This document shows, one piece after another, positions 1-64,000 of a stretch of 64,000 bases of DNA (positions within the stretch are counted from its first letter, which is position 1; every line of letters starts with the position of its first letter). The position numbers and the translations under genes were made by a program. The stretch comes from Patescibacteria group bacterium. GTDB taxonomy: Bacteria; Patescibacteriota; Microgenomatia; Levybacterales; UBA12049. The DNA lies in the NCBI GenBank assembly GCA_041743715.1, contig JBGTMH010000045.1, forward strand, positions 18,092 through 82,091. Reading direction: 5' to 3'. The notes below the pieces were generated by a model that made no database searches, was not told the DNA's origin, and saw only the letters and a list, made by a program, of their open reading frames with translations.

Positions 1-74
1 GACGCCCCAGCTGGAAAAATGGTTTATACGGTGGTTTCGATAAGTTAATTATTAGCCTCATATATAAGTCCCTG

Positions 75-103
75 TTGACCCCTCGAACCTGAAGTTTTAT
101 AAT
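75..103 (+). promoter_or_regulatory. sigma70-type promoter TTGACC-17 nt-TATAAT upstream of the phosphoketolase gene
   Basis: TTGACC at 75-80, exactly 17-nt spacer, TATAAT at 98-103. The -10 box overlaps the first ATG (102), so the in-frame ATG at 117 is the more likely start. Confidence 0.55.
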
Positions 104-2879
104 GCAAGATACTGCTATGGATAAAGCGATTGAGAACATACGAAAATATGTCAGGGCTGCGAATTATCTTTCTGTTACGCAGATTTATCTTCAAGATAAC
201 TTTCTCTTGCATCGTGCTCTGAAACCAACGGACATCAAACCCAAACTTTTCGGTCACTGGGGGACGTGTCCGGGGATTAATTTTGTCTATGGACACCTGA
301 ACTATTTAGTCAAAAAGCATCAGCAGTCTACAATTTTTGTGTTGGGTCCCGGGCACGGGATGCCGGGGTTACAGGCAAATTTATTCCTTGAGGGAACGCT
401 CCAGAAATATTATCCGCAAGCGACACGAGACGCAAAAGGTATTGGGTATATCTCGAAGATGTTTGCCTGGCCATATGGATTCTCAAGTCACGCGACTCCT
501 GAGGCTCCGGGGACGATACTTGAGGGAGGAGAGTTGGGGTATTCTTTGGCATCTGCTTATGGGGCGATTCTTGATAATCCTGATTTACTAGCTGTTACGT
601 TGATCGGTGATGGGGAAGCTGAAACAGGTGCCATCGCTGCAGCGTGGCATATTAATAAATTGATTGATCCGGCAACCAATGGCGCAGTTTTGCCGATTCT
701 CCATGTTAATGGATATAAAATTTCAGGACCGACAATTTTTGGCCGGATGAGTAATAAAGAATTAGAAGACTTATTCAGCGGGTATGGATACGAGCCGTTT
801 TTTGTGGAAGGCGAAAATATTGATGTACAGATGTTCACGACACTGGAAAAATGTTACCAAACCATAAAAGGAATCCAATCGACTGCACGTGAGAATCCAA
901 ATGCTTATAAACCCCGCTTCCCGATGATTGTTATGCGGACACCAAAGGGGATGACGACTGTGAAAGAATTGCGGGGGATAAAGATTGAAGGCACGATACT
1001 TGCGCATCAAGTCGTTATGCCAACAGTCCGTGGCGATGATCAGGAATTACATGCTCTCGAGGAGTGGCTTCGTTCCTATCATTTCGAAGAATTATTTGAT
1101 ACGGAAAAAGGGTTTGAAGACGCGATCTTGGATGTCATTCCACAGGACAGCCTTCTTATTGGAGATAATCGTGACGTCTTGGGTGGAACATATAAACCAC
1201 TTGTGCTTCCTGAGACAAAAAAATTGGCCAAACCTGTTGCTATGCCTGGAAAAGTTCAATCAAATGCCCTGCGTATGTCAGGTACCTATTTGAAAGAAAT
1301 CTTTCGTCTCAATAGTGAACAAAAGAATTTCCGACTTATGTCTCCTGATGAAACCTATTCAAATCGTCTGGACGAAGTTTTCCAAGTAACATCTCGAGGA
1401 TGGGTTTGGCCACATGATCCACAAGATCGTGATATCACCAGAGACGGAAGAGTCATGGAAATCCTTTCAGAGCACAATATGCATGGGCTGGCGCAGGGGT
1501 ATGTGTTGACCGGACGCCATGCTGTTTTTACCACCTATGAAGCATTCGCCCAAATCTTCTCAAGCATGGCACATATGTATCAGAAGTTTCTCAAATACGT
1601 ACGCAAGATGCCATGGCGGGAGGATATTGCATCGATGAATTATTTGTTAACTTCAACGGCTTGGCGGCAAGAGCACAATGGGTATTCTCATCAAAATCCG
1701 AGCTTTGTCTCAGGTATGCTGGAAAAACACAATGACTTCATAAAAGCATATTTCCCAGTAGATGATAACAGCATGCTTGCAGTGATGGAAGAGACGATGT
1801 CCTCCAAAAATCAAATGAATATTATCACTGCTGGTAAAACACCTGAGCCCCGATGGTTGACATATGAGCAAGCGAAAGAAACGTTAAAGACCGGTCTTCT
1901 GACGTGGGATTTTGCGAGTGATGAAAATCCTCATGTGGTATTGGTCGGAATCGGGGACTATGTTACCAAAGAAGCGCTTGCAGCGGTTGAATTAATTAAA
2001 AAAGACGCACCTGAAATTCGAGTACGCTTTGTGAATATCGCCCGTCTGCAAGCAGCCTGTTCCTGCGTTGGAGAGTTTCATCCACAACTTCCTGATGCTG
2101 AACGCCATTTTACTGTAGACAAACCGGTCATTATTAATTTCCACGGGTATCCCGAAGTGATGCAAGCGATGCTGACACACGTGAAGAATCCTGGACGTTT
2201 CTCAGTTCATGGGTATGTAGAAGAAGGTGGGACAACGACGCCGTTTGATATGCAGGTGAGAAATAAAACAGACCGTTATCATCTGGCAATTGAAGTATTG
2301 TATATAATGGAAAAAAATGGAATAGTAACGAGTGAAAAAGCACAAGAATTACAAGAGCAGTACAAAAAAGCATTGAACGATCATTATTCATATGTTACCG
2401 AAAACGGTGCTGATCCTATAGAGATTGAACAATGGCAATGGGATGGCGTTGTACCTGAAACAAATGTCGCGAGGGGTGTTGATCACGAAACAGTATTAAA
2501 AAATGCCCGCACGATTGCTTTTGTGGGACTATCAGATAAGCCAGAGCGGCACAGTCACAAAGTTGCAAAATATTTCCAGAAGAAAGGATACCGAGTTATC
2601 CCCGTTAACCCGAAGTTACAGGAAGTACTGGGCGAAAAATCTTATGCCAGCATAACGGAAATTCCAGGAGATATTCATATAGACATCGTCGATATCTTCC
2701 GCAAACCAACCGAAGTCATCCCCCACATGCAAGAAATTGTCGAGCGGGGCAACATAAGAACAGTCTGGCTCGCTGACGGAGTCAATACACACGAAGCCGA
2801 AGATTTCGCCGAAGACTATGGCCTTTCTCTCGTGACTAACTACTGTATCCTCGATGCGTATAAGGATATGCAGAAGTAG
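102..2879 (+). CDS. xfp: Xylulose-5-P/fructose-6-P phosphoketolase fused to a C-terminal CoA-binding (YccU/CoA_binding_2-like) domain
   Basis: 925-aa ORF. N-terminal ~790 aa is typical XFP (RAANYLSVTQIYLQDN, GHWGTCPG, EGGELGYS, GDGEAETG). The last ~135 aa (ARTIAFVGLSDKPERHSHKVAKYFQKKGYRVIPVNP...) match the small CoA-binding protein family. Likely true start is ATG 117. Confidence 0.9.
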   Translation: MQDTAMDKAIENIRKYVRAANYLSVTQIYLQDNFLLHRALKPTDIKPKLFGHWGTCPGINFVYGHLNYLVKKHQQSTIFVLGPGHGMPGLQANLFLEGTLQKYYPQATRDAKGIGYISKMFAWPYGFSSHATPEAPGTILEGGELGYSLASAYGAILDNPDLLAVTLIGDGEAETGAIAAAWHINKLIDPATNGAVLPILHVNGYKISGPTIFGRMSNKELEDLFSGYGYEPFFVEGENIDVQMFTTLEKCYQTIKGIQSTARENPNAYKPRFPMIVMRTPKGMTTVKELRGIKIEGTILAHQVVMPTVRGDDQELHALEEWLRSYHFEELFDTEKGFEDAILDVIPQDSLLIGDNRDVLGGTYKPLVLPETKKLAKPVAMPGKVQSNALRMSGTYLKEIFRLNSEQKNFRLMSPDETYSNRLDEVFQVTSRGWVWPHDPQDRDITRDGRVMEILSEHNMHGLAQGYVLTGRHAVFTTYEAFAQIFSSMAHMYQKFLKYVRKMPWREDIASMNYLLTSTAWRQEHNGYSHQNPSFVSGMLEKHNDFIKAYFPVDDNSMLAVMEETMSSKNQMNIITAGKTPEPRWLTYEQAKETLKTGLLTWDFASDENPHVVLVGIGDYVTKEALAAVELIKKDAPEIRVRFVNIARLQAACSCVGEFHPQLPDAERHFTVDKPVIINFHGYPEVMQAMLTHVKNPGRFSVHGYVEEGGTTTPFDMQVRNKTDRYHLAIEVLYIMEKNGIVTSEKAQELQEQYKKALNDHYSYVTENGADPIEIEQWQWDGVVPETNVARGVDHETVLKNARTIAFVGLSDKPERHSHKVAKYFQKKGYRVIPVNPKLQEVLGEKSYASITEIPGDIHIDIVDIFRKPTEVIPHMQEIVERGNIRTVWLADGVNTHEAEDFAEDYGLSLVTNYCILDAYKDMQK

Positions 2880-2915
2880 AGCCTCAATTTTTATATTCAT
2901 GAACTTTTTTCTGTC

Positions 2916-2951
2916 TTGACTCGGGTACTTTGTACATGTAATATATGTACA
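2916..2951 (+). promoter_or_regulatory. Promoter TTGACT-17-TAATAT with overlapping inverted repeat TGTACAT/ATGTACA (candidate BrnA operator)
   Basis: TTGACT 2916-2921, 17-nt spacer, TAATAT 2939-2944. The 7-bp inverted repeat 2931-2937 / 2945-2951 straddles the -10 box. Confidence 0.5.
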
Positions 2952-3245
2952 GTGATTGATCTGAGGAAGATAATAGGATTTGAATGGGATGAAGGGAATT
3001 TTGATAAAAACTACAAAAAACACGGAATAACAACGAAGGAGGCAGAAGAGGTTTTTTTAGATGAGAAACAGTTAGTTTTAGAAGATGATAGGCATTCTCA
3101 AAAAGAAGAGCGATTTACCATGATCGCTAGGAGTACAAATAATAAAGTGCTTTTTATAGTATTTACGATGAGGGGAAATAGTATTCGAATTATTTCAGCA
3201 CGAAAAGCAAATAAGAAAGAGGTGAGGTTATATGAAGAAATTTAA
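2952..3245 (+). CDS. brnT: BrnT-family (DUF497) type II toxin
   Basis: FEWDEGNFDKNYKKHGITTKEAEEVF...IRIISARKANKKE is the BrnT/DUF497 pattern. The ORF-track start (TTG 2916) is the -35 box, so the start is taken as in-frame GTG 2952 (uncertain). Overlaps brnA by 14 nt. Confidence 0.75.
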   Translation: MIDLRKIIGFEWDEGNFDKNYKKHGITTKEAEEVFLDEKQLVLEDDRHSQKEERFTMIARSTNNKVLFIVFTMRGNSIRIISARKANKKEVRLYEEI

Positions 3246-3495
3246 GAAAATTCCAAAGTTTAAATCAGAAGCAGAAGAAAGAGAATTTTGGCAGACTCAT
3301 GATTCAACTGAGTATGTCGATTGGTCAAAAGCCAAAAGAGGAATCCACTTTCCTAATCTCAAACTTACTACGCGTCCAATTACCTTACGGCTTCCCGAAG
3401 GCATGATTGATAGATTAAAAATCCAAGCGCATAAGATGGATATTCCTTATCAAGCACTGATTAAAAAATTCATCTTTGATGGTTTGGCAAAATAG
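3232..3495 (+). CDS. brnA: BrnA-family antitoxin (CopG/RHH-like C-terminus)
   Basis: 87 aa: FKSEAEEREFWQTHDSTEYVDWSKA...ITLRLPEGMIDRLKIQAHKMDIPYQALIK. Typical BrnA, translationally overlapped with brnT. Confidence 0.75.
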   Translation: MKKFKKIPKFKSEAEEREFWQTHDSTEYVDWSKAKRGIHFPNLKLTTRPITLRLPEGMIDRLKIQAHKMDIPYQALIKKFIFDGLAK

Positions 3496-3518
3496 GTGTT
3501 AACTTTGTAATGCGAGGG

Positions 3519-4091
3519 TTAATGAGTGTTCTTATACCAGTCCGTTATTGCTGCTCGATGTTTGTAGGCGATATTCTGAGGGAGATTATCTGATGTAAAG
3601 TAGCGCAAATCGGTAAATTCACTACCCCGCGTGATAGGTCCACTAACTGTTCCAAAAAATATAATATCCAGATGCATTCCGCGAGGATCATCATCAATCA
3701 GATATGTTCCGATTATTCCTTCAATGATAATGTTTGTCCCAATTTCTTCTTGTGCTTCTCTTCGGACTGCGACTTCTGCCGTTTCTTCATAGCTGATAAA
3801 TCCACCCGGAAGCACCCAGTAATCCTTAAAGGGTTCATGTGCCCGCTTAAGCATGAGCACTTTTCCGTCTTGATGTAAGAGTATACTCACAACGGGTTTG
3901 GATTTATTCCAGAAAATAAAGTCACAATTTGTACAGGCTTTTACTTTTTCCCGGTCAATTTTTTTGGCAATAAGTGGTTTACAGCAGTGAGGGCAGAATT
4001 TGTAGAGATTATATTGGTTCGGTGGTGACGGCATACATTGATTATAACAGTCTTTCTTGTATTTTGATTCAATCGGGATTACAATATACAT
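3519..4091 (-). CDS. NUDIX hydrolase with N-terminal CxxC...CxxC zinc ribbon
   Basis: Nudix box GGFISYEETAEVAVRREAQEEIG. CPHCC...CTNC lies upstream of it. Start moved to ATG 4091 (MYIVIP...) because the longer ORF overlaps the divergent gene at 4095. Confidence 0.8.
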   Translation of the reverse strand: MYIVIPIESKYKKDCYNQCMPSPPNQYNLYKFCPHCCKPLIAKKIDREKVKACTNCDFIFWNKSKPVVSILLHQDGKVLMLKRAHEPFKDYWVLPGGFISYEETAEVAVRREAQEEIGTNIIIEGIIGTYLIDDDPRGMHLDIIFFGTVSGPITRGSEFTDLRYFTSDNLPQNIAYKHRAAITDWYKNTH

Positions 4092-4094
4092 ATT

Positions 4095-4418
4095 ATGCAA
4101 CCACTCGTTATTGAAGCAAAACTTTTGGTGCAAGCGATAGTAAAGAATTACCATCCTGAGAAAGTTATTCTTTTTGGATCGGGAGCACGCGGGGATTCTC
4201 ATGGTAATTCCGATATTGATCTTCTTATTATCAAAAAAAGCGATAGAAAAAAAGCATATAGGATAAAAGAAGTCTTTGAATCGCTTCGCACGACACCTCG
4301 TACCTATCCTTTGGACCCAATTGTTTATACTCCAGATGAAATTAAGAAACGTCTTTCTCTGGGTGATTACTTCATAAAACGAATAATGGCAGAAGGAAAA
4401 ATATTGTATGGAAAGTAA
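4095..4418 (+). CDS. Nucleotidyltransferase-domain protein (MNT-type, HEPN/MNT antitoxin-like)
   Basis: LFGSGARGDSHGNSDIDLLII is the minimal nucleotidyltransferase GS-x9-DxD motif. 107 aa. Confidence 0.75.
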   Translation: MQPLVIEAKLLVQAIVKNYHPEKVILFGSGARGDSHGNSDIDLLIIKKSDRKKAYRIKEVFESLRTTPRTYPLDPIVYTPDEIKKRLSLGDYFIKRIMAEGKILYGK

Positions 4419-4476
4419 GAAGCAGAAGTTAGCGCAAGAATGGTTTGATGCAGCTTTAAGCGATTATGAATATTAA
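4408..4476 (+). pseudogene. 22-codon relic of the cognate HEPN gene
   Basis: ATG 4408 overlaps the MNT stop by 11 nt, as in HEPN/MNT pairs. It encodes MESKKQKLAQEWFDAALSDYEY then stops, which resembles only a HEPN N-terminus. The acs start codon (4466) lies inside it. Confidence 0.35.
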
Positions 4477-6220
4477 TGCAAGTATTATTAAAAAAGAAGT
4501 AAAGAAATTTTCTCTTGTACCCAATCTTTCTGATTACGAAAAAATCTACAAATCCTTCTCTTGGAAGAAGGCTGAGAAAGAGTTGGTGGATTTTTTTGCT
4601 GATGGGACGTTGAATATTGCATATAACTGTATTGACCGGCATGCGAAGTCAGAGAAAAAGGATAAAACTGCTTTGTTGTTCACTGATGCAAACGGGGGGA
4701 AAGAAGCGTATACATTTGGGGATTTAAAAAAGCAGACTGATAAGTTTGCGAATGTTCTCACTTCAAACAAAATAATAAAAGGTGACCGAGTCTTTCTTTT
4801 CTTGCCGCCAATTCCTGAAAGGTATGTCGCCTTTTTTGGAATCTTAAAAGTGGGTGCAGTGGCAGGAACACTTTTTTCTGCATTTCAGGAGATGGCGCTT
4901 TTGGATCGACTGAAAGATAGTGGGGCAAAAATGGTGATTACCAATGCAGTGTTGTATCCCCGGATTGAAAAGATTTGGAAAGACCTGCCTGATCTTGAAA
5001 AAGTTATTGTTGTTGAACGAGGATCTGAGGATCAACCCCAGGGGAAAAAGATTGTTTATTATGGGAAGGAAATGAAAAGTGCCTCAGAAGACTTTGAAAC
5101 TGCGCATCTTAAGAAAGATGATTACTCCTATATGCTTTATACATCAGGGACAACCGGCAAACCAAAAGGCGTTATGCATGCGCACTATGATGTACTCCAG
5201 GCGATGGTAACGACCAAATATGTGCTTGATCTTCAAGAAAAAGATATCTATTGGTGTACAGCGGATCTCGGTTGGGTGACCGGTGTTGTCTATGGTGCAC
5301 TCGGTCCGTGGGGGCTTGGGATAACGCAAGTTTTGTCTGAAGGACGGTTTAGTCCGCAAGGGTGGTATACCGTTTTGAAAGAAAATAAAGTAACTGTTTG
5401 GTATTCTGCACCGACTGCTATCCGTATGTTAATGGGAGCAGATGTTGATCCAAAGAAATTTGAGCTCACGGATCTCCGGTATCTGGCCAGTGTGGGTGAA
5501 CCATTAAATCCAGAAGCTATTTGGTGGGCGCTTGAGAAATTTGGGTTGCCGTTTCATGACACCTGGTGGCAAACAGAACAAGGTGGTATTACGATTACCA
5601 ATTACCCTGTGATGGATATCAAGCCCGGTTCTATGGGTAAGCCGCTTCCTGGAGTTGTCGCAGCAATTATTGATGATAACGGGAAAGAGTTACCTGTCGG
5701 ACAAGAAGGTAATTTGGCATTACTTGCAACAAGTGTTTCTTCTTTAATGAAAACAATTTGGAAGAATGAAGAAAAGTTTCGGTCGTATTTTAAGGACAAA
5801 TGGTACATCTCTGGTGACCGTGCTGTGAAAGATACGGATGGCTATTATTGGTTTATCGGTCGGGCAGATGATGTGATCAATACGTCGGGTGAACGTGTTG
5901 GACCATTTGAAGTAGAAAGCGCGCTCGTTGAGTATCCTGATGTCGTTGAAGCAGGTGTGATTGGCAAGCCGGATGCAGTACGCGGGGAAATTATTAAAGC
6001 ATTTGTGGTGGTAAAACCAGGCGTTGCACAAACGGACGAATTGATAGAAAAGCTCAAACAGCATGTTAAAAAACATTTGGCAGGTCATGCATATCCCAGA
6101 GAGATTGAGTTTATCGACAAGTTGCCAAAGACTCGCTCAGGCAAAATCATGAGAAGGATTTTGAAAGCCAAAGAATTAGGCCTCCCTATTGGTGATACTT
6201 CAACGCTTGAGGATTATTGA
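4466..6220 (+). CDS. acs: AMP-forming acetyl/acyl-CoA synthetase
   Basis: 584 aa with adenylate-forming motifs YTSGTTGKPKGV, WWQTEQGG, YISGDRA and LPKTRSGKIMRR. The N-terminus resembles Bacillus-type AcsA. Confidence 0.85.
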   Translation: MNINASIIKKEVKKFSLVPNLSDYEKIYKSFSWKKAEKELVDFFADGTLNIAYNCIDRHAKSEKKDKTALLFTDANGGKEAYTFGDLKKQTDKFANVLTSNKIIKGDRVFLFLPPIPERYVAFFGILKVGAVAGTLFSAFQEMALLDRLKDSGAKMVITNAVLYPRIEKIWKDLPDLEKVIVVERGSEDQPQGKKIVYYGKEMKSASEDFETAHLKKDDYSYMLYTSGTTGKPKGVMHAHYDVLQAMVTTKYVLDLQEKDIYWCTADLGWVTGVVYGALGPWGLGITQVLSEGRFSPQGWYTVLKENKVTVWYSAPTAIRMLMGADVDPKKFELTDLRYLASVGEPLNPEAIWWALEKFGLPFHDTWWQTEQGGITITNYPVMDIKPGSMGKPLPGVVAAIIDDNGKELPVGQEGNLALLATSVSSLMKTIWKNEEKFRSYFKDKWYISGDRAVKDTDGYYWFIGRADDVINTSGERVGPFEVESALVEYPDVVEAGVIGKPDAVRGEIIKAFVVVKPGVAQTDELIEKLKQHVKKHLAGHAYPREIEFIDKLPKTRSGKIMRRILKAKELGLPIGDTSTLEDY

Positions 6221-6230
6221 CAGAATTGAT

Positions 6231-7514
6231 TTAATAAGTATACTTATCAATAACCCTTGCCGCATCGGGATTTTGTCTTAACAGTTGAATCACTTCTGGA
6301 TGAACATACTCTGTGAGAGCCAGTGATGTTCTAATCACTTCTTTGAGTTGCGCTCTCCGGTGTCCTGTTAAACCGTCTAAACATTTTGGCAAATAATTAG
6401 GTGCTGTAGCAAGAATGGTAATTAAAGATGATGTCGCTTCATCGGGATTGCTAAAAGCATGTCCTCCAAAAATTTCATCTCTTGTGCCGAGTAATGTTTT
6501 CGTAGCTTTTCCATCCTTCAGACATGTAAACTCTTGGTCATTATTATAATATTGTTTGACTGCTACTGGAATGAGTGGTGTCGCCTCTTGATATATCGTG
6601 TAATTATCTAAAAGTTTTCCACGGACACCTTTAACATAATAAGGCACTTCAAATATACTTACTGCTTCGCAGCCTGGATTGGTGAAGGGGGCGTAGATTT
6701 CAGGTTGATCCTCGAGCATTGCTTGAGAAGTAAACTCCATGGCCTGTACATAATTAGTTACTCGGTCTATGCCGTATACTTGAATAACTTCTGGATCTTG
6801 CAACACAAGATTAAATCTTTTTGAGGTTTCTAGAAAAGCATCTGCAATTGCGTCTCTATTGTCTGATATGAAGTCGCGATAGAGTGAATCCCGTACAACT
6901 TTACAAGCATTTCTTACCCGATTTATTTTTTCAGTAAGTGTTTTATCTTCTGGTATGGTATTTGTTTCAAGGTATTGATTCCAATCCTGATTCAATCCGT
7001 GCGTTGCTTCGTGGATACCAGTAGTTTTAAATAGTCTTTTATTAAAATAAACACCTTGTTCAGTAGGCCCATAACCGTCACTAATAAAAAAGTTAACAGA
7101 TTTATCTCGTAGATTAAAGTTTCCGTTATCTTGAGCGCTTGGTAAAACCCTAATGCTTCTAATATTGCCTTTTTTTGCAGCAAGCTTGAAGAGTGGGTGA
7201 TTAATGGTTTCTAAAAATGCTTCTTTATAAGCTGTTGGTAGTATCTCTGCAAATTGCATATCGGCATACTCGCCATTTTCTACTGTGACTACTGCGGCAG
7301 GAGTAACGGGTTCATCGCCTTCGTACCACTTCCCTGTGATTGGGGGGAGTGCATTTTTTTCTTGAATGGGTGCTCTTTCAGCGTGGGTACCGGTTGATGG
7401 GAATTGCGGTGCTTGTGTTTCTGCTCTTGAGCATGCACTTGGAAGCAAAAATAAAGGTACTACAGCCGCTGCTGCAAGTCTCCTTCTTAGTCTTCGTGGA
7501 TTTTCTGGAGTCAT
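6231..7514 (-). CDS. Secreted protein / putative lipoprotein with HExxH metalloprotease-like motif
   Basis: Start taken at ATG 7514 (MTPENPRRLRRRLAAAAVVPLFLLPSAC...), giving a signal peptide with a lipobox-like SAC. It carries a single HEATH motif. No family recognised. Confidence 0.5.
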   Translation of the reverse strand: MTPENPRRLRRRLAAAAVVPLFLLPSACSRAETQAPQFPSTGTHAERAPIQEKNALPPITGKWYEGDEPVTPAAVVTVENGEYADMQFAEILPTAYKEAFLETINHPLFKLAAKKGNIRSIRVLPSAQDNGNFNLRDKSVNFFISDGYGPTEQGVYFNKRLFKTTGIHEATHGLNQDWNQYLETNTIPEDKTLTEKINRVRNACKVVRDSLYRDFISDNRDAIADAFLETSKRFNLVLQDPEVIQVYGIDRVTNYVQAMEFTSQAMLEDQPEIYAPFTNPGCEAVSIFEVPYYVKGVRGKLLDNYTIYQEATPLIPVAVKQYYNNDQEFTCLKDGKATKTLLGTRDEIFGGHAFSNPDEATSSLITILATAPNYLPKCLDGLTGHRRAQLKEVIRTSLALTEYVHPEVIQLLRQNPDAARVIDKYTY

Positions 7515-7575
7515 CGAGGAATTATAACTTATAGTATCGACTTGTGCAATCCAATGAGTTTGTATATATGACTCA

Positions 7576-8004
7576 CTATTTACGCATATAAAACTTCTTT
7601 TCCAAATAACATGCAACGCCTAATCTGCTTGCTTCATAATGCGGTTCGGTGAGTTTTCGAGGGTCACACCAGAACCATTCAGTAAGTTTCTCTGGTTCCA
7701 TCACTTTGGGTGTTCCAGAAAAAGTTTTTGCAAGAAGGATAATAGAAACTGAGTGTCTTCCTTCTTCATTGAACGTTTCTAAATTGTTGGTAATGCATAG
7801 GACTTTTGGACTCCTAATATCCAGATCAGTTTCTTCTTTTACTTCTCGTATTGCGGCTTCCTCAAAGGTTTCACCTAGTTCTAAAGAGCCCCCGACTATG
7901 GAGTATTTCGGTGCATGTGTACCAATTCGTTTGGCAATCAGGATATTTCCGTTCTTATTTTCAATAATGACACCGATGCCGACCAGGGGTCTTTTGCATA
8001 GCAT
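7576..8004 (-). CDS. NUDIX hydrolase (MutT-like)
   Basis: Nudix box GGSLELGETFEEAAIREVKEETDL. 142 aa. Confidence 0.8.
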   Translation of the reverse strand: MLCKRPLVGIGVIIENKNGNILIAKRIGTHAPKYSIVGGSLELGETFEEAAIREVKEETDLDIRSPKVLCITNNLETFNEEGRHSVSIILLAKTFSGTPKVMEPEKLTEWFWCDPRKLTEPHYEASRLGVACYLEKKFYMRK

Positions 8005-8024
8005 AGATCGATTATACCAAGAAA

Positions 8025-10166
8025 TTAATATTTGAAGATTTGGAAAAGGTTGCTGTAGTCATCTGTCCAGAGTTTTATGTCTGTTCTACTTGGCTTGTCC
8101 TTTTTTGCTTTGTTAAGTGCTGAGGTCGTAAGTAATGATTTATCAGCCGCGAGAAACGCCCATTTGGAACGTGACTGCATATCATTTGCAGGAGGCACAT
8201 CGATAAAAATAACATGCATCTTGTGATATTGCGCAGCTTTTTGGATGACAGGAATGAGATCAAGATAGGTATTTGAAATATGGACCGCGATAATACTCTC
8301 CTTTGCAAGATGTGCTTTATAGAGTGCAAATGCTTCTTTGGTCAGCAGATGTACGGGGATTGCGTCATCGTTAAATGCATCCACGATAAAGAGATGATAG
8401 TTCTGCTTGTTATTTTCTTTGAGTTCTTTTTCCATTGAAAGCCTTCCATCACCGACAACATTTGTCACTTTTGCAGGTGTGTTGGCAAGATAGGTAAAAT
8501 GTGTCTTTGCCAGTTCTACATCTAACGGATTTAATTCATAAAATTTGATAGTATCTCCCTCTTGTCCATATGCTGCGATTGTCCCAACACCCAGTCCGAT
8601 AACACCAATCTGTAGTGGAGTCGTTTTTTCGCGAACACTATCGACAGCAAGTCCGATACTCTTTTCTCCAAAATATGTTGTCGGTTTCATCTTTTGTGAC
8701 TCAGCCAAGGGTTGGCAACCATGGATAATTTTGCCATTGAGTAGGCATCGGGTATCGGTTTTTTCTTGCTGCATTATTCGGAGTGTACCGTAGGAATTTC
8801 TCCAAACGCCAACTGAATTATTTGTTTGTTCAAGAAATAAGGCTATGGAAATGATTCCAAAAAAGAAACTGACAACAGCGATAAGAAAGACGGTCATTTC
8901 TTTTTGGGACCGGAGACCAAAATCAAGTCGGCGGTACAGAAATGAATTTTTATACTTGATAAGCACAAGGACTGCAATAAGCGTTGTTAAAAATAACCCA
9001 AGCAAGAATTCCCAAAAGAGTCCAATAAAAAAAATCGGCGCGATAATCGCGACAATTAATGCTCCTACCACACTGCCGAAAGCCATTACTAAGTAAAAGG
9101 CATTTATGTCTTTTGTTGGGGGTCTCGTGGCAAAAAGTTCACCGTGACACACCATAAAACAGCTGAAAAGCATAATGGTATACAAAACAAGCTCGACAAA
9201 AATGCTCAGTGCAGGCGGCTGGGTCAGAAGGGCTAGGACTACAGGAATAGTCAGAAGAAAACAATACGCGTAGAGATTCCGTTTGTAAAAAGATCGCTCA
9301 CTAAAGCATAGGATAAAAGAAAGAAGATATAATCCGAGCGGCAGAAGCCAAAGAAACGGAATCGGGGCGATACCCTGTGTCAATTGATGTGTTCCAGCAA
9401 GAAGCATGAGTGATGAGACTGCGGGAAGAAAGAGCCAGAGTCTATACTGTGTCATCCCGACCGAGTCCGCAGACGAGTGGAGGGATCTTTTCAACTGTGC
9501 CGCTTGTGGTGAGAAGATTCCTCGACTCCTTTCAGTCGCTCGGAATGACAAATAAGTACAAAATACAAGTAATAAACATAAAATAATAAAAATAAGTGAC
9601 CAAATCTGTCCTTGGTTTTGTAATGAAAGAAAGGGTTCGATAAAAAAAGGATAACTAATAATTGCCAACAGGGAGCCCGCATTGGAAAGAGCATAGAGTG
9701 GATAAGGAGATTTTTTATGAGGAAGTACACTGAACCATTTTTGTAAAAGCGTGCTGGTTGTGGAGAGAAGAAAATATGGTAGCCCGACACTTATCAGTAA
9801 GATAGCAAGTACCTGGATTACCGGTGCGTATGTCTCAGGAAGTTTTAGTTCAACTCCTGGTGTAATAGGTGAGTTCCAATGTGAAAATAAAAGCACCGTA
9901 ATAATGACAATTGTCACAACTAATGTACTATGAAGCAAGAGCTGCTGTCTTAATGAGAATTTTGTGAGCAGATACGCGTACAAGTAACCCGCCAAAAGCA
10001 GGGTTTGAAAAAATAACAGTGAGGTTATCCAAACAAACGATGTTCCACCAAACCATGGAAGAATATATTTTCCGATGAGCGGTTGGACTTGGAAGAGCAG
10101 AAAAGCGCTGAGGAAGATGGTTACTGAAAAACTGATGAAGTAGAGAAGCGAATGGTTGTATTTCAT
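8025..10166 (-). CDS. Polytopic membrane domain fused to a spermidine-synthase-like (class I methyltransferase fold) domain
   Basis: 713 aa. About 450 aa of TM helices, then VIGLGVGTIAAYGQEGDTIKFYELNP...LFIVDAFNDDAIPVHLLTKEAF, a spermidine synthase family signature. Confidence 0.75.
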   Translation of the reverse strand: MKYNHSLLYFISFSVTIFLSAFLLFQVQPLIGKYILPWFGGTSFVWITSLLFFQTLLLAGYLYAYLLTKFSLRQQLLLHSTLVVTIVIITVLLFSHWNSPITPGVELKLPETYAPVIQVLAILLISVGLPYFLLSTTSTLLQKWFSVLPHKKSPYPLYALSNAGSLLAIISYPFFIEPFLSLQNQGQIWSLIFIILCLLLVFCTYLSFRATERSRGIFSPQAAQLKRSLHSSADSVGMTQYRLWLFLPAVSSLMLLAGTHQLTQGIAPIPFLWLLPLGLYLLSFILCFSERSFYKRNLYAYCFLLTIPVVLALLTQPPALSIFVELVLYTIMLFSCFMVCHGELFATRPPTKDINAFYLVMAFGSVVGALIVAIIAPIFFIGLFWEFLLGLFLTTLIAVLVLIKYKNSFLYRRLDFGLRSQKEMTVFLIAVVSFFFGIISIALFLEQTNNSVGVWRNSYGTLRIMQQEKTDTRCLLNGKIIHGCQPLAESQKMKPTTYFGEKSIGLAVDSVREKTTPLQIGVIGLGVGTIAAYGQEGDTIKFYELNPLDVELAKTHFTYLANTPAKVTNVVGDGRLSMEKELKENNKQNYHLFIVDAFNDDAIPVHLLTKEAFALYKAHLAKESIIAVHISNTYLDLIPVIQKAAQYHKMHVIFIDVPPANDMQSRSKWAFLAADKSLLTTSALNKAKKDKPSRTDIKLWTDDYSNLFQIFKY
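9451..9549. repeat. 99-bp nested palindromic element (GTCATCCCGACCGAG...GTCGCTCGGAATGAC) inside the coding sequence
   Basis: Outer arms 9451-9465 / 9535-9549 pair at 12 of 15 positions. Inner arms 9475-9492 / 9511-9528 pair at 15 of 18. 99 bp is 33 codons, read through as LSFRATERSRGIFSPQAAQLKRSLHSSADSVGMT between TM helices. Confidence 0.7.
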
Positions 10167-10175
10167 GTGGGTGCA

Positions 10176-10204
10176 TTGATTATAGCAGAGAAATTATCTA
10201 CAAT
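10176..10204 (+). promoter_or_regulatory. Promoter TTGATT-17-TACAAT for murB
   Basis: TTGATT 10176-10181, 17-nt spacer, TACAAT 10199-10204. The murB ATG lies 8 nt after the -10 box and there is no SD. Confidence 0.5.
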
Positions 10205-10212
10205 TAACTGCT

Positions 10213-11178
10213 ATGTTGATTCAACAAGACTTTTCGCTTTCAGAACGACTTTGGTATAAAATCGGCGGCAGGGCAAAATATTTTTTGACTGTTGAGAACA
10301 GGGACGACATCACAGAAGCGCTTGCCTTTGTCAAAAAACGTAAACCGAATCGTTTATTTATCTGTGGACTCGGATCTAACCTCATTTTTTCGGATGAGTA
10401 CTTTGATGGGGTTGTAATTCAAATTGTTTCAACAAAAAATCATTCTGTGCACGCTATAGAAGGGGGGAAAATTACTGTTTTTGCCGGGACTGTTCTTGAC
10501 GATGTCATTACGTTTTCTTTTAGTCATAACCTGACTGGACTTGAGTGGGCTGGTGGTTTGCCTGGTACAGTGGGTGCTGGGGTTCGTGGAAACGTGGGTG
10601 CTTATGGCGGAGAGATAAAAGATTCGCTCGTTACTGCTGAAGTGTTGGATTATTCGGGTGGCAACCTAGTTGTAAAAACGTTAACAAACGAGCAATTACA
10701 ATTTGTTTACAGGGGGAGTTTGATAAAGTCCCACAAAAAAATGGTGGTTATATCTGCAACGTTTGGACTCAAAAAAAGTTCGGAGGAGAAAATAGAAGAA
10801 GCACAAAAAGTTTACATGCACAACAAACAGTTACGAAAAGACAAACATCCTCTAGAGTATCCCAACTGTGGATCGGTATTTAAGAATTTAAGAAAGAAAG
10901 ATGAGATTGAAAAAGTTCTCTCAATCTATCCGGAGTTCAGAGAAAATGTTGAGAAGAAATGGTTTGGCAAAATTGCAGTGGCAAGTTTGATAGAACGGTT
11001 AGGATTAAAAGGATACCGGATAGGGGATGCACAAGTGTCAACTAAGCATGCACTTTTTATCGTCAATCTCGGTCACGCAAAAGCAAAAGATGTGTTGCAG
11101 ATCATTCAAGACATTCAGGAAAAATTTGAGAACGTCTTCGGATTTCAGTTGGAAGTTGAAGTTGAAATTGTAAAATAG
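10213..11178 (+). CDS. murB: UDP-N-acetylenolpyruvoylglucosamine reductase
   Basis: YKIGGRAKYF, GLGSNLIF, GLPGTVGAGVRGNVGAYG and NCGSVFKN are all MurB/FAD-binding PCMH signatures. Confidence 0.9.
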   Translation: MLIQQDFSLSERLWYKIGGRAKYFLTVENRDDITEALAFVKKRKPNRLFICGLGSNLIFSDEYFDGVVIQIVSTKNHSVHAIEGGKITVFAGTVLDDVITFSFSHNLTGLEWAGGLPGTVGAGVRGNVGAYGGEIKDSLVTAEVLDYSGGNLVVKTLTNEQLQFVYRGSLIKSHKKMVVISATFGLKKSSEEKIEEAQKVYMHNKQLRKDKHPLEYPNCGSVFKNLRKKDEIEKVLSIYPEFRENVEKKWFGKIAVASLIERLGLKGYRIGDAQVSTKHALFIVNLGHAKAKDVLQIIQDIQEKFENVFGFQLEVEVEIVK

Positions 11179-11190
11179 TTCTGTTACAAT
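11162..11190 (+). promoter_or_regulatory. Promoter TTGAAA-17-TACAAT overlapping the murB stop, driving the lysine-operon leader
   Basis: TTGAAA 11162-11167, 17-nt spacer, TACAAT 11185-11190. Confidence 0.5.
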
Positions 11191-11202
11191 GCATTTATAT
11201 CT

Positions 11203-11253
11203 ATGAAATCTGTTACCTTAATTTCAAAAAAGTCAAAGAAGCCTCTCGCCTGA
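11203..11253 (+). CDS. Candidate regulatory leader peptide MKSVTLISKKSKKPLA (5 Lys in 16 codons)
   Basis: ATG 11203 lies 12 nt after the -10 box. Lys codons sit at 11206-11208 and in a KKSKK cluster at 11227-11241. The stop TGA 11251-11253 overlaps the 5' arm of the antiterminator stem. Confidence 0.45.
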   Translation: MKSVTLISKKSKKPLA

Positions 11254-11288
11254 GGGACTCTCTTTGTGGAAAAGAAAGAGCGCCCCTC
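11252..11288 (+). promoter_or_regulatory. Antiterminator hairpin of the lysine-operon leader
   Basis: 11252-11265 (GAGGGACTCTCTTT) pairs with 11275-11288 (AAAGAGCGCCCCTC), giving 12 Watson-Crick pairs and 2 mismatches with a 9-nt loop. It consumes CCCCTC (11283-11288), which the terminator needs. Confidence 0.5.
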
Positions 11289-11304
11289 AAATGAGGGGTT
11301 TTTT
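11283..11304 (+). terminator. Intrinsic terminator CCCCTC-AAAT-GAGGGG-TTTTTT
   Basis: 6-bp GC-rich stem 11283-11288 / 11293-11298, a 4-nt loop, and a run of six T at 11299-11304. It lies 30 nt upstream of the lysA start, whose SD is AAAGGA. Confidence 0.65.
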
Positions 11305-11333
11305 AGTGGAAAAATTTAGAGAAAGGAAATATT

Positions 11334-12656
11334 ATGCAAAGAGTTGATAGAAGTGAGTCAAGAAATGGTGTTTCGCCAGATCGTGCAACATTAAAAAGTT
11401 TGACACTACCATTTCACAGAGAACGGCTTATTGCAATAACAACTGAATATCCAACACCAGTTTATCTCTACGATGAAGCAGGAATAAGAGCAAGCGCACG
11501 AAGATTAATCGATGCTTTTTCTTGGGTAAAAGATGGAAGAGGTGGGGGATTTAAGAATTTTTTTGCAGTGAAGGCTACCCCAAATCCTGCAATATTGGGA
11601 ATTCTGAGAGAGGAAGGTCTTGGTGCAGATTGTAGTTCACTTCCCGAGCTGATGCTTGCTGAGCGCTCAGGGATAGTCGGTGAAGATATCATGTTCACTT
11701 CAAATAATACTCCAGCGGAAGAATTTGTAGCAGCAAGAAGATTAGGTGGAATCATAAATCTTGATGATATTAGTCATATTTCATTTTTAGAAAGACATGC
11801 TGGGATACCACCAGTAATTAGTTTTCGTTATAATCCTGGTCCTCTGCGTGAAGGAAATGTAATTATCGGAAATCCAGAAGAAGCAAAATATGGTTTGACG
11901 AGAGAACAGATTTTTGATGCATATGAAATTATGAAGGGAAAAGGTGTACGAAGATTTGGTTTGCATACAATGGTTGCGTCTAATGAACTAGACCCCCAAT
12001 ATTTTGTAGAGACGGCAAAAATGCTTTTTGAATTAGTCGGGGACTTGAGTGAGCGTGGAATTAACATGGAGTTTGTCAATTTAGGCGGGGGTATTGGAAT
12101 TCCATACAAACCAGAACAAGAGCCAGTAGATGTTGAAGCAATTTCAGCTGGAGTGAAAGAGGCATATGATGAACTAATTGTGGCAAGAGACTTAGATCCA
12201 CTGGGAATCACGATGGAATGCGGAAGATATATTACCGGCCCTCATGGTTTTCTTGTCGCTAAAGCGATACATAAGAAAGATATTTATAGGAAATATGTCG
12301 GGGTTGATGCAAGTATGGCAAACCTTATGCGTCCAGGTATGTATGGTGCATATCATCATATCACTATTCCTGGAAAAGAACGTGCTCCACGAGATCGTAC
12401 TTATGATGTAACTGGAGGGCTGTGTGAGAATAACGATAAGTTTGGGGTTCAAAGAGATTTACCGGAAATACAGATTGGGGATTTTGTTGTCATTCATGAT
12501 GCAGGCGCGCATGGGCATTCAATGGGTTTTAACTATAACGGCAAACTGCGTTCCGCTGAGGTCTTACTTCGACCTGATGGGAGTACTCAGCTTATAAGAA
12601 GAGCTGAAACAATCGCTGATCATTTCACGACCTTAGTTTTTGATGGAGCACAGTAG
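11334..12656 (+). CDS. lysA: Diaminopimelate decarboxylase (PLP, Orn/DAP/Arg decarboxylase fold)
   Basis: PTPVYLYDE, FAVKATPNP (PLP-binding Lys), GGGIGIPY, GGLCENNDKF. The operon context with the dap genes supports lysA over other family members. Confidence 0.8.
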   Translation: MQRVDRSESRNGVSPDRATLKSLTLPFHRERLIAITTEYPTPVYLYDEAGIRASARRLIDAFSWVKDGRGGGFKNFFAVKATPNPAILGILREEGLGADCSSLPELMLAERSGIVGEDIMFTSNNTPAEEFVAARRLGGIINLDDISHISFLERHAGIPPVISFRYNPGPLREGNVIIGNPEEAKYGLTREQIFDAYEIMKGKGVRRFGLHTMVASNELDPQYFVETAKMLFELVGDLSERGINMEFVNLGGGIGIPYKPEQEPVDVEAISAGVKEAYDELIVARDLDPLGITMECGRYITGPHGFLVAKAIHKKDIYRKYVGVDASMANLMRPGMYGAYHHITIPGKERAPRDRTYDVTGGLCENNDKFGVQRDLPEIQIGDFVVIHDAGAHGHSMGFNYNGKLRSAEVLLRPDGSTQLIRRAETIADHFTTLVFDGAQ

Positions 12657-12678
12657 GTTATCTTTAGTGGCTAATACT

Positions 12679-13902
12679 ATGGCAAAAATTAATAAAAATT
12701 TTAAAAAATTACAAAAAAACTATCTATTTATAGATATTGCAAAGCGGACAAAAGCGTTTATAGAAGCAAATCCCGGTGTTACGGTTTTGCGTCTTGGTAT
12801 CGGTGATACAACCGAACCCATTCCGCCAGTTGTCATAGCCGGTATGCACGCAGGTGTTGAGAAATTATCAAAAAGAGAAACGTACACAGGGTATGACGAC
12901 AATCTCGGAAATCCGCGGCTTAAGCAGGCTTTTGTGGATTGGTATCAACAGCGCGGCGTTTCCCTTGATACATCGGAAATTTGTATTGGGGATGGAGGAA
13001 AACCTGATAGTGGAAATATTCAATCAATTTTTTCTCCCAAAAACATCATTGCCGTTTCTGATCCTGTTTATCCGGTATATGTTGACAGTAATGTTATAGC
13101 TGGAAGAACTGGAACCTATGCAAACGGAAAATATAAAGGAGTTGTCTATATGCCCCTCACAAGTAAAAATAATTTCATCCCCAAAGTACCTGATGTAAAA
13201 GTAGATTTGATTTATTTATGCAGTCCAAATAATCCGACCGGAGGAGTGATGAGTAAAAAAGATCTTGAGCGGTTTGTGAAATATGCCAGGAAAAACAAAT
13301 CAGTCATTATCTTCGACTCCGCCTACTCAATGTATATAAAAGATAGCGATTTGCCGAGAAGTATTTATGAAATTGAAGGAGCAAAATCTTGCGCGATAGA
13401 AATCAGCAGTTTTTCAAAATGGGCTGGATTCACAGGGGTGCGGCTGGGGTGGACGATTGTCCCAAAAGAATTGGTCTCAGAAGATTCGGAGAAAGGGGAA
13501 TTACATGCGATGTGGTTCCGTCGACAGACGACTATGTTTAATGGCGCATCAAATATTGCTCAAGAAGGCGGCATAGCTGTTTTGTCAAAACAAGGGCAGA
13601 AGCAGTGTCAGCAACTGGTTGATTATTATATGGGAAATGCACAGTTAATTAGAAATACATTTTTAAAATTAGGATTCACTGTCTATGGAGGAGAAAATGC
13701 GCCGTATATTTGGCTTAAAACACCGACTGGTTATAGCTCTTGGGAATTTTTTGATAAAGTACTCAGTGAGACTCATATCGTCGGAACACCTGGATCAGGA
13801 TTCGGCAGTTGTGGAGAGGGATATTTCAGACTCTCAGCATTTGGAAAGAGGGAGAATATTGAGAAAGCGGTTAAAAGTATACAGAAGAATTTAAAACTAT
13901 GA
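12679..13902 (+). CDS. dapL: LL-diaminopimelate aminotransferase
   Basis: N-terminus MAKINKNFKKLQKNYLFIDIAKR is DapL-typical. Also SFSKWAGFTGVRLGW (PLP-binding Lys) and CSPNNPTG. Start taken at ATG 12679 rather than the ORF-track start 12640. Confidence 0.85.
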   Translation: MAKINKNFKKLQKNYLFIDIAKRTKAFIEANPGVTVLRLGIGDTTEPIPPVVIAGMHAGVEKLSKRETYTGYDDNLGNPRLKQAFVDWYQQRGVSLDTSEICIGDGGKPDSGNIQSIFSPKNIIAVSDPVYPVYVDSNVIAGRTGTYANGKYKGVVYMPLTSKNNFIPKVPDVKVDLIYLCSPNNPTGGVMSKKDLERFVKYARKNKSVIIFDSAYSMYIKDSDLPRSIYEIEGAKSCAIEISSFSKWAGFTGVRLGWTIVPKELVSEDSEKGELHAMWFRRQTTMFNGASNIAQEGGIAVLSKQGQKQCQQLVDYYMGNAQLIRNTFLKLGFTVYGGENAPYIWLKTPTGYSSWEFFDKVLSETHIVGTPGSGFGSCGEGYFRLSAFGKRENIEKAVKSIQKNLKL

Positions 13903-15242
13903 TTATCGCTAAATTTGGTGGGACATCGGTGAGTACAAAAGAGCGGTTTGAGACAATTTGTCAGATAGTTCTGAAAGAAAAAGAGAGACAGCCAGTTGTT
14001 GTTGTGTCCGCGATTCGTGGTATTACAGATCTATTGTTAGCATCTGTTGATGCTTCGTCTCAAGAAAGGAAATCAATTTTTAATCAGATCGAGAAGATGC
14101 ATATGGATCTTGTCCGGGCTTTTTGGAAAAAGCAGGATGTGACAGATATCGAAATATATCTGAAAAAATGTTTGCAGCAATTGGAGCATTTGTTAACAAA
14201 AAAAGAAAGAAGCAAGGCACTTTCTGATGAAATTGTCTCTTTTGGTGAGATGCTTTCTTCTTATGTAATTAGTAAAGCCCTTGAGACAAAAGGTTTTCGT
14301 TCGCAGCAGGTCGTTGCGACTGAGTTGATTGTTACTAATGTTGAATTCGGTGCTGCTGAATTTTTGCCAAAAGAAACTGTGCAAAAATCGAAAAAAGTTA
14401 TCATGCCATTGATCGAGAAAGGGATTATTCCGGTTGTTACCGGGTTTATCGGTAGTACCAAAGATGGACGAATTACAACGCTAGGAAGAGGTGGTTCAGA
14501 TTATAGTGCTGCTGTTTTGGGGTTTGCATTGCAGGCTGAGGAAATTCAAATTTGGACTGATGTTGATGGTATATTTACGACTGATCCACGGTATTTTAAA
14601 GATGCTTTTGTTTTGTCACATGTGTCGTATAAGGAAGCATCAGAGCTTGCTTCCTTTGGAGGAAAAGTTCTTCATCCACGGACAATTCGTCCGGCGATAC
14701 ATGCTGGGATTCCGGTTCGTGTACTGAATACACTTAATCCGGCTTTTCAAGGAACGCTGATTACAGAAAAGCCACTACAGACTTCTCATATTGCAGCAAT
14801 TGCTTCAAAACGAAAAATAACGCTTGTGAATTTATACTCGACAGAGATGTTATTTAGCAAAGGATTTTTAGCTCGTGTCTTTACTGTTTTTGCAAAACAT
14901 AATATTTCAGTGGACCTTGTCAGTGTCTCTGAGGTAAGCGTTTCTGTAACACTTGATAACGATGAGAACTTAAAAGATGCTACTTGCGAATTAGAGAAAT
15001 TTACTGCGGTGACAACGGATGATAAATATGGTATGGTTTCACTTATCGGTGACGGAATAGTCAGCGTTAAAAATATTATGAGAAATATTTTTTCGATTCT
15101 TGAACAGTTCCATATAGAAGTCAAAATGATATCACTTGGAGCAACAGACATTAATATTAGCTTAGTTATTCCAACAGTACAGGTTGACGAAGCAGTTTCA
15201 GTTTTGCATAGAACAATGGTTGTCAGGAAAGGATACATATGA
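13899..15242 (+). CDS. lysC: Aspartate kinase
   Basis: IIAKFGGTSV, GRGGSDYSAA, IWTDVDGIFTTDPR, plus C-terminal ACT-like repeats. ATGA overlap with dapL. Confidence 0.9.
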   Translation: MIIAKFGGTSVSTKERFETICQIVLKEKERQPVVVVSAIRGITDLLLASVDASSQERKSIFNQIEKMHMDLVRAFWKKQDVTDIEIYLKKCLQQLEHLLTKKERSKALSDEIVSFGEMLSSYVISKALETKGFRSQQVVATELIVTNVEFGAAEFLPKETVQKSKKVIMPLIEKGIIPVVTGFIGSTKDGRITTLGRGGSDYSAAVLGFALQAEEIQIWTDVDGIFTTDPRYFKDAFVLSHVSYKEASELASFGGKVLHPRTIRPAIHAGIPVRVLNTLNPAFQGTLITEKPLQTSHIAAIASKRKITLVNLYSTEMLFSKGFLARVFTVFAKHNISVDLVSVSEVSVSVTLDNDENLKDATCELEKFTAVTTDDKYGMVSLIGDGIVSVKNIMRNIFSILEQFHIEVKMISLGATDINISLVIPTVQVDEAVSVLHRTMVVRKGYI

Positions 15243-15982
15243 AAATCGCACTGATTGGTTATGGAAAAGTTGGAAAAGAAATAGAGCGGATTGTTGCAGA
15301 AAGCAAAGAGCACTCGATTGTTTCAGTCAGTAATACAAAAAGCAAAGGATTGGATAAAGCGGGATTACGAAAAGCGGATGTGGCAATTGATTTTACAACT
15401 CCTGACGTTGTTCTCCAAAATATTAGTGAAGTCTTGTCAATGAAAATACCAATGGTTATTGGAACAACTGGATGGTACGATCAACTGCCAACAGTCGAAA
15501 AACTTGTCAAAGAAACGAAAACAGGATGTATCTACGGACCGAATTTTTCGATTGGTGTGAATATCTTTTTTAATATCGTTGAGCATGCAGCGAGTCTCGT
15601 TAAGCGATTTGATGGATATGATGTTTTTGGGATAGAGACGCATCATACAAGTAAAAAAGATAGCCCGAGCGGTACTGCACGGAAACTGTCAGATATTATA
15701 CTAGAGAATTATCCTCGTAAAAAAACACTGCAAACAGAAACGCTTAATCGACCGATTCGATCAGACGAATTACATCTAGTTTCAGTTCGGGGGGGGCGGA
15801 GTTTTGGTAAACATGAAATTACGTTTGACAGCCAATCAGATGAAATACAATTGGTTCATCAGTCTTGGGGAAGAAGAGGATTTGCCGAAGGGGCGCTGAT
15901 CGCTGCGAAGTTTATCGAAAATAAAAAAGGACTTTATAATTTTAGTGATATTTTTGCAAAGGAATGGGGTGAAAACATATGA
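15239..15982 (+). CDS. dapB: 4-hydroxy-tetrahydrodipicolinate reductase
   Basis: MKIALIGYGKVGKEI, GIETHHTSKKDSPSGTA (DapB E-x-HH-x-K-D-APSGTA motif). ATGA overlap with lysC. Confidence 0.9.
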   Translation: MKIALIGYGKVGKEIERIVAESKEHSIVSVSNTKSKGLDKAGLRKADVAIDFTTPDVVLQNISEVLSMKIPMVIGTTGWYDQLPTVEKLVKETKTGCIYGPNFSIGVNIFFNIVEHAASLVKRFDGYDVFGIETHHTSKKDSPSGTARKLSDIILENYPRKKTLQTETLNRPIRSDELHLVSVRGGRSFGKHEITFDSQSDEIQLVHQSWGRRGFAEGALIAAKFIENKKGLYNFSDIFAKEWGENI

Positions 15983-16863
15983 AAAAAATTACTGGAGCAT
16001 TAACAGCGGTTGTTACACCATTTGAAACAGATGGAAATGTTGATGTGAAAGCCTTAAAAAAACTTGTACAGTTTCAAATAAAAAACGGCATTGCAGGTAT
16101 TGTCCCTTGTGGATCGACAGGTGAAGCGGCAACACTGACTCTTGAGGAGTATCGATTGGTTGTCGAAACTGTTGTCAAAGAAGTAGCAGGTCAAGTATAC
16201 GTTATCGCAGGTGCGACACATAATGATACAAGTCGTGCAATCGAACTTTCTATAATCGCCAAAAAAGCCGGCGCTGATGGTCTTTTGCATGCAACGCCTT
16301 ATTACAATAAACCAACCCTCACAGGACTGATTGCTCACTATAAAGCAATTGCAGCAAACGCAAATTTGCCTATTATTCTTTACAATGTCCCCGGAAGAAC
16401 AGGACTTAATTTGACTTCCGATATGACATTAACACTTGCAAAAGAAATATCGCATGTTGTGGGAATAAAAGAAGCATCAGCAAATATTGTGCAAATAATG
16501 GATGTTATCAAACGTGCACCAACCGACTTTTCTATTCTTTCAGGTGACGACGCGTTTACGTTTTCCATTATGGCACTTGGAGGACACGGTATTATTTCTG
16601 TTGCTGCAAACGAGATTCCAAAAGAAATTGCAGCCCTAACAACGGCAGCTTTAGAAGGCGATTGGAAAAAAGCGAGAAAAATCCATTATGAATGGCTTGA
16701 TTTAATGCATATTAATTTCATTGAATCAAACCCACAGCCTGTAAAAACTGCGCTCTTTTTGATGGGGAAAATAAAGGAAGTTTTTCGTTTACCACTTGTT
16801 CCTATGCAAGATAAAAGCAAAGAAACGCTGAAAAAAGTTTTGAAAGGACATAATCTCACATGA
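15979..16863 (+). CDS. dapA: 4-hydroxy-tetrahydrodipicolinate synthase
   Basis: GSTGEAATLT, YNKPT, YNVPGRTG, GIKEASAN (Schiff-base Lys). ATGA overlap on both sides. Confidence 0.9.
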   Translation: MKKITGALTAVVTPFETDGNVDVKALKKLVQFQIKNGIAGIVPCGSTGEAATLTLEEYRLVVETVVKEVAGQVYVIAGATHNDTSRAIELSIIAKKAGADGLLHATPYYNKPTLTGLIAHYKAIAANANLPIILYNVPGRTGLNLTSDMTLTLAKEISHVVGIKEASANIVQIMDVIKRAPTDFSILSGDDAFTFSIMALGGHGIISVAANEIPKEIAALTTAALEGDWKKARKIHYEWLDLMHINFIESNPQPVKTALFLMGKIKEVFRLPLVPMQDKSKETLKKVLKGHNLT

Positions 16864-17936
16864 AAAAAATACCAGTCGGCATTTTAGGAGCAACTGGTAT
16901 GGTGGGGCAGAGGTTTGTACAACTTCTGTCCGATCATCCGTGGTTTGCTGTAAAAGTAGTAGCAGCATCACCCAGATCAGCAGGCATACCGTATAAAGAT
17001 GCGGTTTCAAATAAATGGATTTCAGAACTCCCTATCCCAAAGGAAGTCGCTGAGATGAAAATACTGGCTGTGGAAGATGATATTGATTCCATATGTCAAA
17101 GCGTCCGTCTTGTATTTTCTGCACTTGATTTGGATAAAGAAAAAATTAAGAAGATTGAAGAAGATTATGCTGCTCGTGGGGTATTTGTTGTCACGAATAA
17201 TTCAGCTCATCGGTGGACTGAGGACGTGCCGTTGATACTGCCGGAAATAAACCCGCATCTTTTAAAAATTATAGCAAGTCAGCGAAAGAAGCGGGGATGG
17301 AAGGATGGGGGAATAATTGCGAAATCAAATTGTTCTATACAATCGTACGTATCCGTTCTTGAAGCATTTAAAACATTTGAACCGATAGAAATTATTGTTA
17401 CGAAAATACAAGCGATTTCAGGAGCAGGAAAAACGTTTGCGACTTGGCCCGAAATGGTTGACAATGTTATTCCTTATATCGCTGGTGAAGAAGAAAAAAG
17501 TGAAAGAGAACCACTGAAAGTTTGGGGGACTATTAAAAATGGGAAAATTCAATCTGCAAAACTACCATTTATTTCAGCAACTTGTCTTCGAATCGCTGTA
17601 TCAGATGGCCATATGGCATCAGTAAGTGTAAAATTTAGAAAAAAGCCAACACAGAAAGATTTGATTGCAGCCATCAAACACTATAAAAATCCAATAGCAA
17701 AATTCAACTTACCATCGGCTCCCAAAGAGTTCTTAAAATATTTTGAAGAAGAGGATAGACCCCAGACAAAGTTAGATCGTGAATCTGGGAATGGGATGAC
17801 TGTAAGTGTGGGCAGGATACGCGAAGATCATGTTTTAGATTATAAATTTGTAGCGCTTTCTCATAACACAATCCGAGGAGCAGCTGGAGGCGCTGTCTTG
17901 GCAGCAGAACTTCTCAAAGTAGAGGGCTATTTATAA
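16860..17936 (+). CDS. asd: Aspartate-semialdehyde dehydrogenase
   Basis: GILGATGMVGQRF, KSNCSIQ (active-site Cys), SHNTIRGAAGGAV. Confidence 0.9.
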   Translation: MKKIPVGILGATGMVGQRFVQLLSDHPWFAVKVVAASPRSAGIPYKDAVSNKWISELPIPKEVAEMKILAVEDDIDSICQSVRLVFSALDLDKEKIKKIEEDYAARGVFVVTNNSAHRWTEDVPLILPEINPHLLKIIASQRKKRGWKDGGIIAKSNCSIQSYVSVLEAFKTFEPIEIIVTKIQAISGAGKTFATWPEMVDNVIPYIAGEEEKSEREPLKVWGTIKNGKIQSAKLPFISATCLRIAVSDGHMASVSVKFRKKPTQKDLIAAIKHYKNPIAKFNLPSAPKEFLKYFEEEDRPQTKLDRESGNGMTVSVGRIREDHVLDYKFVALSHNTIRGAAGGAVLAAELLKVEGYL

Positions 17937-17976
17937 ATGTATAGTACTTGTCATAAGAAAAGGATACAATAAGAAT

Positions 17977-20214
17977 ATGTTTTGGGCGGATGAACTACTA
18001 AAAAAGAGAAAAGGAAAAGAGTGGGTGAATGATGCATGGACACCGTCAGGCATTGTTCATATGGGTGGTTTAAAGGGACCTGTAATTCATGATGTTCTTT
18101 ATAAAATCCTCAAGGAGCAGCAAAAAGATGTGACGTATACTTTTGGTTTTGATGATTTTGATCCGATAGACGGATTACCTCCAAGTCTTCAAGAATCTCA
18201 CAAAGCATATATGGGTATCCCAACATTTTTGGCGCCGTCGCCTGACGGTAATGGAACATTTGCAGATTTTTATGGCAATAAAATGCGAGCCATGTTTAAG
18301 GCAGTCGGAATCGAGACGACTATCTATCTGGCATCAGTTAATTATAAAAAAGGTGTCTACAACGATGGCATTAAAATAATGCTTGATGGTGTCAAAAAGG
18401 TCCGTCAGGTTTATGAAGAGATGTATAAAAAATCTGTGAAGAATGATTGGTACCCACTACAAGTAATATGTCCGAAGTGCGGAAAACTGGGAACAACCAA
18501 AGTAACTGATTGGGATGGAAAGGTCGTGACTTTTACTTGTATGTCTGATCTTGTCACGTGGGCTAAGGGGTGTGAATATACCGGAAAGATTTCTCCATTT
18601 GACGGGAATGCAAAGATGCCTTGGAAACCTGAGTGGTCGGTTAAATGGTATACATTCAAAGTAACAATTGAAGGTGCTGGAAAAGATCATATGTCTGCAG
18701 GGGGGTCGTTTGAAATTGCTGCAAATATCCTCAAAGCTGTCTTTAATCAAGAACCACCTATGGAATTACCATATGAATTTTTTCTTTGGAACGGAAAAAA
18801 AATGTCTTCCTCAAAAGGGCTCGGGTTAACAGCGGAAGAGCTGTTAGAAGTTTTGCCCCCGCAGTTGGTTAGGTTTTTAATGATCAAAACTGAACCAAAT
18901 CGAGCAGTAGAATTTAATCCTAAAGGCACAGATATCATCCCAAAACTATTTGATGAATACCAAAAAGCAGCAGATGCATATTTCAAGAACGGAGATAAAG
19001 ATTTAGCGAGAGTATTTGAATTGTCACAAATTGAAAAAATAAAAAAGCCACCAGTTGTCCGCTTTTCTGTTCTCGCCCAGTGGGTGCAGATGCCAAATAT
19101 GCAGCAGAAAATTACAGAGGAAGGGCTTGAAGAATGGGCAAAGTATGCGAGAGCTTGGTTAGAAAACTATGCCCCGGATTCAGAGAAGTTTTTCGTTCAG
19201 AAAGACTTACCAGAAGCTGCCAAGGATCTAACGAATCAACAAAAAGTGCTTTTACAAAAGATAGCAGCGGAGCTAAACAAGGACTGGGATGCAGAAGCAT
19301 TCCAAACGAGACTATATGATATTGGAAAAGAAGTAGGTCTCAATGGCAAAGAAACATTTACTGCGATTTACAAGGTTTTGATTGGGAAAGATCACGGACC
19401 CAAAGCTGCATGGTTAATTTTGTCGTTGGACAAAGAGTTTGTTAAAGAACGATTTGAAGAGGCTGCAAAAGAGAATCAAGAATCAGGAAGCAAGAATCAA
19501 GATGTATTTTTAGTTACTCGTTTGAATAAACCGGAAATTTTTTCTCTGAACTCGAAGGTTAAAGAGAAATATCCTTCAATATCAATCGGTATTGCAGTTA
19601 TTAAAGGAGTTACTGTCGAAAAAACACATCCATCGCTCGAGGAGGAAAAAGAAAAATTGCTTACATCATTGGAAGGTTTCACCACTGAGCAACTCGGTCA
19701 GAATCCTGAAATTATTAGTTATCGAAAGCTCTACAAAGAGATGGGAGTTGATTGGCATTCTCGCAGACCAAGCCCCGAAGCGCTACTTCGACGGGTTGCA
19801 CTCCACAAAGGATTGTACACCATTAATACATGCGTTGATGCATACAATCTTGTTGTTATGAAACGCAGAGTTTCAGTCGGTGCATTTGATTTCGATACAA
19901 TCGAATTTCCCACTGAACTTCGTTTTGCAAAATCAGGCGCAGAAATTTTACTTCTCGGCGATACAACACCTACGAAATACAAACCAACAGAGCTCGCGTA
20001 TTCTGACCAAAAAGGCGGATATAATATCGACTTTAATTTCCGCGACACGAAACGTACTGCTGTAAATCTTGAAACAAAAAATGTCTATATCAATGTCGAT
20101 GGTGTGTACGACATTACATCTGAAGAAGTAGAAAAAGTTTTGCGAGAAGCATGTGATGCAATATTAAAATATTGTGGCGGAAGTCTTGAAACATTTGGAG
20201 TAGAAGAAGTATAG
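17977..20214 (+). CDS. lysK: Class I lysine--tRNA ligase with a C-terminal B3/4-like (PheRS-beta editing-domain-like) extension
   Basis: The first ~505 aa are class I LysRS (PSGIVHMGGLKG, zinc knuckle CPKCGK, KMSSSKG). The region from aa ~509 to 745 (YRKLYKEMGVDWHSRRPSPEALLRRVALHKGLYTINTCVDAYNLVVMKRRVSVGAFDFD) matches stand-alone B3/4 domain proteins. Confidence 0.85.
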   Translation: MFWADELLKKRKGKEWVNDAWTPSGIVHMGGLKGPVIHDVLYKILKEQQKDVTYTFGFDDFDPIDGLPPSLQESHKAYMGIPTFLAPSPDGNGTFADFYGNKMRAMFKAVGIETTIYLASVNYKKGVYNDGIKIMLDGVKKVRQVYEEMYKKSVKNDWYPLQVICPKCGKLGTTKVTDWDGKVVTFTCMSDLVTWAKGCEYTGKISPFDGNAKMPWKPEWSVKWYTFKVTIEGAGKDHMSAGGSFEIAANILKAVFNQEPPMELPYEFFLWNGKKMSSSKGLGLTAEELLEVLPPQLVRFLMIKTEPNRAVEFNPKGTDIIPKLFDEYQKAADAYFKNGDKDLARVFELSQIEKIKKPPVVRFSVLAQWVQMPNMQQKITEEGLEEWAKYARAWLENYAPDSEKFFVQKDLPEAAKDLTNQQKVLLQKIAAELNKDWDAEAFQTRLYDIGKEVGLNGKETFTAIYKVLIGKDHGPKAAWLILSLDKEFVKERFEEAAKENQESGSKNQDVFLVTRLNKPEIFSLNSKVKEKYPSISIGIAVIKGVTVEKTHPSLEEEKEKLLTSLEGFTTEQLGQNPEIISYRKLYKEMGVDWHSRRPSPEALLRRVALHKGLYTINTCVDAYNLVVMKRRVSVGAFDFDTIEFPTELRFAKSGAEILLLGDTTPTKYKPTELAYSDQKGGYNIDFNFRDTKRTAVNLETKNVYINVDGVYDITSEEVEKVLREACDAILKYCGGSLETFGVEEV

Positions 20215-20257
20215 TATGCGTCTTTACTCTTTATGCAAATAATGTTACCATTTCTGC

Positions 20258-21028
20258 ATGACTGATCTGTCGGAATATAAAAAGGTCGCAATTGATGCAG
20301 TAAGGAGAGCTGAAGAAAGAATTCTCTACTATTTCCACCATCTTCCGAAAATTGAAAAAAAAGTTAACATGACTCCCGTAACGTTGGCTGATAAAGAAGC
20401 GGAGGAAATAATTGTCGATACGATAAAGAAAAAATTTCCCACGCATGGATTTCTTGGTGAAGAATTTGGTTCTGATAATGGAACAGCAGAATTTGTATGG
20501 ATTATTGATCCAATAGATGGCACGAAGAATTTTATTCACGGAATAGATTTTTTTGGTACTGTTTTAGGTCTAAAATATCAGGGAAAAATAATCATGGGAC
20601 TTTCCAACATGCCCTCACTCAATGAATTGCTATTTGCTTCTGTACAAGAGCACACAACTTTAAATGGAAAAGAAGTTTCTGTTTCACATATAGAATCATT
20701 ACAAGACGCATTTGTAAATATAGGTGGCTTTTCTCAATTAAAGGAAAAAACTTTTCTTGATGCAGTAATTGCAATAAATGATAAAACTATTAATATGAGA
20801 GGATATGGCGACGTGCTAGGTTATCATTTAGTTGCAACAGGAAGAGCTGATGTTATGTTTGAGCCACGCACTAACCCATGGGATATCTCTGCTTACCAAA
20901 TTATTATTAAACAAGCTGGAGGAACATATTCCGATTTCAACGGCAACGAGTTAGCATTGGGACCCACTTCCCTTGCTACCAATGGACTTCTTCATAAAGA
21001 AATGCTCGAAATATTAAATGTTCAGTGA
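20258..21028 (+). CDS. Inositol monophosphatase family phosphatase (IMPase/HisN/FBPase-like)
   Basis: LGEEFG, WIIDPIDGTKNF and the WD motif near the C-terminus (NPWDISA). Confidence 0.8.
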   Translation: MTDLSEYKKVAIDAVRRAEERILYYFHHLPKIEKKVNMTPVTLADKEAEEIIVDTIKKKFPTHGFLGEEFGSDNGTAEFVWIIDPIDGTKNFIHGIDFFGTVLGLKYQGKIIMGLSNMPSLNELLFASVQEHTTLNGKEVSVSHIESLQDAFVNIGGFSQLKEKTFLDAVIAINDKTINMRGYGDVLGYHLVATGRADVMFEPRTNPWDISAYQIIIKQAGGTYSDFNGNELALGPTSLATNGLLHKEMLEILNVQ

Positions 21029-21068
21029 ATAGATTAACACAAAAGCTTACCAATGTAATCTTTAAAAT

Positions 21069-21686
21069 GTGAAAGTAAAAAAACTTCTTATTGCCACGAC
21101 AAATAAAGGAAAACTGCATGAGTTGTCCGCATTTTTGTCTGATTTGCCGGTGCAACTCGTTACACTGGCTGATTGTGGGGTTACTGATGATGTTGTAGAA
21201 GATGGGAAAACGTATCAAGAAAATTCTCAGAAAAAAGCGGTGTATTATAGTCAGAAAAGCGGGCTTGCGGCAATTGCTGATGATGGGGGTTTGGAAATTA
21301 CTGCGTTGCATGGAGAGCCGGGAATTCGATCCAGACGGTGGTTGGGTTTTGAGGCGAGTGATGAAGCATTGATTGAACACATGAAAAACATCGCAAATGA
21401 ATTACCTGATAATAATCGTCAAGCGTTTTTTAAAACAGTTGTTTCTCTTGCTTTGCCAAATGGCAAGGTATGGAGCTTCTTCGGTGAGATTGAAGGAATT
21501 ATTCCAAAAGAACCATTATTACAAGTAACAACAGGGTATCCGTATCGGTCGTTTTTCTTTCTGCCACATCTAAACAAATATTATTTTGAAAGTGAATTAA
21601 CTTCTGAGGAGATGAAGAAATATAATCACCGTTTCGAAGCAGTGCAAAAGTTAAAAAAGATTCTTATTGATGAGATTTCTCAGTAG
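21069..21686 (+). CDS. rdgB: Non-canonical purine NTP pyrophosphatase (RdgB/HAM1)
   Basis: GTG start. LIATTNKGKLHE, ADDGGLEI, GEPGIRSRRW, FFFLP...F(E)SEL. Confidence 0.85.
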   Translation: MKVKKLLIATTNKGKLHELSAFLSDLPVQLVTLADCGVTDDVVEDGKTYQENSQKKAVYYSQKSGLAAIADDGGLEITALHGEPGIRSRRWLGFEASDEALIEHMKNIANELPDNNRQAFFKTVVSLALPNGKVWSFFGEIEGIIPKEPLLQVTTGYPYRSFFFLPHLNKYYFESELTSEEMKKYNHRFEAVQKLKKILIDEISQ

Positions 21687-22035
21687 GCTTCTGACGGTTT
21701 TTCCCTTTAGCAAAAACTAAATACAATTCATAGAATGCCTTGATAAATGGTAATGTCCGCATAGCTAAAAAAAAGTCATCGTCCTGGCCAGTATCATTTT
21801 GTCTTCGGTTATTAAGCACGTGCTGGTAAATAGCATAGATAACAACTAAGAGTGCTAATGGCACTAAGGTTATACTTGGATTTCCCCTTGTCGTTTCAGA
21901 CCCAAAAATGGCCAATACGAGAAAACCAACCAGAAAAGCAAGAATGATGAATGAAAAGGCACCAATGAGAGAGCCGAGTATATATTGACTCCGGTTAGTT
22001 TTGCCTTTATATATTTTCTTAAACCAATGAAGCAT
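21664..22035 (-). CDS. Small membrane protein, DUF805-like
   Basis: 123 aa with 3 TM segments. KGKTNRSQY and NNRRQNDTGQ resemble the DUF805 G-R-x-R-x-x-Y / RRLHDxG motifs. Weak call. Confidence 0.4.
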   Translation of the reverse strand: MLHWFKKIYKGKTNRSQYILGSLIGAFSFIILAFLVGFLVLAIFGSETTRGNPSITLVPLALLVVIYAIYQHVLNNRRQNDTGQDDDFFLAMRTLPFIKAFYELYLVFAKGKNRQKPTEKSHQ

Positions 22036-22077
22036 ATAATAAAAGTATAGAAAAATGTGTTGGGCAAGTCAAATTCG

Positions 22078-22106
22078 TTGTCTTACCAAACCTCCTATGA
22101 TAAGAT
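22078..22106 (+). promoter_or_regulatory. Promoter TTGTCT-17-TAAGAT
   Basis: 17-nt spacing. The first ATG (22110) is only 3 nt after the -10 box, which favours ATG 22128 as the real start. Confidence 0.4.
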
Positions 22107-22127
22107 GAAATGTACCCATTGTACTCC

Positions 22128-22982
22128 ATGAAGAAAATTGTTTTTGTTTTTATTGCGTCATTTGTTTTGGCTTTAGGACTCTTTTTGGCAATTCAATATT
22201 ATTTAAATATAAATGCCCGGAAAGGAGCTCTTCAAGTTACATCGAATCCTGAAAGTAAAGTATATCTCAATAATAAATATTTGGGCCAAACACCGCTTTG
22301 TAAATGTGAAGCAACAGATATGCTGTCAGCTGGAGAATACACGATCCGATTGGTGCCGTTAGATAGCGAATTACGGGAGTTCCAGGAAAAAATTACTATT
22401 TCCCAGGCTGTACTTACCGTGGTTGATCGAAAGTTTGGTAAGAATGCCCTGTCAGAAGGCAGTATTATATCTCTCTCTCCGCTGATCGATCGGAAAAAAA
22501 CTGAGCTTCTTGTTGTTTCTTTCCCACAAGGTGCCGAAGTGCTCCTTGATGATGCCTTACTAGGTAATACACCGCTTCTTTCGAAAGATCCCACAGAATC
22601 CGACCATGTGTTAAAAGTCAGAAAGGAAGGATATTCTGAAAAAGAAGTACGTATCCGTACGCCTTTAGGATATAAGTTAACAGTTGCTGCATATCTCAGT
22701 ACGAATAACGCTGCACCTGCTCCGGCTGTAGATTCCACAACGCCAACGCCTTCAGAAAATACATTGTCGCCAACACCAAAAGAAGAGCGTGTTGTTATTC
22801 TCAATACTCCGACCGGCTTTCTTCGTGTCCGGTCTGCAGCTGCAACCACTGGATTTGAAGTAGGCAGAGTAAAACCGGGGGAGACATTTCCTCTGAATAT
22901 TGAACAAGATGGGTGGTTTGAGATAACGCTTACTGATGGTACCCGCGGTTGGGTCAGTTCTGATTATGCTGAAAAACAATAG
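22128..22982 (+). CDS. Membrane-anchored PEGA-domain protein with C-terminal SH3b domain
   Basis: MKKIVFVFIASFVLALGLFLAI signal anchor. Two PEGA-like units (SNPESKVYLNNKYLGQTPL, FPQGAEVLLDDALLGNTPL). C-terminal GFLRVRS...GWFEITLTDGTRGWVSSDY is SH3_3-like. Confidence 0.75.
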   Translation: MKKIVFVFIASFVLALGLFLAIQYYLNINARKGALQVTSNPESKVYLNNKYLGQTPLCKCEATDMLSAGEYTIRLVPLDSELREFQEKITISQAVLTVVDRKFGKNALSEGSIISLSPLIDRKKTELLVVSFPQGAEVLLDDALLGNTPLLSKDPTESDHVLKVRKEGYSEKEVRIRTPLGYKLTVAAYLSTNNAAPAPAVDSTTPTPSENTLSPTPKEERVVILNTPTGFLRVRSAAATTGFEVGRVKPGETFPLNIEQDGWFEITLTDGTRGWVSSDYAEKQ

Positions 22983-22984
22983 TT

Positions 22985-23929
22985 TTAATACGATTTAATG
23001 AAATAAGTCAGAATGATGACAGAGAGCACCCAGACGATAACTGAAATTAACAAAGGTTTATCTTCAAATACAAGCCGCTCTGGACTTTCTCCTTCATGTT
23101 TTTCATAAATTCTTTGCAAGTAACGCATGATGCCATAAGCAACAGGGATGATTGTTACCATAAGCCATTTTCTTTGTAAATATGTTCCTAAGATATCGGC
23201 CGGGATGAGTTCAAAATTAAATTGTATTCCTGCAGGATTTTCCAAAAAAGTAAAAAGCGCGTAAGACATAAATGTGGATGTTGCGAAAATAGAAAGATAG
23301 ACATCAAGGAGTTTATCAGTGTAATGAGAAAGCGTTTTCCGGGTTGTTAATTGTGCGCCTGGTTGATTGGATAACAATGTTATTTCAGATCGTCGTTTAC
23401 CGATTGCGAGAAAAATAGAAATTGAGATAACAGTCAAGAAAAGCCAGGCTGATATATGCGTATCACTGACAACTTCACCTGCAAAAACGCGGAGTATGTA
23501 TCCTGCAGCAAGCGTCAAAATATCAACAATTTCAATATGTTTGAGATACGCAGAGTAAGCCAAGTGCAGAACAAAATAAACAATCGTAATAACAAAGAAT
23601 GCTGGATTGAGAAAATAGCTTGCTGTTATCGCGCTGGCAGCAAGTATAGTGGCAATAATAATACCAGTACGGACGGATACATTACCATGCGCAATGGGCC
23701 GGAATTTTTTAAAAGGATGAAGTTTATCTTTTTCTACATCCAAGATATCATTGATGACATAAATTGCACTAGAAATTGCACAGAAAATAAGGAATCCAAT
23801 ACTTACTTTTTCAAGTAATATCAGATCGAAAAGTTGGCCACTAAAAAGAAGAGCGGCAAAAATAAGAAAGTTTTTAATCCACTGGCGTGGACGGAGCAGA
23901 CGGAAGATGTCACGAGCTGATTTCTTCAT
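22985..23929 (-). CDS. UbiA-family prenyltransferase, decaprenyl-phosphate phosphoribosyltransferase (DPPR synthase)-like
   Basis: LLRPRQWIKNFLIF and NDILDVEKDKLHPFKKFRPIAHG match the DPPR-synthase subfamily signature (ND..D.E.D..HP.K..RPIA). Start taken at ATG 23929. Confidence 0.75.
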   Translation of the reverse strand: MKKSARDIFRLLRPRQWIKNFLIFAALLFSGQLFDLILLEKVSIGFLIFCAISSAIYVINDILDVEKDKLHPFKKFRPIAHGNVSVRTGIIIATILAASAITASYFLNPAFFVITIVYFVLHLAYSAYLKHIEIVDILTLAAGYILRVFAGEVVSDTHISAWLFLTVISISIFLAIGKRRSEITLLSNQPGAQLTTRKTLSHYTDKLLDVYLSIFATSTFMSYALFTFLENPAGIQFNFELIPADILGTYLQRKWLMVTIIPVAYGIMRYLQRIYEKHEGESPERLVFEDKPLLISVIVWVLSVIILTYFIKSY

Positions 23930-25013
23930 TTTTTGTTTTTGTGATCCTATGTAAAAAGAGCAATGCTCCTCCTGTGATTGCAACTACCATAATAATTGCA
24001 AAAACTTTGCTTTTACTTTCAAGTGTTAATGAAAGCATACCTAATATAGCAGAGAAACACCAATAAAATAATGCAACTTGTCTTTGATTATACCCTAATT
24101 TAAGGAGAATGTGGTGAAGATGTTTTTTGTCCCCCTTAAAGGGAGATTGTTTGTTAAGAATTCTTCGTATAATAATAAAAATAAAATCAACCATAGGAAC
24201 GCCCATCACAAGAATCGCTGTTGCCAATTTCGCGCTCGTCAGAATTGAAGCGACCGCGAGCAAGAGATACAGAGACGTTGCACCAAATCCTGGGAAGATT
24301 TTGGCAGGGTGAAAATTGAAAAATAAGAAGCCAACTGCTGCACCAGCGATGATGAACGAGAGTTCTGCATCTATTGATCCTCCTTGCCCAGCAGGGTTAA
24401 GCCGAAGGCTGAGAATACCTATAACAATTGCTGAGATCGCAACAATGCCTGGCATCTGTCCATCGACTCCTTTGCTCCAGTTAATCATGTTCATTACCCA
24501 GATAAGCCAGATAACGGTAATAAGATCCGACAACAATAGCGAAAATGGTAAAAATGGCAATGAAAATTTTATGGCATCCAGATGCAAAACGCCACCACCG
24601 AATGGATTGGTAATAAAGTGAATGCTTAAGCCGCTCCCGACAACAATAACAGCTGTTAAAATATTGACCAAAAAACGAAGATAGGGAGAAACATCTTTTG
24701 ATTGTGCGTTGAGTTTATCATCAATAAGTCCGATGGAGAGTGCTAAGAACGCTGCAAAAAAAACCGAAATGGTAATGTTATTAAAAGGAAGAAAAAAAAG
24801 CGAGGTAAAGAGTGTTCCAAAAAATAACGGGATACCTCCTCCGCGTGGAATTGGTTTGGTATGAAGTATGGCTGGGTGTTTATGGATTTTGGGATCATCC
24901 CAGAGACCAAGTTTTTTGACCAAAGTGATAGAAAAAAATGTTAGCACAGAAGTAAGTAGCAACGCAGTTACGAAAGGTAAAAGTGCAACCATAGTAATAT
25001 CTCCGTTTGTCAT
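23910..25013 (-). CDS. Glycosyltransferase family 4 polyprenyl-phosphate sugar-1-phosphate transferase (MraY/WecA family)
   Basis: 367 aa, ~10 TM. IGLIDDK, NMINWSKGVDGQ and HLHH are motifs of the MraY/WecA superfamily. Confidence 0.8.
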   Translation of the reverse strand: MTNGDITMVALLPFVTALLLTSVLTFFSITLVKKLGLWDDPKIHKHPAILHTKPIPRGGGIPLFFGTLFTSLFFLPFNNITISVFFAAFLALSIGLIDDKLNAQSKDVSPYLRFLVNILTAVIVVGSGLSIHFITNPFGGGVLHLDAIKFSLPFLPFSLLLSDLITVIWLIWVMNMINWSKGVDGQMPGIVAISAIVIGILSLRLNPAGQGGSIDAELSFIIAGAAVGFLFFNFHPAKIFPGFGATSLYLLLAVASILTSAKLATAILVMGVPMVDFIFIIIRRILNKQSPFKGDKKHLHHILLKLGYNQRQVALFYWCFSAILGMLSLTLESKSKVFAIIMVVAITGGALLFLHRITKTKNEEISS

Positions 25014-25384
25014 TAAATAATTAACTGTAGCGTGCGAACAATAAGAATAAATGAAAGTAACGCTGCGAGAAGTGTGGTAATACTGAGAATTCGCGAGACG
25101 AGGGGCATGGTAGCATAGAGTTTGGCTAGGAGAAAATAATTAAAGGAAAAAAATATAACAGTTATCACAAGTGGCAGTACGATCTCAAGACGAGTTCCTA
25201 GCCTTGCTTCTCCCCAAGGCATTTGATTATAGAGTGGAATAACCGGGGGAAGTGAAAAATAAAATATGCCAAGAGATAAGGTATGAAGCAAAAGAAGCAT
25301 AAATGCCATGGTCATTGCCCAACGAATAATCTTATCTGCTTTAATATGACTAAAGACTCCGTTCATAAATTGTAGCTCCCTCAA
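25013..25384 (-). CDS. Small hypothetical membrane protein
   Basis: 123-aa ORF with 4 hydrophobic segments, tightly packed between two envelope genes. The start is uncertain (overlaps the upstream gene by 35 nt). Confidence 0.5.
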   Translation of the reverse strand: MRELQFMNGVFSHIKADKIIRWAMTMAFMLLLLHTLSLGIFYFSLPPVIPLYNQMPWGEARLGTRLEIVLPLVITVIFFSFNYFLLAKLYATMPLVSRILSITTLLAALLSFILIVRTLQLII

Positions 25385-26921
25385 GGGTAAAGCGCATTAT
25401 ATAAAGTGTCGCACGAAACGGCAAGGGCTCTATTTCATTCAGGGTAATAATATACTTTGGTTTTGCGCGATCGATAGCTTCTTGTGTTTCATTTATTGCG
25501 GCTTTGTTCTGGCTTATGTGATAGGCGACAGTATATTTGTTCGGTGGCAGTTTATTAGAGAGGGCATAAATTTGCGCATTATTACCCCAAATAAAAACAT
25601 TATCTTCTGGCGTTGTATGCGTATTGATAAAAGACGCGACTGCATAATCACGAGGAGTTTTGCGATCGAAAAACGCTTGATAAGATGTGACGTCTTTTTC
25701 CCCTGTGACGAATAGGAGAGTGTTTTGGTAATACGCAATTGTTTTCGTAACACCAAAACGGAACTGAGACATAGTGAGAAACATAACAATTATTATGCAC
25801 AACAGAATGCTAACTCGTTGCGGTTTGGTCCGGCTCGCGAAGAATAATCCTATGAGTAAACAAAAACTTGGAAGCAGGACCAACACATAATGTGTATAAG
25901 GACGTCCCGAAAAAAATGTATTAAAAAGAGAAAACACAACCCAGAGCGCGATAAAGAGTGCTGTATGGGAGAATAATTTTCTTTTAAGGAAAACGATAAG
26001 TAAAACGATGACGAGGAGTAATAGCTTGAGAAGAAGAAACCCTTGAGGTATTCCTAAAAAATTGTTCTGCCAGCCAACATATCCAACATTACCGAAAAAT
26101 GCCGCTTGTATAAAGTCTTTAAGAGCACCGTGAGATGCAAAATAGAGGATGGTGATAAGGAGTGGCAGGAAGAATCCAAAAGTCATTGGCAACACATATT
26201 GAAGTACTTGTTTGAAATGTTTTCGGTTTATTTTTTGTAAGTTCATAGAAAGGACAAATAAGAAGAATGCAGCAAAGTCAAAGAGAGCGACTATTTTAAA
26301 GAGAAAAGCAATACCGAGTAAAAGACCGGCAATGAAAAGTTTCATTTTGTTGTCATTGCGAGCGACTGATAAGGAGCGCGGCAATCCCCAGCTTTTTGGC
26401 AAATCCACAGGGGATTGCTTCGTCGTTCCTTCTCGCAATGACGAAGTATAGACAATCAATCCAGCCATAATGATTGGTAGCAACATGAAATTCTCGGCAT
26501 TGGCAATATTTCCTTCAACGAGTGGCGTTGCAAAGAGCAGTATATAAAGAGAGGTTGTCGCGATGCTTATGCGAAGTGAAGAGAAAAGTTTTTTGGAAAG
26601 CAAAAAGAAAAAAACAACTGAAAGCAAGCCCACAACAAGCGACATGACTCGAACTGTAGTTTGATCACCGTTTGCAACTGCATATACGAGATACAAGAGG
26701 GGAGGTTTGTTGTCCCAAATGTCACGATACAAAAGCCAACCTTTATCAATTGCTTGGCCCATAACTTCATAAATTCCTTCATCTCCGTACCAATACGGTT
26801 CAATCACTGAAGGAAGTCGAAGCAGAAAAAAAATAATACAAAGTACAAGAAGTGACCAAAAAAACTTACTTTTTTCTAAATAGGTGAGGAACTTCATAAT
26901 CTTAAATTTTCCATTGTCCAT
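25350..26921 (-). CDS. GT-C fold glycosyltransferase (ArnT/PMT_2-like, family 39/83-like)
   Basis: 523 aa, polytopic. The first loop YWYGDEGIY / DNKPPL is typical of ArnT/PMT_2 enzymes. It contains the palindromic element at 26352-26442. Confidence 0.7.
   Translation of the reverse strand: MDNGKFKIMKFLTYLEKSKFFWSLLVLCIIFFLLRLPSVIEPYWYGDEGIYEVMGQAIDKGWLLYRDIWDNKPPLLYLVYAVANGDQTTVRVMSLVVGLLSVVFFFLLSKKLFSSLRISIATTSLYILLFATPLVEGNIANAENFMLLPIIMAGLIVYTSSLREGTTKQSPVDLPKSWGLPRSLSVARNDNKMKLFIAGLLLGIAFLFKIVALFDFAAFFLFVLSMNLQKINRKHFKQVLQYVLPMTFGFFLPLLITILYFASHGALKDFIQAAFFGNVGYVGWQNNFLGIPQGFLLLKLLLLVIVLLIVFLKRKLFSHTALFIALWVVFSLFNTFFSGRPYTHYVLVLLPSFCLLIGLFFASRTKPQRVSILLCIIIVMFLTMSQFRFGVTKTIAYYQNTLLFVTGEKDVTSYQAFFDRKTPRDYAVASFINTHTTPEDNVFIWGNNAQIYALSNKLPPNKYTVAYHISQNKAAINETQEAIDRAKPKYIITLNEIEPLPFRATLYIMRFTLEGATIYERSL
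26352..26442. repeat. 91-bp nested palindromic element (GTCATTGCGAG...CTCGCAATGAC) inside the coding sequence
   Basis: Perfect 11-bp outer arms 26352-26362 / 26432-26442. Perfect 9-bp inner arms GCAATCCCC 26381-26389 / GGGGATTGC 26410-26418. The ORF reads through it as SLREGTTKQSPVDLPKSWGLPRSLSVARNDNK. Confidence 0.75.
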
Positions 26922-27015
26922 ATACCATTCTCCATGTTATTTATTAATTGTTCAATAGCATTATTTTCCTAAATAGAAAATCAATGGAAAATGGAACCTG
27001 GAAAATGGAAAATTC

Positions 27016-28509
27016 TTATGCCTTATCTGTCACTTTATATTCTAATCGTTTTCCAAACATTAATTGTGTATGTGAAATAAGTGCCGGAAGCGCGGAAAGA
27101 AAGAAGCCAACAAGCGGCATGAGTAAAAATTCGAATGGAAAAAGAATTTTGCGATAAAGGGGTAAGTGTTTATTTGAAGGACGGTTTTTATAGTCAATAA
27201 ACAGCATTGCCAGGAGGGCGATGAGGGCGATGTTAAGAATGGCTCCCGCTAGTTGCGGCAAAGAAAATCCGAGTGGCTGCCGGGAGAACATAGGATTGAT
27301 AATTGCCATGACATTTGCAGCAATTGTTATTATGAACCAACTACTTGGCCAAAGGATATGGTCTACGAGAACATTTAACATGAGAGCGGTTTTGCGGTAA
27401 AACGGGACACCTGGGACATTGAGCCACCATTTAATAAAAAGAGGATTATCTGATACACCCCATGACCAACGCCGTTCTTGATGATATTTGTTTTTCAGAC
27501 TGTTGATATAGCCTTTTGAAAATGCCGCATCCATAGAAGTTTTGAGGAATATGGGTTCAACCCAAATTTCTCCTTTCTTTTGATAAAAAGCTTTGAAAAA
27601 AATGCGATAATCTTCAGGTATAACATCAACATCCCAAAAATCAATCTCTTTGAGCAGCTTAAATGAAAGCGAGTACGTTGCATGGGTCAGTAAACGGTCT
27701 CCTTGGACGAGTAATGCAATTCGATATAACGTGCCGAAGAATGATGTAACACGGGTAGGTGCTGGCACTTCCCAAATATTATTATGAAAGACAACTGCTG
27801 ACTGCCAGAACTTGTTGTACCGTTTTGGATCAGATAAAAACTTATAGGCAAGATATGCAAAATATTCTTTATGAAAAATAGAGTCGGCATCAACTGATGA
27901 AACGGTTGCATAGTTAATATCTAATGGACCATCCTTAAAGAGTTTTTTATATGCCGCGCGTCCTGCATATGCTTCATTGGATGATTTTCCTTTTACCTCA
28001 CCAGGTACATCGGGATGGTAAGTCGCAAAGATATTGCCAAAGTTGTGTTTATATTCTTTTATTAATATTTCTCCACGTTCTTTTGCTTCTTGTTCCCGCT
28101 CTTCCATAGCCAGGACAATATGGAGTTGCTTTGCAGGGAAGCTCTGTTTGGCAAGAACATCCAAGGTGAGACGGAGTTTTTCAACGGATTCTTTATAATT
28201 GAGGATAATAAGGACATGATGTGTATCATTGATGTGGGGAAGTTCCCGGGCTTTTGCATACCAGTCAGTTTTTTCAGCCGCTCTGATTTTTTTTGATGAG
28301 ATGGAGGCTGTTATCACTAAAAAGAATGATTTATAGAGCCAATAGACATCAAAAAAGAGGATAAAGTAAGCAAGTGCTGTAGGAATAAGAAAGGAGCCCC
28401 AAACTGGAGAAAGAATAATTGTCCAGGCCATAAATCCCGGAAGGAGCTCGAGGAATCGGCGTGTTTTAACAGGATAGCGGGTAAAAAGTTTGTTGAAAAA
28501 GTCGTTCAT
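27016..28509 (-). CDS. Processive-type family 2 glycosyltransferase with flanking TM domains
   Basis: SVDADS (DxD) and YHQERRWSWG (QxxRW) motifs, with 2 N-terminal and ~4 C-terminal TM helices. Start taken at ATG 28509 (MNDFFNK...). Confidence 0.8.
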   Translation of the reverse strand: MNDFFNKLFTRYPVKTRRFLELLPGFMAWTIILSPVWGSFLIPTALAYFILFFDVYWLYKSFFLVITASISSKKIRAAEKTDWYAKARELPHINDTHHVLIILNYKESVEKLRLTLDVLAKQSFPAKQLHIVLAMEEREQEAKERGEILIKEYKHNFGNIFATYHPDVPGEVKGKSSNEAYAGRAAYKKLFKDGPLDINYATVSSVDADSIFHKEYFAYLAYKFLSDPKRYNKFWQSAVVFHNNIWEVPAPTRVTSFFGTLYRIALLVQGDRLLTHATYSLSFKLLKEIDFWDVDVIPEDYRIFFKAFYQKKGEIWVEPIFLKTSMDAAFSKGYINSLKNKYHQERRWSWGVSDNPLFIKWWLNVPGVPFYRKTALMLNVLVDHILWPSSWFIITIAANVMAIINPMFSRQPLGFSLPQLAGAILNIALIALLAMLFIDYKNRPSNKHLPLYRKILFPFEFLLMPLVGFFLSALPALISHTQLMFGKRLEYKVTDKA

Positions 28510-28516
28510 GGAAATT

Positions 28517-28614
28517 AAAGTCAAAATGCAAAAGTCAAAATTGTAAGTTAAAATTCAAAAGTTGTGTTACTTTTTACTTTTGAGTTGCACTTTTGACTTT
28601 TGCATTTTGACTTT
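28517..28614. repeat. Perfect 24-bp inverted repeat separated by 50 bp
   Basis: AAAGTCAAAATGCAAAAGTCAAAA at 28517-28540 is the exact reverse complement of 28591-28614. The spacer holds a further CAAAAGT/ACTTTTG pair. It lies between the tatD stop and the GT2 start, and its right arm supplies the last tatD codons. Confidence 0.8.
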
Positions 28615-29485
28615 TTAATTTACTAAATATAGTATATACATTTCTATCTGTTTGTTCTACAAGTTTTTCATATGATATCCCTTTGAGATCTGCTATGAAT
28701 TTTGCTGTCAGTATAGCATGTTGGGGTATGTTTCTCTGACCTCTGTAAGGGACAGGCGTGAGATATGGCGCGTCAGTCTCAATCACAATTCGGTCAAGAG
28801 GGGTCATCAGTGCCAGTTCTCTCAGTTCTACTGTCTCTCTTGGTGCTAAGCCTTTGTAAGTGATATTCCCATCAAACCCGATACAAAATCCCAATTCTAA
28901 AGTATTTTTCAGAAATTCCCGGTCTCCTGCGAAGCAATGAAACATACCTGGAGGATCTAAAAGTAACTTTTTATGGTGACGGAGAATTTCGATTACATTC
29001 CGCCCTGCGTGACGGTTATGAATTTGCAGTGGGAGGCGACTATGATGTGCGAGCTCAATTTGTGCTTCGAAAATCTCTTTTTGCAATTTTGGATCAACAA
29101 TGCCATTTGATTTATAAGAAAAGTAATCCATGCCGATCTCTCCTATTCCGATCACTTTTGGATGTAAAGTGAGTTTCTTGAGTTCTTTAAGCCAATAATC
29201 TTTGTCTCGTGGAGATGCATCGATTGTTTGATTTGATGGAGTATCCTCAGTTCTCTCAACAACATCTGGATGTTTTTGAATTTTATCAGCATGATGGGGA
29301 TGGATACCGATGATAGCAAAAAGATTGTCGTACTTCTCTGCAAATTCAACAGCCTTTTGACTTGAAGAGAGCTGTGTGCCGGTATTGACGATAGCCGTTA
29401 TACCTTCAGCGAAGGCATTTTTTATCACAGCATCATAATCGTTTTCAAATGCTTTAAATTGGAGATGACAATGGACATCAATCAT
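28574..29485 (-). CDS. tatD: TatD-family metal-dependent hydrolase
   Basis: MIDVHCHL, GIHPHHA, IGEIGMDY, LQIHNRHA, HCFAG, ETDAPYLTP. The C-terminal SQNAKVKSATQK tail is read from the palindrome. Confidence 0.85.
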   Translation of the reverse strand: MIDVHCHLQFKAFENDYDAVIKNAFAEGITAIVNTGTQLSSSQKAVEFAEKYDNLFAIIGIHPHHADKIQKHPDVVERTEDTPSNQTIDASPRDKDYWLKELKKLTLHPKVIGIGEIGMDYFSYKSNGIVDPKLQKEIFEAQIELAHHSRLPLQIHNRHAGRNVIEILRHHKKLLLDPPGMFHCFAGDREFLKNTLELGFCIGFDGNITYKGLAPRETVELRELALMTPLDRIVIETDAPYLTPVPYRGQRNIPQHAILTAKFIADLKGISYEKLVEQTDRNVYTIFSKLKSQNAKVKSATQK

Positions 29486-29489
29486 AAGT

Positions 29490-29560
29490 AGGAATCAGGA
29501 AGTATGAATCATGAATTAGGGTTTCTTTTCCCTGATTCCTAATTCCTTATTCATGATTCA
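29490..29560. repeat. Interleaved inverted repeats (A-B-A'-B') between metG and tatD
   Basis: A AGGAATCAGG 29490-29499 pairs with A' CCTGATTCCT 29531-29540 (10 of 10). B TGAATCATGAAT 29504-29515 pairs with B' ATTCATGATTCA 29549-29560 (12 of 12). Confidence 0.7.
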
Positions 29561-29561
29561 A

Positions 29562-30998
29562 CTATATTCTAGGAAATAAAGGCTTTTCACTTTTTATTTT
29601 CGGTCCCTTGAACTGTTCTGCGATATGTTTTGCAGTTTCTGGTAGAAAGGGTTGCAAGAGATATGCTGTTTCTTGAATTTGGTCCACACAATGTGCGAGG
29701 ACACTTGATGCGCGGTCGGTGTTGGTTTTAACCAGTGTCCATGGTTTTTCTTCATTAATGAAGCGATCAAGAGCGGAGATCTTTTCCCATATATAACTGA
29801 GTGCTTCATTAAATTTATATTCTTCAAGCGCTTTCATGTACGATTCATCACTGAGCACATGTTCGCTCAAATGATCGTTTGAGCCCATATGAGTATAATC
29901 CATTGTTTCGCAAAGCTTTGCTACCCGTGCAACCACATTGCCAAGTCCATTTGCTAAGTCGGAGTTGTAGGCTTTTTTAAACTTATCCCATGAAAAATCA
30001 CTATCTTCCCAAGGATGAAGTTTGGCAAGCAGATAGTAACGTAACGTATCTGTCCCATATTTCTCAGTTACCTCAATAGGGTCAATGGTATTACCGAGGC
30101 TTTTACTAATTTTCTGTCCGTCTACTGTCAAAAATCCATGGATAAATATTTGTCTGGAACTGGGTAAGTTCGCTGACATAAGCATTGCTTGCCACATAGC
30201 TGCTTGTTGACGTACCTGATCTTTTCCAGCAAATTGTACTCCTGGCCAATATGTTTTGAAGTTCTTTTGATTCTTAGGCCATCCGATGGTCGAAATATAG
30301 TTAATGAGTGCGTCAAACCAGACATACATAACATGATCCGGATCACCAGGGACATCGATTCCCCAGGGCATTTTTGCTTTCACCCGAGAAATGCTAAAGT
30401 CCTGTAAGCCTTTTTTAACAAAATTTGTAATTTCATTGAGCTTGCTCTCAGGTAACACAAAATCGGGGTTTTTCTTATAAAGCTCAAGGAGTTTCTTCTC
30501 GTAACGAGAAAATCGGAAAAAGTAGTTTTCTTCTTCATAATTTTGCATTTCTTGTTTGGGATGCAAAGGGCATCTGCCATCTACCAGTTCAGAATCTGTT
30601 TTTTCCAATTCACAACCAACACAATATTTGATTTTATAAAGTTTTTTGTAAATATCGCCATTTGCCAAACATATTTTCCAGAACTCTTTTGCTGCTTCAA
30701 TATGGTATTTATCGGTTGTACGAATAAAATTCGTATAACTTAAGTTAAGCGCATCCTTTAAGGCATCAAACGTTGCTGCATACTTATCACAGTAATCCTG
30801 AGGCGACATGTCTGATTCCAATGCTTTCTCATAAATCTTGAGACCGTGTTCATCTGTGCCAAAATTAAAAATAACATCATCTCCTTTAATCCGATGGTAA
30901 CGGGCGATAACATCTGCTTGAATGATTTCTAGCGCGAATCCAATATGCGGTTCAGCATTGACATAAGGAAGAGTCGTGGTGAGATAAAATTTTGTCAT
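29562..30998 (-). CDS. metG: Methionine--tRNA ligase
   Basis: TTTLPYVNAEPHIGF (HIGH-type), CxxC...C zinc knuckle, KISKSLGN (KMSKS). Start moved to ATG 30998 because the ORF-track extension MLKQVQHDKKP is read from the palindromic element. Confidence 0.9.
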   Translation of the reverse strand: MTKFYLTTTLPYVNAEPHIGFALEIIQADVIARYHRIKGDDVIFNFGTDEHGLKIYEKALESDMSPQDYCDKYAATFDALKDALNLSYTNFIRTTDKYHIEAAKEFWKICLANGDIYKKLYKIKYCVGCELEKTDSELVDGRCPLHPKQEMQNYEEENYFFRFSRYEKKLLELYKKNPDFVLPESKLNEITNFVKKGLQDFSISRVKAKMPWGIDVPGDPDHVMYVWFDALINYISTIGWPKNQKNFKTYWPGVQFAGKDQVRQQAAMWQAMLMSANLPSSRQIFIHGFLTVDGQKISKSLGNTIDPIEVTEKYGTDTLRYYLLAKLHPWEDSDFSWDKFKKAYNSDLANGLGNVVARVAKLCETMDYTHMGSNDHLSEHVLSDESYMKALEEYKFNEALSYIWEKISALDRFINEEKPWTLVKTNTDRASSVLAHCVDQIQETAYLLQPFLPETAKHIAEQFKGPKIKSEKPLFPRI

Positions 30999-31007
30999 AG
31001 GTTTTTT

Positions 31008-31074
31008 GTCATGCTGAACCTGTTTCAACATCTTATCAGTTATAATGAGGATCCGGAAACAAGTTCAGGATGAC
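31008..31074. repeat. 67-bp palindromic element (GTCATGCTGAACCTGTTTC...GAAACAAGTTCAGGATGAC) in the metG 5' region
   Basis: 19-bp arms 31008-31026 / 31056-31074 pair at 17 of 19 positions, with a 29-nt loop. It shares GTCAT/ATGAC termini with the elements at 9451 and 26352. Confidence 0.75.
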
Positions 31075-31121
31075 AATTTATTGTACCATAAACAAAGGCA
31101 TATTGCGAGGCTAATGTGGAT

Positions 31122-31481
31122 TTATTTCCGGTATGAAACAAGTAATTCTAGAGTGAGAAATAATGCAAAAAGTAAAATAAAGAAAAAAGGGTGGGTGAGG
31201 TTATTCAAACGAAAAACAAGATAAATAATAACGAAAGCTGCAATGAGTATCCCGTGCTTCTTGCTTTTAAAAATATACGTTCCGAATGAAAACAGAAAAA
31301 CTGCAAGTAAAATAAAAAAGAGCGGGAAAGGAGAAAGTTGGTTCCATTTAGTCCACGATGTTAAGGGTGGGAAGTCAAGTGTTGCTATCTGTCCATTAGG
31401 TGGGAAGTAATAAATAAGTGATGCAAGTAAGAGAAGACTTGCCATACTCAAGAGTAATAATAGCAGCGGTCGTTTTCTCAT
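31122..31481 (-). CDS. Small hypothetical membrane protein
   Basis: 119 aa with 4 hydrophobic segments. It begins 2 nt downstream of the Cys-rich pilin-fusion gene on the same strand. Confidence 0.5.
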   Translation of the reverse strand: MRKRPLLLLLLSMASLLLLASLIYYFPPNGQIATLDFPPLTSWTKWNQLSPFPLFFILLAVFLFSFGTYIFKSKKHGILIAAFVIIYLVFRLNNLTHPFFFILLFALFLTLELLVSYRK

Positions 31482-31483
31482 GC

Positions 31484-32776
31484 TTATGGGCCAAATTCAG
31501 GTATCCGGAGGATATCAAAGCCTATGACTTGGAGCAAGACAAACGAGAAAATGAGAAAAATAAGTCCCACAATGGCGGCGATTAATTGATCCCGGCCATT
31601 TTGCATTTTTTCAGGATTGCCTTGTGATGTCATCAGCTGGTACCCGGATTTGATAATTAAAAGAAGCGCAATGCCGCCCGACATACTGAGTAGAATAGCA
31701 AAAAGCCGGTTGATAAATCCTCCCGGTTCGGTTTTGAGATTTCCAACTGCTGTTCCGACCTCGGTACATTTTCCATTGTCCCAGGTAACACAAGGAGGTG
31801 ACGGGGGAGGAGGAATCTCTGGTATTCCGCATCGTATTCCTTTGACAGGAGCCCCGCCAAAGATTTTATCTTTAATTTCATAGATTGTCGAGTTTGGGTC
31901 ACTTATACAAGCCAGGCTTTGGGTTTTACAAAAACTTTTTTCCTCTTTACCAAACTGCTCACAAGTAAATCCATTTTTCCCATCGCCAGTTTGGTTAGGG
32001 GTGTCACACCGACACGTAGCTACTGGTCTTTTGCATGATATGCCACTGATATTATACCCTTGATTCCCAGTCAGCTTAGCAATAGCATCGCCAATAATAC
32101 CAGGACCTAATTTATCAAGAAAGCCAGTATAGTTTCCAACGGTATTCACATCAGTTGCTAAATTAGGAGTATTTTGACATTGATCAGTTGCACTTTTACA
32201 AGTTCCCCCTCCAGTCATAGCAGCAGCATCTTCTCCTTCTTTATAGCACTCAAAGAAGTTTTGTTTGTCAGTTCCCTGGGGACCTTTACATTTACAAATT
32301 GCTTTACCTTCCTTTTTCCCAGAGCACATCACTCCCCTAAGCTTGCGAGTGGCGTCAATCTGACCCCCATCTTTTATAGACCCACTGTCTATCTCTGCAT
32401 CAGACGGATTACACGCCATATCTTCGGTTTTGCAGAAATAAGGTTTCCCATCGCACGTAAAGCCGTTATTTCCAACGCCTGTTTGACCTGGTTTTGTGCA
32501 GGTACATTGCTCAAATACTTGCTTGACACACTTGCCTTTCAGAAGTATAGTTGGTTGATCACACCTGAATCCAGGATCACACCTTTGATTAAGCTCAGCT
32601 GAATCACAAGGTTGACCTTCTCCCACTGCTTCAACTGAAGGAATATTTTGGAATAGAGATCCTGCTATAAAAAGGAAAGATAATGTAAAAAGAAAATACT
32701 TCCTCACATATCCAGCATGGCAAAAAAATTGGAGAATTGCAAGAGCGTTACAGTAGTCCTTGACAAGGGTTGGCAC
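31484..32776 (-). CDS. Cysteine-rich secreted domain fused to a C-terminal TrbC/VirB2-like pilin module
   Basis: The C-terminal ~90 aa (GGIALLLIIKSGYQLMTSQGNPEKMQNGRDQLIAAIVGLIFLIFSFVLLQVIGFDILRIPEF) are paralogous to the 100-aa pilin at 38127. The ectodomain has 24 Cys (my count) and three CxC...NGFTC...FCKT...AC modules. The real start may be the internal GTG (VRKYFLF...). Confidence 0.7.
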   Translation of the reverse strand: MPTLVKDYCNALAILQFFCHAGYVRKYFLFTLSFLFIAGSLFQNIPSVEAVGEGQPCDSAELNQRCDPGFRCDQPTILLKGKCVKQVFEQCTCTKPGQTGVGNNGFTCDGKPYFCKTEDMACNPSDAEIDSGSIKDGGQIDATRKLRGVMCSGKKEGKAICKCKGPQGTDKQNFFECYKEGEDAAAMTGGGTCKSATDQCQNTPNLATDVNTVGNYTGFLDKLGPGIIGDAIAKLTGNQGYNISGISCKRPVATCRCDTPNQTGDGKNGFTCEQFGKEEKSFCKTQSLACISDPNSTIYEIKDKIFGGAPVKGIRCGIPEIPPPPSPPCVTWDNGKCTEVGTAVGNLKTEPGGFINRLFAILLSMSGGIALLLIIKSGYQLMTSQGNPEKMQNGRDQLIAAIVGLIFLIFSFVLLQVIGFDILRIPEFGP

Positions 32777-32796
32777 TCGTGTTATATTATTGCTAA
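32760..32796 (+). promoter_or_regulatory. hrcA promoter TTGACA-17-TATATT overlapped by a degenerate CIRCE-like inverted repeat
   Basis: TTGACA 32760-32765 and TATATT 32783-32788. TTGGCACTC-N9-TATTGCTAA at 32770-32796 compares with the CIRCE consensus TTAGCACTC-N9-GAGTGCTAA (1 + 2 mismatches). Confidence 0.55.
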
Positions 32797-32814
32797 TTCT
32801 GCCAATAGGAAGAT

Positions 32815-33546
32815 ATGCATAATTTAACCCAGCGACAGATTGAAATTCTGCGCAGTATTATCGAGGAATATATCGAGACAGCTGATCCTGTTGGTTCTGA
32901 AACAATTGAAAAAAAACATAATTTGAGCGCCAGTCCAGCGACCATCCGGAACGAAATGGTTAAGCTCTCTGAGTATGGATATCTCAAAAAACCACACTCA
33001 TCAGCAGGACGTATCCCCACTGCAGCGGGACTTAAATTTTACGTCCGCGAGCTGATGAAAGAGAAAGAGCTTTCGACGGTCGAGGAAGTGGCCTTAAAAG
33101 AAAAAGTGTGGGATTATCGGGAGCGGATGCAACGGTTTCTCAAAGAATCAACACGGTCACTGGCTGAGAAGACAAATACATTGGCGATAGCGACAACCAA
33201 TGAAGGAGAAATCTTTTGTTCAGGGTACGCAAATATTCTTGAGATGCCTGAATTCTATGATATCGATGTAACGAAAAATTTACTTGAAGCGCTTGATGAG
33301 TATGCGAGTATTGAGAATATTTTTTCCAATGCGCATGAAGAAGATGGTATCCATATCTTAATTGAAGATGAGCTTGGCTCACGCCTACAAGGGCCATATG
33401 GATTTATCTATACAGAATATACAACACCGTTAAATGTGCAGGGGAGAATAGGGGTTCTCGGACCAGCGCGATTACGGTATACTTCAATTATCCCGACAGT
33501 TCGTTATTTTGGGGAATTGATCAATACAAGTGCTAAGGGATGGTAA
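32815..33546 (+). CDS. hrcA: Heat-inducible transcription repressor HrcA (short form)
   Basis: LTQRQIEILRSIIEEYIETADPVGSETI, SPATIRNEM, PHSSAGRIPT, GRIGVLGPARLRY. 243 aa against ~340 for typical HrcA. Preceded by SD AGGAAG. Confidence 0.85.
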   Translation: MHNLTQRQIEILRSIIEEYIETADPVGSETIEKKHNLSASPATIRNEMVKLSEYGYLKKPHSSAGRIPTAAGLKFYVRELMKEKELSTVEEVALKEKVWDYRERMQRFLKESTRSLAEKTNTLAIATTNEGEIFCSGYANILEMPEFYDIDVTKNLLEALDEYASIENIFSNAHEEDGIHILIEDELGSRLQGPYGFIYTEYTTPLNVQGRIGVLGPARLRYTSIIPTVRYFGELINTSAKGW

Positions 33547-33588
33547 CTCGAAGTGAGAAGTGCGAAATGAGAAGTGAGAAATAAAAAG

Positions 33589-34089
33589 ATGACGAAGAAA
33601 GAACCTAAAAAACAAAACATAGAAAATTTAGACGAATCTGCTTTTGAAGATGAATTGGTGAAATTACGGGAAGAGTTTGAGATAACGCAGCAAAGAATTT
33701 CTGAGTCGGAAGAAAAGTATAAAAGAGCGCTAGCGGACTATCAGAATTTGCAAAAAAGGTCATATGAGGATCGTCAAGAATGGATACGATCGGCAAATAA
33801 AGAATTACTCTTGAGAATTTTAACTATTTTGGATACAATGATATTGGCATACCAGCATAGTCAAGATAAAAATTTACAGATAAGTATCAATCACTTTTTG
33901 GATATTTTAAAATCAGAAGGAGTGACAAGAATCGAAACTGCGGGACAAGAGTTCAGCCCAGTCTCTATGGAAGCGATTGCAACTGCAGAAGGTGAAGAAG
34001 GGAAAGTTATTGCTGAAACGAGAGCTGGGTTTATGTTACATGATAAATTATTGCGAGCAGCGCAGGTTACAGTTGGTAAAAATGGTTAA
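33589..34089 (+). CDS. grpE: Nucleotide exchange factor GrpE
   Basis: KYKRALADYQNLQKR, LLRILTILDTM, FSPVSMEAIA, LLRAAQVTVGK. Start taken at ATG 33589 (ORF-track GTG 33574 is also possible). Confidence 0.85.
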   Translation: MTKKEPKKQNIENLDESAFEDELVKLREEFEITQQRISESEEKYKRALADYQNLQKRSYEDRQEWIRSANKELLLRILTILDTMILAYQHSQDKNLQISINHFLDILKSEGVTRIETAGQEFSPVSMEAIATAEGEEGKVIAETRAGFMLHDKLLRAAQVTVGKNG

Positions 34090-34144
34090 ATTGCTATATT
34101 GTTAAATTGTTGAGATCAATTTAGCCATATAACAATTTAGCAAT
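34090..34144. repeat. Imperfect AT-rich hairpin between grpE and dnaK
   Basis: ATTGCTA(T)ATTGTTA at 34090-34104 pairs with TAACAAT(T)TAGCAAT at 34130-34144 (14 pairs, 1 mismatch). A further AATTG/CAATT pair lies across an 8-nt bulge. Confidence 0.55.
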
Positions 34145-34161
34145 GAAACAGGAGAACAATT

Positions 34162-36081
34162 ATGGGAAAAATAATAGGTATTGATTTAGGGACAACAAAT
34201 TCATGTGTGGCTGTGATGGAGGGGGGCTCACCGAAGGTGATTCATTCTGCAGAAGGGCGTAACACAATTCCTTCAGTGGTTGATCCAAAAACACATGTGG
34301 TGGGTGATGTTGCAAAAAGACAACTGGTTTTGAAGTCAAAGCAAACGATTTTTTCAATCAAACGGTTGATGGGGAAGAAATTCAGTGATCCAACGGTCCA
34401 GGAAGATATCAAGTGGCTTCCCTACACTATCAAATCCGGCCGTGATGACATGGCAGTTGTGGAAGTGGATGGTAAGACCTATACACCGCAAGAAATTAGC
34501 GCAATGATTTTACAGAAGATCAAAGCGGATGCTGAATCGTACTTGGGTGATAAAATCACACAAGCAGTGATTACCGTTCCTGCATATTTTGACGACAGTG
34601 AACGGCAAGCGACCAAACAAGCTGGAGAAATCGCAGGCCTTGAAGTCCTCAGAATCATTAACGAGCCAACTGCGGCAGCGCTCGCATATGGACTCGACAA
34701 GAAAAATGCCCACACTATAGCGGTCTACGATCTGGGTGGAGGAACATTTGATATTTCAATTCTTGAGCTTGGTGAAGGTGTGTATGAAGTGAAATCCACC
34801 AATGGTGACACCCATCTGGGTGGAGATGATTTTGATAAAAAGATTATTGATTATATTGCCTCAGAGTTTCAGAAAGAAAACAATGTTGATCTGATGCGCG
34901 ATCCACAGGCGCTTCAGCGGCTCAAGGAATCGGCTGAAAAAGCAAAGATTGAACTCTCCACGTCACAAGAAGCACAAATTAATCAGCCATTTATTACTCA
35001 AGGCAAAGACGGCCCGTTGCATCTGACAATGACCCTGACCCGTGCCAAGCTTGAGCAGATTGTTGATGATTTGGTACAAAAAACACTTGGCCCGGTTGAA
35101 AAAGCACTCAAAGACGCAGGCAAGAAAGTTGCAGACATTGATGAAGTCATAATGGTGGGTGGTATGACCCGCATGCCAAAAATTGTTGATGCTGTCACCA
35201 AATTCTTCGGCAAAGAAGCTAACCGTTCAGTCAACCCAGATGAAGTCGTCGCCATAGGAGCAGCTGTACAGGCTGGCGTATTAGGTGGAGAAGTAAAAGA
35301 TGTGTTGCTTTTGGATGTCACACCATTGACCCTGGGTATTGAGACATTGGGGAGTGTTTCAACACCGCTTATCAATAGAAATACGACTATTCCAACTTCC
35401 AAATCGCAGGTGTTCTCAACGGCAGCTGACAATCAAACCCAAGTTGAAATTAATGTCCTCCAAGGCGAGCGGCCCATGGCAGTGGATAACAAAACACTTG
35501 GAAGATTTATCCTCGATGGCATCCCTCCAGCACCACGGGGTGTCCCACAAGTTGAAGTGACTTTTGATATTGATACCAACGGTATTCTCAACGTTACCGC
35601 AAAAGACAAAGCATCCGGCAAAGAACAAAGTATCAAAATCACAGGCAGTACAGGTCTCTCAAAAGAAGAAGTTGAAAAGATGACCAAAGAAGCAGAACTC
35701 CACGCGAAAGAAGATGAAGAGAAGAAAGGCAAGATTGAAGCCAGAAATCATGCAGACGCGCTTATCTTCACAGCTGAAAAATCACTCAAAGACGGTGGAG
35801 ACAAAGTCGATCCCGCAGTCAAAACAGAAGTTGAAGAAAAGATGAAAGCCCTGAAAGACATTTTAGACAGCGGCAGCAAAGAAGAACTAGAAACAAAAAC
35901 AAAAGAACTCTCAGAGTCACTACAAAAAATAGGAGAAGCAGCCTATCAACAAGGCCAACAAGCGCAAGAACAACCAGAGATTGAAAAAGAAGAAAAAGAA
36001 GGCACCCCAGCAGATGAGGCTTCTGATAATAAAGACAAAAAGAGTAAAGAGAAGCCGGTTGAAGGTGAAGTTGTGGAGTAA
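34162..36081 (+). CDS. dnaK: Molecular chaperone DnaK (Hsp70)
   Basis: [29 protein letters not shown]. 639 aa. SD AGGAGA upstream. Confidence 0.95.
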
Positions 36082-36104
36082 CGATTTGTTACAAACGTCG
36101 CTGT

Positions 36105-36131
36105 AAACACCCCAGAGTTAAGGGGTTTTTT
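36105..36131 (+). terminator. Weak intrinsic terminator after dnaK
   Basis: CCCC 36110-36113 / GGGG 36122-36125 with an 8-nt loop, flanking A/T pairs, and a run of six T at 36126-36131. Confidence 0.45.
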
Positions 36132-36145
36132 ATTGGTCACAAAGA

Positions 36146-37099
36146 ATGATTACTCTTGAGGAAATAGATAGAAGAGGGTATGAATTTGTCTTTGGCGACC
36201 GCAGTTTTGTAGAGAACGCCCCAAATCAAACGATAAAACTTTTTGCGGCCCACGTGCATACTTCATACAGCGATGGCATTCATGCTCCAGAACAAGTTAT
36301 ATACGCTGCTGCATCGTTGGGCATTGACGCGATTACGTTAACTGATCATGATACCAATGAAGGGAATCTTGAGTTTGCTGAATTAATCAAAAGTTATGGT
36401 CTCGATAACTATCAAGGGGTAGAATATACGTCCTTTGTTGAACTGCCAAGTGGATTGTTACAACCAGCACATTTAATTGCTCAAAAAAACGAGAAAGGCA
36501 TAGAAACACCTTTGATTGTGCCCAAAAAAGTATTGCCTCCTGAAGAAGTTATTGTAGAAATGCACAATCAAAATGCTTCTGTAACAGGACCACATCCGAA
36601 TCATCACCACGACTCTCTAACAACACCAGTAATCATAAAAATACAATCAAATTCTGAACAAAGGAATAGATTGGATTTTCTTGAAGTTGACAATGGAGCT
36701 ATCCGTCAGTTAGAACATGTAGCCGATGTGTTGGGGCCTCTCGGGTGGATTATGCGGAAAATGGATAAAATACCTGCAGTCGGAGGCAACGAAGAAGCTA
36801 GAATAATCTATGAACATCTCAAAGATCGTAGGAATACGCTTCATCCTGTGAACGCAATAGCCGGGTCTGATTCACATAGAGCAGGTGATGTTGGAAAAAC
36901 AGTGGTGGGGTATTTAGGTGATAATCCGATTAAGGCAGCAAAATCAGGAGATATTATAATCCTTGCTCAAAAGCCAACCATGTATTCGTTCAGGGAATAT
37001 TTGCAGTTTCATCGGCGAGCTAAACGAGTGGATAATAATTGGCATAATCGAATGACTCGGCAAACAGCTCAAGGACGGGCTATGCTATCAGCGGCTTGA
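36146..37099 (+). CDS. PHP-domain (polymerase/histidinol phosphatase-like) metal-dependent phosphoesterase
   Basis: HVHTSYSDG...GIDAITLTDHDT and a late GSDSH motif. Inserted between dnaK and dnaJ. Confidence 0.7.
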   Translation: MITLEEIDRRGYEFVFGDRSFVENAPNQTIKLFAAHVHTSYSDGIHAPEQVIYAAASLGIDAITLTDHDTNEGNLEFAELIKSYGLDNYQGVEYTSFVELPSGLLQPAHLIAQKNEKGIETPLIVPKKVLPPEEVIVEMHNQNASVTGPHPNHHHDSLTTPVIIKIQSNSEQRNRLDFLEVDNGAIRQLEHVADVLGPLGWIMRKMDKIPAVGGNEEARIIYEHLKDRRNTLHPVNAIAGSDSHRAGDVGKTVVGYLGDNPIKAAKSGDIIILAQKPTMYSFREYLQFHRRAKRVDNNWHNRMTRQTAQGRAMLSAA

Positions 37100-37121
37100 G
37101 GAAGATGTTTTTGCTTAGAGG

Positions 37122-37130
37122 TGGTATAAT
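37122..37130 (+). promoter_or_regulatory. Extended -10 element TGGTATAAT upstream of dnaJ
   Basis: TGg + TATAAT at 37122-37130 with no convincing -35 box. The dnaJ ATG follows 12 nt later without an SD. Confidence 0.35.
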
Positions 37131-37142
37131 AAAGTAATCATT

Positions 37143-38024
37143 ATGGCGGACAATAAAGATTACTATGACATTTTAGGGGTTTCGAAATCTGCAACGGCGG
37201 AGGAGATAAAGAAGGCTTATCGGAAGTTGGCTTTGCAGTATCATCCTGACCGGAATAAGTCCAAAGATGGAGAGGGGAAATTTAAAGAAGTTACAAAGGC
37301 ATATGAAGTCTTGTCCAATGTGGAAAAACGGAAGTCGTACGACCAGTTCGGACATGCGGCTTTTGAGCAGGGAGCAGGTCAAGGTGGTCCGGGTGGGCAG
37401 CAGGGGGGAGGACAGTATGGGCCGTTTACGTATACTTATTCCAATAATAATCAGGGTTTTGACATGGGTGGATTTTCCGATCCATTTGAAATTTTTGAGC
37501 AATTCTTTGGCGGTGGATCGCCGTTTGGTCAACAAGCAAGACGGCCCGTTTATTCACTTTCATTGACTTTTTCCGAAGCTGTTCACGGGACAGAGAAAGC
37601 AGTAACCATAAATGGCAAAAAACAACAAATCAAAGTACCCGCCGGTGTTGACAGGGGTTCGCGTATACGATTTGATGACTATGATGTCATTCTTGATGTG
37701 ACACCAGACAGTAGATTTGGACGAGAAGGGTACGATATTATTACCGAAGAAGAAGTGTCATACGCGCATGCCGCATTAGGAACAGAACTTTCGGTTGAAA
37801 CCATCGATGGTGCAATAAAATTTAGGGTACCCGCCGGAACACAACCCGGGACTCTCATCCGCTTAACCGGTCGAGGCGTCCCTCGTCTGAGAGGTGGGGG
37901 TAAGGGAGATCATTATGTAAAAATAAAAATAGTCATTCCTAAGAAACTGAGCCACAAACAAAAAGAGCTCCTCGAAGAGTTGGAGAGAGAAGAACATAAA
38001 GGAAAAGGCTGGTTTAGTTCTTAA
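37143..38024 (+). CDS. dnaJ: J-domain co-chaperone (DnaJ/CbpA type, lacks the Cys-rich zinc-finger domain)
   Basis: DYYDILGV...YHPDRNK J-domain, G/F-rich linker and C-terminal substrate-binding domains. No CxxCxGxG repeats are present. Confidence 0.85.
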
Positions 38025-38126
38025 ATGAGTTGAACACCCTCAAATACTTTTTCACTCTGATGGCATGCGATTTCTCGTACTCTTTGCTATTTGCTTTTTA
38101 ATAATCCCCTATGCTAGTGTTAAATT

Positions 38127-38429
38127 ATGGCCAATTTTAACTGTTCGTTGAGCGAAATATCAACTGATCTGGGATGTTTCCCAAATGATCCGATTGGATT
38201 TGTACAGAAATTTTATGCTTATGGGTTGGGTTTTGTTGCCGGTATCGCGCTTCTCTCTCTTATTTGGGGAGGTTATTCCATTCTTATGTCAAAAGGCGAG
38301 CCATACAAGGTGAATATCGGAAAAAGCTATATTTTTTATGCAATTTGTGGATTACTCCTCGCCATTTTCGGTTATGTCTTTATCCAAGTAGTGGTAGTTG
38401 ACATATTGAAGGTTCCTGGGTTTAAATAG
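38127..38429 (+). CDS. TrbC/VirB2-like type IV secretion-type pilin (CPR 'pilin' family)
   Basis: 100 aa with two TM helices flanking SKGEPYKVNIGKS and a C-terminal VDILKVPGF. Paralogous to the C-terminus of the 31484-32776 product. No signal peptide in this frame (see findings). Confidence 0.7.
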   Translation: MANFNCSLSEISTDLGCFPNDPIGFVQKFYAYGLGFVAGIALLSLIWGGYSILMSKGEPYKVNIGKSYIFYAICGLLLAIFGYVFIQVVVVDILKVPGFK

Positions 38430-38435
38430 AGATAG

Positions 38436-41330
38436 ATGAAAAAATTACTGCCCTTATTGTTCGTTGGTGTTTTTGCGCTTGTCGTACTTTTATTGCCATC
38501 TTTAGTTTCTGCGCAGGGGATAGGTCCAGGCCGTCCTAATCCTATTCAACAACTACAGCCAAATCAAAATGCTTCCAGCAGTGCTCAACCTCAACCAGAG
38601 AATAGTTCAATCTGGGTCATTGATCCCGAGGTTACCTTCATAGGTAAGAATGCTGCCCGTGCAGGAGTGTTTTTGGACTGGACACTGAAAAATTACAATT
38701 GGGTTTGTGTCAATAAAGTCAATGAACGCCAATGTGATGACAGTAATAATCCAATTGCCAAATATTGGTCTTTGATCGTTCTCTATATCGTTGTTCCACT
38801 GCTTTTTGTGGTCATTTTATTCACCTCAGCTATTATTATCATTACCCGGGGCAAAAGCTTGACCATTATGCGTTTTATTCCTCGTTTTGTGGCTGTTGTT
38901 CTCTTGATTGTCTTCTCGTATTCGTTACTACAATTCTTTTACCAGTTTACAGATTTGATACAAGGCTTTTTCCTCAGGTCTGATATCAATAAGCCATGTC
39001 CGCCTGATTGTATCCAGCAAACAGACTTATTATATGTGGGTTGGAAATACAAAACCTTTATTGGTCTGCGTTTATTGGGAGATCAGAATGCTGAATCAGC
39101 CTTTATATCGCTTCTCTTAACCAAATTAACAGCACTCACCTATTTTGTAATGGTATTTTTGCTTCTGGTGAGAAAGATTATTTTATGGTTTTTCATTATT
39201 GTTTCACCTATTTTCCCAATACTTCTTCTTTTCTACCCTGTCCGAAACACAGGTAAAATTTGGATTGGTGAATTCTTTAGGTGGCTATTATATGCTCCAC
39301 TTTTTGCGATTTTCCTTAATGGTCTTGTCTATCTGTGGAAGAATCAAATCCCGCTCGTTTTTGTGAATCCGAACATCGGGAATGCAAGCCAAATCGTTTT
39401 CCCAACCGCTGTTAACATATTGTTGGGTGGTCCGAGACAGTTCGTGACGCCAACCAATAGTGTCAATTTAGTTGAAACATTTGCGCTCTATGTGGTATCA
39501 CTTATCATGCTTTGGATTGTCATTTTGCTACCATGGATTCTGTTGCAGATTTTTCTCGACTACGCCTCCAATTTTGCACCTGGGGATACTGCTGTGATGA
39601 AGACGCTTGTAAATATGGCATCAAATCGCCCATCCCAACCTGGTGGAGGCGGTGGTAGTCAGCCACCTTCTCAAGGAGGAGGAGCAACGCTCAACTTGCC
39701 GTTCTCTAAAAAGTTTTCTATTCCTAAGGATCTGCAAAACAAACCCGCAGGTGAGGCAAAGGAGATTAAGATTGATAATGCAACCCTTAGCAATGCAACC
39801 TTTAATAAACCAGCATTCATTCCTAATGCGACGGTAAATACTGTTAATGTCGCGACAAATGTACCAACAAGTACAAATGTTCCAATAAATACAGCCGCAA
39901 ATATACCGGCGAATGCAGAGGTACTGACTCTTGCGAAGGTGAAGCTTCCTACGATGCGAGATATTGCGAAATATGATACCGCGCTTACCTCTCGTAGCCA
40001 GACCAAGCTCCAAGATGTTGCTGTTACGACACAGGCTCTTATAAGTATTGCCAATCCAGCTGTTTCGACTGTTGATAAAGAGCAGTACACAGAAATTCGT
40101 GAAAAAATCGTTGAGAAAAGTCAGCAAGGAAATATCATGGCTAGCTCTATACTCAATGCCGCAAAAGTTGCTTCTCAAAAAAATACCCAAGTGTCCAATC
40201 AGCAAGTGAAAGAATCGCTGAAGCAAATGGCAAATCCTGCGTCAGCCCCGAATACCAATAGAGACAAGATGAGTCGATTGAACAATATGCTTCAAAAAGA
40301 AAGCAGTACGAATAATAATCAAATTGCATCAAAAATTTTGAAAGTGTCTGATAAGACATCAGATAAAGAAATAGAATCACTGAAAAATAATCTCTCAGCA
40401 ACAGCGTCGAGCCATGTAAGTAAATCAGTTAATTCAGCCATCTCTCATGATGCACAAGCAACAACAAAGATAAAGGATGTGCTGAAGCAAGTAGCAGCAC
40501 CTGTTTCTGGAGCTACGGCACCAGGAGCTAAATCTGCTGCACCGCAACAGGTGACAAAGCTTCGTGGCACTTTAGAAAAAGCAAGCAAAGAAGGAAATCA
40601 GCTTGCAACATCTATACTCAAAGTTAATGATAAAACATCAGCTGATGAGATAGTAGCTCTTCAGAAGAAAATTCAAGAAGCAAAAGCAAAAGGTGAACCA
40701 GTTGCGACCGAGGTTGCAGCATTGGCTGAGCAGACTGCTGCACTGCCTACAGTAAACAGAGTACAGACAGTGAGCAAAGAAGACTACCAGGCGGTACGGG
40801 ATATGTGGAAACAAAATTACCAGAATCTAGAGGTACCTCAAGGTATGGCTGGTACACGTGCAGAGTGGATTAAGGACGATATAGCAAGTATCGATGAGAC
40901 AATTGGTTTACTTTCCTCTTCAGATCAAGACAAAGTCGAAGAAGGTATGGAGCAAGTATCCAATCTTATGCCCTTCCTGATGATGGGTGGTTTCTCTCAG
41001 ACAGAAATTGTTGATTACTTAAAAGCCAAACAAGATGCTGCCAAAGATATATCTCAGGTACTTACGAAAGAAGAAGAAGAACAAGTGACTGTCGGAACCA
41101 AACACGTTGCAGCAGAAGGTCACTTGGAAGCAACATTGGAAGATGATGAAAAGTCACCTGAGCAAAAAGCGAAGGAGGAAAACAATGCCGAAATCAAACC
41201 AGAAGGCCAGGAGAAGGAAAAACAAGCAGAAGACGCGAGTAAAACACCTACTGTAGATAAAGAGCCAGAAGACCCAATGGATAAAGTTGAGGCTGTAGAA
41301 AATGATAAGAACAAACCTGAAAATAAATAA
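38436..41330 (+). CDS. Large polytopic membrane protein with a long C-terminal repeat-containing tail
   Basis: 964 aa: signal peptide (LVSAQG), ~7 TM helices up to aa ~390, G/P/S linker (PSQPGGGGGSQPPSQGGG), three copies of a helical module (nt 40008-40735), then an acidic tail. Position next to the pilin is reminiscent of TrbL/VirB6, but I cannot verify homology. Confidence 0.7.
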   Translation: MKKLLPLLFVGVFALVVLLLPSLVSAQGIGPGRPNPIQQLQPNQNASSSAQPQPENSSIWVIDPEVTFIGKNAARAGVFLDWTLKNYNWVCVNKVNERQCDDSNNPIAKYWSLIVLYIVVPLLFVVILFTSAIIIITRGKSLTIMRFIPRFVAVVLLIVFSYSLLQFFYQFTDLIQGFFLRSDINKPCPPDCIQQTDLLYVGWKYKTFIGLRLLGDQNAESAFISLLLTKLTALTYFVMVFLLLVRKIILWFFIIVSPIFPILLLFYPVRNTGKIWIGEFFRWLLYAPLFAIFLNGLVYLWKNQIPLVFVNPNIGNASQIVFPTAVNILLGGPRQFVTPTNSVNLVETFALYVVSLIMLWIVILLPWILLQIFLDYASNFAPGDTAVMKTLVNMASNRPSQPGGGGGSQPPSQGGGATLNLPFSKKFSIPKDLQNKPAGEAKEIKIDNATLSNATFNKPAFIPNATVNTVNVATNVPTSTNVPINTAANIPANAEVLTLAKVKLPTMRDIAKYDTALTSRSQTKLQDVAVTTQALISIANPAVSTVDKEQYTEIREKIVEKSQQGNIMASSILNAAKVASQKNTQVSNQQVKESLKQMANPASAPNTNRDKMSRLNNMLQKESSTNNNQIASKILKVSDKTSDKEIESLKNNLSATASSHVSKSVNSAISHDAQATTKIKDVLKQVAAPVSGATAPGAKSAAPQQVTKLRGTLEKASKEGNQLATSILKVNDKTSADEIVALQKKIQEAKAKGEPVATEVAALAEQTAALPTVNRVQTVSKEDYQAVRDMWKQNYQNLEVPQGMAGTRAEWIKDDIASIDETIGLLSSSDQDKVEEGMEQVSNLMPFLMMGGFSQTEIVDYLKAKQDAAKDISQVLTKEEEEQVTVGTKHVAAEGHLEATLEDDEKSPEQKAKEENNAEIKPEGQEKEKQAEDASKTPTVDKEPEDPMDKVEAVENDKNKPENK

Positions 41331-41376
41331 CACTTGCTGTTTATCCTGTTTTAGTATTTAATAAAGAATAACCTCT

Positions 41377-44300
41377 ATGTTTGGAAGTATTTTTAATCAA
41401 AAGAAAAATCAAGATCAGGCTGCGCCACCGCAGCCAAATCAGGCACCTGCTGATGGTTCTCAGCCTGCTCAGACAGCTTCTGCTGATCCAAATGCAGAAC
41501 AACTCCAACCACAAACGCCTCAAACGCAGCCTCCTACTGGGGGTGCTCAAGATCCCAATGCGCCACAGACAGCTGGGGGTACTCCCCAAGATCCAAACGC
41601 TCCTCAGGATCCTAATGCTCCGCAAGATCCAAATGCACCGAAAGATCCAAACGCTCCCCAGGATCCTAATGCTCCGAAGGATCCAAACGCTCCACAAGAT
41701 CCAAATGCAGCAGGAAAACCGGGGCAGCCGGGACAACCAGGTGCAAAACCTGATCCAAATAACCCTGTAGCAGCGGCCAATGCATCGGCGCTCAGTCATC
41801 TTGATCCGCGTGCTACTCAGGTGCTCACACATGCACAGGAAGAGACCAAGCGAATAAAACAGCAGATGGTCGAACCTGACCAAATTCTGATTGGACTCCT
41901 CTATGATGAGAAAATTTTTGCCTCCCTTAAGGAATTACAAGCAGATGGCGGTGTCATCTCCAAAGAAATTCAAGCTGCTGAAAAAATGGGTGTGTATAAA
42001 GGTCAGCCCACGCTGAGTAAACCGTCTCAAGAAATATTTGAGCAGGCATATCGCGACTCAAAAATGCGCGGTGCGAATTTCATTACACCTGAGGATATTT
42101 TTGTTGTTATGTTCGATCCTAAGTATTCAACGTCCAAATTTTTGGAGAAACATAATCTTAAAAAAGATATGGTCGTTGAAAAATTGGCAAAGGACCCCAA
42201 ACTTAACTTTGCCAAGAGAACAGTTCTTGAAAAATATGGTATTGATTTAACAGAAGAAGCTCGTGCAGGAAAGCTGGACCCTGTTGCCGGTCGAGACAAA
42301 GAAATGGACCGAATGGTACATATTCTCCTGCGAAGAACCAAAAACAATCCTATAATCATTGGAGAAACCGGTGTTGGAAAAACCGCTATTGTCGAGGGAT
42401 TGGCGCAAAAGATTGTCGCGGGTACAGTCCCCAAGGATTTGTTAGAAAAACGAATTTTTCAGTTGGATGTCGCGTCCCTTATTGCCGGGGCGAGTCACCG
42501 TGGAGAATTTGAAGAGCGATTAAAGGAAGTTATTAATGAAGTACTTGGTTCCAACAACCGCATTATTTTGTTTATCGATGAAATCCACTCACTTATGGGA
42601 AATGGTGATGGTGAAGGTATGAATGCCGCCAATATCATAAAACCCCACTTGGCTCGCGGTCACTTTCAACTGATTGGTGCAACGACGACGATTGAGTATC
42701 GAAAGAATTTTGAAAAAGATAAAGCGTTTGAACGTCGTTTCCAGCCTGTCACAGCTGAGGAACCGAGTGAAGAAAACGCGTTTGAGATGATGAAGGTGCT
42801 TCGTCCGAAATATGAGAAGTTTCATAAAATCCAATTCCCTGATGAGGCGCTGAAAGAATGTGTCAAATTATCCAAAAAATACATTGGTGAGCGCTACCTT
42901 CCTGATAAAGCAATTGATTTACTTGATGAAGCATCAGCTGAAGTAAAATTACAGATTGATGCAGGTAATCGCGGTGGCGGCGACAGTGTGGTTAAAAAAA
43001 CTGACATTGAAAAAGTGGTCAGTGCATGGACAGGAATTCCAATTACGAAGTTGACAGAGGATGAAAGTGAGAAATTACTCAAGCTTGAAGATCGTATCCA
43101 CAAACGATTGATTGATCAAGAACAGGCAGTGGGTGCGGTTTCGGAAGCCGTCAGACGTGGAAGAATTGGACTGGCAGCTGCCAATAGACCGATTGCCTCA
43201 TTTGTTTTCCTCGGACCAACCGGTGTTGGAAAAACAGAACTTGCCAAAACGCTTGCAGAGTTGCTTTTTGGAAAAGATGATGCTATGGCTCGACTGGATA
43301 TGTCAGAGTACATGGAAAAGCATGAGGTCGCCAAGCTCATCGGTGCGCCTCCAGGATATGTCGGTTATGAGGAAGGTGGACAGCTGACTGAAGCGGTTCG
43401 TAAAAAGCCTTATTCAATTGTGCTTCTAGACGAAATTGAGAAAGCACATCCTGATGTGTTTAATATCTTGCTGCAGCTTTTGGAGGACGGACGACTGACT
43501 GATAATAAAGGTAATACAATTTCCTTTAAAAATACGATTGTTATTTGTACCAGTAACATTGGAAGTCAGACGATTCAGAAATATTTGAGTCAGATTGATC
43601 CGAAAGCGAAAAAGAATACAGAACAATCCGAAAAAGTCTTTAAAGAACTCTCCGATAAGGTCAAAGACGAGTTAATCAAATTCTTCAGACCTGAGCTTCT
43701 CAATCGTTTTGATGAGGTTGTTATCTTTAAGCCATTGTTGATGGAGCACATGGCAGGTATCGCGCGTCTAGGTATTTCCAAAACTGCAAAGCTTCTCAAG
43801 GAGCAAGGATACGGTTTGCAAATTACTGAAAAGGCAATAGCACAGTTGGCAAAGGACGGATACGATCCTGTTTATGGAGCACGACCTTTGAGGAGACTTA
43901 TCCAAACTGCTATTGAAAATCCTATTGCTTTGGCTATTATTTCCAAAAAGTTTGTACCCGGAGATACGATTGTTATTGATTTTAGCGAGAACACCAATGA
44001 ATTCACCTTTAGTAAAGATGGTGGCAAAGAAGATTTGGCACCGTTGACTGATGAGCAATTCCGAACTGTCTTGTCACAACTTGCCAATCCTGACACAGTC
44101 ACCAATGCTCTTGACCGGCAGCATTTCGCGGAAGTACATGACAAGTTGATACTCGCACGGTCTGAAAATAATAAGACCGCGACTGCTATCTTGGAAGTGA
44201 CTGTTACAACTGACGTTGCAAAAATTAAAGCCATACGAAAAGAACTTGATGATGCAAAAGCCAAAGGTGATGCGTTGGCGCAAGAAATTTTAGAGTTGGC

Positions 44301-45675
44301 AGCAAGCATGGCCCATCAAATCCAAGCTTCTCTCAAGCTGAAAAAGATTCTACTTCAGATCATCCATCCGGAAGCGATTACAGATCTTGCGAAGAAAGAG
44401 AAATTTACACAACTGCATGACAAGGTAGTAGAGGCAAGTCAGCGAGATAATGCTCTGGCGCTTAAGATTCTGGCAGTCAATGAGACAACACCGGAAGCTG
44501 CGATTGACGAGCTTATGGATGAACTCAAGGCAGCCCGTGAGCAGGGGGATGATTTGGCGGAGACTATTCTATCAGTGGTCAATAGCGAAATTACATCGGA
44601 AGCAGACGCAGCTCGTGAACAAGAGCCTGAGACGAAATTTAAAAATGTACTCAAACAAATTATTAATCCGCTCTATGCGGCAACGCCTGAAAATAAAGCT
44701 AAATTCACCTTAATTTATGAGAAGATCTCCAAAGCCAATGAAGAAAATAATCCCTTGGCTGCAAAAATACTTGCAATTACTGATTTGACTTCAAATGGTG
44801 ATATCAAGCTGCTGAAAGAGGATCTTGAAAAAGCGAAAGCAGAGGGTGATCCGTTAGCCAAAGAAATACTGGAAACAATTGAGGAGGAGATAAAGATGGA
44901 ACCTTTGAGGAAGTTTAAGAAGGGTATTCTTCTTATCGCGACACCGGCTACTGCAGAAACTCCGAAAGAGCGGGAACACTATGCGGGAATTCAGACAAAA
45001 GTTACCGAAGCCGGTCAAAAAGGCAATCAACTCGCGACTGCTGTCCTGGCAGTAAAAGACACAATTACTCCTGATGAGCTACAAAAATTATTGGAACAAT
45101 TTACCAAGGCTGCAGCAGAAAAAGATGAGGTGGCACTATTGATACTAGAAGCTGTTGGAATGGGAGGAGTAGGATCTGCTCAAGCAGAGGGCGATGGGAA
45201 TGAAAAATCACCTGAGGAAATGGCTGCCGAACAAAAAGAACAAGCCGAAAAACAAGCACAAGATGGTTCTGCACCTCCGGCAGATGGCACAAATCCTGAT
45301 CAAGCAGGAGAACCTATGACGGCTGCCTCTCTTGACGCAGGTTCACCAGCTCCAACAGATACACCACCAGCTCCAGCAGGTGCGGAGATGCCTGTTCCTG
45401 ATGCAGCTTCAGCTCAACCAGCAGTACAAGATGCAACTTCAGCAACAACTCCTCCTACTGACTATGCAGGACCTGCAATTCAACCGCCACCTGCACCATC
45501 AGCTCCTCCACCTGCAGCAAGTGGCGCAGCAGTAGGTACTATGGCAAATGGAGCAACAAGTACAACCGGAGCTCCTGTTAATCCACAATCTGTTTACAAT
45601 TTCTCCGGCATACCAGCGTCATCGCGACCAATAAACTACATCGCCCCTCAGACGACACAAGAAGAGGTAGAATAA
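41377..45675 (+). CDS. Clp/Hsp100 double-AAA+ ATPase lacking an M-domain, with N-terminal PQDPNA repeats and a ~540-aa C-terminal repeat extension
   Basis: Clp_N-like region from aa ~141. D1 is [15 protein letters not shown] / FIDEIHSL. D2 is [15 protein letters not shown] / [27 protein letters not shown] / GARPLRR. Only ~20 aa lie between the D1 small domain and VVSAWTGIP (no coiled-coil), and no IG[FL] loop was seen. aa 890-1263 are four repeat modules, followed by a P/A-rich tail. Confidence 0.85.
41584..41709 (+). repeat. Seven tandem 18-bp units encoding P(Q/K)DPNA
   Basis: A contiguous run of 7 x 18 bp (ccNcaRgatccWaaYgcN) at 41584-41709, with one further diverged copy at 41548-41565. 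Confidence 0.85.
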
Positions 45676-45692
45676 CTGATTATAATAATTTT

Positions 45693-46064
45693 ATGGGAAG
45701 TATTGTTGAGCTAAATGACACACTACAGATAACAAAAGAGCAAGGGTTTCCTCAAGATCTTGATCTTGAAAAGCATTTAAAAAATCCATTAAAAGCAGAA
45801 GATTTTGCTGGTATTGAGTTTGAATTTCACAGCAAACCTAAGATTAGAAATTATCAGGCATCACCTATACGTAACTTCTTAGTCGAAAATAGAGGTGGAA
45901 AATGGATTTATTGGGGATTAGTTCATATTACGGAGGTACAGTTAGATTATAAAAACAATACAACTTCAGGAAAATTTAAAATAGAGTACCTTTATAATCC
46001 TAATGAAATGAAGAAGGCACATGAACTTATCGATAGAAATCCAGACACTAATTACTTCAACTAA
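45693..46064 (+). CDS. Hypothetical protein
   Basis: 123-aa ORF starting 17 nt after the Clp-like stop. No family recognised. Confidence 0.55.
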   Translation: MGSIVELNDTLQITKEQGFPQDLDLEKHLKNPLKAEDFAGIEFEFHSKPKIRNYQASPIRNFLVENRGGKWIYWGLVHITEVQLDYKNNTTSGKFKIEYLYNPNEMKKAHELIDRNPDTNYFN

Positions 46065-46282
46065 AAGGTTGCACTGGTTAGCCACCTGTTTGTATTCATT
46101 CTCTATAGTATGTTGCTTAATTTTTCAAGTTCCTTGCATAGTCAGTTTGGTCAAATACAAATTATTAATAAATCATCTACGGACCAGAAGAGGGAAAAGT
46201 ATAAAATATTTTGCGTCAAGCAGGATTAACAACCGCAGAATTGCTAGTGCTACGAAAAAAATGAGTGACGTTCACCGCGCAT

Positions 46283-46311
46283 TTGACAACAATCTCAAAA
46301 CTATATAAAAT
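46283..46311 (+). promoter_or_regulatory. Promoter TTGACA-17-TAAAAT
   Basis: TTGACA 46283-46288, 17-nt spacer, TAAAAT 46306-46311. ATG 46320 follows after 8 nt with no SD. Confidence 0.5.
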
Positions 46312-46319
46312 GGCACTAT

Positions 46320-46550
46320 ATGAAGAAAATGAATGTTTCAACAAATCAGATGGAGAAATTTGCAGGCATGTGGGTGGCGATTGATCATCAAAACGACAAG
46401 ATTATTGCCGCTGGAGATACCTTTGAAGAAATTGCTCCCTTAGTAAGTGGAAAAATAAAAGATAAAAATAAAATTAAGGCTTCTGCGTTTAAGGTACCAA
46501 CAAAAGACGAAGGTTATCTCATCTTGACCACGTTACATGAGAGCATTTAA
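46320..46550 (+). CDS. Small DUF5678-like protein
   Basis: 76 aa. FAGMWVAIDHQNDKIIAAGDTFEEI resembles the DUF5678 core as I remember it. Overlaps the downstream protease gene by 14 nt. Confidence 0.5.
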   Translation: MKKMNVSTNQMEKFAGMWVAIDHQNDKIIAAGDTFEEIAPLVSGKIKDKNKIKASAFKVPTKDEGYLILTTLHESI

Positions 46551-46926
46551 ATATCAAAGGTTTACCGGAGGAATTTATTTCCCAATTATTACAGTCAACA
46601 TAATTCATAAAAATAAGTTTTTTCGTGTTGATACACTGTTAGATTCAGGAGCAAGCACATCTCTTTTTACACCAGATACTGCAAGACAATTAGGCATTGA
46701 TACCAAATCCGGAAAGAGAATTGTTTTGGGAGGAGTAGGAGGAAAAATTGATGGTTATATTAACAATCTGGAACTGGAAATTGCAGGCAAAAAATTACAC
46801 GCGCCAGTCGTATTTTCCGAAAATTATCAGGTAAGTTTTAATCTCTTAGGACGTGAGGGAATCTTTGAAAATTTCAAAATTACTTTCGACGAAAAAAACC
46901 TCGTGGTAAATTTTGAATCAAAATAA
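46537..46926 (+). CDS. Retropepsin-like (clan AA) aspartic protease
   Basis: VDTLLDSGASTSLF (D-S-G-A catalytic motif) and a C-terminal LLGREGIF...ITFD, typical of single-domain bacterial retropepsin-like proteins. Confidence 0.7.
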   Translation: MRAFKYQRFTGGIYFPIITVNIIHKNKFFRVDTLLDSGASTSLFTPDTARQLGIDTKSGKRIVLGGVGGKIDGYINNLELEIAGKKLHAPVVFSENYQVSFNLLGREGIFENFKITFDEKNLVVNFESK

Positions 46927-46961
46927 GCGAGTAAGTCTCAGCCACCACAATTTAACATTGT

Positions 46962-47948
46962 ATGACTAATTTAATAATACCTTATAAAGATGAATTGGAG
47001 GTATTAACTACCACAAAATCTCTTGTTCAAAATGCCCAATACGTATCAATTAATGAAGGAGCGATTGAAAAAATTATACATCTTATAGAAAATCGTTTGC
47101 AACGAGGTTTGCAGACTGAAAACGCGTTTACTCCCCAAATGCATTATGTCGAAGATGTCCAAGTACTCTTTTTTCAAAATGCTGTTAATTTCTGCTTTTG
47201 GGCAGAAAAAGATACTCCGAAGTGGCAAGTGGAATGGCCTAAAGGAACTATTATTACCGGGGGAGAATTTGGTATGATGGCTTGTTTTAAACGCGCTTTG
47301 GCAGAAGGAGTGCCAGTGACAGATGCACTGTACTGGCAAAATATTACAAAAAAGCAAATAGCGTATTTTTTTAGAAGTAGTAATCAAACAGAAATACCTC
47401 TGTTGGAAAAAAGACGAGAGAATCTCGCTGAGGCCGGCAGAGTTTTAGATGAGAAGTACAACGGACAATTTATACATGTTCTTGAAGCAGCAAAATATGA
47501 CGTAGTGAATTTAGTAAAGTTGACTGCGCAGGAATTTTTATCATTTACGGATAGAGTAACAATAAATAATAGTAAAGTATACTTTCTAAAAAGAGCCCAA
47601 TTTAATGCAAGTGCGATATCAAAACTTACGTATCCAGGAGCTAAAAAAATAAATCGAACCCATCTCCTCACAGCATTTGCTGATTATAAAATTCCACAGA
47701 TGTTGAGAAAGTATGGTGTCATACTATATAAATCAGATTTATCAGAAAGAATTGATAGTTATATCTTACTGCCTGCAGGAAGTACCGAAGAAAGAGAAAT
47801 ACGAGCAAGTTCCATCTGGGCTCTAGAGCTTATAAGACAAAAAATACAAAAATATACTGCTGCACAAATAGCTGATGCATTGTGGCTTATAAGTCAAAAT
47901 CAAACAGATGTTAAACCATATCACCGGACTCGGAGTAGTTATTACTGA
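46962..47948 (+). CDS. Queuosine-salvage family protein (DUF2419/Qng1-like)
   Basis: 328 aa. FWAEKDTPKW and AFADYKIPQMLRKYGVILY resemble the DUF2419 family from memory, not verified. Confidence 0.5.
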   Translation: MTNLIIPYKDELEVLTTTKSLVQNAQYVSINEGAIEKIIHLIENRLQRGLQTENAFTPQMHYVEDVQVLFFQNAVNFCFWAEKDTPKWQVEWPKGTIITGGEFGMMACFKRALAEGVPVTDALYWQNITKKQIAYFFRSSNQTEIPLLEKRRENLAEAGRVLDEKYNGQFIHVLEAAKYDVVNLVKLTAQEFLSFTDRVTINNSKVYFLKRAQFNASAISKLTYPGAKKINRTHLLTAFADYKIPQMLRKYGVILYKSDLSERIDSYILLPAGSTEEREIRASSIWALELIRQKIQKYTAAQIADALWLISQNQTDVKPYHRTRSSYY

Positions 47949-48026
47949 TGAATAATTGCATGTAACTACACGCTATTTTTTCCTTCCTGCATTGTAATTT
48001 ACCACCAGACTCCATATACTTAATAT

Positions 48027-48668
48027 ATGTCCCGAACTCGTTTCGGGCTATTAGTAATGGAAACAAAAGATACGAAACAAGATCCAAAATTAGGCGCAAA
48101 ACCTGAAACAAAAATGCAAATACCAAATAAGTTTTTGGCATTTTTCTCGAACTTTAAAAAGGGGCCTAATGTGGATCCCAAAGCAGGCGCGAAGCCTGAG
48201 AAAAAATTTCAAATTCAAAATATCTCTTCAGCGCTTCCCTTGATTCTCTCGAAATTGAAGAAAGAAACCAAACAGGATCCGAAAGTGGGCGCAAATCAAC
48301 AGCCAAAAACAGACGCGAAGCCTGGAGTACCGTTTCGGATACCCAAATACTTAGTACTTCCCCTAATGTTCTTGAAATTTTGGTTTTATGAAAGTCCTGT
48401 GGGGATATATAAGTTTTTTGCATCGCTTAACAATGCATTTTTCCAGCTTTTTTCGTTGCCACTTCTTGTCAAGACATACTTTAAGCCGCTTAAAAATGAA
48501 TATCGACAAGGACTGGTCGGATTTTCTATTGGAATGGGTATGTTCGTCAAAACCTTTTTTATCATTGCGGATGTTATTATGTTGGTATTATTACTCCTTT
48601 TTGAAGTTACCGTGCTTGTCTCATTTGTTTTTTTGCCAATTGCGACATTTTGGTTGCTTTTTTTGTAA
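48027..48668 (+). CDS. Membrane protein with three N-terminal DPKxGAKP repeats
   Basis: Repeats TKQDPKLGAKPETKMQIPN / NVDPKAGAKPEKKFQIQN / TKQDPKVGANQQPKTDAKPGVPFRIPK, then ~3 TM helices. The real start may be ATG 48057 (METKD...), because 48032-48048 forms a CCCGAA/TTCGGG hairpin. Confidence 0.55.
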   Translation: MSRTRFGLLVMETKDTKQDPKLGAKPETKMQIPNKFLAFFSNFKKGPNVDPKAGAKPEKKFQIQNISSALPLILSKLKKETKQDPKVGANQQPKTDAKPGVPFRIPKYLVLPLMFLKFWFYESPVGIYKFFASLNNAFFQLFSLPLLVKTYFKPLKNEYRQGLVGFSIGMGMFVKTFFIIADVIMLVLLLLFEVTVLVSFVFLPIATFWLLFL

Positions 48669-48674
48669 ACAATT

Positions 48675-51086
48675 ATGGAATTATCAGCACATATATATCA
48701 TATTTATAGAACCGCGCTTTTCCGGAGTATTCGGCTTTTAACATTTACCGTGTTATTTTCTTTCATTGTCTATCAATTTTTGATTCTTCATACGTCTCCC
48801 AATTTTACCGTCTTTTTCTTTAATCTCTTGGTCATGTTTGAGGTTTTTTTCCATTATAAAATAAGCCGAGCAACACCTCCTGTTCTAGCTGCAGAGAATA
48901 AAGTTGAGACGATGTATGAATCATTTACGTTGCAAGCACTCTACGGTTTTGTTACCCAACCGACGACTGAAGGAGTGATTAAAAAACTCATTACTTATCC
49001 ACAGATAAAACTTGTCATGCAAAAAGCTAATTTGAATAAGAAAGAATTAAAATATTCAGATTTGCCGAAAGATCTGTTGGCGGAAAGTGCTTTTCAGACA
49101 GCACAGACTTTCAAAGGGAAATATGTCACCACACTCGATATTTTTGTCGCGTATCTTTTTATGATTGAGGCAGACAGTAAGTTGCTTTTTGCCAAACAAC
49201 TCAAGATAACAGATCTCTCAAACATTCTCTATTGGGTCAGGCTTGAAATGCCAGAAGAGGAGAGTCCTCCAAAAGCACGGGTACATTTCTCAGGCGTTGG
49301 GATTGGTGAACAATTAACCTCGGGATGGACACCTGAAACAAAGAAGTATACTGCTCAATTTACGACATATGCTCTCAAAACTGAGCCATTGATTGGTGGG
49401 CATGAAAATGAATTCAAAATCCTTCTTGAAGGACTGATGAAAATGGAGAACAGTAATGTCTTATTGGTAGGAGACATAGGAGCAGGGAAGGAAAATTTGG
49501 TGCGCGCCCTTGCCTATCATAGTTATGATGGGAACTTGGGAGGATATCTTAATTATAAACGCGTTTTTCAACTGCTCGTCGGTGCATTGACCGCAGGAGC
49601 TGGAGATAGGGGTAATTTAGAAACACGGCTGCAACAAATTATTGCTGAAATTTCTCATGCGAATGACGTCTTTCTCTATATCCCGGATTTTCAAAATATC
49701 TTAGGCGGTACCTCATATAAGCTTGATTTATCAGGGGCACTCCTTCCCTATCTAAAAGATGGCAATATACCCATAGTTGCGACGATGACAACTGGAAATT
49801 ATAAAGCATACATGGAAAAAAATCCTCTCAAAGAAGTGTTTACCGTTGTGCAACTCAAGCCGCCTGACCAAGATACAGCGGTACAGATGGCACTGGGAGA
49901 AGCGACAAAGATTGAAAAAAAGTACAAAGTTATCGTGAGTTATCGGGCACTTATCAGTGCGGTTGAATTAGCAGATCGGTTTTATCAAGATCAAGTGCTG
50001 CCGGGAAGCGCTATTGCTCTTTTGGAAACTGTTGCCAATGCTGTTGCATTAGAGAAAGATCGTCCTACCTATGAAAAGACACAGAGAAAAATGGTACTTG
50101 AAGCAGATGTGGTAAAAAAAGTAGAACAAACAAGCCATGTCGCAATTGCATTGCCTACAGGGAAAGAGATAAACTTACTGCTTCATTTGGAGGACAAATT
50201 GCATGAGCGGGTGATAGCGCAAGATGAGGCGGTGAGTGCCATTAGCGAGGCCATGAGGCGGATTAGATCTGGCATGACGACCAGCGAACGGCCGATTTCT
50301 TTTCTTTTCTTAGGCCCGACTGGTGTAGGAAAAACAGAAACAGCAAAGGCCCTTGCTGATTTTTATTACGGCGGACAGAAAAATATGATCAGGCTTGATA
50401 TGAGTGAGTACACCGATGCAAATGGTCTCAAGCGGTTGTTAGGCGCGCTTCCTGGAGAAGGAGAGGAGCGGGGACTGTTAACTGATAAAATTCATGATAA
50501 TCCTGCATCACTTGTCTTGCTTGATGAATTTGAGAAAGCATACCCTGCAATTCACAATATATTTCTTCAAGTTCTGGATGATGGACGACTGACCGATAAC
50601 AAAGGCGTCACAGTATCTTTCCGCAATGCCATTATTATCGCCACCTCAAATGCAGGATCTGAGTTCATTCGGGAAGCAGTGGAGAAGGGAGTGCCAATTG
50701 ACAAAAGTTTTGAACAACAACTTTTGGAACAATTGCAATCCCAAGGTATTTTCAAACCAGAATTACTCAACCGTTTTGACGATGTCATAACATTTAAACC
50801 CCTCGGGACTGAGCAAGTAACTGCAGTAACGAAGCTTGTATTGCAGCAACTGACGAAGACAATGGAAAAGCAAGATATTACATTGACCTTTGATGATGCG
50901 GTTATTGAAAAAATTATCAGAGAGGGCTACGACAAAGATTTCGGCGCCAGACCCCTCCGCCGCTACATACAGGATACGGTAGAAGACATGATCGCACAGA
51001 AACGCTTAACCAAAGAAATAGACCGAGGCAAAAAAGTTGCTTTTTCTATTGATGGTACAGGGGCACTTCAGGCAACGATAACGTAA
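48675..51086 (+). CDS. Membrane-anchored Clp/Hsp100-like ATPase with degenerate first AAA+ module
   Basis: Two N-terminal TM helices, then a Clp_N-like double repeat. D1 Walker A is GDIGAGKE (no T/S) and the Walker B position is IPDFQN (no DE). D2 is intact: [32 protein letters not shown]. Confidence 0.8.
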   Translation: MELSAHIYHIYRTALFRSIRLLTFTVLFSFIVYQFLILHTSPNFTVFFFNLLVMFEVFFHYKISRATPPVLAAENKVETMYESFTLQALYGFVTQPTTEGVIKKLITYPQIKLVMQKANLNKKELKYSDLPKDLLAESAFQTAQTFKGKYVTTLDIFVAYLFMIEADSKLLFAKQLKITDLSNILYWVRLEMPEEESPPKARVHFSGVGIGEQLTSGWTPETKKYTAQFTTYALKTEPLIGGHENEFKILLEGLMKMENSNVLLVGDIGAGKENLVRALAYHSYDGNLGGYLNYKRVFQLLVGALTAGAGDRGNLETRLQQIIAEISHANDVFLYIPDFQNILGGTSYKLDLSGALLPYLKDGNIPIVATMTTGNYKAYMEKNPLKEVFTVVQLKPPDQDTAVQMALGEATKIEKKYKVIVSYRALISAVELADRFYQDQVLPGSAIALLETVANAVALEKDRPTYEKTQRKMVLEADVVKKVEQTSHVAIALPTGKEINLLLHLEDKLHERVIAQDEAVSAISEAMRRIRSGMTTSERPISFLFLGPTGVGKTETAKALADFYYGGQKNMIRLDMSEYTDANGLKRLLGALPGEGEERGLLTDKIHDNPASLVLLDEFEKAYPAIHNIFLQVLDDGRLTDNKGVTVSFRNAIIIATSNAGSEFIREAVEKGVPIDKSFEQQLLEQLQSQGIFKPELLNRFDDVITFKPLGTEQVTAVTKLVLQQLTKTMEKQDITLTFDDAVIEKIIREGYDKDFGARPLRRYIQDTVEDMIAQKRLTKEIDRGKKVAFSIDGTGALQATIT

Positions 51087-51204
51087 TAATTTATTCTCAA
51101 GTGTATTTCTATTATTGAAACATAGGCTTTTAACCAGAGTAGAAAGCCTGTATTGGGACAATACATCTTACATTCAGCTATTCTTTAAATAATTACGTAA
51201 TTTC

Positions 51205-51639
51205 ATGAATCTCAACTTTCATATCACGTTTAATTTTTTGAATGTAAAGATTAATATTCTTAGTATAATTGTATTATCAGTTTTGCTTAGTATATTTTTT
51301 ACCCAAACTGGTAGTGCTGCAAGTTTTCAGCTTTCAGGAGTGGTATCAGATAATTCGAATATTCCAATCGCAAAGGCAAGCATAGAGGTTATTAATACAG
51401 ATACAAATACTGTTGTTGCTCGTACAGAAAGCAGTGCCGATGGATACTATAATATTGTATTGGAAGGCGGATCATATACAATAAAAGTTACGTCGATTGA
51501 CAGTAGTGATTTGAAACCAGATATTTCACTATATCAAACAATTGCTAAGGACACTGTTTTTAATATTATTATTGTATCTGATTCTTCTGATCCGAAGAGG
51601 CATCTCTATAATATAATTACAAACCCGTTTTACAAATAA
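51205..51639 (+). CDS. Secreted carboxypeptidase-regulatory-like (CarboxypepD_reg) domain protein
   Basis: Signal anchor, then LSGVVSDNSNIPIAKASIEVINTDTNTVVARTESSADGYYNIVLEGGSYTIKV. Confidence 0.6.
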   Translation: MNLNFHITFNFLNVKINILSIIVLSVLLSIFFTQTGSAASFQLSGVVSDNSNIPIAKASIEVINTDTNTVVARTESSADGYYNIVLEGGSYTIKVTSIDSSDLKPDISLYQTIAKDTVFNIIIVSDSSDPKRHLYNIITNPFYK

Positions 51640-51648
51640 GATTGTGCT

Positions 51649-53421
51649 ATGAAAGATAACGAACAGGACTGGTCATTAAAACAATACTTCGTTCCCCTGA
51701 CTACATTAAAAGCAATTCATATTATTACCATCGTCGGCTTTGTCGTTTTCGGCAATGCACTTTTTAATGGTTTTGTATGGGACGATTTGATATATATTGT
51801 TAATAATCAACAGGTCCATACTTTTAATATTTTTACAAGCTTTGGAGAAAATCGGTTTAATATAGCTGGACAATATCGTCCTATTCCCTCTCTCTATTTT
51901 TCCTCAATGTATTCTTTGTTTAGAGATTTTCCATTTTTTTACCATTTTTTCAGTATTTGCATTCATATAATAAGTAGCTTATTAGTATTCGTTTTATTTA
52001 GCAGATTTTTTAAAAACCATCTGTCTTTATTTCTCTCTTTAGTTTTTCTTGTTCACCCCATGCAGGTTGAGTCCGCTTCATTTGTTTCTACATCTGGAAA
52101 TAATTTATTTTTCGTATTTGGATTACTTGCACTAATTCTGAGTATGAAAGAGCAATTGATTGCAAAGAGATTATTACTTATAGGATTATTATTATTATTA
52201 TCTCTTTTATCAAAGGAAACTGGAATTTTATTTCTTCTTATGATTTTTGTTTTACGAATTTTTTATCAGAAAAAAAATCTTACAGCATATTTATTTATTG
52301 GCATAGGAATAATCTTCGTTTATCTAGCTTTTAGATTTGGAATTGGCAAAATTTATCTAACTCAACAGTTAGGATTTATTCCTATTGAAAGACTATCTTT
52401 GGAACAACGACTTATTAATATCCCCGCAATAATTTATTATTACCTATCAACTTTTTTTCTGCCGCTCAAATTAACAATAATGCAGTATTGGGTTGTCGTA
52501 AAAGTAGATTATACTAGTTTTTATCTCCCCCTTTTTTTGGATTTTGTATTTTTTGCTTGCTTAGGTGTTGTTGTGAGATTTTTAAAAAAAAGAACACTTA
52601 AAGTCTTTATATTCTTTTTCTTATGGTTTTTTCTTGGAATGTTGCTTCATCTACAAATTTTCCCACTAAATATGACAGTAGCAGACCGATGGTTTTATTT
52701 TGCGATGGTGGGTCTACTTGGTGTTATAGGTATAATCTTACAAAAGATAGTCACCACATACAAAAATTTACAGTATCTGCTATTGATGATGGGAGTTATT
52801 ATTTTGGTACTTTTATCCTTAAGAACTGTAGAAAGGAACACTAACTGGCAAAGCAATCTTGCTTTGTATAGTCATGATGCTAAAGTCAATGAAAATTTTA
52901 TTCTTGAAAATAATTTAGGTGTCGAGTATCGTCGCCAACAAAATCTTCAAGAGGCAAAAAAACATTTCGAGAGGTCGGTTCAATTACATCCATATCAGGG
53001 AAATCTTTTCAACTTAGCTATTGTAAGTCAAGCGTTAAACGATAAGCAACAGGCAATAGAATATTTTTTCAGAATTCTTACGGTAACTGATTTTCAAGGG
53101 GAAGAGTATAGGGGGGAGGAATATAATCGAAGATTGACAATGTCGTCTTGGGTGCTTATCCAACTAGATTCTCCAACAAATGCGAAAGCCTTTATCCAGA
53201 AGGCTTTAATAAAAGACCCAAATAATGGATACTTATGGGCGAATCTGGCTATTAGTGAGTATAAATTGAATAACCGAGAAGAGGCGCTCAAAGCTGTAAA
53301 AAGAGCAAAAATTTTCTCTGCAACTCCAGCGGTTAACAATTTATATACAATTATTGTTAATAAAAAAAGTATTCCAGAAAATATAACTATATCTTTTTTC
53401 AATGAAATTTCTAACGAATAA
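51649..53421 (+). CDS. GT-C glycosyltransferase of the PMT/TMTC type with C-terminal TPR repeats
   Basis: 590 aa, ~11 TM. The first loop is NGFVWDDLIYIVNN (the FVWDD acidic motif of TMTC/DUF1736-type enzymes). The C-terminal ~190 aa are TPR-like. Confidence 0.7.
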   Translation: MKDNEQDWSLKQYFVPLTTLKAIHIITIVGFVVFGNALFNGFVWDDLIYIVNNQQVHTFNIFTSFGENRFNIAGQYRPIPSLYFSSMYSLFRDFPFFYHFFSICIHIISSLLVFVLFSRFFKNHLSLFLSLVFLVHPMQVESASFVSTSGNNLFFVFGLLALILSMKEQLIAKRLLLIGLLLLLSLLSKETGILFLLMIFVLRIFYQKKNLTAYLFIGIGIIFVYLAFRFGIGKIYLTQQLGFIPIERLSLEQRLINIPAIIYYYLSTFFLPLKLTIMQYWVVVKVDYTSFYLPLFLDFVFFACLGVVVRFLKKRTLKVFIFFFLWFFLGMLLHLQIFPLNMTVADRWFYFAMVGLLGVIGIILQKIVTTYKNLQYLLLMMGVIILVLLSLRTVERNTNWQSNLALYSHDAKVNENFILENNLGVEYRRQQNLQEAKKHFERSVQLHPYQGNLFNLAIVSQALNDKQQAIEYFFRILTVTDFQGEEYRGEEYNRRLTMSSWVLIQLDSPTNAKAFIQKALIKDPNNGYLWANLAISEYKLNNREEALKAVKRAKIFSATPAVNNLYTIIVNKKSIPENITISFFNEISNE

Positions 53422-53476
53422 CATATTAAAATAAAATGAGCATTAGAAGTTCTGAGGAAATCATGTATAATTTTAT

Positions 53477-53538
53477 ATTCTAAATAGCTATTCTAAATAG
53501 GCGTGATCCTTGACAAATATGCAATACTTGTCTTAAAT
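53477..53538 (+). promoter_or_regulatory. Promoter TTGACA-17-TTAAAT preceded by an 11-bp direct repeat
   Basis: ATTCTAAATAG at 53477-53487 and 53490-53500, bridged by the 10-bp palindrome AATAGCTATT. TTGACA 53510-53515 and TTAAAT 53533-53538. Confidence 0.45.
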
Positions 53539-53568
53539 AAGACTGGGATATTATTAAATTGCTTATAA

Positions 53569-55695
53569 ATGAAAATAAAGATTAAACTTGCAAGTCTCTT
53601 CCTATTTGCTTTGATTCTCGGAGGGTTATTTTCTACAAATACTGCCTTTGCCGCTACAGTTACTCTTTCAGGTAGCATTAAAGACTCATCAGGGAATGGC
53701 ATTGCTAACGCCTCTATTAGCGTCACGGATTCTGATAGTGGAGCAAATGTGGGGAGTACGGCGACGGACGATGACGGTTCTGGAAACTATAGCATGATTG
53801 TTATGGAAGGGACCTATGATGTGCAAGTGAATCCTCCTGTTGAGAGTGGTTTTTCTTCTGCTATTGCTTTCAGCCAAAATATCTTAGGAGATACTACTTT
53901 GAACTTTATTCTTACCCCTGTAGGAACAGTTACGCTCAGCGGTCATATATATGACCCACTTGGGAATCCACTTCAAAATCAAAAAGTTTTTTTACTGGAT
54001 ACGGAAATTGGATCGGTGGTCGCTTCAGCAACTACCAATGCAACAGGGGATTATTCGTTTCAAGTAAGTCCTGACACATATAGGATTAAAGTTGAGGCAG
54101 AGTATAATGACGGAGTTAATGCCCCGCAATACTATGGTTTTAGTGTTCGTACCTATGAGCTTACTCAAAGTACTATCTTAGATTTTACTCTCCCTTTGAA
54201 AAGAGTTACTGTGCATGTGCAGGATGCAGTAAATAATCCTGTAAGTGGGGTTAGGCTTAAAACGCAGCCAGTGGGTAGTGTAAACGACAACCTTTTGTTC
54301 GGAAATGGTCTTAGTGCTATTCTAGCTTTTTCTGCATATGATGTGCCGGGGAAAACAGATCCAGGTCCTCTGACAGACGCTTCAGGAAATGTGACTTTAT
54401 GGCTTTTCCCAACAGAGTCAGGTCGCACGTATCAGTTTATTGCAACTCCTCCGAGTGGAAGTCCATACTCTCAGTTTACTTTTCAAAGTATTCATGTAAC
54501 GGGTGATCAAACTGAGTTTATTTCTCTGCAATTTAACCACGCTTCTCCCGTGACGACTGCAACTTTGGAGACGCAAAAAGGAGATGGAACATATAGTGAT
54601 CCAACCACCGTAACGCTGATAGCCGTTGCTGATACTGGCTATACGATCGCCAACATATATTATGCCATCAATGGTGGAGCACAGCAGACATATACAGCAC
54701 CCTTTACTGTCATAGGCAATGGAGCGCATGCAATTGAATACTGGTCTGTCGATAATAGTGGAGCCCAGGAAACACATAAGACTAAAACATTTACCATTCT
54801 TGCCAGATATAATCTGGTAGGGGCGGTCTATATCGATAGTAATCAAAATGGTGTGCAGGATATAGGAGAATTAGGATATGGTGACGCAACACTGAGCTTG
54901 AATACCGGACAGACAGTGACAACTAATTCAAGTGGTGAGTACTCTTTCTCCAATTTACCAACTGATGTCTATACAGAAACCTTGACAGTTCCCAATGGGT
55001 ATGCCGCAACAACAACCAATCCAGCATCTGTTCCCCTCTCTGCTGATACAACACAAAATTTCGGTATTGCTCCCATTCCTACCAATACTCCTACACCAAC
55101 AGAAACACCTATCCCAACACCGACCAATACACCTACACCCACCCCAACAGAAACACCAACACCTACGCCAACAAATACACCGACGCCTACACCAAATCCA
55201 ACCCAACTCACATCTCTGAGTCCGGCAAAGATGTGGGTAGGATTATCTAACTTCTTTGGTTTTGGTACAAAGTTTGATGTGAAAGCAGAAGCATATAAAG
55301 ATACAACACTGATCAGCTCAGGACAACTCAATAGTATAGATCCAGGGTTTGGTTTTGGTGGATTTGCTAGTGCAAAACTGAATACCATTCCCTTCAACGC
55401 ATTCCAACCAGTTGATTTTCCACAGGGATCAAAGTTGAGTATCAAAGTATCTGCCAGGACAGCTTGCACTGGCTCAGTAAACCCTCTCGGTACGGCACGG
55501 CTCTGGTATAATGATAGTCAAGCGAACAGTAATTTTGGTGCAACGATTGGAGCAAATGCAGGCTTCTATTATCTGAGAACTAACTCTGCCCTCGCAGCAG
55601 CAGTAGGAAGTGGACCTAAGCAAACTGTTGATGTGCAAGGTGGAGCTGCTTGTAGTGCTTTCAAATCTTTTGGTACATGGATGATTACTCCATAA
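53569..55695 (+). CDS. Large secreted multi-domain surface protein (CarboxypepD_reg-like repeats, chitobiase/hexosaminidase-C-like domain, SdrD-B-like domain, Pro/Thr linker, unknown C-terminal domain)
   Basis: Signal peptide (NTAFA). Repeated GxIxDxxGNxxxNAxIxV...GxYxxxVxxGTY units. YYAINGG...YTAPFTV...IEYWSVDNSG. VYIDSNQNGVQDIGE...SGEYSFSNLP. PT linker at nt 55078-55203. Confidence 0.7.
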   Translation: MKIKIKLASLFLFALILGGLFSTNTAFAATVTLSGSIKDSSGNGIANASISVTDSDSGANVGSTATDDDGSGNYSMIVMEGTYDVQVNPPVESGFSSAIAFSQNILGDTTLNFILTPVGTVTLSGHIYDPLGNPLQNQKVFLLDTEIGSVVASATTNATGDYSFQVSPDTYRIKVEAEYNDGVNAPQYYGFSVRTYELTQSTILDFTLPLKRVTVHVQDAVNNPVSGVRLKTQPVGSVNDNLLFGNGLSAILAFSAYDVPGKTDPGPLTDASGNVTLWLFPTESGRTYQFIATPPSGSPYSQFTFQSIHVTGDQTEFISLQFNHASPVTTATLETQKGDGTYSDPTTVTLIAVADTGYTIANIYYAINGGAQQTYTAPFTVIGNGAHAIEYWSVDNSGAQETHKTKTFTILARYNLVGAVYIDSNQNGVQDIGELGYGDATLSLNTGQTVTTNSSGEYSFSNLPTDVYTETLTVPNGYAATTTNPASVPLSADTTQNFGIAPIPTNTPTPTETPIPTPTNTPTPTPTETPTPTPTNTPTPTPNPTQLTSLSPAKMWVGLSNFFGFGTKFDVKAEAYKDTTLISSGQLNSIDPGFGFGGFASAKLNTIPFNAFQPVDFPQGSKLSIKVSARTACTGSVNPLGTARLWYNDSQANSNFGATIGANAGFYYLRTNSALAAAVGSGPKQTVDVQGGAACSAFKSFGTWMITP
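55078..55203 (+). repeat. Pro/Thr-rich linker coding repeat
   Basis: Encodes PTNTPTPTETPIPTPTNTPTPTPTETPTPTPTNTPTPTPNPT. Imperfect ACNCCN periodicity. Confidence 0.8.
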
Positions 55696-55732
55696 CCCCT
55701 TGATATCTAAATAATATTTTACTTCTTTGAGG

Positions 55733-55761
55733 TTGAAGGTTACCCTTGTATCTGGTATACT
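55733..55761 (+). promoter_or_regulatory. Promoter TTGAAG-17-TATACT for nusA
   Basis: TTGAAG 55733-55738, 17-nt spacer, TATACT 55756-55761. ATG 55769 lies 7 nt after the -10 box. Confidence 0.5.
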
Positions 55762-55768
55762 AAGCCTT

Positions 55769-56887
55769 ATGCCAGCTATACAACGGAGTGAATTTGCATT
55801 AGCTTTAAATCAAGTCGCCTCAGAGCGTGGGGTTGATGTGGACGTGGTGCTCGATACCGTACAAAATGCGATTTTGGCAGCGTATCGGAAAGATCATCCA
55901 GGTGTTGAGGTGGAAGATTATCGTGCAGTACTTGATCCCAACACAGGGGAAGCCAAGATTTATCAAGAAGATAAAGATGTGACTCCTCCTGGATTTGGAC
56001 GGATTGCCGCACAAACTGCTAAGCAAGTCATACTTCAGAAAATTCGTGAGAAAGAAAAAGAAGCGATTTTTACTGATTATCGGATAAAAATCGGTACCAT
56101 AGTGAATGGTATGGTGCTCCGTTTTGCCGGTCCAAATATTATTATCGATATAGGAAAAGCAGAAGCAATTATGCCGGTCTCCGAACAAATCCCCAATGAA
56201 AAATATCATCTGAATCAGCGGCTCGTTTTTTATCTTTCAGAAATCCGCCAAGGAATGAAAGGCGAAGAAATTGTCGTGTCACGTGCTGACATAGGACTTC
56301 TTGAGGGGTTATTTAAGAGGGAAGTTCCGGAAGTTGCTCAGGGAAGTGTTGAGATCAAAGCAATTGTTCGGGAGCCAGGTAATAGAGCAAAAATAGCTGT
56401 GTTCTCAACGCAGCCGGGAATTGATCCTGTAGGTTCTTGTGTCGGACAAAAAGGGGTTCGTGTTCAAGCAATCATTCAAGAGTTGGGTGGTCTTGAAAAA
56501 ATTGATATTATTCAGTGGTCTGATGACACAAAGACTTACATAGCCCAAGCGCTCTCTCCCGCAAAGAATGTCCAGGTAGAAATTGATGAAGAAGCAAAAG
56601 AAGCTCGTGTGTTTGTCCCACAAGAGGAACTATCGTTAGCCATTGGAAAAGAAGGACAGAACGTTCGCCTTGCCTACAAATTGACACAATACAGAATCGA
56701 AATTGAAGGAAAAGCCCCACTTGGTGGATTAGATAGTGAAGACACAGATGAAGTAGTAGAGGATACAGCCACGAAAGAAGGAGAAGAAAAAAAAGAAGAT
56801 AAGGTAGAAAAAAAGACTAAGGCGAAAGAATCAAGCAAAAAAGAAGTTAAAGAGAAAAAAGAAAAAGAAAACAAAGATGAAAAATAA
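55769..56887 (+). CDS. nusA: Transcription termination/antitermination factor NusA
   Basis: EFALALNQVASERGVDVDVVLDTVQNAILAAY N-terminal domain, S1 and two KH regions (GSCVGQKGVRVQ, AIGKEGQNVRLA), and a K/E-rich tail. The ORF-track TTG 55727 lies upstream of the promoter -10, so ATG 55769 is used. Confidence 0.9.
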   Translation: MPAIQRSEFALALNQVASERGVDVDVVLDTVQNAILAAYRKDHPGVEVEDYRAVLDPNTGEAKIYQEDKDVTPPGFGRIAAQTAKQVILQKIREKEKEAIFTDYRIKIGTIVNGMVLRFAGPNIIIDIGKAEAIMPVSEQIPNEKYHLNQRLVFYLSEIRQGMKGEEIVVSRADIGLLEGLFKREVPEVAQGSVEIKAIVREPGNRAKIAVFSTQPGIDPVGSCVGQKGVRVQAIIQELGGLEKIDIIQWSDDTKTYIAQALSPAKNVQVEIDEEAKEARVFVPQEELSLAIGKEGQNVRLAYKLTQYRIEIEGKAPLGGLDSEDTDEVVEDTATKEGEEKKEDKVEKKTKAKESSKKEVKEKKEKENKDEK

Positions 56888-56888
56888 A

Positions 56889-57018
56889 ATTCGAAGCACG
56901 AATACCGAAATTCGAAACAAATTCAAATTACCATAATCAAAATGACTAAAAACGTTTTATATTTTAAACTTTTGAATTTTGATATTGTTTCGGATTTCAG
57001 ATTTCGAAATTCGGATTT
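56889..57018. repeat. Composite ~130-bp inverted-repeat region between nusA and infB
   Basis: CCGAAATTCGAAA 56905-56917 pairs perfectly with TTTCGAAATTCGG 57002-57014. CAAATTCAAA 56918-56927 pairs with TTTGAATTTT 56971-56980 (9 of 10). Central palindrome AAAACGTTTT 56949-56958. TTCGGATTT is duplicated at 56989 and 57010. Confidence 0.65.
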
Positions 57019-57027
57019 AAGCGATAT

Positions 57028-58512
57028 ATGGTCAAAAATAACTTGCAATCAAAGACAAACATTCAAACTCAGCACTTCCCTCCAGTAGTAGCCGTTCTCG
57101 GTCATGTTGATCATGGCAAAACCACACTGCTTGATGCTATCCGTAAAAGTTCTATCGCACAGGGAGAAAAAGGTGGGATCACGCAGAAAATTGGAGCTTC
57201 TGCAATTGAGATACAGCACGAGGGCCGCGAGCGGTGGATAACATTTATTGACACACCTGGACATGAAGCTTTCACCAAAATGCGTGGGCGGGGTGTACAA
57301 GCTGCGGATTTGAGTTTATTAGTCATTTCAGCAGTTGATGGCGTCAAACCCCAAACAAAAGAAAGTATTAAGGCGCTTCAGGAGGCAAAAACGCCTTTTA
57401 TTGTTGTCCTCACCAAATCAGATCTTCCGACCAAAAATACTGAAAAAGTGAAACAGGAGCTTTTGAAAGAACAAATCCAACTGGAAGATTATGGTGGCGA
57501 CATACCTGTAACCGAGGTTTCGGCCAAAACAAATCACAATATTAAGGAACTTCTCGATCTCATTCTTCTGATGTTTGATATGCGCCAAGCGCCTCAACAC
57601 GCTCAAGAAATTTCAAGTGAAGCGCCTCTTTCAGCCGTTGTCATTGAGTCAAAGCTTGACAACCGTGCCGGTCCCAAAGCAACAGTTATTATAAAAAACG
57701 GAAGTATGACCGTGCGGGAAGAAGTGCAAGTCGATGGGCAAATATTTAAAATTCGGATGCTTCTGAATACACTTGGTAAGCCTGTGTCTTCAGCGACTGT
57801 GGGTGATGCTGTTGAGATTTTAGGATTTACCATAGTGCCACAAGTCGGTAGCCTGATTTCTGATAAAGCTAATGCGCAATCTGCAACACCGGAAGTTGCA
57901 GAAAAGGCGCTTAAAAAAGAGTTAGTCTATCAACAAGTAGTAGCACATAAAGGAATTTCTGTTGTGCTCGTCGCTGATTCAGAAGGGTCTCTTGAGGCGA
58001 TAGTGAATGCGCTACCAGAAGGAATAAAGCTGGTTTTGCAAAAAACTGGTGAAGTCAATGATGCTGACGTCCTACTCGCGAAATCAACGGGGAGTATCCT
58101 TTTGAGTTTTAATACAAAACTCAAGCCTGATATTGTGAATCTTGCCTATGTAGAAAAAGTACTTCTGCGCAACTACGATATCATTTACGAACTGCTTGAC
58201 GAAATAAAAGATGCACTTGAGGGAAAGCTGCAGTCGCAAATGGAACATGTTTTCGGAACAGCTAAAATTTTAGCGAAATTTCCATTTGAAAAAACCTTTG
58301 CATTTGGGGTCTCCGTTCTTGATGGAAGAATCGCGCGTGGCGACCGCCTACGGATTATGCGCGGTGAAGATGTCATAGGCGAAACGACCATGAATTCACT
58401 CCGAGTCGGTAAAAATCCAACCTCAAAAGTCGAGAAAGGCCACGAAGCAGGACTAGTTCTTGCGCCGGGTCTTGACATACAGGTAGGAGATGTGATAATA
58501 TCCCATAGTTAA
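57028..58512 (+). CDS. infB: Translation initiation factor IF-2 (short form lacking the N-terminal region)
   Basis: PPVVAVLGHVDHGKTTLLD, DTPGHEAF, TKSD. 494 aa. Confidence 0.9.
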   Translation: MVKNNLQSKTNIQTQHFPPVVAVLGHVDHGKTTLLDAIRKSSIAQGEKGGITQKIGASAIEIQHEGRERWITFIDTPGHEAFTKMRGRGVQAADLSLLVISAVDGVKPQTKESIKALQEAKTPFIVVLTKSDLPTKNTEKVKQELLKEQIQLEDYGGDIPVTEVSAKTNHNIKELLDLILLMFDMRQAPQHAQEISSEAPLSAVVIESKLDNRAGPKATVIIKNGSMTVREEVQVDGQIFKIRMLLNTLGKPVSSATVGDAVEILGFTIVPQVGSLISDKANAQSATPEVAEKALKKELVYQQVVAHKGISVVLVADSEGSLEAIVNALPEGIKLVLQKTGEVNDADVLLAKSTGSILLSFNTKLKPDIVNLAYVEKVLLRNYDIIYELLDEIKDALEGKLQSQMEHVFGTAKILAKFPFEKTFAFGVSVLDGRIARGDRLRIMRGEDVIGETTMNSLRVGKNPTSKVEKGHEAGLVLAPGLDIQVGDVIISHS

Positions 58513-58603
58513 TTAAATTGAGTAGCATTTATAGTACTTTAGCGTAGTTGTTTCGTCACTGAATAATGCTGAACACAGCTGAATTACAAAGGTAGGTAAT
58601 ACT

Positions 58604-59656
58604 ATGGATAAAACAACATTACAGAAATTAAAAGATGCGATCGCTAAAAGCAATAACATCGGTATTGCAGTAGGGCGAGAGCCAACTATTGATGAAATGG
58701 GAGCGGGTCTTGCTCTCTATCTTCTGCTTAAAAATGCTAATAAAAAGGTGAGCATTGCGAGTCCCACTGATCCTATTGTTGAAATTTCCTCACTAGTCGG
58801 TATTGATCGGGTTCAGCGGCAATTTGGCGGAGACGCAGGAGATTTGGTTGTTTCATTTCCTTATGAAGAAGGAGAAATTGAAAAAGTGTCATATACTCTT
58901 GAAAATAATTTTCTCAATATTATCGTTAAAGCTTCAGAACAAGGACTTTCTTTTAATGAAAAAGATGTTAAGTACACACGTGGAAGTGGCACTATCGACC
59001 TGCTGATTGCCGTAGGTGCAGCCAATCTTTCTGACTTAGGTGAGGTTTTTGATGAACAAAAACTTTCAAACGTGACTGTCATTAATATTGATATTAAGCA
59101 AAACAACCAAGGGTTTGGTGACATTGTATTAATTTCGCCCCAAGCATCATCAGTCTGTGAACATGTCGGAGATATTGCGTTAACACTTGGTTTCTCGCTT
59201 GAACAGGATGCATCGCAAAATCTTTTAAGTGGCATTATGTCAGCTACCAAGAACTTCCAAGATCCAAAAACGAGCTCACTCGCTTTTGAAATTGCTTCCT
59301 TTCTTATGAAGCACGGCGCACGCCGAGTAAGTACACAATCTCAACCCGGGCCACGAATGCAACAAGGTAATCAGCAACAGCAACCAAAGCCACGATATTC
59401 TGATGAACCACAGCAAAAAAGAGAAGAAAGACGTCCTGAAGATCGTCAACCAAGACCTGATGATAACAATCAGGTGAACCAGCCCAGAATACCACAACCC
59501 CGACCTATGAATACTGCACCACGACAGCAGGAATCTGTACCAGCTCCCAGACAGTCACAACCACAACCGCAACCAAAAAATGAGGATCAAGCAGATGACG
59601 CACCTCCACTCGATTGGTTAACACCAAAAGTCTACAAAGGATCCTCTGAGGTATAA
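58604..59656 (+). CDS. DHH/DHHA1-fold (NrnA-like) protein with degenerate catalytic motifs and a Q/P-rich tail
   Basis: The overall pattern matches NrnA. However, motif I is GREPTIDEMGAG where H..PDGDA.GS is expected, and the DHH position reads IDIKQN. The C-terminal ~110 aa are Q/P/R-rich. Confidence 0.6.
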   Translation: MDKTTLQKLKDAIAKSNNIGIAVGREPTIDEMGAGLALYLLLKNANKKVSIASPTDPIVEISSLVGIDRVQRQFGGDAGDLVVSFPYEEGEIEKVSYTLENNFLNIIVKASEQGLSFNEKDVKYTRGSGTIDLLIAVGAANLSDLGEVFDEQKLSNVTVINIDIKQNNQGFGDIVLISPQASSVCEHVGDIALTLGFSLEQDASQNLLSGIMSATKNFQDPKTSSLAFEIASFLMKHGARRVSTQSQPGPRMQQGNQQQQPKPRYSDEPQQKREERRPEDRQPRPDDNNQVNQPRIPQPRPMNTAPRQQESVPAPRQSQPQPQPKNEDQADDAPPLDWLTPKVYKGSSEV

Positions 59657-59670
59657 AATTTCAAAAAGCT

Positions 59671-60456
59671 ATGGCTGAAAGAAGAAGAACTGATCAAAGG
59701 ATTTCGCATCAACTGGAAAGACATCTAAGGGAAATAAGCTGGGGCGGATTACAAACATGTACTCCTCAAGAATTATTAGAAGTAACCACACATAAAGGAA
59801 GAAGGAGAGAACCGTTAGTGGTAGAGGACAGAAACCAATTAGTTGCTGCAGTAACAGGAGAACTTCGTCCGGGCGTCTATATAGAAATGGGTACAGGTAA
59901 TAATTCTTATGCTTTTACTACAAGGCGTACATTTACTCCACAAAGTCCTTATATAGGGATGGGAGTTACCTATGATAGTAAAAGCCATCATCCATCATGG
60001 AATGTTAATGTAGATTTACAGGGAAGGAGCGAAAATATTATAACCGGAGAAGCGCAAGAGGTTTTTATGGGTAACGTATCGTTTTCCTCAAAAGATTTAG
60101 GACCTCTTTTGCATTTGGAATTGCTTCAGGAAGCAAAAAGATTTCTTGATCCTGACACAGGCATACTGGTTCTCGCTATAAATGATACTTTCTCTCCACC
60201 TCAGCGCTTCGGAACGCTAGGGTTTCTATTGGAACACGCGGGCTTTGGGAGACGCATGTATCTTGATAATAGCGATCCCTCTTTCGATCAAGTTCAAGAA
60301 ACTTTTGGTTGGTATGGCGATGAAAATACTATGGAGGGAACTGGTATACTTGATCCAAACTGCCAATACATCATCGCTCAACAGGGATCTTTATCTGGAG
60401 AAAGAAGTAGTCGTTTTCCTAGAGGACTAATTAGCAGCTGGACGAGCCGAGGCTAG
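59671..60456 (+). CDS. Hypothetical protein (possibly a degenerate Rossmann/methyltransferase-like fold)
   Basis: 261-aa ORF. VYIEMGTGNN and GILVLAIND loosely resemble SAM-MTase motifs I and IV. No confident family. Confidence 0.4.
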   Translation: MAERRRTDQRISHQLERHLREISWGGLQTCTPQELLEVTTHKGRRREPLVVEDRNQLVAAVTGELRPGVYIEMGTGNNSYAFTTRRTFTPQSPYIGMGVTYDSKSHHPSWNVNVDLQGRSENIITGEAQEVFMGNVSFSSKDLGPLLHLELLQEAKRFLDPDTGILVLAINDTFSPPQRFGTLGFLLEHAGFGRRMYLDNSDPSFDQVQETFGWYGDENTMEGTGILDPNCQYIIAQQGSLSGERSSRFPRGLISSWTSRG

Positions 60457-60524
60457 TGCATACTAATTTTATATATAAGGGAAGTTATTTTTAAACATTA
60501 CATAATCGCTAAAAAATTACTAAC

Positions 60525-60553
60525 TTGTTCTGAATCTAGGGAAATGGTATAAT
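60525..60553 (+). promoter_or_regulatory. Promoter TTGTTC-17-TATAAT with TGn extended -10, for rpsO
   Basis: TTGTTC 60525-60530, TGG 60545-60547, TATAAT 60548-60553. ATG 60564 follows after 10 nt with no SD. Confidence 0.55.
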
Positions 60554-60563
60554 ACAATCTGTT

Positions 60564-60833
60564 ATGCCGTTATCAACGACTCAGAAACAAGAAATTATTA
60601 ATGAATTCCAGACAGCAAAAGGGGATACTGGGAGCCCAGAGGTGCAGATTGCGCTTCTTTCAAATAGAATCCAACGTCTTGCTGAGCATTTGAAAGCTCA
60701 CGCACATGATGTCCACAGTAGACGCGGACTTCTCTCGATGATTGCAAAACGTCGAAGACTCATCAACTTCCTCAAAAAGGTTGACGATAAAAGAGTCTCT
60801 GGTATACTTAAGAAGATCGGATTAAAAGACTAA
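60564..60833 (+). CDS. rpsO: 30S ribosomal protein S15
   Basis: GDTGSPEVQIALLSNRIQRLAEHLKAHAHDVHSRRGLLSMIAKRRRL. 89 aa. Confidence 0.95.
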   Translation: MPLSTTQKQEIINEFQTAKGDTGSPEVQIALLSNRIQRLAEHLKAHAHDVHSRRGLLSMIAKRRRLINFLKKVDDKRVSGILKKIGLKD

Positions 60834-60920
60834 GCTACGATTGTACCCACATACTCTCTCAAAGAGGATGAATGAACATCAGTAAGTAGTTGTATAACGA
60901 AAGGATATATAAAAAACAAA

Positions 60921-63287
60921 ATGAATAAAACCTCAGTACCTGTAGAATTTGCAGGGAAAACATTGACACTTGAAACAGGACAGTTAGCAGTACAAGCTAC
61001 AGCAGCAGTCTATGCCCGTCTTGGGGATACTGTTGTTCTCGCGACTGTTGTTGAAGGTGGCAAAAGAGCAGATCTGGATTATTTTCCTCTTTCAGTTGAG
61101 TACGTTGAAAGATTGTATGCTGGTGGAAAAATAAAAGGCAGCCGTTGGGTAAAGCGCGAAGGCCGTCCTTCGGACGAAGCAATTCTTGCTGGACGATTGA
61201 TTGACCGTTCGATTCGTCCGCTCTTCCCGAAAGAATTTAAAAATGAGGTGCAAATCATGGTTACTGTATTGTCTGTAGATAGCGAAAACGAACCAGACAT
61301 TTTGGCATTAAATGCTGTTTCAGCAGCTTTAGCAATTTCTAGAATTCCTTGGAATGGGCCTATTGCTGCAGTCCGTATGGGGTACATAGAAGAAAGTGAA
61401 GGCAATCAAGCTGCATACCTTCCAAATCCTACCTCAAGTGAATTACTTATTTCCACACTTGATATCGTCGCTTCCCAAAGTCATGATAAAACCGTTATGG
61501 TTGAGGCAGGCGCGATGGAAGTTCCGGAAGATGTTGTCGCGGGAGCAATTGAAAAAGCGCATACGGAGACGAGAAAAATGCTTGCTGGTATTGAAGAGTT
61601 TGTTAAAAAAGTAGGGCAGAAAAAACTTACTGTCGCGAAAGACGCATCTCTTGCTGAATCAGTACATCTCTTTGAAAAAACCTACAAAAGTGATATTGCT
61701 GCGCTGATTGAAACCAGAGTGAAAAAAGAAGGTGGAGGAAATGAAACAGAAGATTTGATTGATCGGGTCTATGACGAATTGAAAATGAAAGACCCTCAAG
61801 CGGAGGTTGATAAAAAATCACTTTCAAAAGCGCTTGAGCAGGTTATGTTTAAGATGATCCGGGCAGATGTCGTCAATAAAAAGAAACGCGCTGATGGTCG
61901 GGCGGTTGATGAAGTACGTGAAATCTCAGCGCAAGTCAGCATGTTACCAAGAACTCACGGATCAGCGTTCTTTCAACGAGGGATAACACAAGCATTAAGT
62001 ATTGTGACACTTGGTTCACCTCGTCTTGAACAACTGATTGAGTCCGCAGAAGGCGAAGAAACCAAACGCTACATTCATCATTACTCAGGTCCTCCATACT
62101 CTTTCGGACAAGCTGGAAGAGCTGGATTTGTTTCCCGTCGAGAAATCGGTCATGGCGCCCTCGCGGAACGGGCACTCAAAGCTGTTATTCCATCGCAAGC
62201 AGATTTCCCTTACACAATTCGGGTTGTTTCTGAAGTCTTGTCTCAGAATGGTTCAAGCTCTATGGCTTCTACATGTGGCTCAACGCTGGCTCTCATGGAT
62301 GCTGGTGTGCCGATCACTGCTCCCGTTGCTGGTATCTCAATCGGTATGATGTCAGAAGGCGATAAATATGTTTTGTTGACTGATATCATCGGTCTTGAGG
62401 ATTTCTCAGGGGATATGGATTTCAAAGTGGCAGGTACCGAAAAAGGTATTACCGCGATTCAACTTGATGTGAAAATCCCTGGATTAACCGATGCGCAAGT
62501 TGTTGAAATTTTGGCCCGTGCCCGCACAGCCCGCATGACGATTCTAGAAAAGATGCTTGCCGCGATCCCGGAGTCACGTTCAGAAGTCTCAGAATACGCG
62601 CCAAAGATTGAACAAATTCATATTCCAGTTGATAAAATTGGTGAAGTTATCGGACCTGGTGGCAAAAATATTAAAGCTATTATTGCGACAACTGGAGCTG
62701 ATGTTGATATCGACGACGATGGCATGGTCAGTGTTTCAGGTATTTCTGCTGACGCAGTTCAAAAAGCAGTGGACTGGATCAGCGGTATGACCCGAGACGT
62801 AACCCCTGGTGAGGAATTTGATGGTGAAGTAAAACGCATTTTGCCATTTGGAGCCTTCGTCGAATATCTTCCAGGACGGGAAGGTATGGTCCATGTTAGT
62901 AAAATGAAAAGAGGCTTTGTCAAAGATCCGTCCGAAGTCGTTGCTGTTGGAGATAAAGTAAGAGTCAAAGTCGAAGAGCGCGACCAGCAGGGAAGAATCA
63001 ATCTTTCTATGTTACTCGGTGATGATAATGATCAGCCACAGCAATCACAACCACAATCACAACCACAATCACAACCGCAACCAAATTTTGATCGCCCACA
63101 ACCGCAAGGTGGAGATGATCGAGGTGGACGTCCATTTGAAAGAAGAACTGACAACAGAAATGACCGACCTGGCTTTGATCGCCCTGATCGCTCAGATCAT
63201 CCTCTCTCACGCCAATTACGCCGCCAAAACGATGAAAAAAGAACCGGCGGCCGCAAATTTCCTCCAAAGAAACGGTTTAGTAGGTAA
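60921..63287 (+). CDS. pnp: Polyribonucleotide nucleotidyltransferase (PNPase) with a low-complexity C-terminal tail
   Basis: Two RNase PH domains (RADGR, GSSSMASTCG), KH (IGPGGKNIK), S1 (GAFVEYLPGREGMVHVS), then a ~95-aa QPQSQ / RGG-DR-rich extension. Confidence 0.95.
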   Translation: MNKTSVPVEFAGKTLTLETGQLAVQATAAVYARLGDTVVLATVVEGGKRADLDYFPLSVEYVERLYAGGKIKGSRWVKREGRPSDEAILAGRLIDRSIRPLFPKEFKNEVQIMVTVLSVDSENEPDILALNAVSAALAISRIPWNGPIAAVRMGYIEESEGNQAAYLPNPTSSELLISTLDIVASQSHDKTVMVEAGAMEVPEDVVAGAIEKAHTETRKMLAGIEEFVKKVGQKKLTVAKDASLAESVHLFEKTYKSDIAALIETRVKKEGGGNETEDLIDRVYDELKMKDPQAEVDKKSLSKALEQVMFKMIRADVVNKKKRADGRAVDEVREISAQVSMLPRTHGSAFFQRGITQALSIVTLGSPRLEQLIESAEGEETKRYIHHYSGPPYSFGQAGRAGFVSRREIGHGALAERALKAVIPSQADFPYTIRVVSEVLSQNGSSSMASTCGSTLALMDAGVPITAPVAGISIGMMSEGDKYVLLTDIIGLEDFSGDMDFKVAGTEKGITAIQLDVKIPGLTDAQVVEILARARTARMTILEKMLAAIPESRSEVSEYAPKIEQIHIPVDKIGEVIGPGGKNIKAIIATTGADVDIDDDGMVSVSGISADAVQKAVDWISGMTRDVTPGEEFDGEVKRILPFGAFVEYLPGREGMVHVSKMKRGFVKDPSEVVAVGDKVRVKVEERDQQGRINLSMLLGDDNDQPQQSQPQSQPQSQPQPNFDRPQPQGGDDRGGRPFERRTDNRNDRPGFDRPDRSDHPLSRQLRRQNDEKRTGGRKFPPKKRFSR

Positions 63288-63295
63288 AACACATG

Positions 63296-64000
63296 TCACG
63301 AGGTAGTACTGCTTCTCTGACTCTGTACTGTAGTTAAAACCCGCATTGCATCGTCAATATTGTCGTCATCATGATCTTTTAGTTGGAAAACTTTTTGTGC
63401 ATTTTCTTCTCCGAGTATTGCTATAATTTGTTGACTTGCGTCCCCTGTTCTAAGATATCGATCTTTATCCAGAATATCACGACCGGTATTAACTGCTGTT
63501 TCTGTATCTATCTCAGGATCAAACGTACCAGACGTATTGCGTCCGACTAGTTCACAGAGTTTACGAATAAAGAGATATTCTTTTAATTGGTCAATACTTA
63601 GTGAAGGTGGTATTACTTTGCGAAGTAAAGAAATGCCGTCAAAATTGACAAACGGGAGAACATGTTGCGAGTTAAAAGAACCGTAAAGAGATGAATCGAC
63701 TGCAGCATCATAGTCTCTTTCTAAAAATGTAGCATCTATCCACTTTCTCCTTCCTGATTTGTCTGTCGTAGTCCACCTTTTTCGTCTATTGTAATCTTTA
63801 GGGAACAGAGTCCTCATATTAGTATGAAAAAAATCAACTTGATCAAAATAAACCATCCCTTCTTCAATTCCGGATGCCATTGTTTTACCAGCTTCTATAA
63901 ACTCCATTCCTATAGCAGTCGTCTTTGTAAAATTTTCCGCTTTGTCTCCCCGAAAATTGAATAGTATTTCTTTACTTACTGAAGCATGACTTGTTTCATG
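63296..64000 (-). CDS. Hypothetical protein, 5'-truncated by the window edge, with an HExxH motif at the edge
   Basis: The reading frame stays open upstream of the ORF-track ATG (63907) to nt 64000. The extra residues read HETSHASVSKEILFNFRGDKAENFTKTTAIG, so the gene probably starts outside the window. Confidence 0.5.
   Translation of the reverse strand, partial: HETSHASVSKEILFNFRGDKAENFTKTTAIGMEFIEAGKTMASGIEEGMVYFDQVDFFHTNMRTLFPKDYNRRKRWTTTDKSGRRKWIDATFLERDYDAAVDSSLYGSFNSQHVLPFVNFDGISLLRKVIPPSLSIDQLKEYLFIRKLCELVGRNTSGTFDPEIDTETAVNTGRDILDKDRYLRTGDASQQIIAILGEENAQKVFQLKDHDDDNIDDAMRVLTTVQSQRSSTTS

Follow-up and report, generated by a model that had tools for sequence, protein, structure and literature searches.

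Leaderless Initiation in Described Bacteria

Genomes of the GeneMarkS-2 'group C', for which Mycobacterium tuberculosis and other Actinobacteria are the standard examples, have leaderless first genes in operons and ribosome binding sites (RBS) elsewhere; leaderless starts are found in about 25-50% of operons, in genes that lack a Shine-Dalgarno (SD) sequence (PMC6028130, PMC3898074). In Deinococcus-Thermus the '-10 region adjacent to ORFs' was validated by reporters and dRNA-seq (PMC12340547; D. deserti: PMC4007540). There, TANNNT adjoins about 30% of ORFs and must lie at a defined distance from them, the 5' ends of transcripts coincide with the AUG or fall very close to it, and a clear GGAG RBS motif is retained for other genes. 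In Bacteroidetes and Cyanobacteria (GeneMarkS-2 group B; PMC5397173) most genes have no recognisable SD, the anti-SD presumably being retained, and one non-SD motif precedes all genes, internal ones included. The leaderless survey of Zheng et al. (2011; PMC3160421) and a survey of non-SD initiation (PMC5397173) rest on evidence like that presented here, i.e., a -10-like signal about 10 nt upstream, and arrive at the same evolutionary reading.

The window analysed here, i.e., the whole stretch of 64,000 nucleotides, is from a genome of Candidatus Levybacteria (CPR/Patescibacteria, Microgenomates), an uncultured, ultra-small bacterium. Judged by its motifs, its architecture is the known group C layout, here in a CPR lineage, and as in group C the promoter motif and the RBS motif share the same distance range. 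However, the typical group C organisms are high-GC Actinobacteria with a bare TANNNT, whereas Levybacteria are a low-GC lineage with a full sigma-70 consensus including a frequent -35 TTG and extended TG, gaps that vary more widely and extend to 10-12 nt, and a very weak complementary SD class. In contrast to group B, the motif is absent from overlapping and internal genes and carries promoter features. While function was established by experiment in Deinococcus, in Levybacteria it is deduced from sequence and conservation only. A full-text literature search on leaderless together with CPR, Patescibacteria, Saccharibacteria, Microgenomates or Levybacteria found no linking paper, the genome coverage of PMC3160421 being left aside, and the word 'candidate' is absent from the text of PMC5397173. 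The layout is well known in Actinobacteria and Deinococcus, and we found no report of it for the Levybacteria group.

Start-Adjacent Promoters in the Window

The original prediction had placed eight promoters immediately in front of start codons, and on re-inspection all -35, -10 and start coordinates were exact. Features lie on the forward strand unless stated otherwise, and gaps are the nucleotides between the -10 box and the start codon. The xfp promoter (75-119) consists of TTGACC (75-80), a 17-nt spacer, TATAAT (98-103) and 13 nt to ATG 117, with a predicted leader of about 6 nt without SD. The brnT promoter (2916-2954; TTGACT 2916-2921, 17-nt spacer, TAATAT 2939-2944, 7 nt, GTG 2952) is overlapped by a perfect inverted repeat TGTACAT-N7-ATGTACA (2931-2951). 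In murB (10176-10215) TTGATT (10176-10181) is followed by a 17-nt spacer, TACAAT (10199-10204), 8 nt and ATG 10213, and in the DUF5678 gene (46283-46322) TTGACA (46283-46288) by a 17-nt spacer, TAAAAT (46306-46311), 8 nt and ATG 46320. The lys-operon promoter (11162-11205) carries TTGAAA, a 17-nt spacer and TGtTACAAT (hexamer 11185-11190) 12 nt before ATG 11203, the start of a Lys-rich leader ORF of 16 codons (11203-11253). Extended -10 boxes are likewise present in nusA (55733-55771; TTGAAG 55733-55738, 17-nt spacer, TGgTATACT with hexamer 55756-55761, 7 nt, ATG 55769), rpsO (60525-60566; TTGTTC, 17-nt spacer, TGgTATAAT with hexamer 60548-60553, 10 nt, ATG 60564, predicted leader about 3 nt) and dnaJ (37122-37145; TGgTATAAT 37122-37130, 12 nt, ATG 37143). 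Gaps of 10-13 nt, with xfp, the lys leader and dnaJ at 12-13 nt, or of 9-10 nt, as found for nusA in most relatives, would leave leaders of 3-7 nt under normal start-site choice, which counts against the leaderless reading.

The most canonical cases, with a gap of exactly 6 nt, had not been listed before. Three are on the reverse strand: a NUDIX gene (4032-4068; extended -10 TGtTATAAT, hexamer 4041-4046, ATG 4034), a hypothetical gene (7512-7548; TGCACA, 16-nt spacer, TATAAT 7521-7526, ATG 7514) and a second NUDIX gene (8002-8038; TGgTATAAT, hexamer 8011-8016, ATG 8004). On the forward strand, 6-nt gaps precede lysS (17965-17979; TACAAT 17965-17970, no good -35, ATG 17977), whose class is ambiguous because AAAGGA is also found 12 nt upstream of the ATG, an inositol monophosphatase gene (20223-20260; TTTACT, 17-nt spacer, TGtTACCAT with hexamer 20246-20251, ATG 20258) and three hypothetical genes. 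In the first of these (38112-38129; TGcTAGTGT, hexamer 38115-38120, ATG 38127) TGnTAnnnT plus 6 nt is kept in 3/4 relatives, in the second (45681-45695; TATAAT 45681-45686, ATG 45693) the promoter lies within the 3' end of the preceding clpB-like gene, and the third (47992-48029) has TTGTAA, a 17-nt spacer, TATACT (48015-48020) and ATG 48027. Where a start-adjacent promoter lies within an upstream gene, as some do, it may be subordinate to read-through transcription.

Longer gaps occur in a reverse-strand gene for a hypothetical protein of 713 aa (10164-10207; TGcTATAAT, hexamer 10179-10184, 12 nt, ATG 10166; predicted leader about 6 nt), whose promoter is back-to-back with that of murB, in the reverse-strand DUF805 gene (22033-22072; TTGACT 22067-22072, 17-nt spacer, TATACT 22044-22049, 8 nt, ATG 22035), and, as a weaker case, in a hypothetical gene at 59631-59673 (TCTACA, 17-nt spacer, TAAAAT 59654-59659, 11 nt, ATG 59671).

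These promoters affect start-codon annotation. It had been claimed that for xfp, the PEGA gene and nusA the longest-ORF start lies inside or upstream of the promoter itself. For nusA this was confirmed: TTG 55727 is upstream of the -35 box, and MPAIQRS, encoded from ATG 55769, is the invariant N-terminus in all 80 relatives. For xfp the shift from 102 to 117 is supported, as ATG 102 falls partly within the TATAAT box and Pfam XFP_N aligns from residue 7 of the long form onwards. The PEGA gene (22078-22130) is ambiguous: either TTGTCT, a 17-nt spacer and TGaTAAGAT (ending at 22106) exclude ATG 22110, in which case ATG 22128 would be preceded by a leader of about 14 nt, or TATGAT 8 nt before ATG 22110 is used. 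In brnT the longest-ORF start, TTG 2916, belongs to the -35 box, and GTG 2952 replaces it. Two further changes are probable, from 4202 to 4034 in the first NUDIX gene, where the extended -10 box 6 nt before ATG 4034 argues against the longest-ORF start and the Pfam NUDIX domain is not reached until residue 103 of the longer protein, and from TTG 7616 to ATG 7514 in the hypothetical gene.

Position of the Promoters Relative to Start Codons

A generic promoter-pattern scan of positions 1-20000 gave 47 matches compared to 49 +/- 7.3 in shuffled sequences, and many 8-9/12 matches fall inside genes. As the loose scan is no better than shuffles, promoter hexamers alone are uninformative and the signal is their position. 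A strict -10 box was defined as TAnnnT with at least 5/6 matches to TATAAT, and the arrangement was termed leaderless-type if this box ends 6-11 nt 5' of the start codon. With curated starts, a strict -10 box is found at 6-11 nt in 12/53 genes of the window, compared to 3.0% of all 2151 ATGs there (binomial P = 4e-8), and at 6-13 nt in 16/53 genes compared to 3.7% (P = 5e-11); with automatic first-ATG starts it was found in 10/51 genes (P = 2e-6).

The window was pooled with 80 related loci (1.38 Mb, 1024 genes, 295 protein families), in which gene starts followed a simple first-ATG rule that biases start-codon statistics and possibly blurs both signals. Here, 27% of the 1024 genes have the leaderless-type arrangement compared to 1.6-2.6% of internal ATGs. 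At least half of the members have it in 92/295 families, which are a non-random genome sample since all 80 loci are centred on nusA, a bias that family weighting lessens without removing it. The same scripts applied to 80 unrelated metagenome loci gave 2-10% leaderless-type genes and a clear SD enrichment. The distribution of -10-to-start distances in the window and the 80 related loci has a peak that begins sharply at 6 nt. The family-weighted counts are 44 at 6 nt, 15 at 7, 18 at 8, 13.5 at 9, 6 at 10 and 9 at 11 nt, and gaps of 4-5 nt are nearly empty. This emptiness is expected if an ATG nearer than the transcription start point would be cut from the mRNA, and it matches the intolerance of too-short distances in Deinococcus. 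Anchoring on the motif instead, 674 strong -35/-10 matches in the same loci are followed by ATGs opening ORFs of at least 80 codons 19, 23, 18, 16 and 16 times at offsets of 6-10 nt, compared to mostly 0-6 per offset elsewhere, with isolated values up to 10. Start-adjacent boxes in the pooled set are preceded by the extended TG in 36% and by a -35 TTG in 40% of cases, each compared to 6% of identical hexamers inside genes.

That the TATAAT-like hexamers are functionless chance products of AT-rich intergenic DNA (about 40% GC), as the loose scan and the matches inside genes might suggest, is extremely unlikely: the boxes are more than 10-fold enriched at gene starts, the onset being at exactly 6 nt, TTG and TG co-occur with the start-adjacent -10 box, both nusA boxes are kept among relatives, and the window alone gives the P value of 4e-8 stated above. 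This reading was rejected by the positional and conservation statistics. The claim that start-abutting promoters with a predicted 5' UTR of about 0-7 nt and no SD exist was borne out, these being real, non-random and conserved across the clade, and, as read from motif positions, a promoter layout that would leave almost no mRNA leader is present at about a quarter to a third of genes.

Proposed Mode of Initiation

The best explanation, which we consider probable, is that many Levybacteria transcription units start leaderless-type from sigma-70-type promoters abutting the start codon. Such a promoter would have TTGnnn at -35 and TAnnnT at -10, separated by about 17 nt and often with an extended TGn, and the -10 box would end 6 nt ahead of the start codon, the distribution tailing off at about 12 nt. 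Bacterial RNA polymerase starts about 7 nt past the -10 box, at a pyrimidine followed by a purine, and in an ATG preceded by T or C this would make the A the preferred start point. Counting from the -10 box in the pooled set, bases 7, 8 and 9 are A in 63%, T in 62% and G in 48%, with a pyrimidine in front in 63%, which agrees with a Y-R-Y start element whose centre is 7 bp past the -10 box (PMC12641261). The mRNA 5' end is predicted at the AUG or 1-7 nt before it, and therefore there would be no room for an SD. By analogy with other bacteria, the 5'-proximal AUG may be recognised directly (70S/IF2-type leaderless initiation). From motif position, co-occurrence of promoter elements, gene context, conservation and SD depletion, all of which are observed, we infer where transcripts begin and how ribosomes are recruited.

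In an SD-poor clade another translation signal would be needed, and the motif could instead be an A/U-rich non-SD ribosome- or S1-binding site about 10 nt upstream on leadered mRNAs; an A/U-rich bias at -20 to -10 was ascribed to Pribnow boxes or S1 sites (PMC5397173), and every gene class commonly has a T at -1. Yet a TTG 17 nt further upstream and a TG at -15/-14 would be superfluous for translation, and genes without the motif show no fixed-position A/T pattern. A translation signal is also expected at overlapping and internal genes, whereas in the pooled set the leaderless-type frequency rises from 0% at genes that overlap the one before to 38-66% (family-weighted) for same-strand gaps of 11-80 nt, with 37-39% at divergent genes. 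As the same motif is a -10 element by experiment in Deinococcus (PMC12340547), this alternative is very unlikely.

Conservation of Start-Adjacent Promoters

The nusA promoter (TTGAAG-N17-TGgTATACT, 6-12 nt, ATG) is kept in 67/78 relatives, with the -35 TTG and the TG in all 67, while the sequence between the boxes and that downstream of the -10 box vary. In most relatives dnaJ has TATAAT 6-11 nt from the ATG, often directly 3' of a terminator hairpin, and several hypothetical families show the same start-adjacent arrangement across relatives. For rpsO the promoter gap is at most 12 nt in 38/66 relatives and the same promoter is 20-60 nt upstream in 23/66. The latter is one of the points suggesting that the promoters are real but several starts misassigned, so that a true start downstream or another promoter upstream would give ordinary leaders; the others are the ambiguous PEGA start, metG, whose N-terminus in relatives aligns with the second Met 11 codons downstream, and the 12-13 nt gaps of xfp, dnaJ and the lys leader outside the main peak. 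However, in nusA, rpsO, dnaJ and further families the assigned ATG marks the exact point at which the proteins become conserved, the DNA ahead of it being divergent, an in-frame stop is found at most 20 codons upstream of the nusA ATG in 61/78 loci, and the pile-up at 6 nt would vanish under general misplacement of starts. We therefore regard misassignment as unlikely.

Shine-Dalgarno Signals and Leadered Genes

The original prediction had contrasted these starts with operon-internal genes carrying SDs. The three SDs named are present, two of them at leadered first cistrons. The lysA gene is a first cistron preceded by a leader of about 140 nt, which carries an intrinsic terminator GCCCCTCAAATGAGGGG plus T6 (11282-11304) followed by the SD AAAGGA (11322-11327) 6 nt before ATG 11334, the region spanning 11282-11327. 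The hrcA gene (32760-32817; TTGACA 32760-32765, 17-nt spacer, TATATT 32783-32788, 26 nt, ATG 32815) is a first cistron with a leader of about 20 nt containing a CIRCE-like operator (32770-32796), and its SD AGGAAG is at 32807-32812. The dnaK SD AGGAGA (34150-34155, within 34150-34164; 6 nt before ATG 34162, duplex -7.4 kcal/mol) is genuinely operon-internal and is found in roughly half of the relatives.

Assuming a canonical anti-SD and a cut-off of -4.5 kcal/mol or stronger, an SD-like duplex was found in only 11/53 genes of the window. Clade-wide, the SD-like signal amounts to 14% compared to 11% in the control, and to 23% compared to 16-20% at genes at most 25 nt behind the previous gene, whereas the unrelated bacteria in the identical pipeline reach 36-39% compared to 13-25% (about 3-fold enrichment). 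Among leaderless-type genes of the pooled set, an SD 4-mer is present in only 6/281, and 7% reach the duplex cut-off compared to 10% in the control. With two of the three examples being first cistrons and the clade-wide signal barely above control, the generalisation that operon-internal genes carry SDs did not hold.

Several start-adjacent promoters lie within the preceding same-strand gene or 11-25 nt past its end (45693, 17977), and 177/295 families have neither a leaderless-type nor an SD signal, i.e., SD-independent internal initiation clearly exists. These promoters might accordingly be minor or conditional internal ones, with the main expression from polycistronic transcripts translated SD-free via coupling or unstructured starts. 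This is highly improbable in view of the strong conservation of the near-consensus boxes in nusA and dnaJ, the position of the dnaJ promoters of relatives directly behind terminator hairpins, and the motif frequency at divergent genes, which are beyond upstream read-through. Alongside the preferred leaderless-type initiation, an SD would be used by a minority of downstream operon genes and by first genes with long regulated leaders (lysA, hrcA), most other downstream or leadered first genes would have no recognisable signal, and stop/start overlaps (ATGA) suggest coupling or reinitiation. The proposed dual initiation regime thus does not describe a clean two-regime system: by their sequence signals there are at least three initiation classes, i.e., leaderless-type genes, an SD minority and a majority with neither signal.

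Promoters Positioned at Start Codons

In the original prediction eight genes of the window were listed with promoters directly adjacent to their start codons. All eight -10 boxes were found at exactly the predicted coordinates, with gaps (nucleotides lying between -10 box and start codon) of 13 nt for xfp, 7 nt for brnT (GTG start), 8 nt for murB, 12 nt for the lys leader ORF, 8 nt for the DUF5678 gene, 7 nt for nusA, 10 nt for rpsO and 12 nt for dnaJ. A generic promoter scan yielded 47 matches compared to 49 ± 7.3 in shuffled sequences and thus no enrichment, so that hexamer matches by themselves prove nothing and the decisive test is their position relative to start codons.

For this comparison the window was pooled with loci from its relatives. 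GTDB representative genomes were scanned with NusA, which resulted in 80 loci with 67-91% identity; the informatively named relatives are Candidatus Levybacteria/Levyibacteriota, Microgenomates or Patescibacteria, which assigns the window to a Levybacteria (CPR) genome. The pooled set (1.38 Mb) consists of nusA neighbourhoods throughout, xfp, murB, brnT, DUF5678 and the lys leader lying outside the coverage of the relatives, and its ORF-based gene set encompasses 1039 genes that fall into 297 families; the starts were set heuristically by a first-ATG rule. A metagenome scan with LysA returned homologues of 57-66% identity from unrelated lineages with GC contents of 27-68%, and these 80 unrelated loci were reused as negative control for the same scripts.

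In the motif-anchored test, the window and the 80 loci yielded 674 sites that agree with TTGACA-N16-18-TATAAT at 10 or more of 12 positions. ATGs opening ORFs of at least 80 codons peak 6-10 nt past the -10 box (19, 23, 18, 16, and 16 ATGs, respectively), while most remaining offsets hold 0-6 ATGs and isolated values reach 10. In the gene-anchored test, 281 of 1024 pooled genes (27%), here termed leaderless-type, have a strict -10 box (TAnnnT with at least 5/6 matches to TATAAT) whose end is 6-11 nt away from the start codon, compared to 1.6% of in-frame and 2.6% of out-of-frame internal ATGs. At least half of the members show this arrangement in 92 of 295 families. The distribution of -10-to-start distances in the pooled loci peaks at 6 nt, far above background; the family-weighted histogram holds 44, 15, 18, 13.5, 6, and 9 at 6, 7, 8, 9, 10, and 11 nt, respectively. 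The 4-5 nt bins are nearly empty and the maximum lies right at 6 nt, as expected if an ATG nearer than +1 drops out of the transcript. The window alone has 12/53 curated starts at 6-11 nt vs. 3.0% of all ATGs (P = 4e-8), 16/53 with gaps up to 13 nt vs. 3.7% of ATGs (P = 5e-11), and 10/51 with automatic starts (P = 2e-6). In the unrelated metagenome loci (n = 80) the -10 motif was found at 2-10%.

Promoter Character and Gene Context

The window sites match 9-11 of 12 consensus positions with a spacer of 17 ± 1 nt and an optional TGn, as in sigma-70-type promoters. Aligned on the -10 box, the start-adjacent hexamers show T/T/G at -35 to -33 in 59/52/39% and T/G at -15/-14 in 55/49%. An extended TG precedes 36% of them and a -35 TTG 40%, compared to 6% each for identical hexamers within genes. 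These start-adjacent hexamers are promoters. Bases 7-9 past the -10 box are A in 63%, T in 62% and G in 48%, with a pyrimidine before them in 63%. In bacteria, transcription was shown to start at a "start element" of the form Y-R-Y centred 7 bp past the -10 box (PMC12641261); the base pattern matches this element, and an ATG preceded by T or C is a start element in its own right. Following the rule of 7 nt past the -10 box at a Y-R step, 5' UTRs of 0-7 nt are predicted, gaps of 9-13 nt implying short leaders. By the experimental definition, an mRNA is leaderless if its mapped start site falls on the start codon or its 5' UTR has at most 5 nt. In all genes of the window and of L001-L080 (the 80 relatives), whether abutted by a promoter or not, the base at -1 of the start codon is T in 52-56% and G in just 5-8%; the T may be due to the Y-R start element, to an extended contact with initiator tRNA, or to both.

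The motif depends on gene context. It is present in none of 80 genes overlapping their upstream gene, in 38-66% (family-weighted) of those with a same-strand spacing of 11-80 nt and in 37-39% of divergent genes. The signal thus marks first genes of transcription units rather than internal genes, and the frequencies indicate that compact promoters occupy the short gaps between genes in this streamlined genome.

Start Codons in the Window

The window has a GC content of about 40%, and Pfam agrees with the names xfp, brnT, murB, class I lysS, hrcA-grpE-dnaK, dnaJ, nusA, infB, rpsO, and pnp. Gaps of 6-8 nt were found on the reverse strand at the starts 4034, 7514, 8004, and 22035, and further at brnT 2952 (GTG), murB 10213, lysS 17977, 20258, 38127, 45693, 46320, 48027, and nusA 55769. 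Gaps of 10-13 nt, with predicted leaders of 3-7 nt, were found at xfp 117, 10166 (reverse strand), the lys leader ORF 11203, dnaJ 37143, 59671, and rpsO 60564. The eight sites originally listed are thus real but the list was incomplete, as all eight canonical 6-nt cases were absent from it.

SD-based or longest-ORF calling would misplace starts in such an arrangement. In this window nusA, xfp and brnT are affected, as are probably two others. The revision of the nusA start to ATG 55769 is certain. The xfp start at 117 is supported, the rival ATG 102 overlapping the TATAAT, and so is the brnT start at GTG 2952, the TTG 2916 being the -35 box. The starts of a NUDIX gene at 4034 and of a hypothetical gene at 7514 are probable. 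For the PEGA gene there are two candidate starts, 22110 and 22128.

The start and leader of metG (29562-31031, reverse strand) are uncertain. The MetRS of the relatives begins with M(S/N/G)K(Y/F)YL, whereas in the window the ORF is longer by 11 N-terminal codons. Within the metG family (five members) 60% were scored as leaderless-type; in the window the nearest -10-like box, TATAAC, lacks the conserved final T and a TGgTACAAT is located 43 nt upstream.

Conservation Across Relatives

A -10 box is located 6-12 nt from the nusA ATG in 67 of 78 relatives, and all 67 also possess the extended TG and a -35 TTG. Alignment columns are conserved to more than 90% at TTGA and TGGTATACT and to 30-40% in the spacer and past the -10 box, which is the footprint of a promoter. 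The NusA N-terminus reads MPAIQRS in all relatives and an in-frame stop lies at most 20 codons upstream in 61/78 loci; together with the conserved promoter this places the start at ATG 55769 and not at TTG 55727. Most relatives have a nusA gap of 9-10 nt and a conserved A-Y-T preceding the ATG, suggesting a 3-nt leader. Three loci (L053, L056, L064) have no promoter adjacent to nusA but a terminator-like hairpin whose end is about 5-10 nt away from the ATG. Four others (L014, L051, L055, L059) carry CCTCCT about 8 nt upstream of nusA, which is the anti-SD sequence and not an SD.

At rpsO, 38 of 66 relatives carry TGnTATAAT at a distance of 5-10 nt to the ATG. In 23 of 66 the promoter is located 20-60 nt upstream and the leader is AT-rich, repeat-like and SD-less; such a long leader may serve S15 autoregulation and have been gained or lost in the course of clade evolution. 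At dnaJ most relatives have TATAAT downstream of a terminator hairpin and 6-11 nt ahead of the ATG, and a few have AAGGAG in place of the start-adjacent promoter, which shows that one gene switches between both modes. TGnTAnnnT plus 6 nt is conserved in several hypothetical families, among them the family of window gene 38127.

Shine-Dalgarno Signals

The original prediction named SDs at lysA, dnaK and hrcA as signals of operon-internal initiation. All three are present as purine-rich motifs about 5-10 nt upstream of the start: AAAGGA at lysA (-5.9 kcal/mol), AGGAGA at dnaK (-7.4 kcal/mol) and AGGAAG at hrcA (-4.2 kcal/mol), calculated as duplexes with ACCUCCUUU. While dnaK is indeed internal, lysA and hrcA are first cistrons, the former behind the leader ORF and a terminator, the latter with a leader of about 20 nt holding a CIRCE-like operator. 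The dnaK SD is found in about half of the relatives and the hrcA SD is not conserved.

As the coding strand is purine-rich, SD 4-mer counts compared to internal-ATG controls are unreliable. They were replaced by duplex energies relative to the canonical anti-SD (threshold -4.5 kcal/mol), shifted-window controls and the external control set. The canonical tail was assumed; the 16S 3' region is absent from the 80 loci, both by exact search and with two mismatches. Of the 53 window genes, 11 reach the threshold, four of them in the lys operon. For the clade, family-weighted, 14% do so, compared to 20% at internal ATGs and 11% in the shifted window. At most 25 nt behind a neighbour, genes reach 23% vs. 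16-20% in the control, and a real enrichment of strong SDs (at -6 kcal/mol) was found only at genes with leaders that are divergent or far from their neighbour (12% vs. 3%). Upstream of leaderless-type genes no SD signal was found, with an SD 4-mer at 6 of 281 and 7% reaching the threshold compared to 10% of controls. In the unrelated metagenome loci (n = 80) the same scripts readily detected SDs (36-39% vs. 13-25%), so that the SD poverty of the clade does not stem from the way starts were called. A k-mer analysis revealed no alternative motif, and 39 ATGA overlaps were counted.

The genes fall into three classes: leaderless-type (about 27-31%), with SD (about 10-15%, little above background) and with neither, the majority, which probably uses coupling or unstructured A/T-rich start regions. 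These data suggest that bacteria of this clade rely very little on SD pairing. The leaderless part of the original interpretation is very likely right, and the statement that internal genes carry SDs was overstated.

Relation to Known Leaderless Systems

GeneMarkS-2 defines a group C of genomes, in which operons open with a gene that has a Pribnow box at a distance of 6-8 nt, while other genes have an RBS; this architecture is common among Actinobacteria (90%) and Deinococcus-Thermus (97%) but seldom found in Proteobacteria and Firmicutes (PMC6028130). Experiments have demonstrated it for M. tuberculosis (PMC3898074), for D. deserti (PMC4007540) and, including the spacing requirement, for D. 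radiodurans (PMC12340547). By analogy with other bacteria, initiation at a 5'-terminal AUG or GUG would be SD-free. The clade has the group C architecture and its sole departure is the unusually weak SD component: in group C the remaining genes have an RBS of SD consensus, whereas here they show weak enrichment. Loss of the anti-SD was reported in the literature only for a Parcubacteria subgroup (PMC9297842). A full-text literature search revealed no paper linking "leaderless" to CPR, Patescibacteria, Saccharibacteria, Microgenomates, Parcubacteria or Levybacteria. The arrangement extends abundant leaderless-type expression to the candidate phyla radiation (CPR).

Leaderless-type expression is often seen as an ancestral or streamlined mode, and CPR bacteria have reduced ribosomes. 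There is about an even chance that Levybacteria, and perhaps the broader Microgenomates or CPR, constitute a third major bacterial lineage, after Actinobacteria and Deinococcus-Thermus, with predominantly leaderless, SD-independent gene expression. If so, roughly every third to fourth gene would have a promoter abutting its AUG, SD pairing would add almost nothing genome-wide, compact promoters would occupy the 11-80 nt spacers of a streamlined genome and standard gene callers would systematically misplace CPR starts; a link to the reduced CPR ribosomes could exist. The conserved design TTGnnn-N17-TGnTATAAT-N6-ATG could serve Patescibacteria expression tools, and start-adjacent promoters yield simple predictions for 5' ends in metatranscriptomes.

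Regulatory Elements and Unusual Proteins

Several proteins of the window show an unusual architecture. The phosphoketolase (117-2879; 925 aa in its long form) is fused to a C-terminal CoA_binding_2 domain and the class I lysyl-tRNA synthetase (17977-20214; 745 aa) to a B3_4 domain. IF2 (57028-58512) has just 494 aa and lacks the N-terminal region, and a ClpB-like protein (41377-45675) encompasses 1432 aa with long extensions.

The lys leader ORF (within 11203-11304) encodes MKSVTLISKKSKKPLA*, with five Lys in 16 codons. Downstream of it, alternative pairings and an intrinsic terminator (GCCCCTCAAATGAGGGG plus T6) are located just before the lysA-aminotransferase-lysC-dapB-dapA-asd operon, a cluster identified by Pfam. 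In the minimum-energy fold (z = -3.35) both arms of the terminator are paired with the leader ORF: the 5' arm with the region around the stop codon (CUGAGGG), the 3' arm together with the U-tract with the region of the Lys codons. Rfam and tRNA scans of the window gave no match, showing no rRNA and no L-box riboswitch. From this predicted fold the leader looks like a lysine-sensing ribosome-mediated attenuator instead of an L-box riboswitch. No Lys-rich leader was found at the LysA homologues retrieved (unrelated lineages, 57-66% identity).

At brnT a perfect inverted repeat, TGTACAT-N7-ATGTACA (2931-2951), overlaps the -10 box and is probably an autoregulatory operator. A BrnA-like ORF of 87 aa (3232-3495) overlaps the end of brnT by 14 nt.

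The hrcA promoter contains a CIRCE-like inverted repeat (32770-32796; TTGGCACTC-N9-TATTGCTAA) between the -35 box and the start site, with a degenerate right arm. A candidate promoter of a T4SS-pilin ORF (GTG 32776, TAATAT at 32784-32789) was rejected, as it merely mirrors the hrcA -10/CIRCE region; this reading would also place the hrcA -35 box within the T4SS-pilin ORF. In five relatives (L017, L034, L057, L063, L074) the CIRCE-like repeat of hrcA is found at the same position as TTAGCAGTC-N9-ACTGCTAA.

Follow-up and report, generated by a model that had tools for sequence, protein, structure and literature searches.

What is a long, nested palindrome doing in frame inside a membrane-protein gene of a Patescibacteria group bacterium, and from what kind of element could it have come? 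The question is raised by a 99-nt sequence, hereafter element A, at positions 9451-9549 of the 64,000-nt stretch of DNA that we analysed as a whole (the window). We approach it from the construction of the element, its siblings in the window, the gene in which it sits, its counterparts in other genomes, and the genes that those counterparts flank.

Two inverted hairpin units in a single palindrome

An earlier note on this DNA had described a 99-bp, two-tier palindrome at 9451-9549 that is read through in frame in the gene of a polytopic membrane protein, and sequence, arms and fold all agree with that description. The outer arms, TGTCATCCCGACCGA and TCGCTCGGAATGACA, are 87% complementary, and the inner arms, GAGTGGAGGGATCTTTTC and GAGAAGATTCCTCGACTC, are paired in the minimum-energy fold. 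The element is a dimer in which two hairpin units lie in opposite orientations, tail towards tail. Unit a (9516-9549, minus strand) reads (T)GTC-ATTCC-GAGCGACTGAAAGGAGTCGA-GGAAT-C: the TGTC tag leads into a closing stem of 5 bp that begins with AT and encloses a second stem, CGACT/AGTCG, and a C follows the closing stem directly; its GTCATTCCGAGCGACTGA is common to a sibling in the window, element B, and to 11 matches in other genomes. Unit b (9451-9487, plus strand) reads (T)GTC-ATCCC-GACCGAGTCCGCAGACGAGTGGA-GGGAT-C. Both units keep a perfect stem of their own, ATTCC/GGAAT in unit a and ATCCC/GGGAT in unit b, the latter complementary within unit b and pairing only imperfectly with unit a. The outer bases of the spacer between them (9488-9515) lengthen the long hairpin, and its sequence differs among copies. 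In unrelated genomes the arms of A have near-identical counterparts; A is homologous to sequences in L049 and L122 and to both arms of a composite in L008.

The hairpin is stronger than those of shuffled sequences on both strands. A 111-nt stretch with the element folds as RNA at -43.9 kcal/mol (plus strand) and -41.9 kcal/mol (minus strand) against a shuffle mean of about -29 (z = -4.1 and -3.7), and one of 200 plus-strand shuffles and none of 200 minus-strand shuffles folded as well. Folded as DNA, the element gives z = -2.6 and -2.3, with 4 of 200 shuffles as good on either strand. The isolated unit hairpins of A and B are no more stable than shuffled sequence. At gathering thresholds, Rfam returned no family for the whole 64-kb window, and a tRNA-derived origin, which we also considered, finds zero tRNA genes there. 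A reading of A as an intrinsic terminator was rejected because the hairpin lies within an intact ORF and is followed by no U-run on the mRNA strand.

Sibling elements in the window

When every GTCAT…ATGAC interval of 45-164 nt in the window was ranked by folding, only three folded strongly, namely 26352-26442, 9451-9549 and 31008-31074, a density of three dimers per 64 kb. These are the same three that had previously been grouped by their termini and nested design, and their common unit architecture upholds the kinship. Element B is a 91-nt dimer (26352-26442; units at 26352-26386 on the plus and 26413-26442 on the minus strand), whose minus-strand translation, SSLREGTTKQSPVDLPKSWGLPRSLSVARNDN, falls within a loop of a 523-aa GT39/ArnT/PMT-like glycosyltransferase (25350-26921, minus strand), the homologues of which carry PF13231/PF02366. 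It is an insertion relative to orthologues: in the alignment, the protein of L003 shows a gap of 26 aa opposite it, and nearly all of 79 orthologues have a shorter loop at this place. Element C is a 67-nt dimer of another subfamily (31008-31074; GTCATGCTGAA…TTCAGGATGAC), is intergenic, and lies upstream of metG, ending 9 nt short of the true start codon (30998). In the syntenic L123, the metG orthologue begins MAKFYLTT and its 33-nt leader has no element C. By these comparisons, B and C are gains relative to the syntenic relatives.

The units of these dimers follow one formula, (T/C)GTC, an AT-starting stem, a loop, the complementary stem and C, with two inverted units joined tails facing. The tags are TGTC on both strands in A and C, and TGTC (plus) and CGTC (minus) in B; the stems of all six units begin with AT, and in all six the GTC directly 5' and the C directly 3' of the palindrome are intact. 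A and B combine a 5-bp closing stem with an inner stem of 3-5 bp and have long interiors, and C has a stem of 7-8 bp, including one mismatch, with a 5-nt loop. A further unit-like match at 62490-62539 is probably a product of chance, shuffles yielding 1.8 such matches.

A native loop replaced

The host gene of A (8025-10166, minus strand) encodes a polytopic membrane protein of 713 aa that carries a spermidine-synthase-like domain at its C-terminus and belongs to the fused MFS/spermidine synthase family (NF037959, E = 2.5e-10, 39.7 bits at a cut-off of 40). More than 100 homologues of 700-730 aa can be aligned with the ORF over its full length, so it is intact. On the minus strand, A is translated within …CTY-LSFRATERSRGIFSPQAAQLKRSLHSSADSVGMT-QYRLW…, giving an Arg/Ser-rich loop flanked by hydrophobic stretches at 188-206 and about 245-287. 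In the three closest orthologues of this protein (identities of 71%, 67% and 60%), the place of A is taken by an unrelated Lys/Asn loop, AT-rich and about 25 aa long, and the element is absent from L001, L002 and L003. These 33 codons are not a simple insertion: A fills the whole inter-helix loop in place of the native one, so that the net gain over the orthologues is only about 8 aa.

With respect to classical MITEs, TIR-like arms are present, and no direct repeat that could be a target-site duplication was seen around A, B, C or the copy in L123. As in Rickettsia palindromic elements (RPEs), both A and B are in-frame palindromes that leave the ORF intact.

Counterparts across the bacterial tree

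An 18-mer common to A and B, GTCATTSCGAGCGACTGA, matches at least 119 stretches in species-representative genomes, where about 35 are expected by chance under uniform base composition. The matches listed span Patescibacteria, Rickettsia/Rickettsiales, Omnitrophota, Aminicenantes, Clostridia, Methylomirabilis, Planctomycetota and others. Among the 122 matches listed, 98 have a matching closing half-stem at most 30 nt away, 74 are complete GTCAT…ATGAC palindromes, and the base preceding GTC is T or C in 108 (T in 69, C in 39). The stems covary in these listed matches, with ATTCC accompanied by GGAATC in 6/6 and ATTGC by GCAATC in 89/89 cases (Fisher p = 1e-9). Copies elsewhere are intragenic in just 2 of 74 cases.

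The resemblance to RPEs that had been suggested for A gains substance here, as the 18-mer together with the surrounding B-type arms is found in four Rickettsia genomes (L027, L042, L062 and L071). The viral contigs scanned with the 18-mer gave 0 matches, and we thus see no sign of phage carriage. A literature search for the literal GTCATTGCGAG returned unrelated primers only.

Arms that bracket a GIY-YIG nuclease gene

The same pair of arms is found in other genomes on either side of a gene for a single-domain GIY-YIG protein of about 95 aa, which makes these autonomous relatives of the short dimers. The ORF lies between B-type arms in L021, in L043, a Patescibacteria locus, and in L047, and between A-type arms in L008, where the composite occupies 384 bp (681-1064). 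Its arms align to A with 34 identities in 49 columns (the upstream arm, against unit b) and 35 in 46, and gaps make up nearly all the other columns, among them an insertion of 8 nt in either L008 arm. The arm-flanked ORFs match PF01541 alone (E = 1e-14 to 1e-17) and have a distant PDB relative in 1zg2 (UPF0213; E = 2e-5); their size and single domain agree with the cd10448 (Ssn) clade. Across 853 kb of pattern-match loci we counted 10 ssn-like GIY-YIG ORFs, 5 of them directly abutting the match; because the loci were chosen by DNA pattern, this adjacency count is biased. Unbiased statistics are available for ssn homologues at large, of which 71% have one or more of these motifs in the vicinity and 42% are flanked on both sides (Chenal et al., 2025; PMC11893778). 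Such flanking of a single-domain GIY-YIG gene, typical of SRMs, was found in other genomes only: neither the 64-kb window nor 66 kb of syntenic relatives has an ssn-like ORF (best E = 0.5, in the window and L123).

The Ssn homologues studied, those of Neisseria and Wolbachia, recognise such hairpins in single-stranded DNA alone and cleave it a few nucleotides 5' of the GTC tag; this tag and the C that follows the stem are critical for cleavage and binding (PMC11893778). The published SRM search motif, HGTCWYN(0-2)YYVSBRHN(0-5)WNVSBRGN(0-2)RNCYNB, has no match on either strand of the whole window, nor in any of the six units, and does match the Neisseria NTS control; by eye, the ATTGCGAG stem of the ssn-flanking arms in L021 breaks its YY positions. 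Since this motif misses the A/B subfamily, current censuses undercount it.

Recurrent elements in the same loop

Among 80 orthologues of the GT39 protein, there are at least four independent element hits in the loop occupied by B. P0127 carries there a 70-nt palindrome (L123, 6384-6453) as a clean insertion, P0122 and P0205 an NTS-type peptide, VIPAKAGIQ…SGMT, and P0129/P0136 a further independent element. Other loops are occupied in P0144 and in the MFS homologue P0113. The elements of P0006, P0129 and P0122 were recognised from their peptides alone. The frames seen are solely the two that lack stop codons, S-L/F-R…R-N-D and V-I-P…G-M-T.

Probable origin and fate of the element

The same arms recur across phyla and bracket GIY-YIG genes, which places A in the CGTC/TGTC REP superfamily and among the Ssn-flanking repeats. 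The CGTC/TGTC REPs, some RPEs, the Neisseria dRS3/NTS repeats and the Ssn-related motifs are one family under several names. Element A is, in all likelihood, a non-autonomous copy of this pan-bacterial family of tagged hairpin repeats, selfish or neutral in nature and tolerated in a permissive loop. We propose that the short palindrome descends from an ssn-bearing element, or is propagated by one in trans, and that it would spread when DNA that is briefly single-stranded is nicked and then repaired or recombined. Within a gene, a copy would survive only when in frame, free of stops and within a permissive hydrophilic loop; at 9451-9549, the element may have taken the place of a K/R-rich inter-helix loop, and the peptide that it encodes would need no function of its own. 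Several observations speak against this account: the units do not match the SRM search motif, the stems and loops of A and B depart from those of the CGTC families and their isolated hairpins are no stronger than shuffled sequence, A has no target-site duplication and is no clean insertion, the 64-kb window and 66 kb of syntenic relatives have no ssn-like ORF, and the window holds just three copies.

It is also conceivable that A has been domesticated, being kept as an Ssn target or recombination signal, a role proposed for the NTS clusters around membrane-protein genes in Neisseria, or on account of a benefit of its loop or mRNA hairpin to the host. In Neisseria, NTS repeats cluster beside membrane-protein genes and modulate transformation (PMC11893778); two of the three elements in the window lie in membrane-protein genes, the same GT39 loop has been struck repeatedly in relatives, and the bases critical for Ssn action are preserved in all six units. 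We nevertheless regard domestication as unlikely. The orthologues do without the element, and from one lineage to the next the inserted peptides change in sequence, length and orientation, a pattern that agrees better with tolerance than with selection of a peptide. The insertion in P0136 resembles that of P0129 in a state of decay, neither the 64-kb window nor L123 showed an ssn gene, and copies elsewhere are intragenic in only 2 of 74 cases.

A different mobilising enzyme is suggested by the REPINs, in which two inverted REP-like units form one long hairpin (PMC3116915, PMC3337134), and which in the case of GTAG-tagged REP doublets are moved by RAYT, an IS200/IS605-like Y1 transposase. The tag here is TGTC/CGTC and not GTAG, CGTC units did not flank any RAYT in the study of Di Nocera et al. 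(2013; PMC3733652), and the gene that does lie between identical arms is that of a GIY-YIG nuclease, so that an origin of this kind is very improbable. Finally, single hairpins of this size do arise by chance in 64 kb, and metagenome-derived assemblies can be mis-joined at repeats. A palindrome due to chance or coding, or an artefact joining two contigs at a repeat, is nevertheless scarcely credible given the fold z-scores of -3.7 to -4.1, the near-identical arms in non-coding contexts of unrelated phyla, a host ORF colinear with its homologues on both sides of A, and the synteny kept with L002, L003 and L123.

The reading of A as a tolerated non-autonomous repeat has a bolder extension, which we put forward tentatively as one that may well prove wrong: that in Patescibacteria-like genomes Ssn-associated palindromes act as RPE-like remodellers of proteins and, at the same time, that the short dimers are MITE-like derivatives of arm-ssn-arm elements. 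If so, the same membrane-protein loops would be colonised again and again, even to the point of overwriting a native loop as at 9451-9549; a single-strand-specific GIY-YIG nuclease would fill the long-vacant place of mobilising enzyme in the CGTC REP/RPE superfamily; and the near-identity of arms in phyla as far apart as Rickettsia and Patescibacteria would be accounted for. The resemblance of the Ssn system to insertion sequences has so far only been raised (PMC11893778), and Ssn-driven mobility is at this stage a conjecture; were the short dimers derived from ssn-bearing composites, comparative data would offer a route to testing whether Ssn drives the spread of repeats.

Wider implications

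By its sequence, A is a further member of an already known and very widespread repeat family, and no private oddity of this genome. It extends the RPE phenomenon, the turning of selfish palindromes into parts of proteins, to a lineage of ultra-small genomes, in which inserted codons are conspicuous, and it ties the Rickettsia RPEs, the CGTC REPs and the Neisseria NTS/SRM repeats to one family at the nucleotide level that adjoins Ssn GIY-YIG nucleases. There is also a practical side: such elements cause spurious extensions of ORFs, as with 11 extra codons on metG in the window, and add odd Arg/Ser-rich loops, which annotators and structure predictors should recognise.

Relationship to known repeat systems

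RPEs, as Ogata et al. are said to have described them in 2000, are palindromes of about 70-150 nt lying in frame in ORFs that survive the insertion, to which they reportedly add hydrophilic segments. A shares the in-frame palindrome, and the B-type arms occur verbatim in Rickettsia genomes; in contrast, the host lineage is a different one, an uncultured Patescibacteria-like bacterium, the density here is low (three per 64 kb), and A replaces a native loop where RPEs add to the protein. Homologues with names such as Levyibacteriota and Saccharimonadales, and Patescibacteria titles among the element-bearing loci, point to this lineage.

The CGTC/TGTC-tagged REPs (Di Nocera et al., 2013; PMC3733652) have a terminal CGTC tag, or TGTC/CCTC, and share with our elements the tag, the AT-starting stems, a short tail and the frequent dimerisation of units, including heterodimers, into one large hairpin. 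Intragenic dimers of these REPs encode 20-30 aa, RPE-4 and RPE-6 are themselves CGTC REPs, and no dedicated transposase is known for the group (PMC3733652). The tag agrees, but stems of 8-9 bp, loops of 4-5 nt and a mostly head-to-head arrangement of the dimers set the described families apart from A and B, which are heterodimers joined tail to tail and have units with long interiors; element C, with a stem of about 8 bp and a 5-nt loop, fits the described families better.

With the SRM/NTS repeats (PMC11893778), the elements share directional units with a GTC tag 5' of an AT-starting palindrome and a C on its 3' side, an NTS-ssn-NTS-like arrangement around the GIY-YIG genes in L008, L021, L043 and L047, and a very wide range of phyla that includes Rickettsia. 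The SRM/NTS unit is a compact hairpin of about 20 nt, as against the 5-bp closing stem and 20-27-nt interior of A and B, and A is a short, gene-less dimer within a coding region, a setting found for only 2% of the NTS repeats of N. meningitidis (PMC11893778). This account of SRM/NTS makes no mention of Patescibacteria, and our literature search found no report of such repeats for that group; the earlier note knew of no described equivalent for this lineage, but the repeats themselves have described counterparts in the CGTC/TGTC REPs and the Ssn hairpins.

The REPINs of Bertels and Rainey (2011) are likewise inverted REP doublets that form a long hairpin, and their non-autonomous copies are presumed to rely on an enzyme whose gene, present once, lies between units of the same kind. 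The parallel is thus one of organisation: the REPIN/RAYT system combines a GTAG tag with a Y1 HUH transposase, whereas here a (T/C)GTC tag goes with a GIY-YIG nuclease.

A palindromic element within a membrane-protein gene

Element A (9451-9549, 99 nt; GTCATCCCGACCGAGTCCGCAGACGAGTGGAGGGATCTTTTCAACTGTGCCGCTTGTGGTGAGAAGATTCCTCGACTCCTTTCAGTCGCTCGGAATGAC) lies in frame within an intact minus-strand ORF (8025..10166) coding for a polytopic membrane protein of 713 aa whose C-terminal domain resembles spermidine synthase. This protein aligns over its full length with more than 100 homologues of 700-730 aa and scores 39.7 bits against NF037959 (cut-off 40). The encoded peptide, LSFRATERSRGIFSPQAAQLKRSLHSSADSVGMT, falls between a hydrophobic segment (residues 188-206) and the following helix region. 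Over 15 nt, the outer arms of A show 87% complementarity, and in the minimum-energy fold the inner arms are paired. This RNA fold reaches -43.9 kcal/mol on one strand and -41.9 kcal/mol on the other, whereas dinucleotide shuffles reach about -29 on average (z = -4.1 and -3.7; with DNA parameters, z = -2.6 and -2.3). The element is confirmed as the earlier note had read it. When all GTCAT…ATGAC intervals in the window were scanned and folded, exactly three folded strongly, namely A, B (26352-26442, 91 nt) and C (31008-31074, 67 nt), the same three for which a shared terminus architecture had been claimed.

The window also holds inverted repeats of other kinds. A 98-nt AT-rich palindrome (28517-28614; 46-nt arms, 87% complementary; AAAGTCAAAATGCAAAAGTCAAAATTG…) extends from the 3' end of a TatD-like ORF (…SKLKSQNAKVKSATQK) into the start of the following gene. 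It does not belong to the GTCAT family, and neither the window nor the retrieved loci contain a second copy. Between metG and the TatD-like gene, 29486-29560 carries nested AT-rich repeats (AAGTAGGAATCAGG/CCTGATTCCTAATT and TGAATCATGAATTAGG/CCTTATTCATGATTCA), and similar sequence occurs at about 2223-2259 of a Parcubacteria GW2011_GWC2_42_12 locus (L086); these may represent a second palindromic repeat family in these genomes. A 31-nt inverted repeat at 26905-27014 (84% complementary; AATTTTCCATTGTCCATATACCATTCTCCAT / ATGGAAAATGGAACCTGGAAAATGGAAAATT) bridges the intergenic gap where the GT39-like gene begins and has no second copy within the window.

Unit anatomy and relatives across phyla

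Each of the three elements comprises two inverted units with their tails facing, laid out as (T/C)GTC, a stem starting with AT, an interior, the complementary stem and then C. The units of A read GTC-ATTCC…GGAAT-C on the minus strand and GTC-ATCCC…GGGAT-C on the plus strand, both units of B read GTC-ATTGC…GCAAT-C, and those of C read GTC-ATGCTGAA…TTCAACAT-C and GTC-ATCCTGAA…TTCCGGAT-C. The two units of A differ (ATTCC versus ATCCC), each with its own perfect partner stem, which makes this a compensatory change at unit level. By themselves, the unit hairpins of A and B do not exceed shuffled sequence in stability, whereas the long hairpin does.

The 18-mer common to the minus strand of A and the plus strand of B (GTCATTSCGAGCGACTGA) was sought in one genome per bacterial and archaeal species and recovered at least 119 stretches, against about 35 expected by chance (our arithmetic, with uniform base composition). 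The taxa among the matches listed include, from Patescibacteria, Parcubacteria, Roizman-, Davies- and Magasanikbacteria, Saccharibacteria and Absconditabacterales, and, beyond them, Rickettsia and other Rickettsiales, other Alphaproteobacteria, Omnitrophota, Aminicenantes, Clostridia, Methylomirabilis, Planctomycetota, Zixibacteria, Anaerolineae and more. Homology extends far past the seed, with the consensus GTCATTGCGAGCGACTGAAAGGAGCGnnGCAATC - variable loop - GATTGCTTCGTCGCT…CTCGCAATGAC. Among the 122 matches listed, 98 have the matching closing half-stem and 74 are complete palindromes, the base preceding GTC is T in 69 and C in 39, and the variable stem base covaries fully (ATTCC with GGAATC in 6/6, ATTGC with GCAATC in 89/89; p = 1e-9). 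The 18-mer and the arms of A and B are found across phyla. Copies with both arms near-identical to A (L049 and L122) come from one uncultured genome, which appears also to encode a 47%-identical homologue (P0032) of the host protein of A.

In a Rickettsia endosymbiont and other loci (L007, L048, L059, L065, L097), B-type left units often have compact NTS-like units (GTCATTCCCGCGAAAGCGGGAATCCAG, GTCATACCGTGGCTTGACCACGGTATCCAG) following them within about 50 nt, so that several subfamilies coexist and nest within one genome.

Gain of the elements and recurrence in membrane-protein loops

Across 70 aligned homologues, the site of A is always a hydrophilic basic loop of about 20-35 residues with unconserved sequence. 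At codon level, A was aligned with the closest three relatives for which DNA was available, L001 (71% identity), L002 (67%) and L003 (60%); these have AT-rich Lys/Asn/Thr codons and no palindrome at this site. Conserved helices directly flank A on both sides, so A occupies the whole loop (34 residues, versus about 25 in these relatives). A is a lineage-specific gain but no clean insertion of 33 codons: it replaced the native loop, or the latter was lost afterwards.

B and C look simpler as gains relative to relatives. B lies in frame within a loop of a 523-aa GT39/PMT-like protein, whose ORF is likewise intact, filling a 26-residue alignment gap relative to the L003 orthologue; at 34 residues, versus a typical 10-22, this loop exceeds the length seen in almost all of the 79 orthologues. 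C ends 9 nt before the true start codon of metG (30998); the leader is 123 nt long here, versus 33 nt, element-free, in the syntenic locus L123, whose metG orthologue begins MAKFYLTT at the equivalent of 30998. The mechanical ORF call starts 11 codons too early (MLKQVQHDKKP; 30999-31031), and these codons are the right arm of C.

The loop holding B also holds other elements among the 79 GT39 orthologues examined: a 70-nt palindrome in P0127 (L123, 6384-6453), inserted cleanly with the native YKILNTKY motif kept alongside, NTS-type peptides (VIPAKAGIQ…SGMT) in P0122 and P0205, and SLRGAQKATRQS…LLRYARND in P0129, of which P0136 has a decayed form. Another GT39 loop carries an element in P0144, as does an MFS homologue (P0113) at residue 380. 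The in-frame elements of these homologues use only the two stop-free frames. These independent insertions of different subfamilies in the same loop, and of others in different loops, suggest that such loops are hot spots or that strong filtering for tolerance operates. The host loops of A and B are both K/R-rich and, by the positive-inside rule for membrane-protein loops, probably cytoplasmic. Only 2/74 of the complete palindromes sampled across phyla, among the matches listed, are intragenic in long ORFs, near the 2% intragenic share in N. meningitidis (PMC11893778) and in contrast to the recurrence among the GT39 and MFS homologues.

Association with a GIY-YIG nuclease gene

Short ORFs of the form MKQ.YVYIL.N..N..LYTGVT adjoin arms in the pattern-matched loci. 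An HMM built from five of them and run against the 853 kb of 18-mer loci (matches listed) recovered ten ssn-like ORFs, five directly adjoining the seed, an adjacency count biased by the selection of loci by DNA pattern. Their products, about 95 aa long, consist of a single GIY-YIG domain (PF01541, E = 1e-14 to 1e-17), with the UPF0213 protein 1zg2 as the closest solved structure. In Gastranaerophilaceae (L021), Patescibacteria (L043), a Rickettsia endosymbiont (L047) and Omnitrophota (L008), the ORF is enclosed by the left and the right unit of a dimer. The L008 composite (681-1064, 384 bp) has A-type arms, which apart from an 8-nt insertion per arm are near-identical to 9451-9487 and 9516-9549. 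The window (64 kb of the 85.9-kb contig) and L123 contain no ssn-like ORF.

Downstream of the L008 composite, L008 1-700 is a tandem array of degenerate …GCTCGGAATGAC / …GTTTGGAATGAC half-units, much like the clusters of repeats known from the surroundings of ssn genes and from Neisseria and Wolbachia. A more distant GIY-YIG ORF (L085, 4247-4522; MYYVYVLRSWTQNKFYIGYT…) has a different, AACCATGAACCAGGACAAACACTTCGTGTCCGGTTCATGGTTA-like hairpin on both sides and may form a further nuclease-hairpin pair of distinct specificity.

Origin of the elements and known repeat systems

The gene-less dimers are inferred to have spread with the help of Ssn, or to be deletion derivatives of arm-ssn-arm composites. 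The intragenic copies would be those that passed a filter of reading frame, lack of stops and loop permissiveness, with the encoded peptide presumably having no function of its own. A domesticated role, whether as a target of Ssn that influences recombination close to genes for membrane proteins or as a loop of use to the host, is disfavoured by the sequence diversity of the inserts and their decay. A chance palindrome is unlikely given the cross-phyla relatives and the covariation, as is a misassembly, against which speak the full-length colinear homologues of the host protein and the synteny with relatives; mobilisation of the RAYT type is improbable.

The ssDNA-specific, hairpin-directed cleavage by Ssn is taken from the literature: SsnA binds the hairpin only as ssDNA and cuts upstream of it at a distance of a few nucleotides; cleavage depends most on the three bases preceding the palindrome, and binding on the C that follows it (PMC11893778). 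The Neisseria repeat NTS (CGTCATTCCCGCG…GCGGGAATCYRG) and related Ssn-related motifs (SRMs) flank ssn genes, whose products are 94-aa GIY-YIG proteins with a single domain, belonging to cd10448; at least one motif lies nearby in 71% of ssn homologues and on both sides in 42%, and the NTS-ssnA-NTS layout resembles an insertion sequence (Chenal et al., PMC11893778). The nuclease association seen here is therefore already published. The CGTC-tagged REPs defined by Di Nocera et al. often have TGTC as the tag, with stems beginning AT, a short tail and frequent dimers; Neisseria dRS3 and R. conorii RPE-4 and RPE-6 were assigned to them, their intragenic dimers encode 20-30 aa, and no dedicated transposase was found (PMC3733652).

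Element A shares with these systems its tag, a stem starting with AT, a C right after that stem and the dimer organisation, and in other genomes the same arms bracket ssn-like genes; on these features we file it as a superfamily member, in a subfamily missed by current search motifs. None of the six units in the window fits the degenerate SRM motif as published, although the NTS control does, and A and B lack the 8-9-bp stem and 4-5-nt loop of the CGTC REP families. The kind of element is known; new are the host lineage, Patescibacteria-like on the evidence of homologue names such as Levyibacteriota and Saccharimonadales, the unit variant that escapes the published motif, a native loop replaced by an element and the repeated colonisation of the same membrane-protein loops.

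Follow-up and report, generated by a model that had tools for sequence, protein, structure and literature searches.

Leader-peptide attenuation is documented for Trp, His, Leu, Thr, Ile/Val and Phe, and lysine biosynthesis is a textbook case of control by the L-box riboswitch or by proteins (LysR, ArgP). The class-I lysyl-tRNA synthetase gene of Bacillus cereus, lysK, has a T-box leader. For Streptomyces, classical attenuators have also been predicted in front of the trpS and leuS genes (PMC1262725). A leader-peptide attenuator for lysine was not found described in the literature, as the earlier note on this DNA had supposed. The sequence of the leader that precedes lysA in the 64-kb stretch analysed here (the window, meaning that whole stretch) makes it a well-supported candidate for one: it is probably a Lys-tRNA-sensing leader-peptide transcription attenuator of lysA-dapL-lysC-dapB-dapA-asd-lysS. 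The features on which this reading rests are the following.

11162-11190, + strand: sigma-70-type promoter (-35 box TTGAAA at 11162-11167, 17-nt spacer, extended -10 box TGtTACAAT at 11182-11190)
11203-11253, + strand: leader ORF of 16 codons, peptide MKSVTLISKKSKKPLA, with its TGA stop at 11251-11253
11227-11241, + strand: cluster of Lys codons, AAA AAG TCA AAG AAG (K9 K10 S11 K12 K13)
11234-11247, + strand: region 1, CAAAGAAG-C-CUCUC, the 5' strand of the 1:2 hairpin, with region 4 as alternative partner
11252-11266, + strand: region 2, GAGGG-A-CU-C-UCUUUG, partner of region 1 or region 3
11275-11288, + strand: region 3, AAAGAGCGCCCCUC, forming the antiterminator with region 2 and otherwise pairing with region 4
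11282-11304, + strand: intrinsic terminator (3:4), GCCCCUC-AAAU-GAGGGGU and then the remainder of the U6 tract
11320-11336, + strand: Shine-Dalgarno-like AAAGGAAA and the lysA start codon (ATG 11334)
11334-12656, + strand: lysA
12640-13902, + strand: dapL
13899-15242, + strand: lysC
15239-15982, + strand: dapB
15979-16863, + strand: dapA
16860-17936, + strand: asd
17977-20214, + strand: class-I lysS (lysyl-tRNA synthetase, 745 aa), 40 nt after asd

The promoter is the top sigma-70 match within positions 9500-13000 (10/12, with the TG of an extended -10 box), and its -35 box overlaps the last murB codons and the murB stop. Promoter and 5' leader region together measure 172 bp and the element itself about 140 nt, with a predicted promoter-to-terminator transcript of about 105 nt; the intergenic space of 155 nt is mostly occupied by the ORF and the hairpins. 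From the end of the U-tract to the lysA ATG there are about 29-30 nt, a gap too short to leave room for a second lysA promoter, and the sole promoter match after the terminator (11307-11335) was rejected because it would start inside lysA. The leader ATG at 11203 lies 12 nt downstream of the -10 box, and no Shine-Dalgarno sequence was found upstream of it. Since most genes in the window lack one, this absence is normal here; indeed, a -10 box lies 6-12 nt before the ATG at murB, at the gene for a 713-aa protein, at lysS, and at 37143 and 48027. A putative 5' UTR of 2-6 nt without a Shine-Dalgarno sequence may nevertheless be poorly translated.

Three alternative helices are predicted from the last Lys codons onward. 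The 1:2 hairpin (11234-11247 with 11252-11266) has an energy of -11.8 kcal/mol, the 2:3 antiterminator (11252-11288) one of -15.5 kcal/mol (z -3.2), or -17.9 with flanking bases (11251-11289), and the 3:4 terminator (11282-11299, with T6 to 11304) one of -12.9 kcal/mol (z -3.5). Antiterminator and terminator are mutually exclusive because CCCCUC (11283-11288) is common to both. The earlier note had drawn the promoter, the ORF with its five Lys codons, the stem 11252-11265/11275-11288 and a terminator at 11283-11304 that reuses CCCCTC, and each is present at the coordinates given there, the two structures with the energies above. Regions 1 and 3 (CCUCUC/CCCCUC) and regions 2 and 4 (GAGGG/GAGGGG) are near-copies, and an extra 1:4 pairing is thus possible: joined by the A-rich Lys codons, region 1 finds a partner in region 4 together with the U-tract, and this gives the minimum-energy fold of the whole leader (-34.8 to -35.5 kcal/mol, z -5.5). 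Neither this pairing nor the 1:2 hairpin had been recognised in the earlier note. A ribosome covers about 12 nt 3' of its A site. With this coverage assumed, a ribosome at the stop codon, which sits in the 1:2 loop, would mask region 2 (beginning at 11252), and one at the Lys codons, of which K13 lies 12 nt before the stop, would mask region 1 only. All the parts of an attenuator are therefore found in the window, namely a short 5' ORF, a cluster of cognate codons, exclusive helices, an intrinsic terminator before the first gene and a geometry that fits.

The mechanism that we propose runs as follows. Transcription would start a few bases past the extended -10 box, and the near-leaderless 16-codon ORF would be translated while the RNA emerges. 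When Lys-tRNA is plentiful, the ribosome would reach the UGA in the 1:2 loop and cover about 12 nt downstream, the GAGGGACUCUC of region 2; with region 2 masked, regions 3 and 4 would come together as the CCCCUC/GAGGGG-U6 terminator, and transcription would end 30 nt short of lysA. Under a shortage of Lys-tRNA, the ribosome would stall at K12/K13 (or K9/K10), masking region 1 and not region 2, and the 2:3 antiterminator would form, leaving region 4 unpartnered and the operon read through. An RNA free of ribosomes would fold either into 1:2 plus 3:4 or into 2:3 nested in 1:4, and since both folds set a G+C stem against the U-tract, the default state would be off. The attenuator reading of the earlier note is supported in an amended form, with the full 1:2/2:3/3:4 design, with the last two Lys codons lying inside region 1 and with lysS among the targets.

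The Lys content of the leader peptide, five Lys in 16 codons with four of them in five codons as KKSKK, exceeds chance, as the earlier note had required of it. Among the window's ATG ORFs of 10-30 codons, only 7/691 (1.0%) have at least four Lys in five codons, an ORF of such density arises in 0.4% of Markov-simulated leaders, and the binomial probability of at least five Lys in 15 codons is 0.004 at the genome's 7.7% Lys. That AAG predominates in the cluster, although it is the rarer Lys codon (245 against 743 AAA), also speaks for a role of the Lys codons. However, K12 and K13 (AAG AAG) belong to region 1 and both are therefore constrained by RNA pairing too, and the U-tract is complementary to the A-rich run, so that the leader's Lys richness can in part be explained at the RNA level. 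K9 and K10, again in favour of the codons, lie outside the 1:2 helix, and occur among the copies described below in the synonymous variants AAA AAG, AAG AAG and AAA AAA.

Twelve distinct homologous copies of the leader are present in related Microgenomates (CPR) or Microgenomates-like contigs; relatives of the leader turned up among MurB neighbours after LysA neighbours had yielded none. The family is shallow, with MurB proteins 67-75% identical. Eleven copies stand alone, each with a TGnTAnnnT extended -10 box, an ATG 9-13 nt later, an ORF of 15-16 codons and the stop codon in the 1:2 loop; in the remaining one (L084), a fused dapF frame continues in phase through the Lys codons to the same stop, and the stop position is kept in 12/12. 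All three helices form in every copy, 2:3 and 3:4 being mutually exclusive throughout, with energies of -7.4 to -17.3 kcal/mol for 1:2, -13.4 to -17.9 for 2:3 and -8.7 to -16.1 for 3:4, while the loop and distal stem between stop and terminator vary in sequence and length. Codons 2-8 differ almost wholly among copies, and stops fall in this variable half in frame 0 in 0/11 copies, compared with 5/11 and 7/11 for the other two frames. The Lys cluster reads KK[S/T/A]KK in 7/12 copies, with AAA/AAG synonymous changes, and K-TT-KK in 2/12. Two copies depart from the pattern in having KK only (plus a Lys at codon 2), and the L083 copy adjoining lysS is Ile/Thr-rich (MNISSIITTITIKPLM) with a single Lys, which hints that specificity can be reprogrammed by codon swap, as with T-box specifiers.

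Of the two things that the earlier note had expected of related leaders, a short ORF with a Lys run is there and covarying stems are not significant. In the CM alignment, double-sided changes number only one in 1:2 and three in 3:4, no better than shuffles, which is attributable to the shallowness of the family and to helices 1:2 and 3:4 being almost invariant; the predicted structures thus rest on thermodynamics and conserved sequence. The distal stem of 2:3 shows a modest gain over shuffles of its 3' half (mean z -1.2). Beyond the family, the covariance model R1 gave no hit either in the 846 kb that surround LysA genes from other phyla or in 319 kb of viral contigs; a looser pattern picked out 41 viral stretches, of which none passed R1. 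A metagenome scan with the pattern CTCTTTGTN{8,30}CCCCTCN{4,6}GAGGGGTTTTT returned 11 stretches, the only family members among them being L084 and L088 and the rest unrelated terminators. Since all copies occupy the same syntenic slot, their association with lysine genes does not represent independent events. A dispersed repeat or MITE was rejected, there being one copy in 64 kb and all copies lying in the murB-lysS slot, as was a programmed frameshift at A_AAA_AAG, a heptamer that is not conserved in the family.

The leader also matches no Rfam family. Neither the Lysine riboswitch (RF00168) nor the T-box (RF00230) has a match in the 64-kb window at the gathering score, or at E<=10 within 11000-11500, which settles in favour of the earlier note's reading the check that it had proposed. 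This lack of an Rfam match, the mere ~35 nt between stop and terminator and the variable loop and distal stem together argue that the leader is not a riboswitch. None of the Rfam leader-peptide families (Trp, His, Leu, Thr, Phe) matches at the gathering threshold either, the sole match being Phe_leader at 15.6 bits against a threshold of 55 bits (E 6.9). The likeness to these families is one of mechanism, not of family membership.

An unlikely alternative, but one to be weighed first, is that attenuation occurs independently of translation, with the choice of fold left to a TRAP/PyrR/HutP-like protein, or to some other factor that recognises the AAG-AAG-nCA-AAG-AAG repeats of region 1, and with the ORF being incidental. 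The alternative helices are real and conserved in this scenario as well, the conserved purine triplet repeats do overlap region 1, the leader ATG has no Shine-Dalgarno sequence, and recognition of a specific sequence would be compatible with the lack of covariation. However, protein binding requires neither the ATG, nor the 15-16-codon length, nor an open variable half, nor a stop in the 1:2 loop, all of which are kept in 11 copies. Moreover, AAA in place of AAG at K9/K10 (L107) and at K13 (L104) breaks the triplet repeat and keeps the Lys, the dapF frame of L084, by its in-frame fusion, takes in the Lys codons and ends at the shared stop, and no candidate regulator gene travels with the element. 

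Quite unlikely, too, is that the element is ordinary punctuation, that is, a leaky intrinsic terminator of the upstream gene, accompanied by a promoter-like box and a Lys-rich ORF that have no regulatory role. Such a terminator would be expected from the position of the element directly 3' of murB in 7/12 copies, from the -35 box that overlaps the murB stop and from the minimum-energy fold of the whole leader, which is one long hairpin ending in the U-tract. However, the other five copies follow kbl (L081, L095), a deacetylase gene (the second copy in L083), dapF (L084) or an ORF of 133 aa (L107), and they keep the -10 box, the ORF and the four regions, while murB in L081 has no such terminator. 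A conserved promoter about 110 nt upstream of a strong terminator is sensible only if termination is conditional, and a mere terminator does not account for the conserved ORF and stop position. The possibility, raised in the earlier note, that the hairpin serves murB alone is thus contradicted by the copies away from murB and by the TGnTAnnnT box of all 11 stand-alone copies.

Alternatively, the leader could sense lysine through the nascent peptide at the stop codon, in the manner of TnaC: the C-terminal K-K-P-L-x-stop would stall on free lysine, region 2 would be masked and transcription would terminate, without any hunger for Lys codons. Conservation along the peptide does peak at the C-terminal KKPL, the operon would be switched off by a ribosome that sits on the UGA and so masks region 2, and feedback repression by lysine would fit equally well. 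We nonetheless regard this as very improbable, since CCU CUC (Pro-Leu) together with AAG AAG is exactly RNA region 1, enough to explain the conservation, and two copies end in KKNLS and KKLLS, without Pro. Least probable of all is that the ~105-nt transcript is mainly a small RNA or small-protein gene acting in trans, like the Sinorhizobium attenuator products rnTrpL/peTrpL that reportedly do so, for although the unit is self-contained with its own promoter and terminator and there is this precedent for attenuator RNAs and leader peptides in trans, the first half of the peptide is unconserved, the element always has the start of a gene on its own strand close behind it, 10-30 nt downstream, and such a role would be an add-on to attenuation rather than an alternative.

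If the leader is a Lys-tRNA-sensing attenuator, its targets can be read from the genes that follow it. The lysA-dapL-lysC-dapB-dapA-asd genes (11334..17936, + strand) overlap or abut, with no convincing + strand terminator inside lysA..asd; the earlier note had this gene set right but had missed the lysS after asd. Wherever the DNA of a copy extends far enough, the unit closes with class-I lysS, which either overlaps the preceding gene or follows it after at most 43 nt. What lies between leader and lysS varies. Downstream of KKxKK copies we find lysA..asd (the window), lysC-asd (L102), lysA (L095), a DapE/ArgE-type deacylase gene (L084) or genes for M20 hydrolases (L101, L103, L107), and in L084 and L107 a lysA lies upstream of the element. 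Other downstream proteins, of 398/403, 383 and 469 aa, are not homologous to one another and have no Pfam, NCBIfam or PDB relatives, with a weak ATP-grasp hint for the 469-aa protein only. ORFs of 66, 72 and 117 aa before lysS, which have no family match and no mutual similarity obvious by eye, may not be genes.

The lys operon of the window is without a close relative: the nearest LysA anywhere is 71% identical, and among 80 LysA loci from other phyla neither this operon order nor an upstream Lys-ORF with terminator was found. The operon appears to be lineage-specific cargo between leader and lysS, and the target conserved across the family would be lysS. Since lysS is the constant downstream gene, the ancestral role was probably control of the synthetase, as in pheM-pheST, and lysine-supply genes were probably slotted in later, in different lineages. 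We lean, if only slightly, towards a wider version of this scenario, in which the leader is a modular cassette found throughout the Microgenomates (CPR) lineage, a near-leaderless Lys attenuator governing class-I lysS and whichever lysine-supply genes have been inserted.

CPR bacteria are usually auxotrophs, and the murB-lysS slot marks a place where they gain and lose genes for lysine acquisition, with a leader that would link control of class-I LysRS to that of the lysine supply genes. The kind of mechanism, classical attenuation, is known, and the lysine specificity appears to be new. If the reading is correct, this would be the first leader-peptide attenuator for lysine and one of the earliest mechanisms of cis-regulation by RNA to be defined for the candidate phyla radiation. 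A lysine version would mean that attenuation of this kind had evolved anew in a deep, uncultivated lineage in which initiation is largely not led by Shine-Dalgarno sequences. The covariance model R1 can be used to annotate the leader in other Microgenomates genomes, and the size of the element (~140 nt) eases heterologous or cell-free testing.

The closest counterparts in design are E. coli trpL and the his, leu, thr, ilv and pheA leaders. Like the leader described here, they have a promoter-proximal ORF (~14-30 codons) with clustered codons of the pathway, the 1:2 hairpin, the 2:3 antiterminator and the 3:4 intrinsic terminator, with the regulatory codons either inside region 1 or directly in front of it and the stop between regions 1 and 2; a terminating ribosome masks region 2 in them and the default is off when translation does not occur, both of which are predicted here as well. 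Here, however, lysine takes the place of those amino acids, neither sequence nor Rfam membership ties this leader to the others, the ORF starts 9-13 nt after the -10 box without a Shine-Dalgarno sequence, the near-copies among regions 1/3 and 2/4 allow the additional 1:4 pairing, and the host belongs to the CPR/Microgenomates. 

In its target, the leader resembles pheM-pheST of E. coli and the predicted trpS and leuS attenuators of Streptomyces, in which an aminoacyl-tRNA synthetase gene is under the control of a leader peptide with many residues of the cognate amino acid. Systems of the pheM-pheST type sense charged tRNA directly, and in the present family lysS is the constant gene downstream; yet the synthetase is a class-I LysRS, and biosynthetic or salvage genes lie between leader and synthetase, so that one leader would control both lysine supply and charging. 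The L-box (RF00168) likewise precedes lysC, lysA or dap genes and chooses between terminator and antiterminator in many bacteria, and L-box-like motifs with terminators lie upstream of LysA in the Firmicutes loci L004, L005, L007, L012, L016, L027 and L062. It is, however, a five-helix aptamer of ~180 nt that binds lysine directly, whereas the leader after the ORF is here ~50 nt long and the proposed signal is Lys-tRNA, by way of the ribosome. The T-box leader of B. cereus lysK is alike in what is sensed and regulated, as attenuation there responds to tRNA-Lys charging in front of a class-I LysRS gene. But a T-box, at >200 nt, binds uncharged tRNA by means of a specifier codon and the conserved T-box sequence, whereas here the same charging state would be sensed through translation.

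The leader between murB and lysA (window 11162-11333) is best read as a candidate classical leader-peptide attenuator that would sense Lys-tRNA, a reading that we regard as fairly probable from its sequence. The relevant features are:

10213-11178: murB, upstream of the leader
11234-11247: region 1, CAAAGAAG-C-CUCUC, codons Ser-Lys-Lys-Pro-Leu
11252-11266: region 2, GAGGG-A-CU-C-UCUUUG
11334-17936: lysA, dapL, lysC, dapB, dapA and asd, downstream of the leader, overlapping or abutting
17977-20214: class-I lysS (745 aa), after asd and followed by a HisN-like phosphatase gene and rdgB

The promoter named in the earlier note (TTGAAA-17-TACAAT, 11162-11190) is the top sigma-70 match across the surrounding 3.5 kb and has a TG extended -10, and the leader ORF proposed there has 16 codons (MKSVTLISKKSKKPLA, ATG 11203 to TGA 11251-11253), of which five encode Lys, four of them within 11227-11241. 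The stem placed at 11252-11288 forms 12 pairs (-15.5 kcal/mol, z -3.2), while the terminator (GCCCCTC-AAAT-GAGGGGT, 11282-11299, with a T6 run to 11304; -12.9 kcal/mol) is of textbook intrinsic type, and the two are indeed mutually exclusive, since CCCCTC at 11283-11288 is common to both. Overlooked at that time was a hairpin between regions 1 and 2 (-11.8 kcal/mol) with the stop codon in its loop; the leader therefore has the complete 1:2, 2:3, 3:4 layout of a trp attenuator, in which 2:3 (11275-11288 being region 3) is the antiterminator and 3:4 the terminator.

A ribosome at the UGA would mask region 2, so that 3:4 forms and transcription terminates. A ribosome stalled on the Lys cluster would mask region 1 alone, allowing 2:3 to form and transcription to read through into the lysine genes and lysS. 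Regions 1 and 3 are alike, as are regions 2 and 4, and for this reason the free RNA has its energy minimum in a fold where 2:3 is nested within a 1:4 helix likewise abutting the U-tract (-34.8 kcal/mol, z -5.5). With the ribosome absent all folds finish in a terminator-like stem, and region 4 would be unpaired only when a ribosome occupies region 1. The U-tract ends just 29 nt before the lysA ATG, and lysA transcription must therefore pass through this terminator; no convincing terminator was found between the genes that follow.

A chance origin of the Lys cluster is unlikely. At least four Lys in five codons occur in 1.0% of 691 comparable ATG ORFs of the window and in an ORF of 0.4% of simulated leaders, and the Lys content has a binomial probability of 0.004 (genome Lys 7.7%), so that the Lys enrichment, lack of which the earlier note counted as refuting, is above chance. 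The rarer Lys codon, AAG (245 in the genome vs 743 AAA), predominates in the cluster. An in-frame dnaX-type -1 slippery heptamer, A_AAA_AAG, lies at 11226-11232, where a shift would cross regions 2 and 3 and end at UGA 11291-11293 in the terminator loop; it is not conserved in the other leader copies and so probably just reflects the Lys codons. The near-leaderless start of the ORF without a Shine-Dalgarno sequence is normal here, because most window genes also lack a recognisable one. Several carry a canonical -10 box (TATAAT, TACAAT or TATACT) whose end lies 6-12 nt upstream of the start codon (surveyed starts include 10213, 10166 on the minus strand, 17977, 37143 and 48027), which suggests that leaderless or very-short-leader mRNAs are widespread in this CPR genome.

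Comparison of orthologous leaders, which the earlier note had proposed, bears out conservation: 12 distinct copies, including that of the window, occupy a single syntenic slot in related Microgenomates contigs. Each is given with its peptide and downstream genes:

Window: MKSVTLISKKSKKPLA; lysA..asd-lysS
L101: MNSHIVTVKKSKKPLA; M20 hydrolase
L103: MNSYVANVKKSKKPLC; M20 hydrolase (contig ends)
L102: MNYRFAISKKTKKPLL; lysC-asd-lysS
L095: MNQINLIAKKTKKPLS; lysA-lysS
L107 (Levybacteria MAG): MNFVNTFAKKAKKPLS; 469-aa, M20, lysS
L084: dapF frame into ...DAKKTKKPLG, same stop; DapE/ArgE-type deacylase-lysS
L099: MNFVKAIIKTTKKPLL; lysS
L104: MKFVTIIAKTTKKPLF; 383-aa-lysS
L083a: MKYFLAASLLKKNLS; 398-aa and deacetylase
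L081: MKNFTAIALTKKLLS; 403-aa and deacetylase-lysS
L083b: MNISSIITTITIKPLM; lysS

The leader ORF is always 15-16 codons long with its stop within the 1:2 loop, and stop codons interrupt frame 0 in 0/11 copies vs 5/11 and 7/11 in the other frames, while codons 2-8 are almost unrelated; selection thus appears to keep it open and its length fixed. The first two Lys codons of the cluster (K9/K10), which are not part of the 1:2 helix, show synonymous changes (AAA AAG, AAG AAG, AAA AAA), the middle residue is S, T or A, and K13 is AAA in L104. This pattern indicates that the Lys codons are conserved as codons; a limit is that K12/K13 (AAG AAG) are also region 1 of the RNA. Few Lys codons are present in three copies, and one of these is Ile/Thr-rich. 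Each copy forms 1:2 (-7.4 to -17.3), 2:3 (-13.4 to -17.9) and 3:4 (-8.7 to -16.1 kcal/mol). Because the stems hardly change between copies, formal covariation falls short of significance: 1:2 and 3:4 are 94% paired with one double-sided change and 2:3 is 80% paired with three, neither above shuffles, and 2:3 reaches a mean z of only -1.2 against shuffles of its 3' half.

A ligand-binding aptamer was also considered. The Rfam search for the Lysine riboswitch and T-box suggested earlier found neither at the leader; no family reached the gathering threshold in the whole 64-kb window, and at E<=10 the leader region returned only hairpin-like miRNA noise and Phe_leader (15.6 bits). In the distal 2:3 stem, sequence and length of the loop and 3' strand vary while the helices are kept, which argues against an aptamer. 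The alternative that the hairpin only terminates murB is unlikely, since five copies follow other genes and 11/11 stand-alone copies have a TGnTAnnnT extended -10 box with an ATG 9-13 nt on; the murB of L081 has no such hairpin, and the comparison indicates that the element is a 5' leader and not merely murB's terminator.

Wherever the contig extends far enough, the downstream unit closes with class-I lysS (preceding gap from overlap to 43 nt), and the identity of the lysine genes before it differs by lineage. The order murB ... lysS, inositol-phosphatase-like gene, rdgB is kept in contigs with MurB 67-75% identical, and the genes between differ. Across L081, L083, L095, L099, L101-L104 and L107, this slot holds tdh-kbl, an unknown gene with a histone-deacetylase-family gene, lysA alone, lysC-asd, M20 hydrolases or almost nothing, vs the six-gene DapL-pathway operon of the window; some cargo genes have no assigned function, and lysA lies upstream of the element in L084 and L107. 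The closest named relatives of the window MurB belong to Levybacteria, Roizmanbacteria, Microgenomates and Patescibacteria, which marks the organism as a CPR bacterium. For the window LysA, identity to any of 5.8 billion proteins does not exceed 71%, the best matches being Bacillota MAGs, and the operon order recurs in 0/80 LysA loci of other phyla. These LysA matches suggest that a CPR genome acquired the operon horizontally.

Two copies depart from the common form. In L084 (1234-2216) the separate ATG and clear -10 box are gone, and the dapF frame runs about 20 codons past the usual DapF C-terminus to use the leader's stop codon, such that dapF translation itself would bring ribosomes to the Lys codons. 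L083b (L083 8266-8367), a second copy with the same architecture, lies directly upstream of lysS, encodes five Ile and three Thr but a single Lys, and has the family's weakest 1:2 hairpin (-7.4 kcal/mol); it resembles a thr/ilv-type leader built on the lysine scaffold. In contigs carrying P0142 (murB, 490-aa amino-acid kinase, 191-nt gap, 444-aa lysC-like amino-acid kinase, lysS), the gap, known from gene coordinates only, is a candidate site whose size fits one further copy. The covariance model built from the copies has a sole other match in the window, a weak one (E 0.25) at 36081-36140 just after dnaK; this CCCC...GGGG-T6 terminator, with the next ATG 9 nt on, seems to be a plain terminator, not a family member.

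The window LysRS has a weak pheT-like match at residues 597-706; Pfam B3_4 is recorded in similar 748-761-aa LysRS of relatives, and other relatives' enzymes of 496-518 aa are without this extension. The window also encodes a 925-aa phosphoketolase with a C-terminal extension and, divergent from murB, a 713-aa protein weakly matching fused MFS/spermidine synthases; tRNA genes are absent from the 64 kb.

The earlier note knew of no lysine leader-peptide attenuator, and the literature searched in full text likewise describes none. The one near case, a small ORF rich in Thr and Lys upstream of an aspartate dehydrogenase gene of Sinorhizobium, is speculative (PMC10117765), and a comparative analysis of Actinobacteria attributes lysine control to the L-box (PMC1262725). 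The lysine leader belongs to none of the L-box, T-box or Rfam families. Its proposed way of working is that of trpL, and it may be likened to pheM-pheST, because an aminoacyl-tRNA synthetase, here lysS, is the constant target of the leader family.
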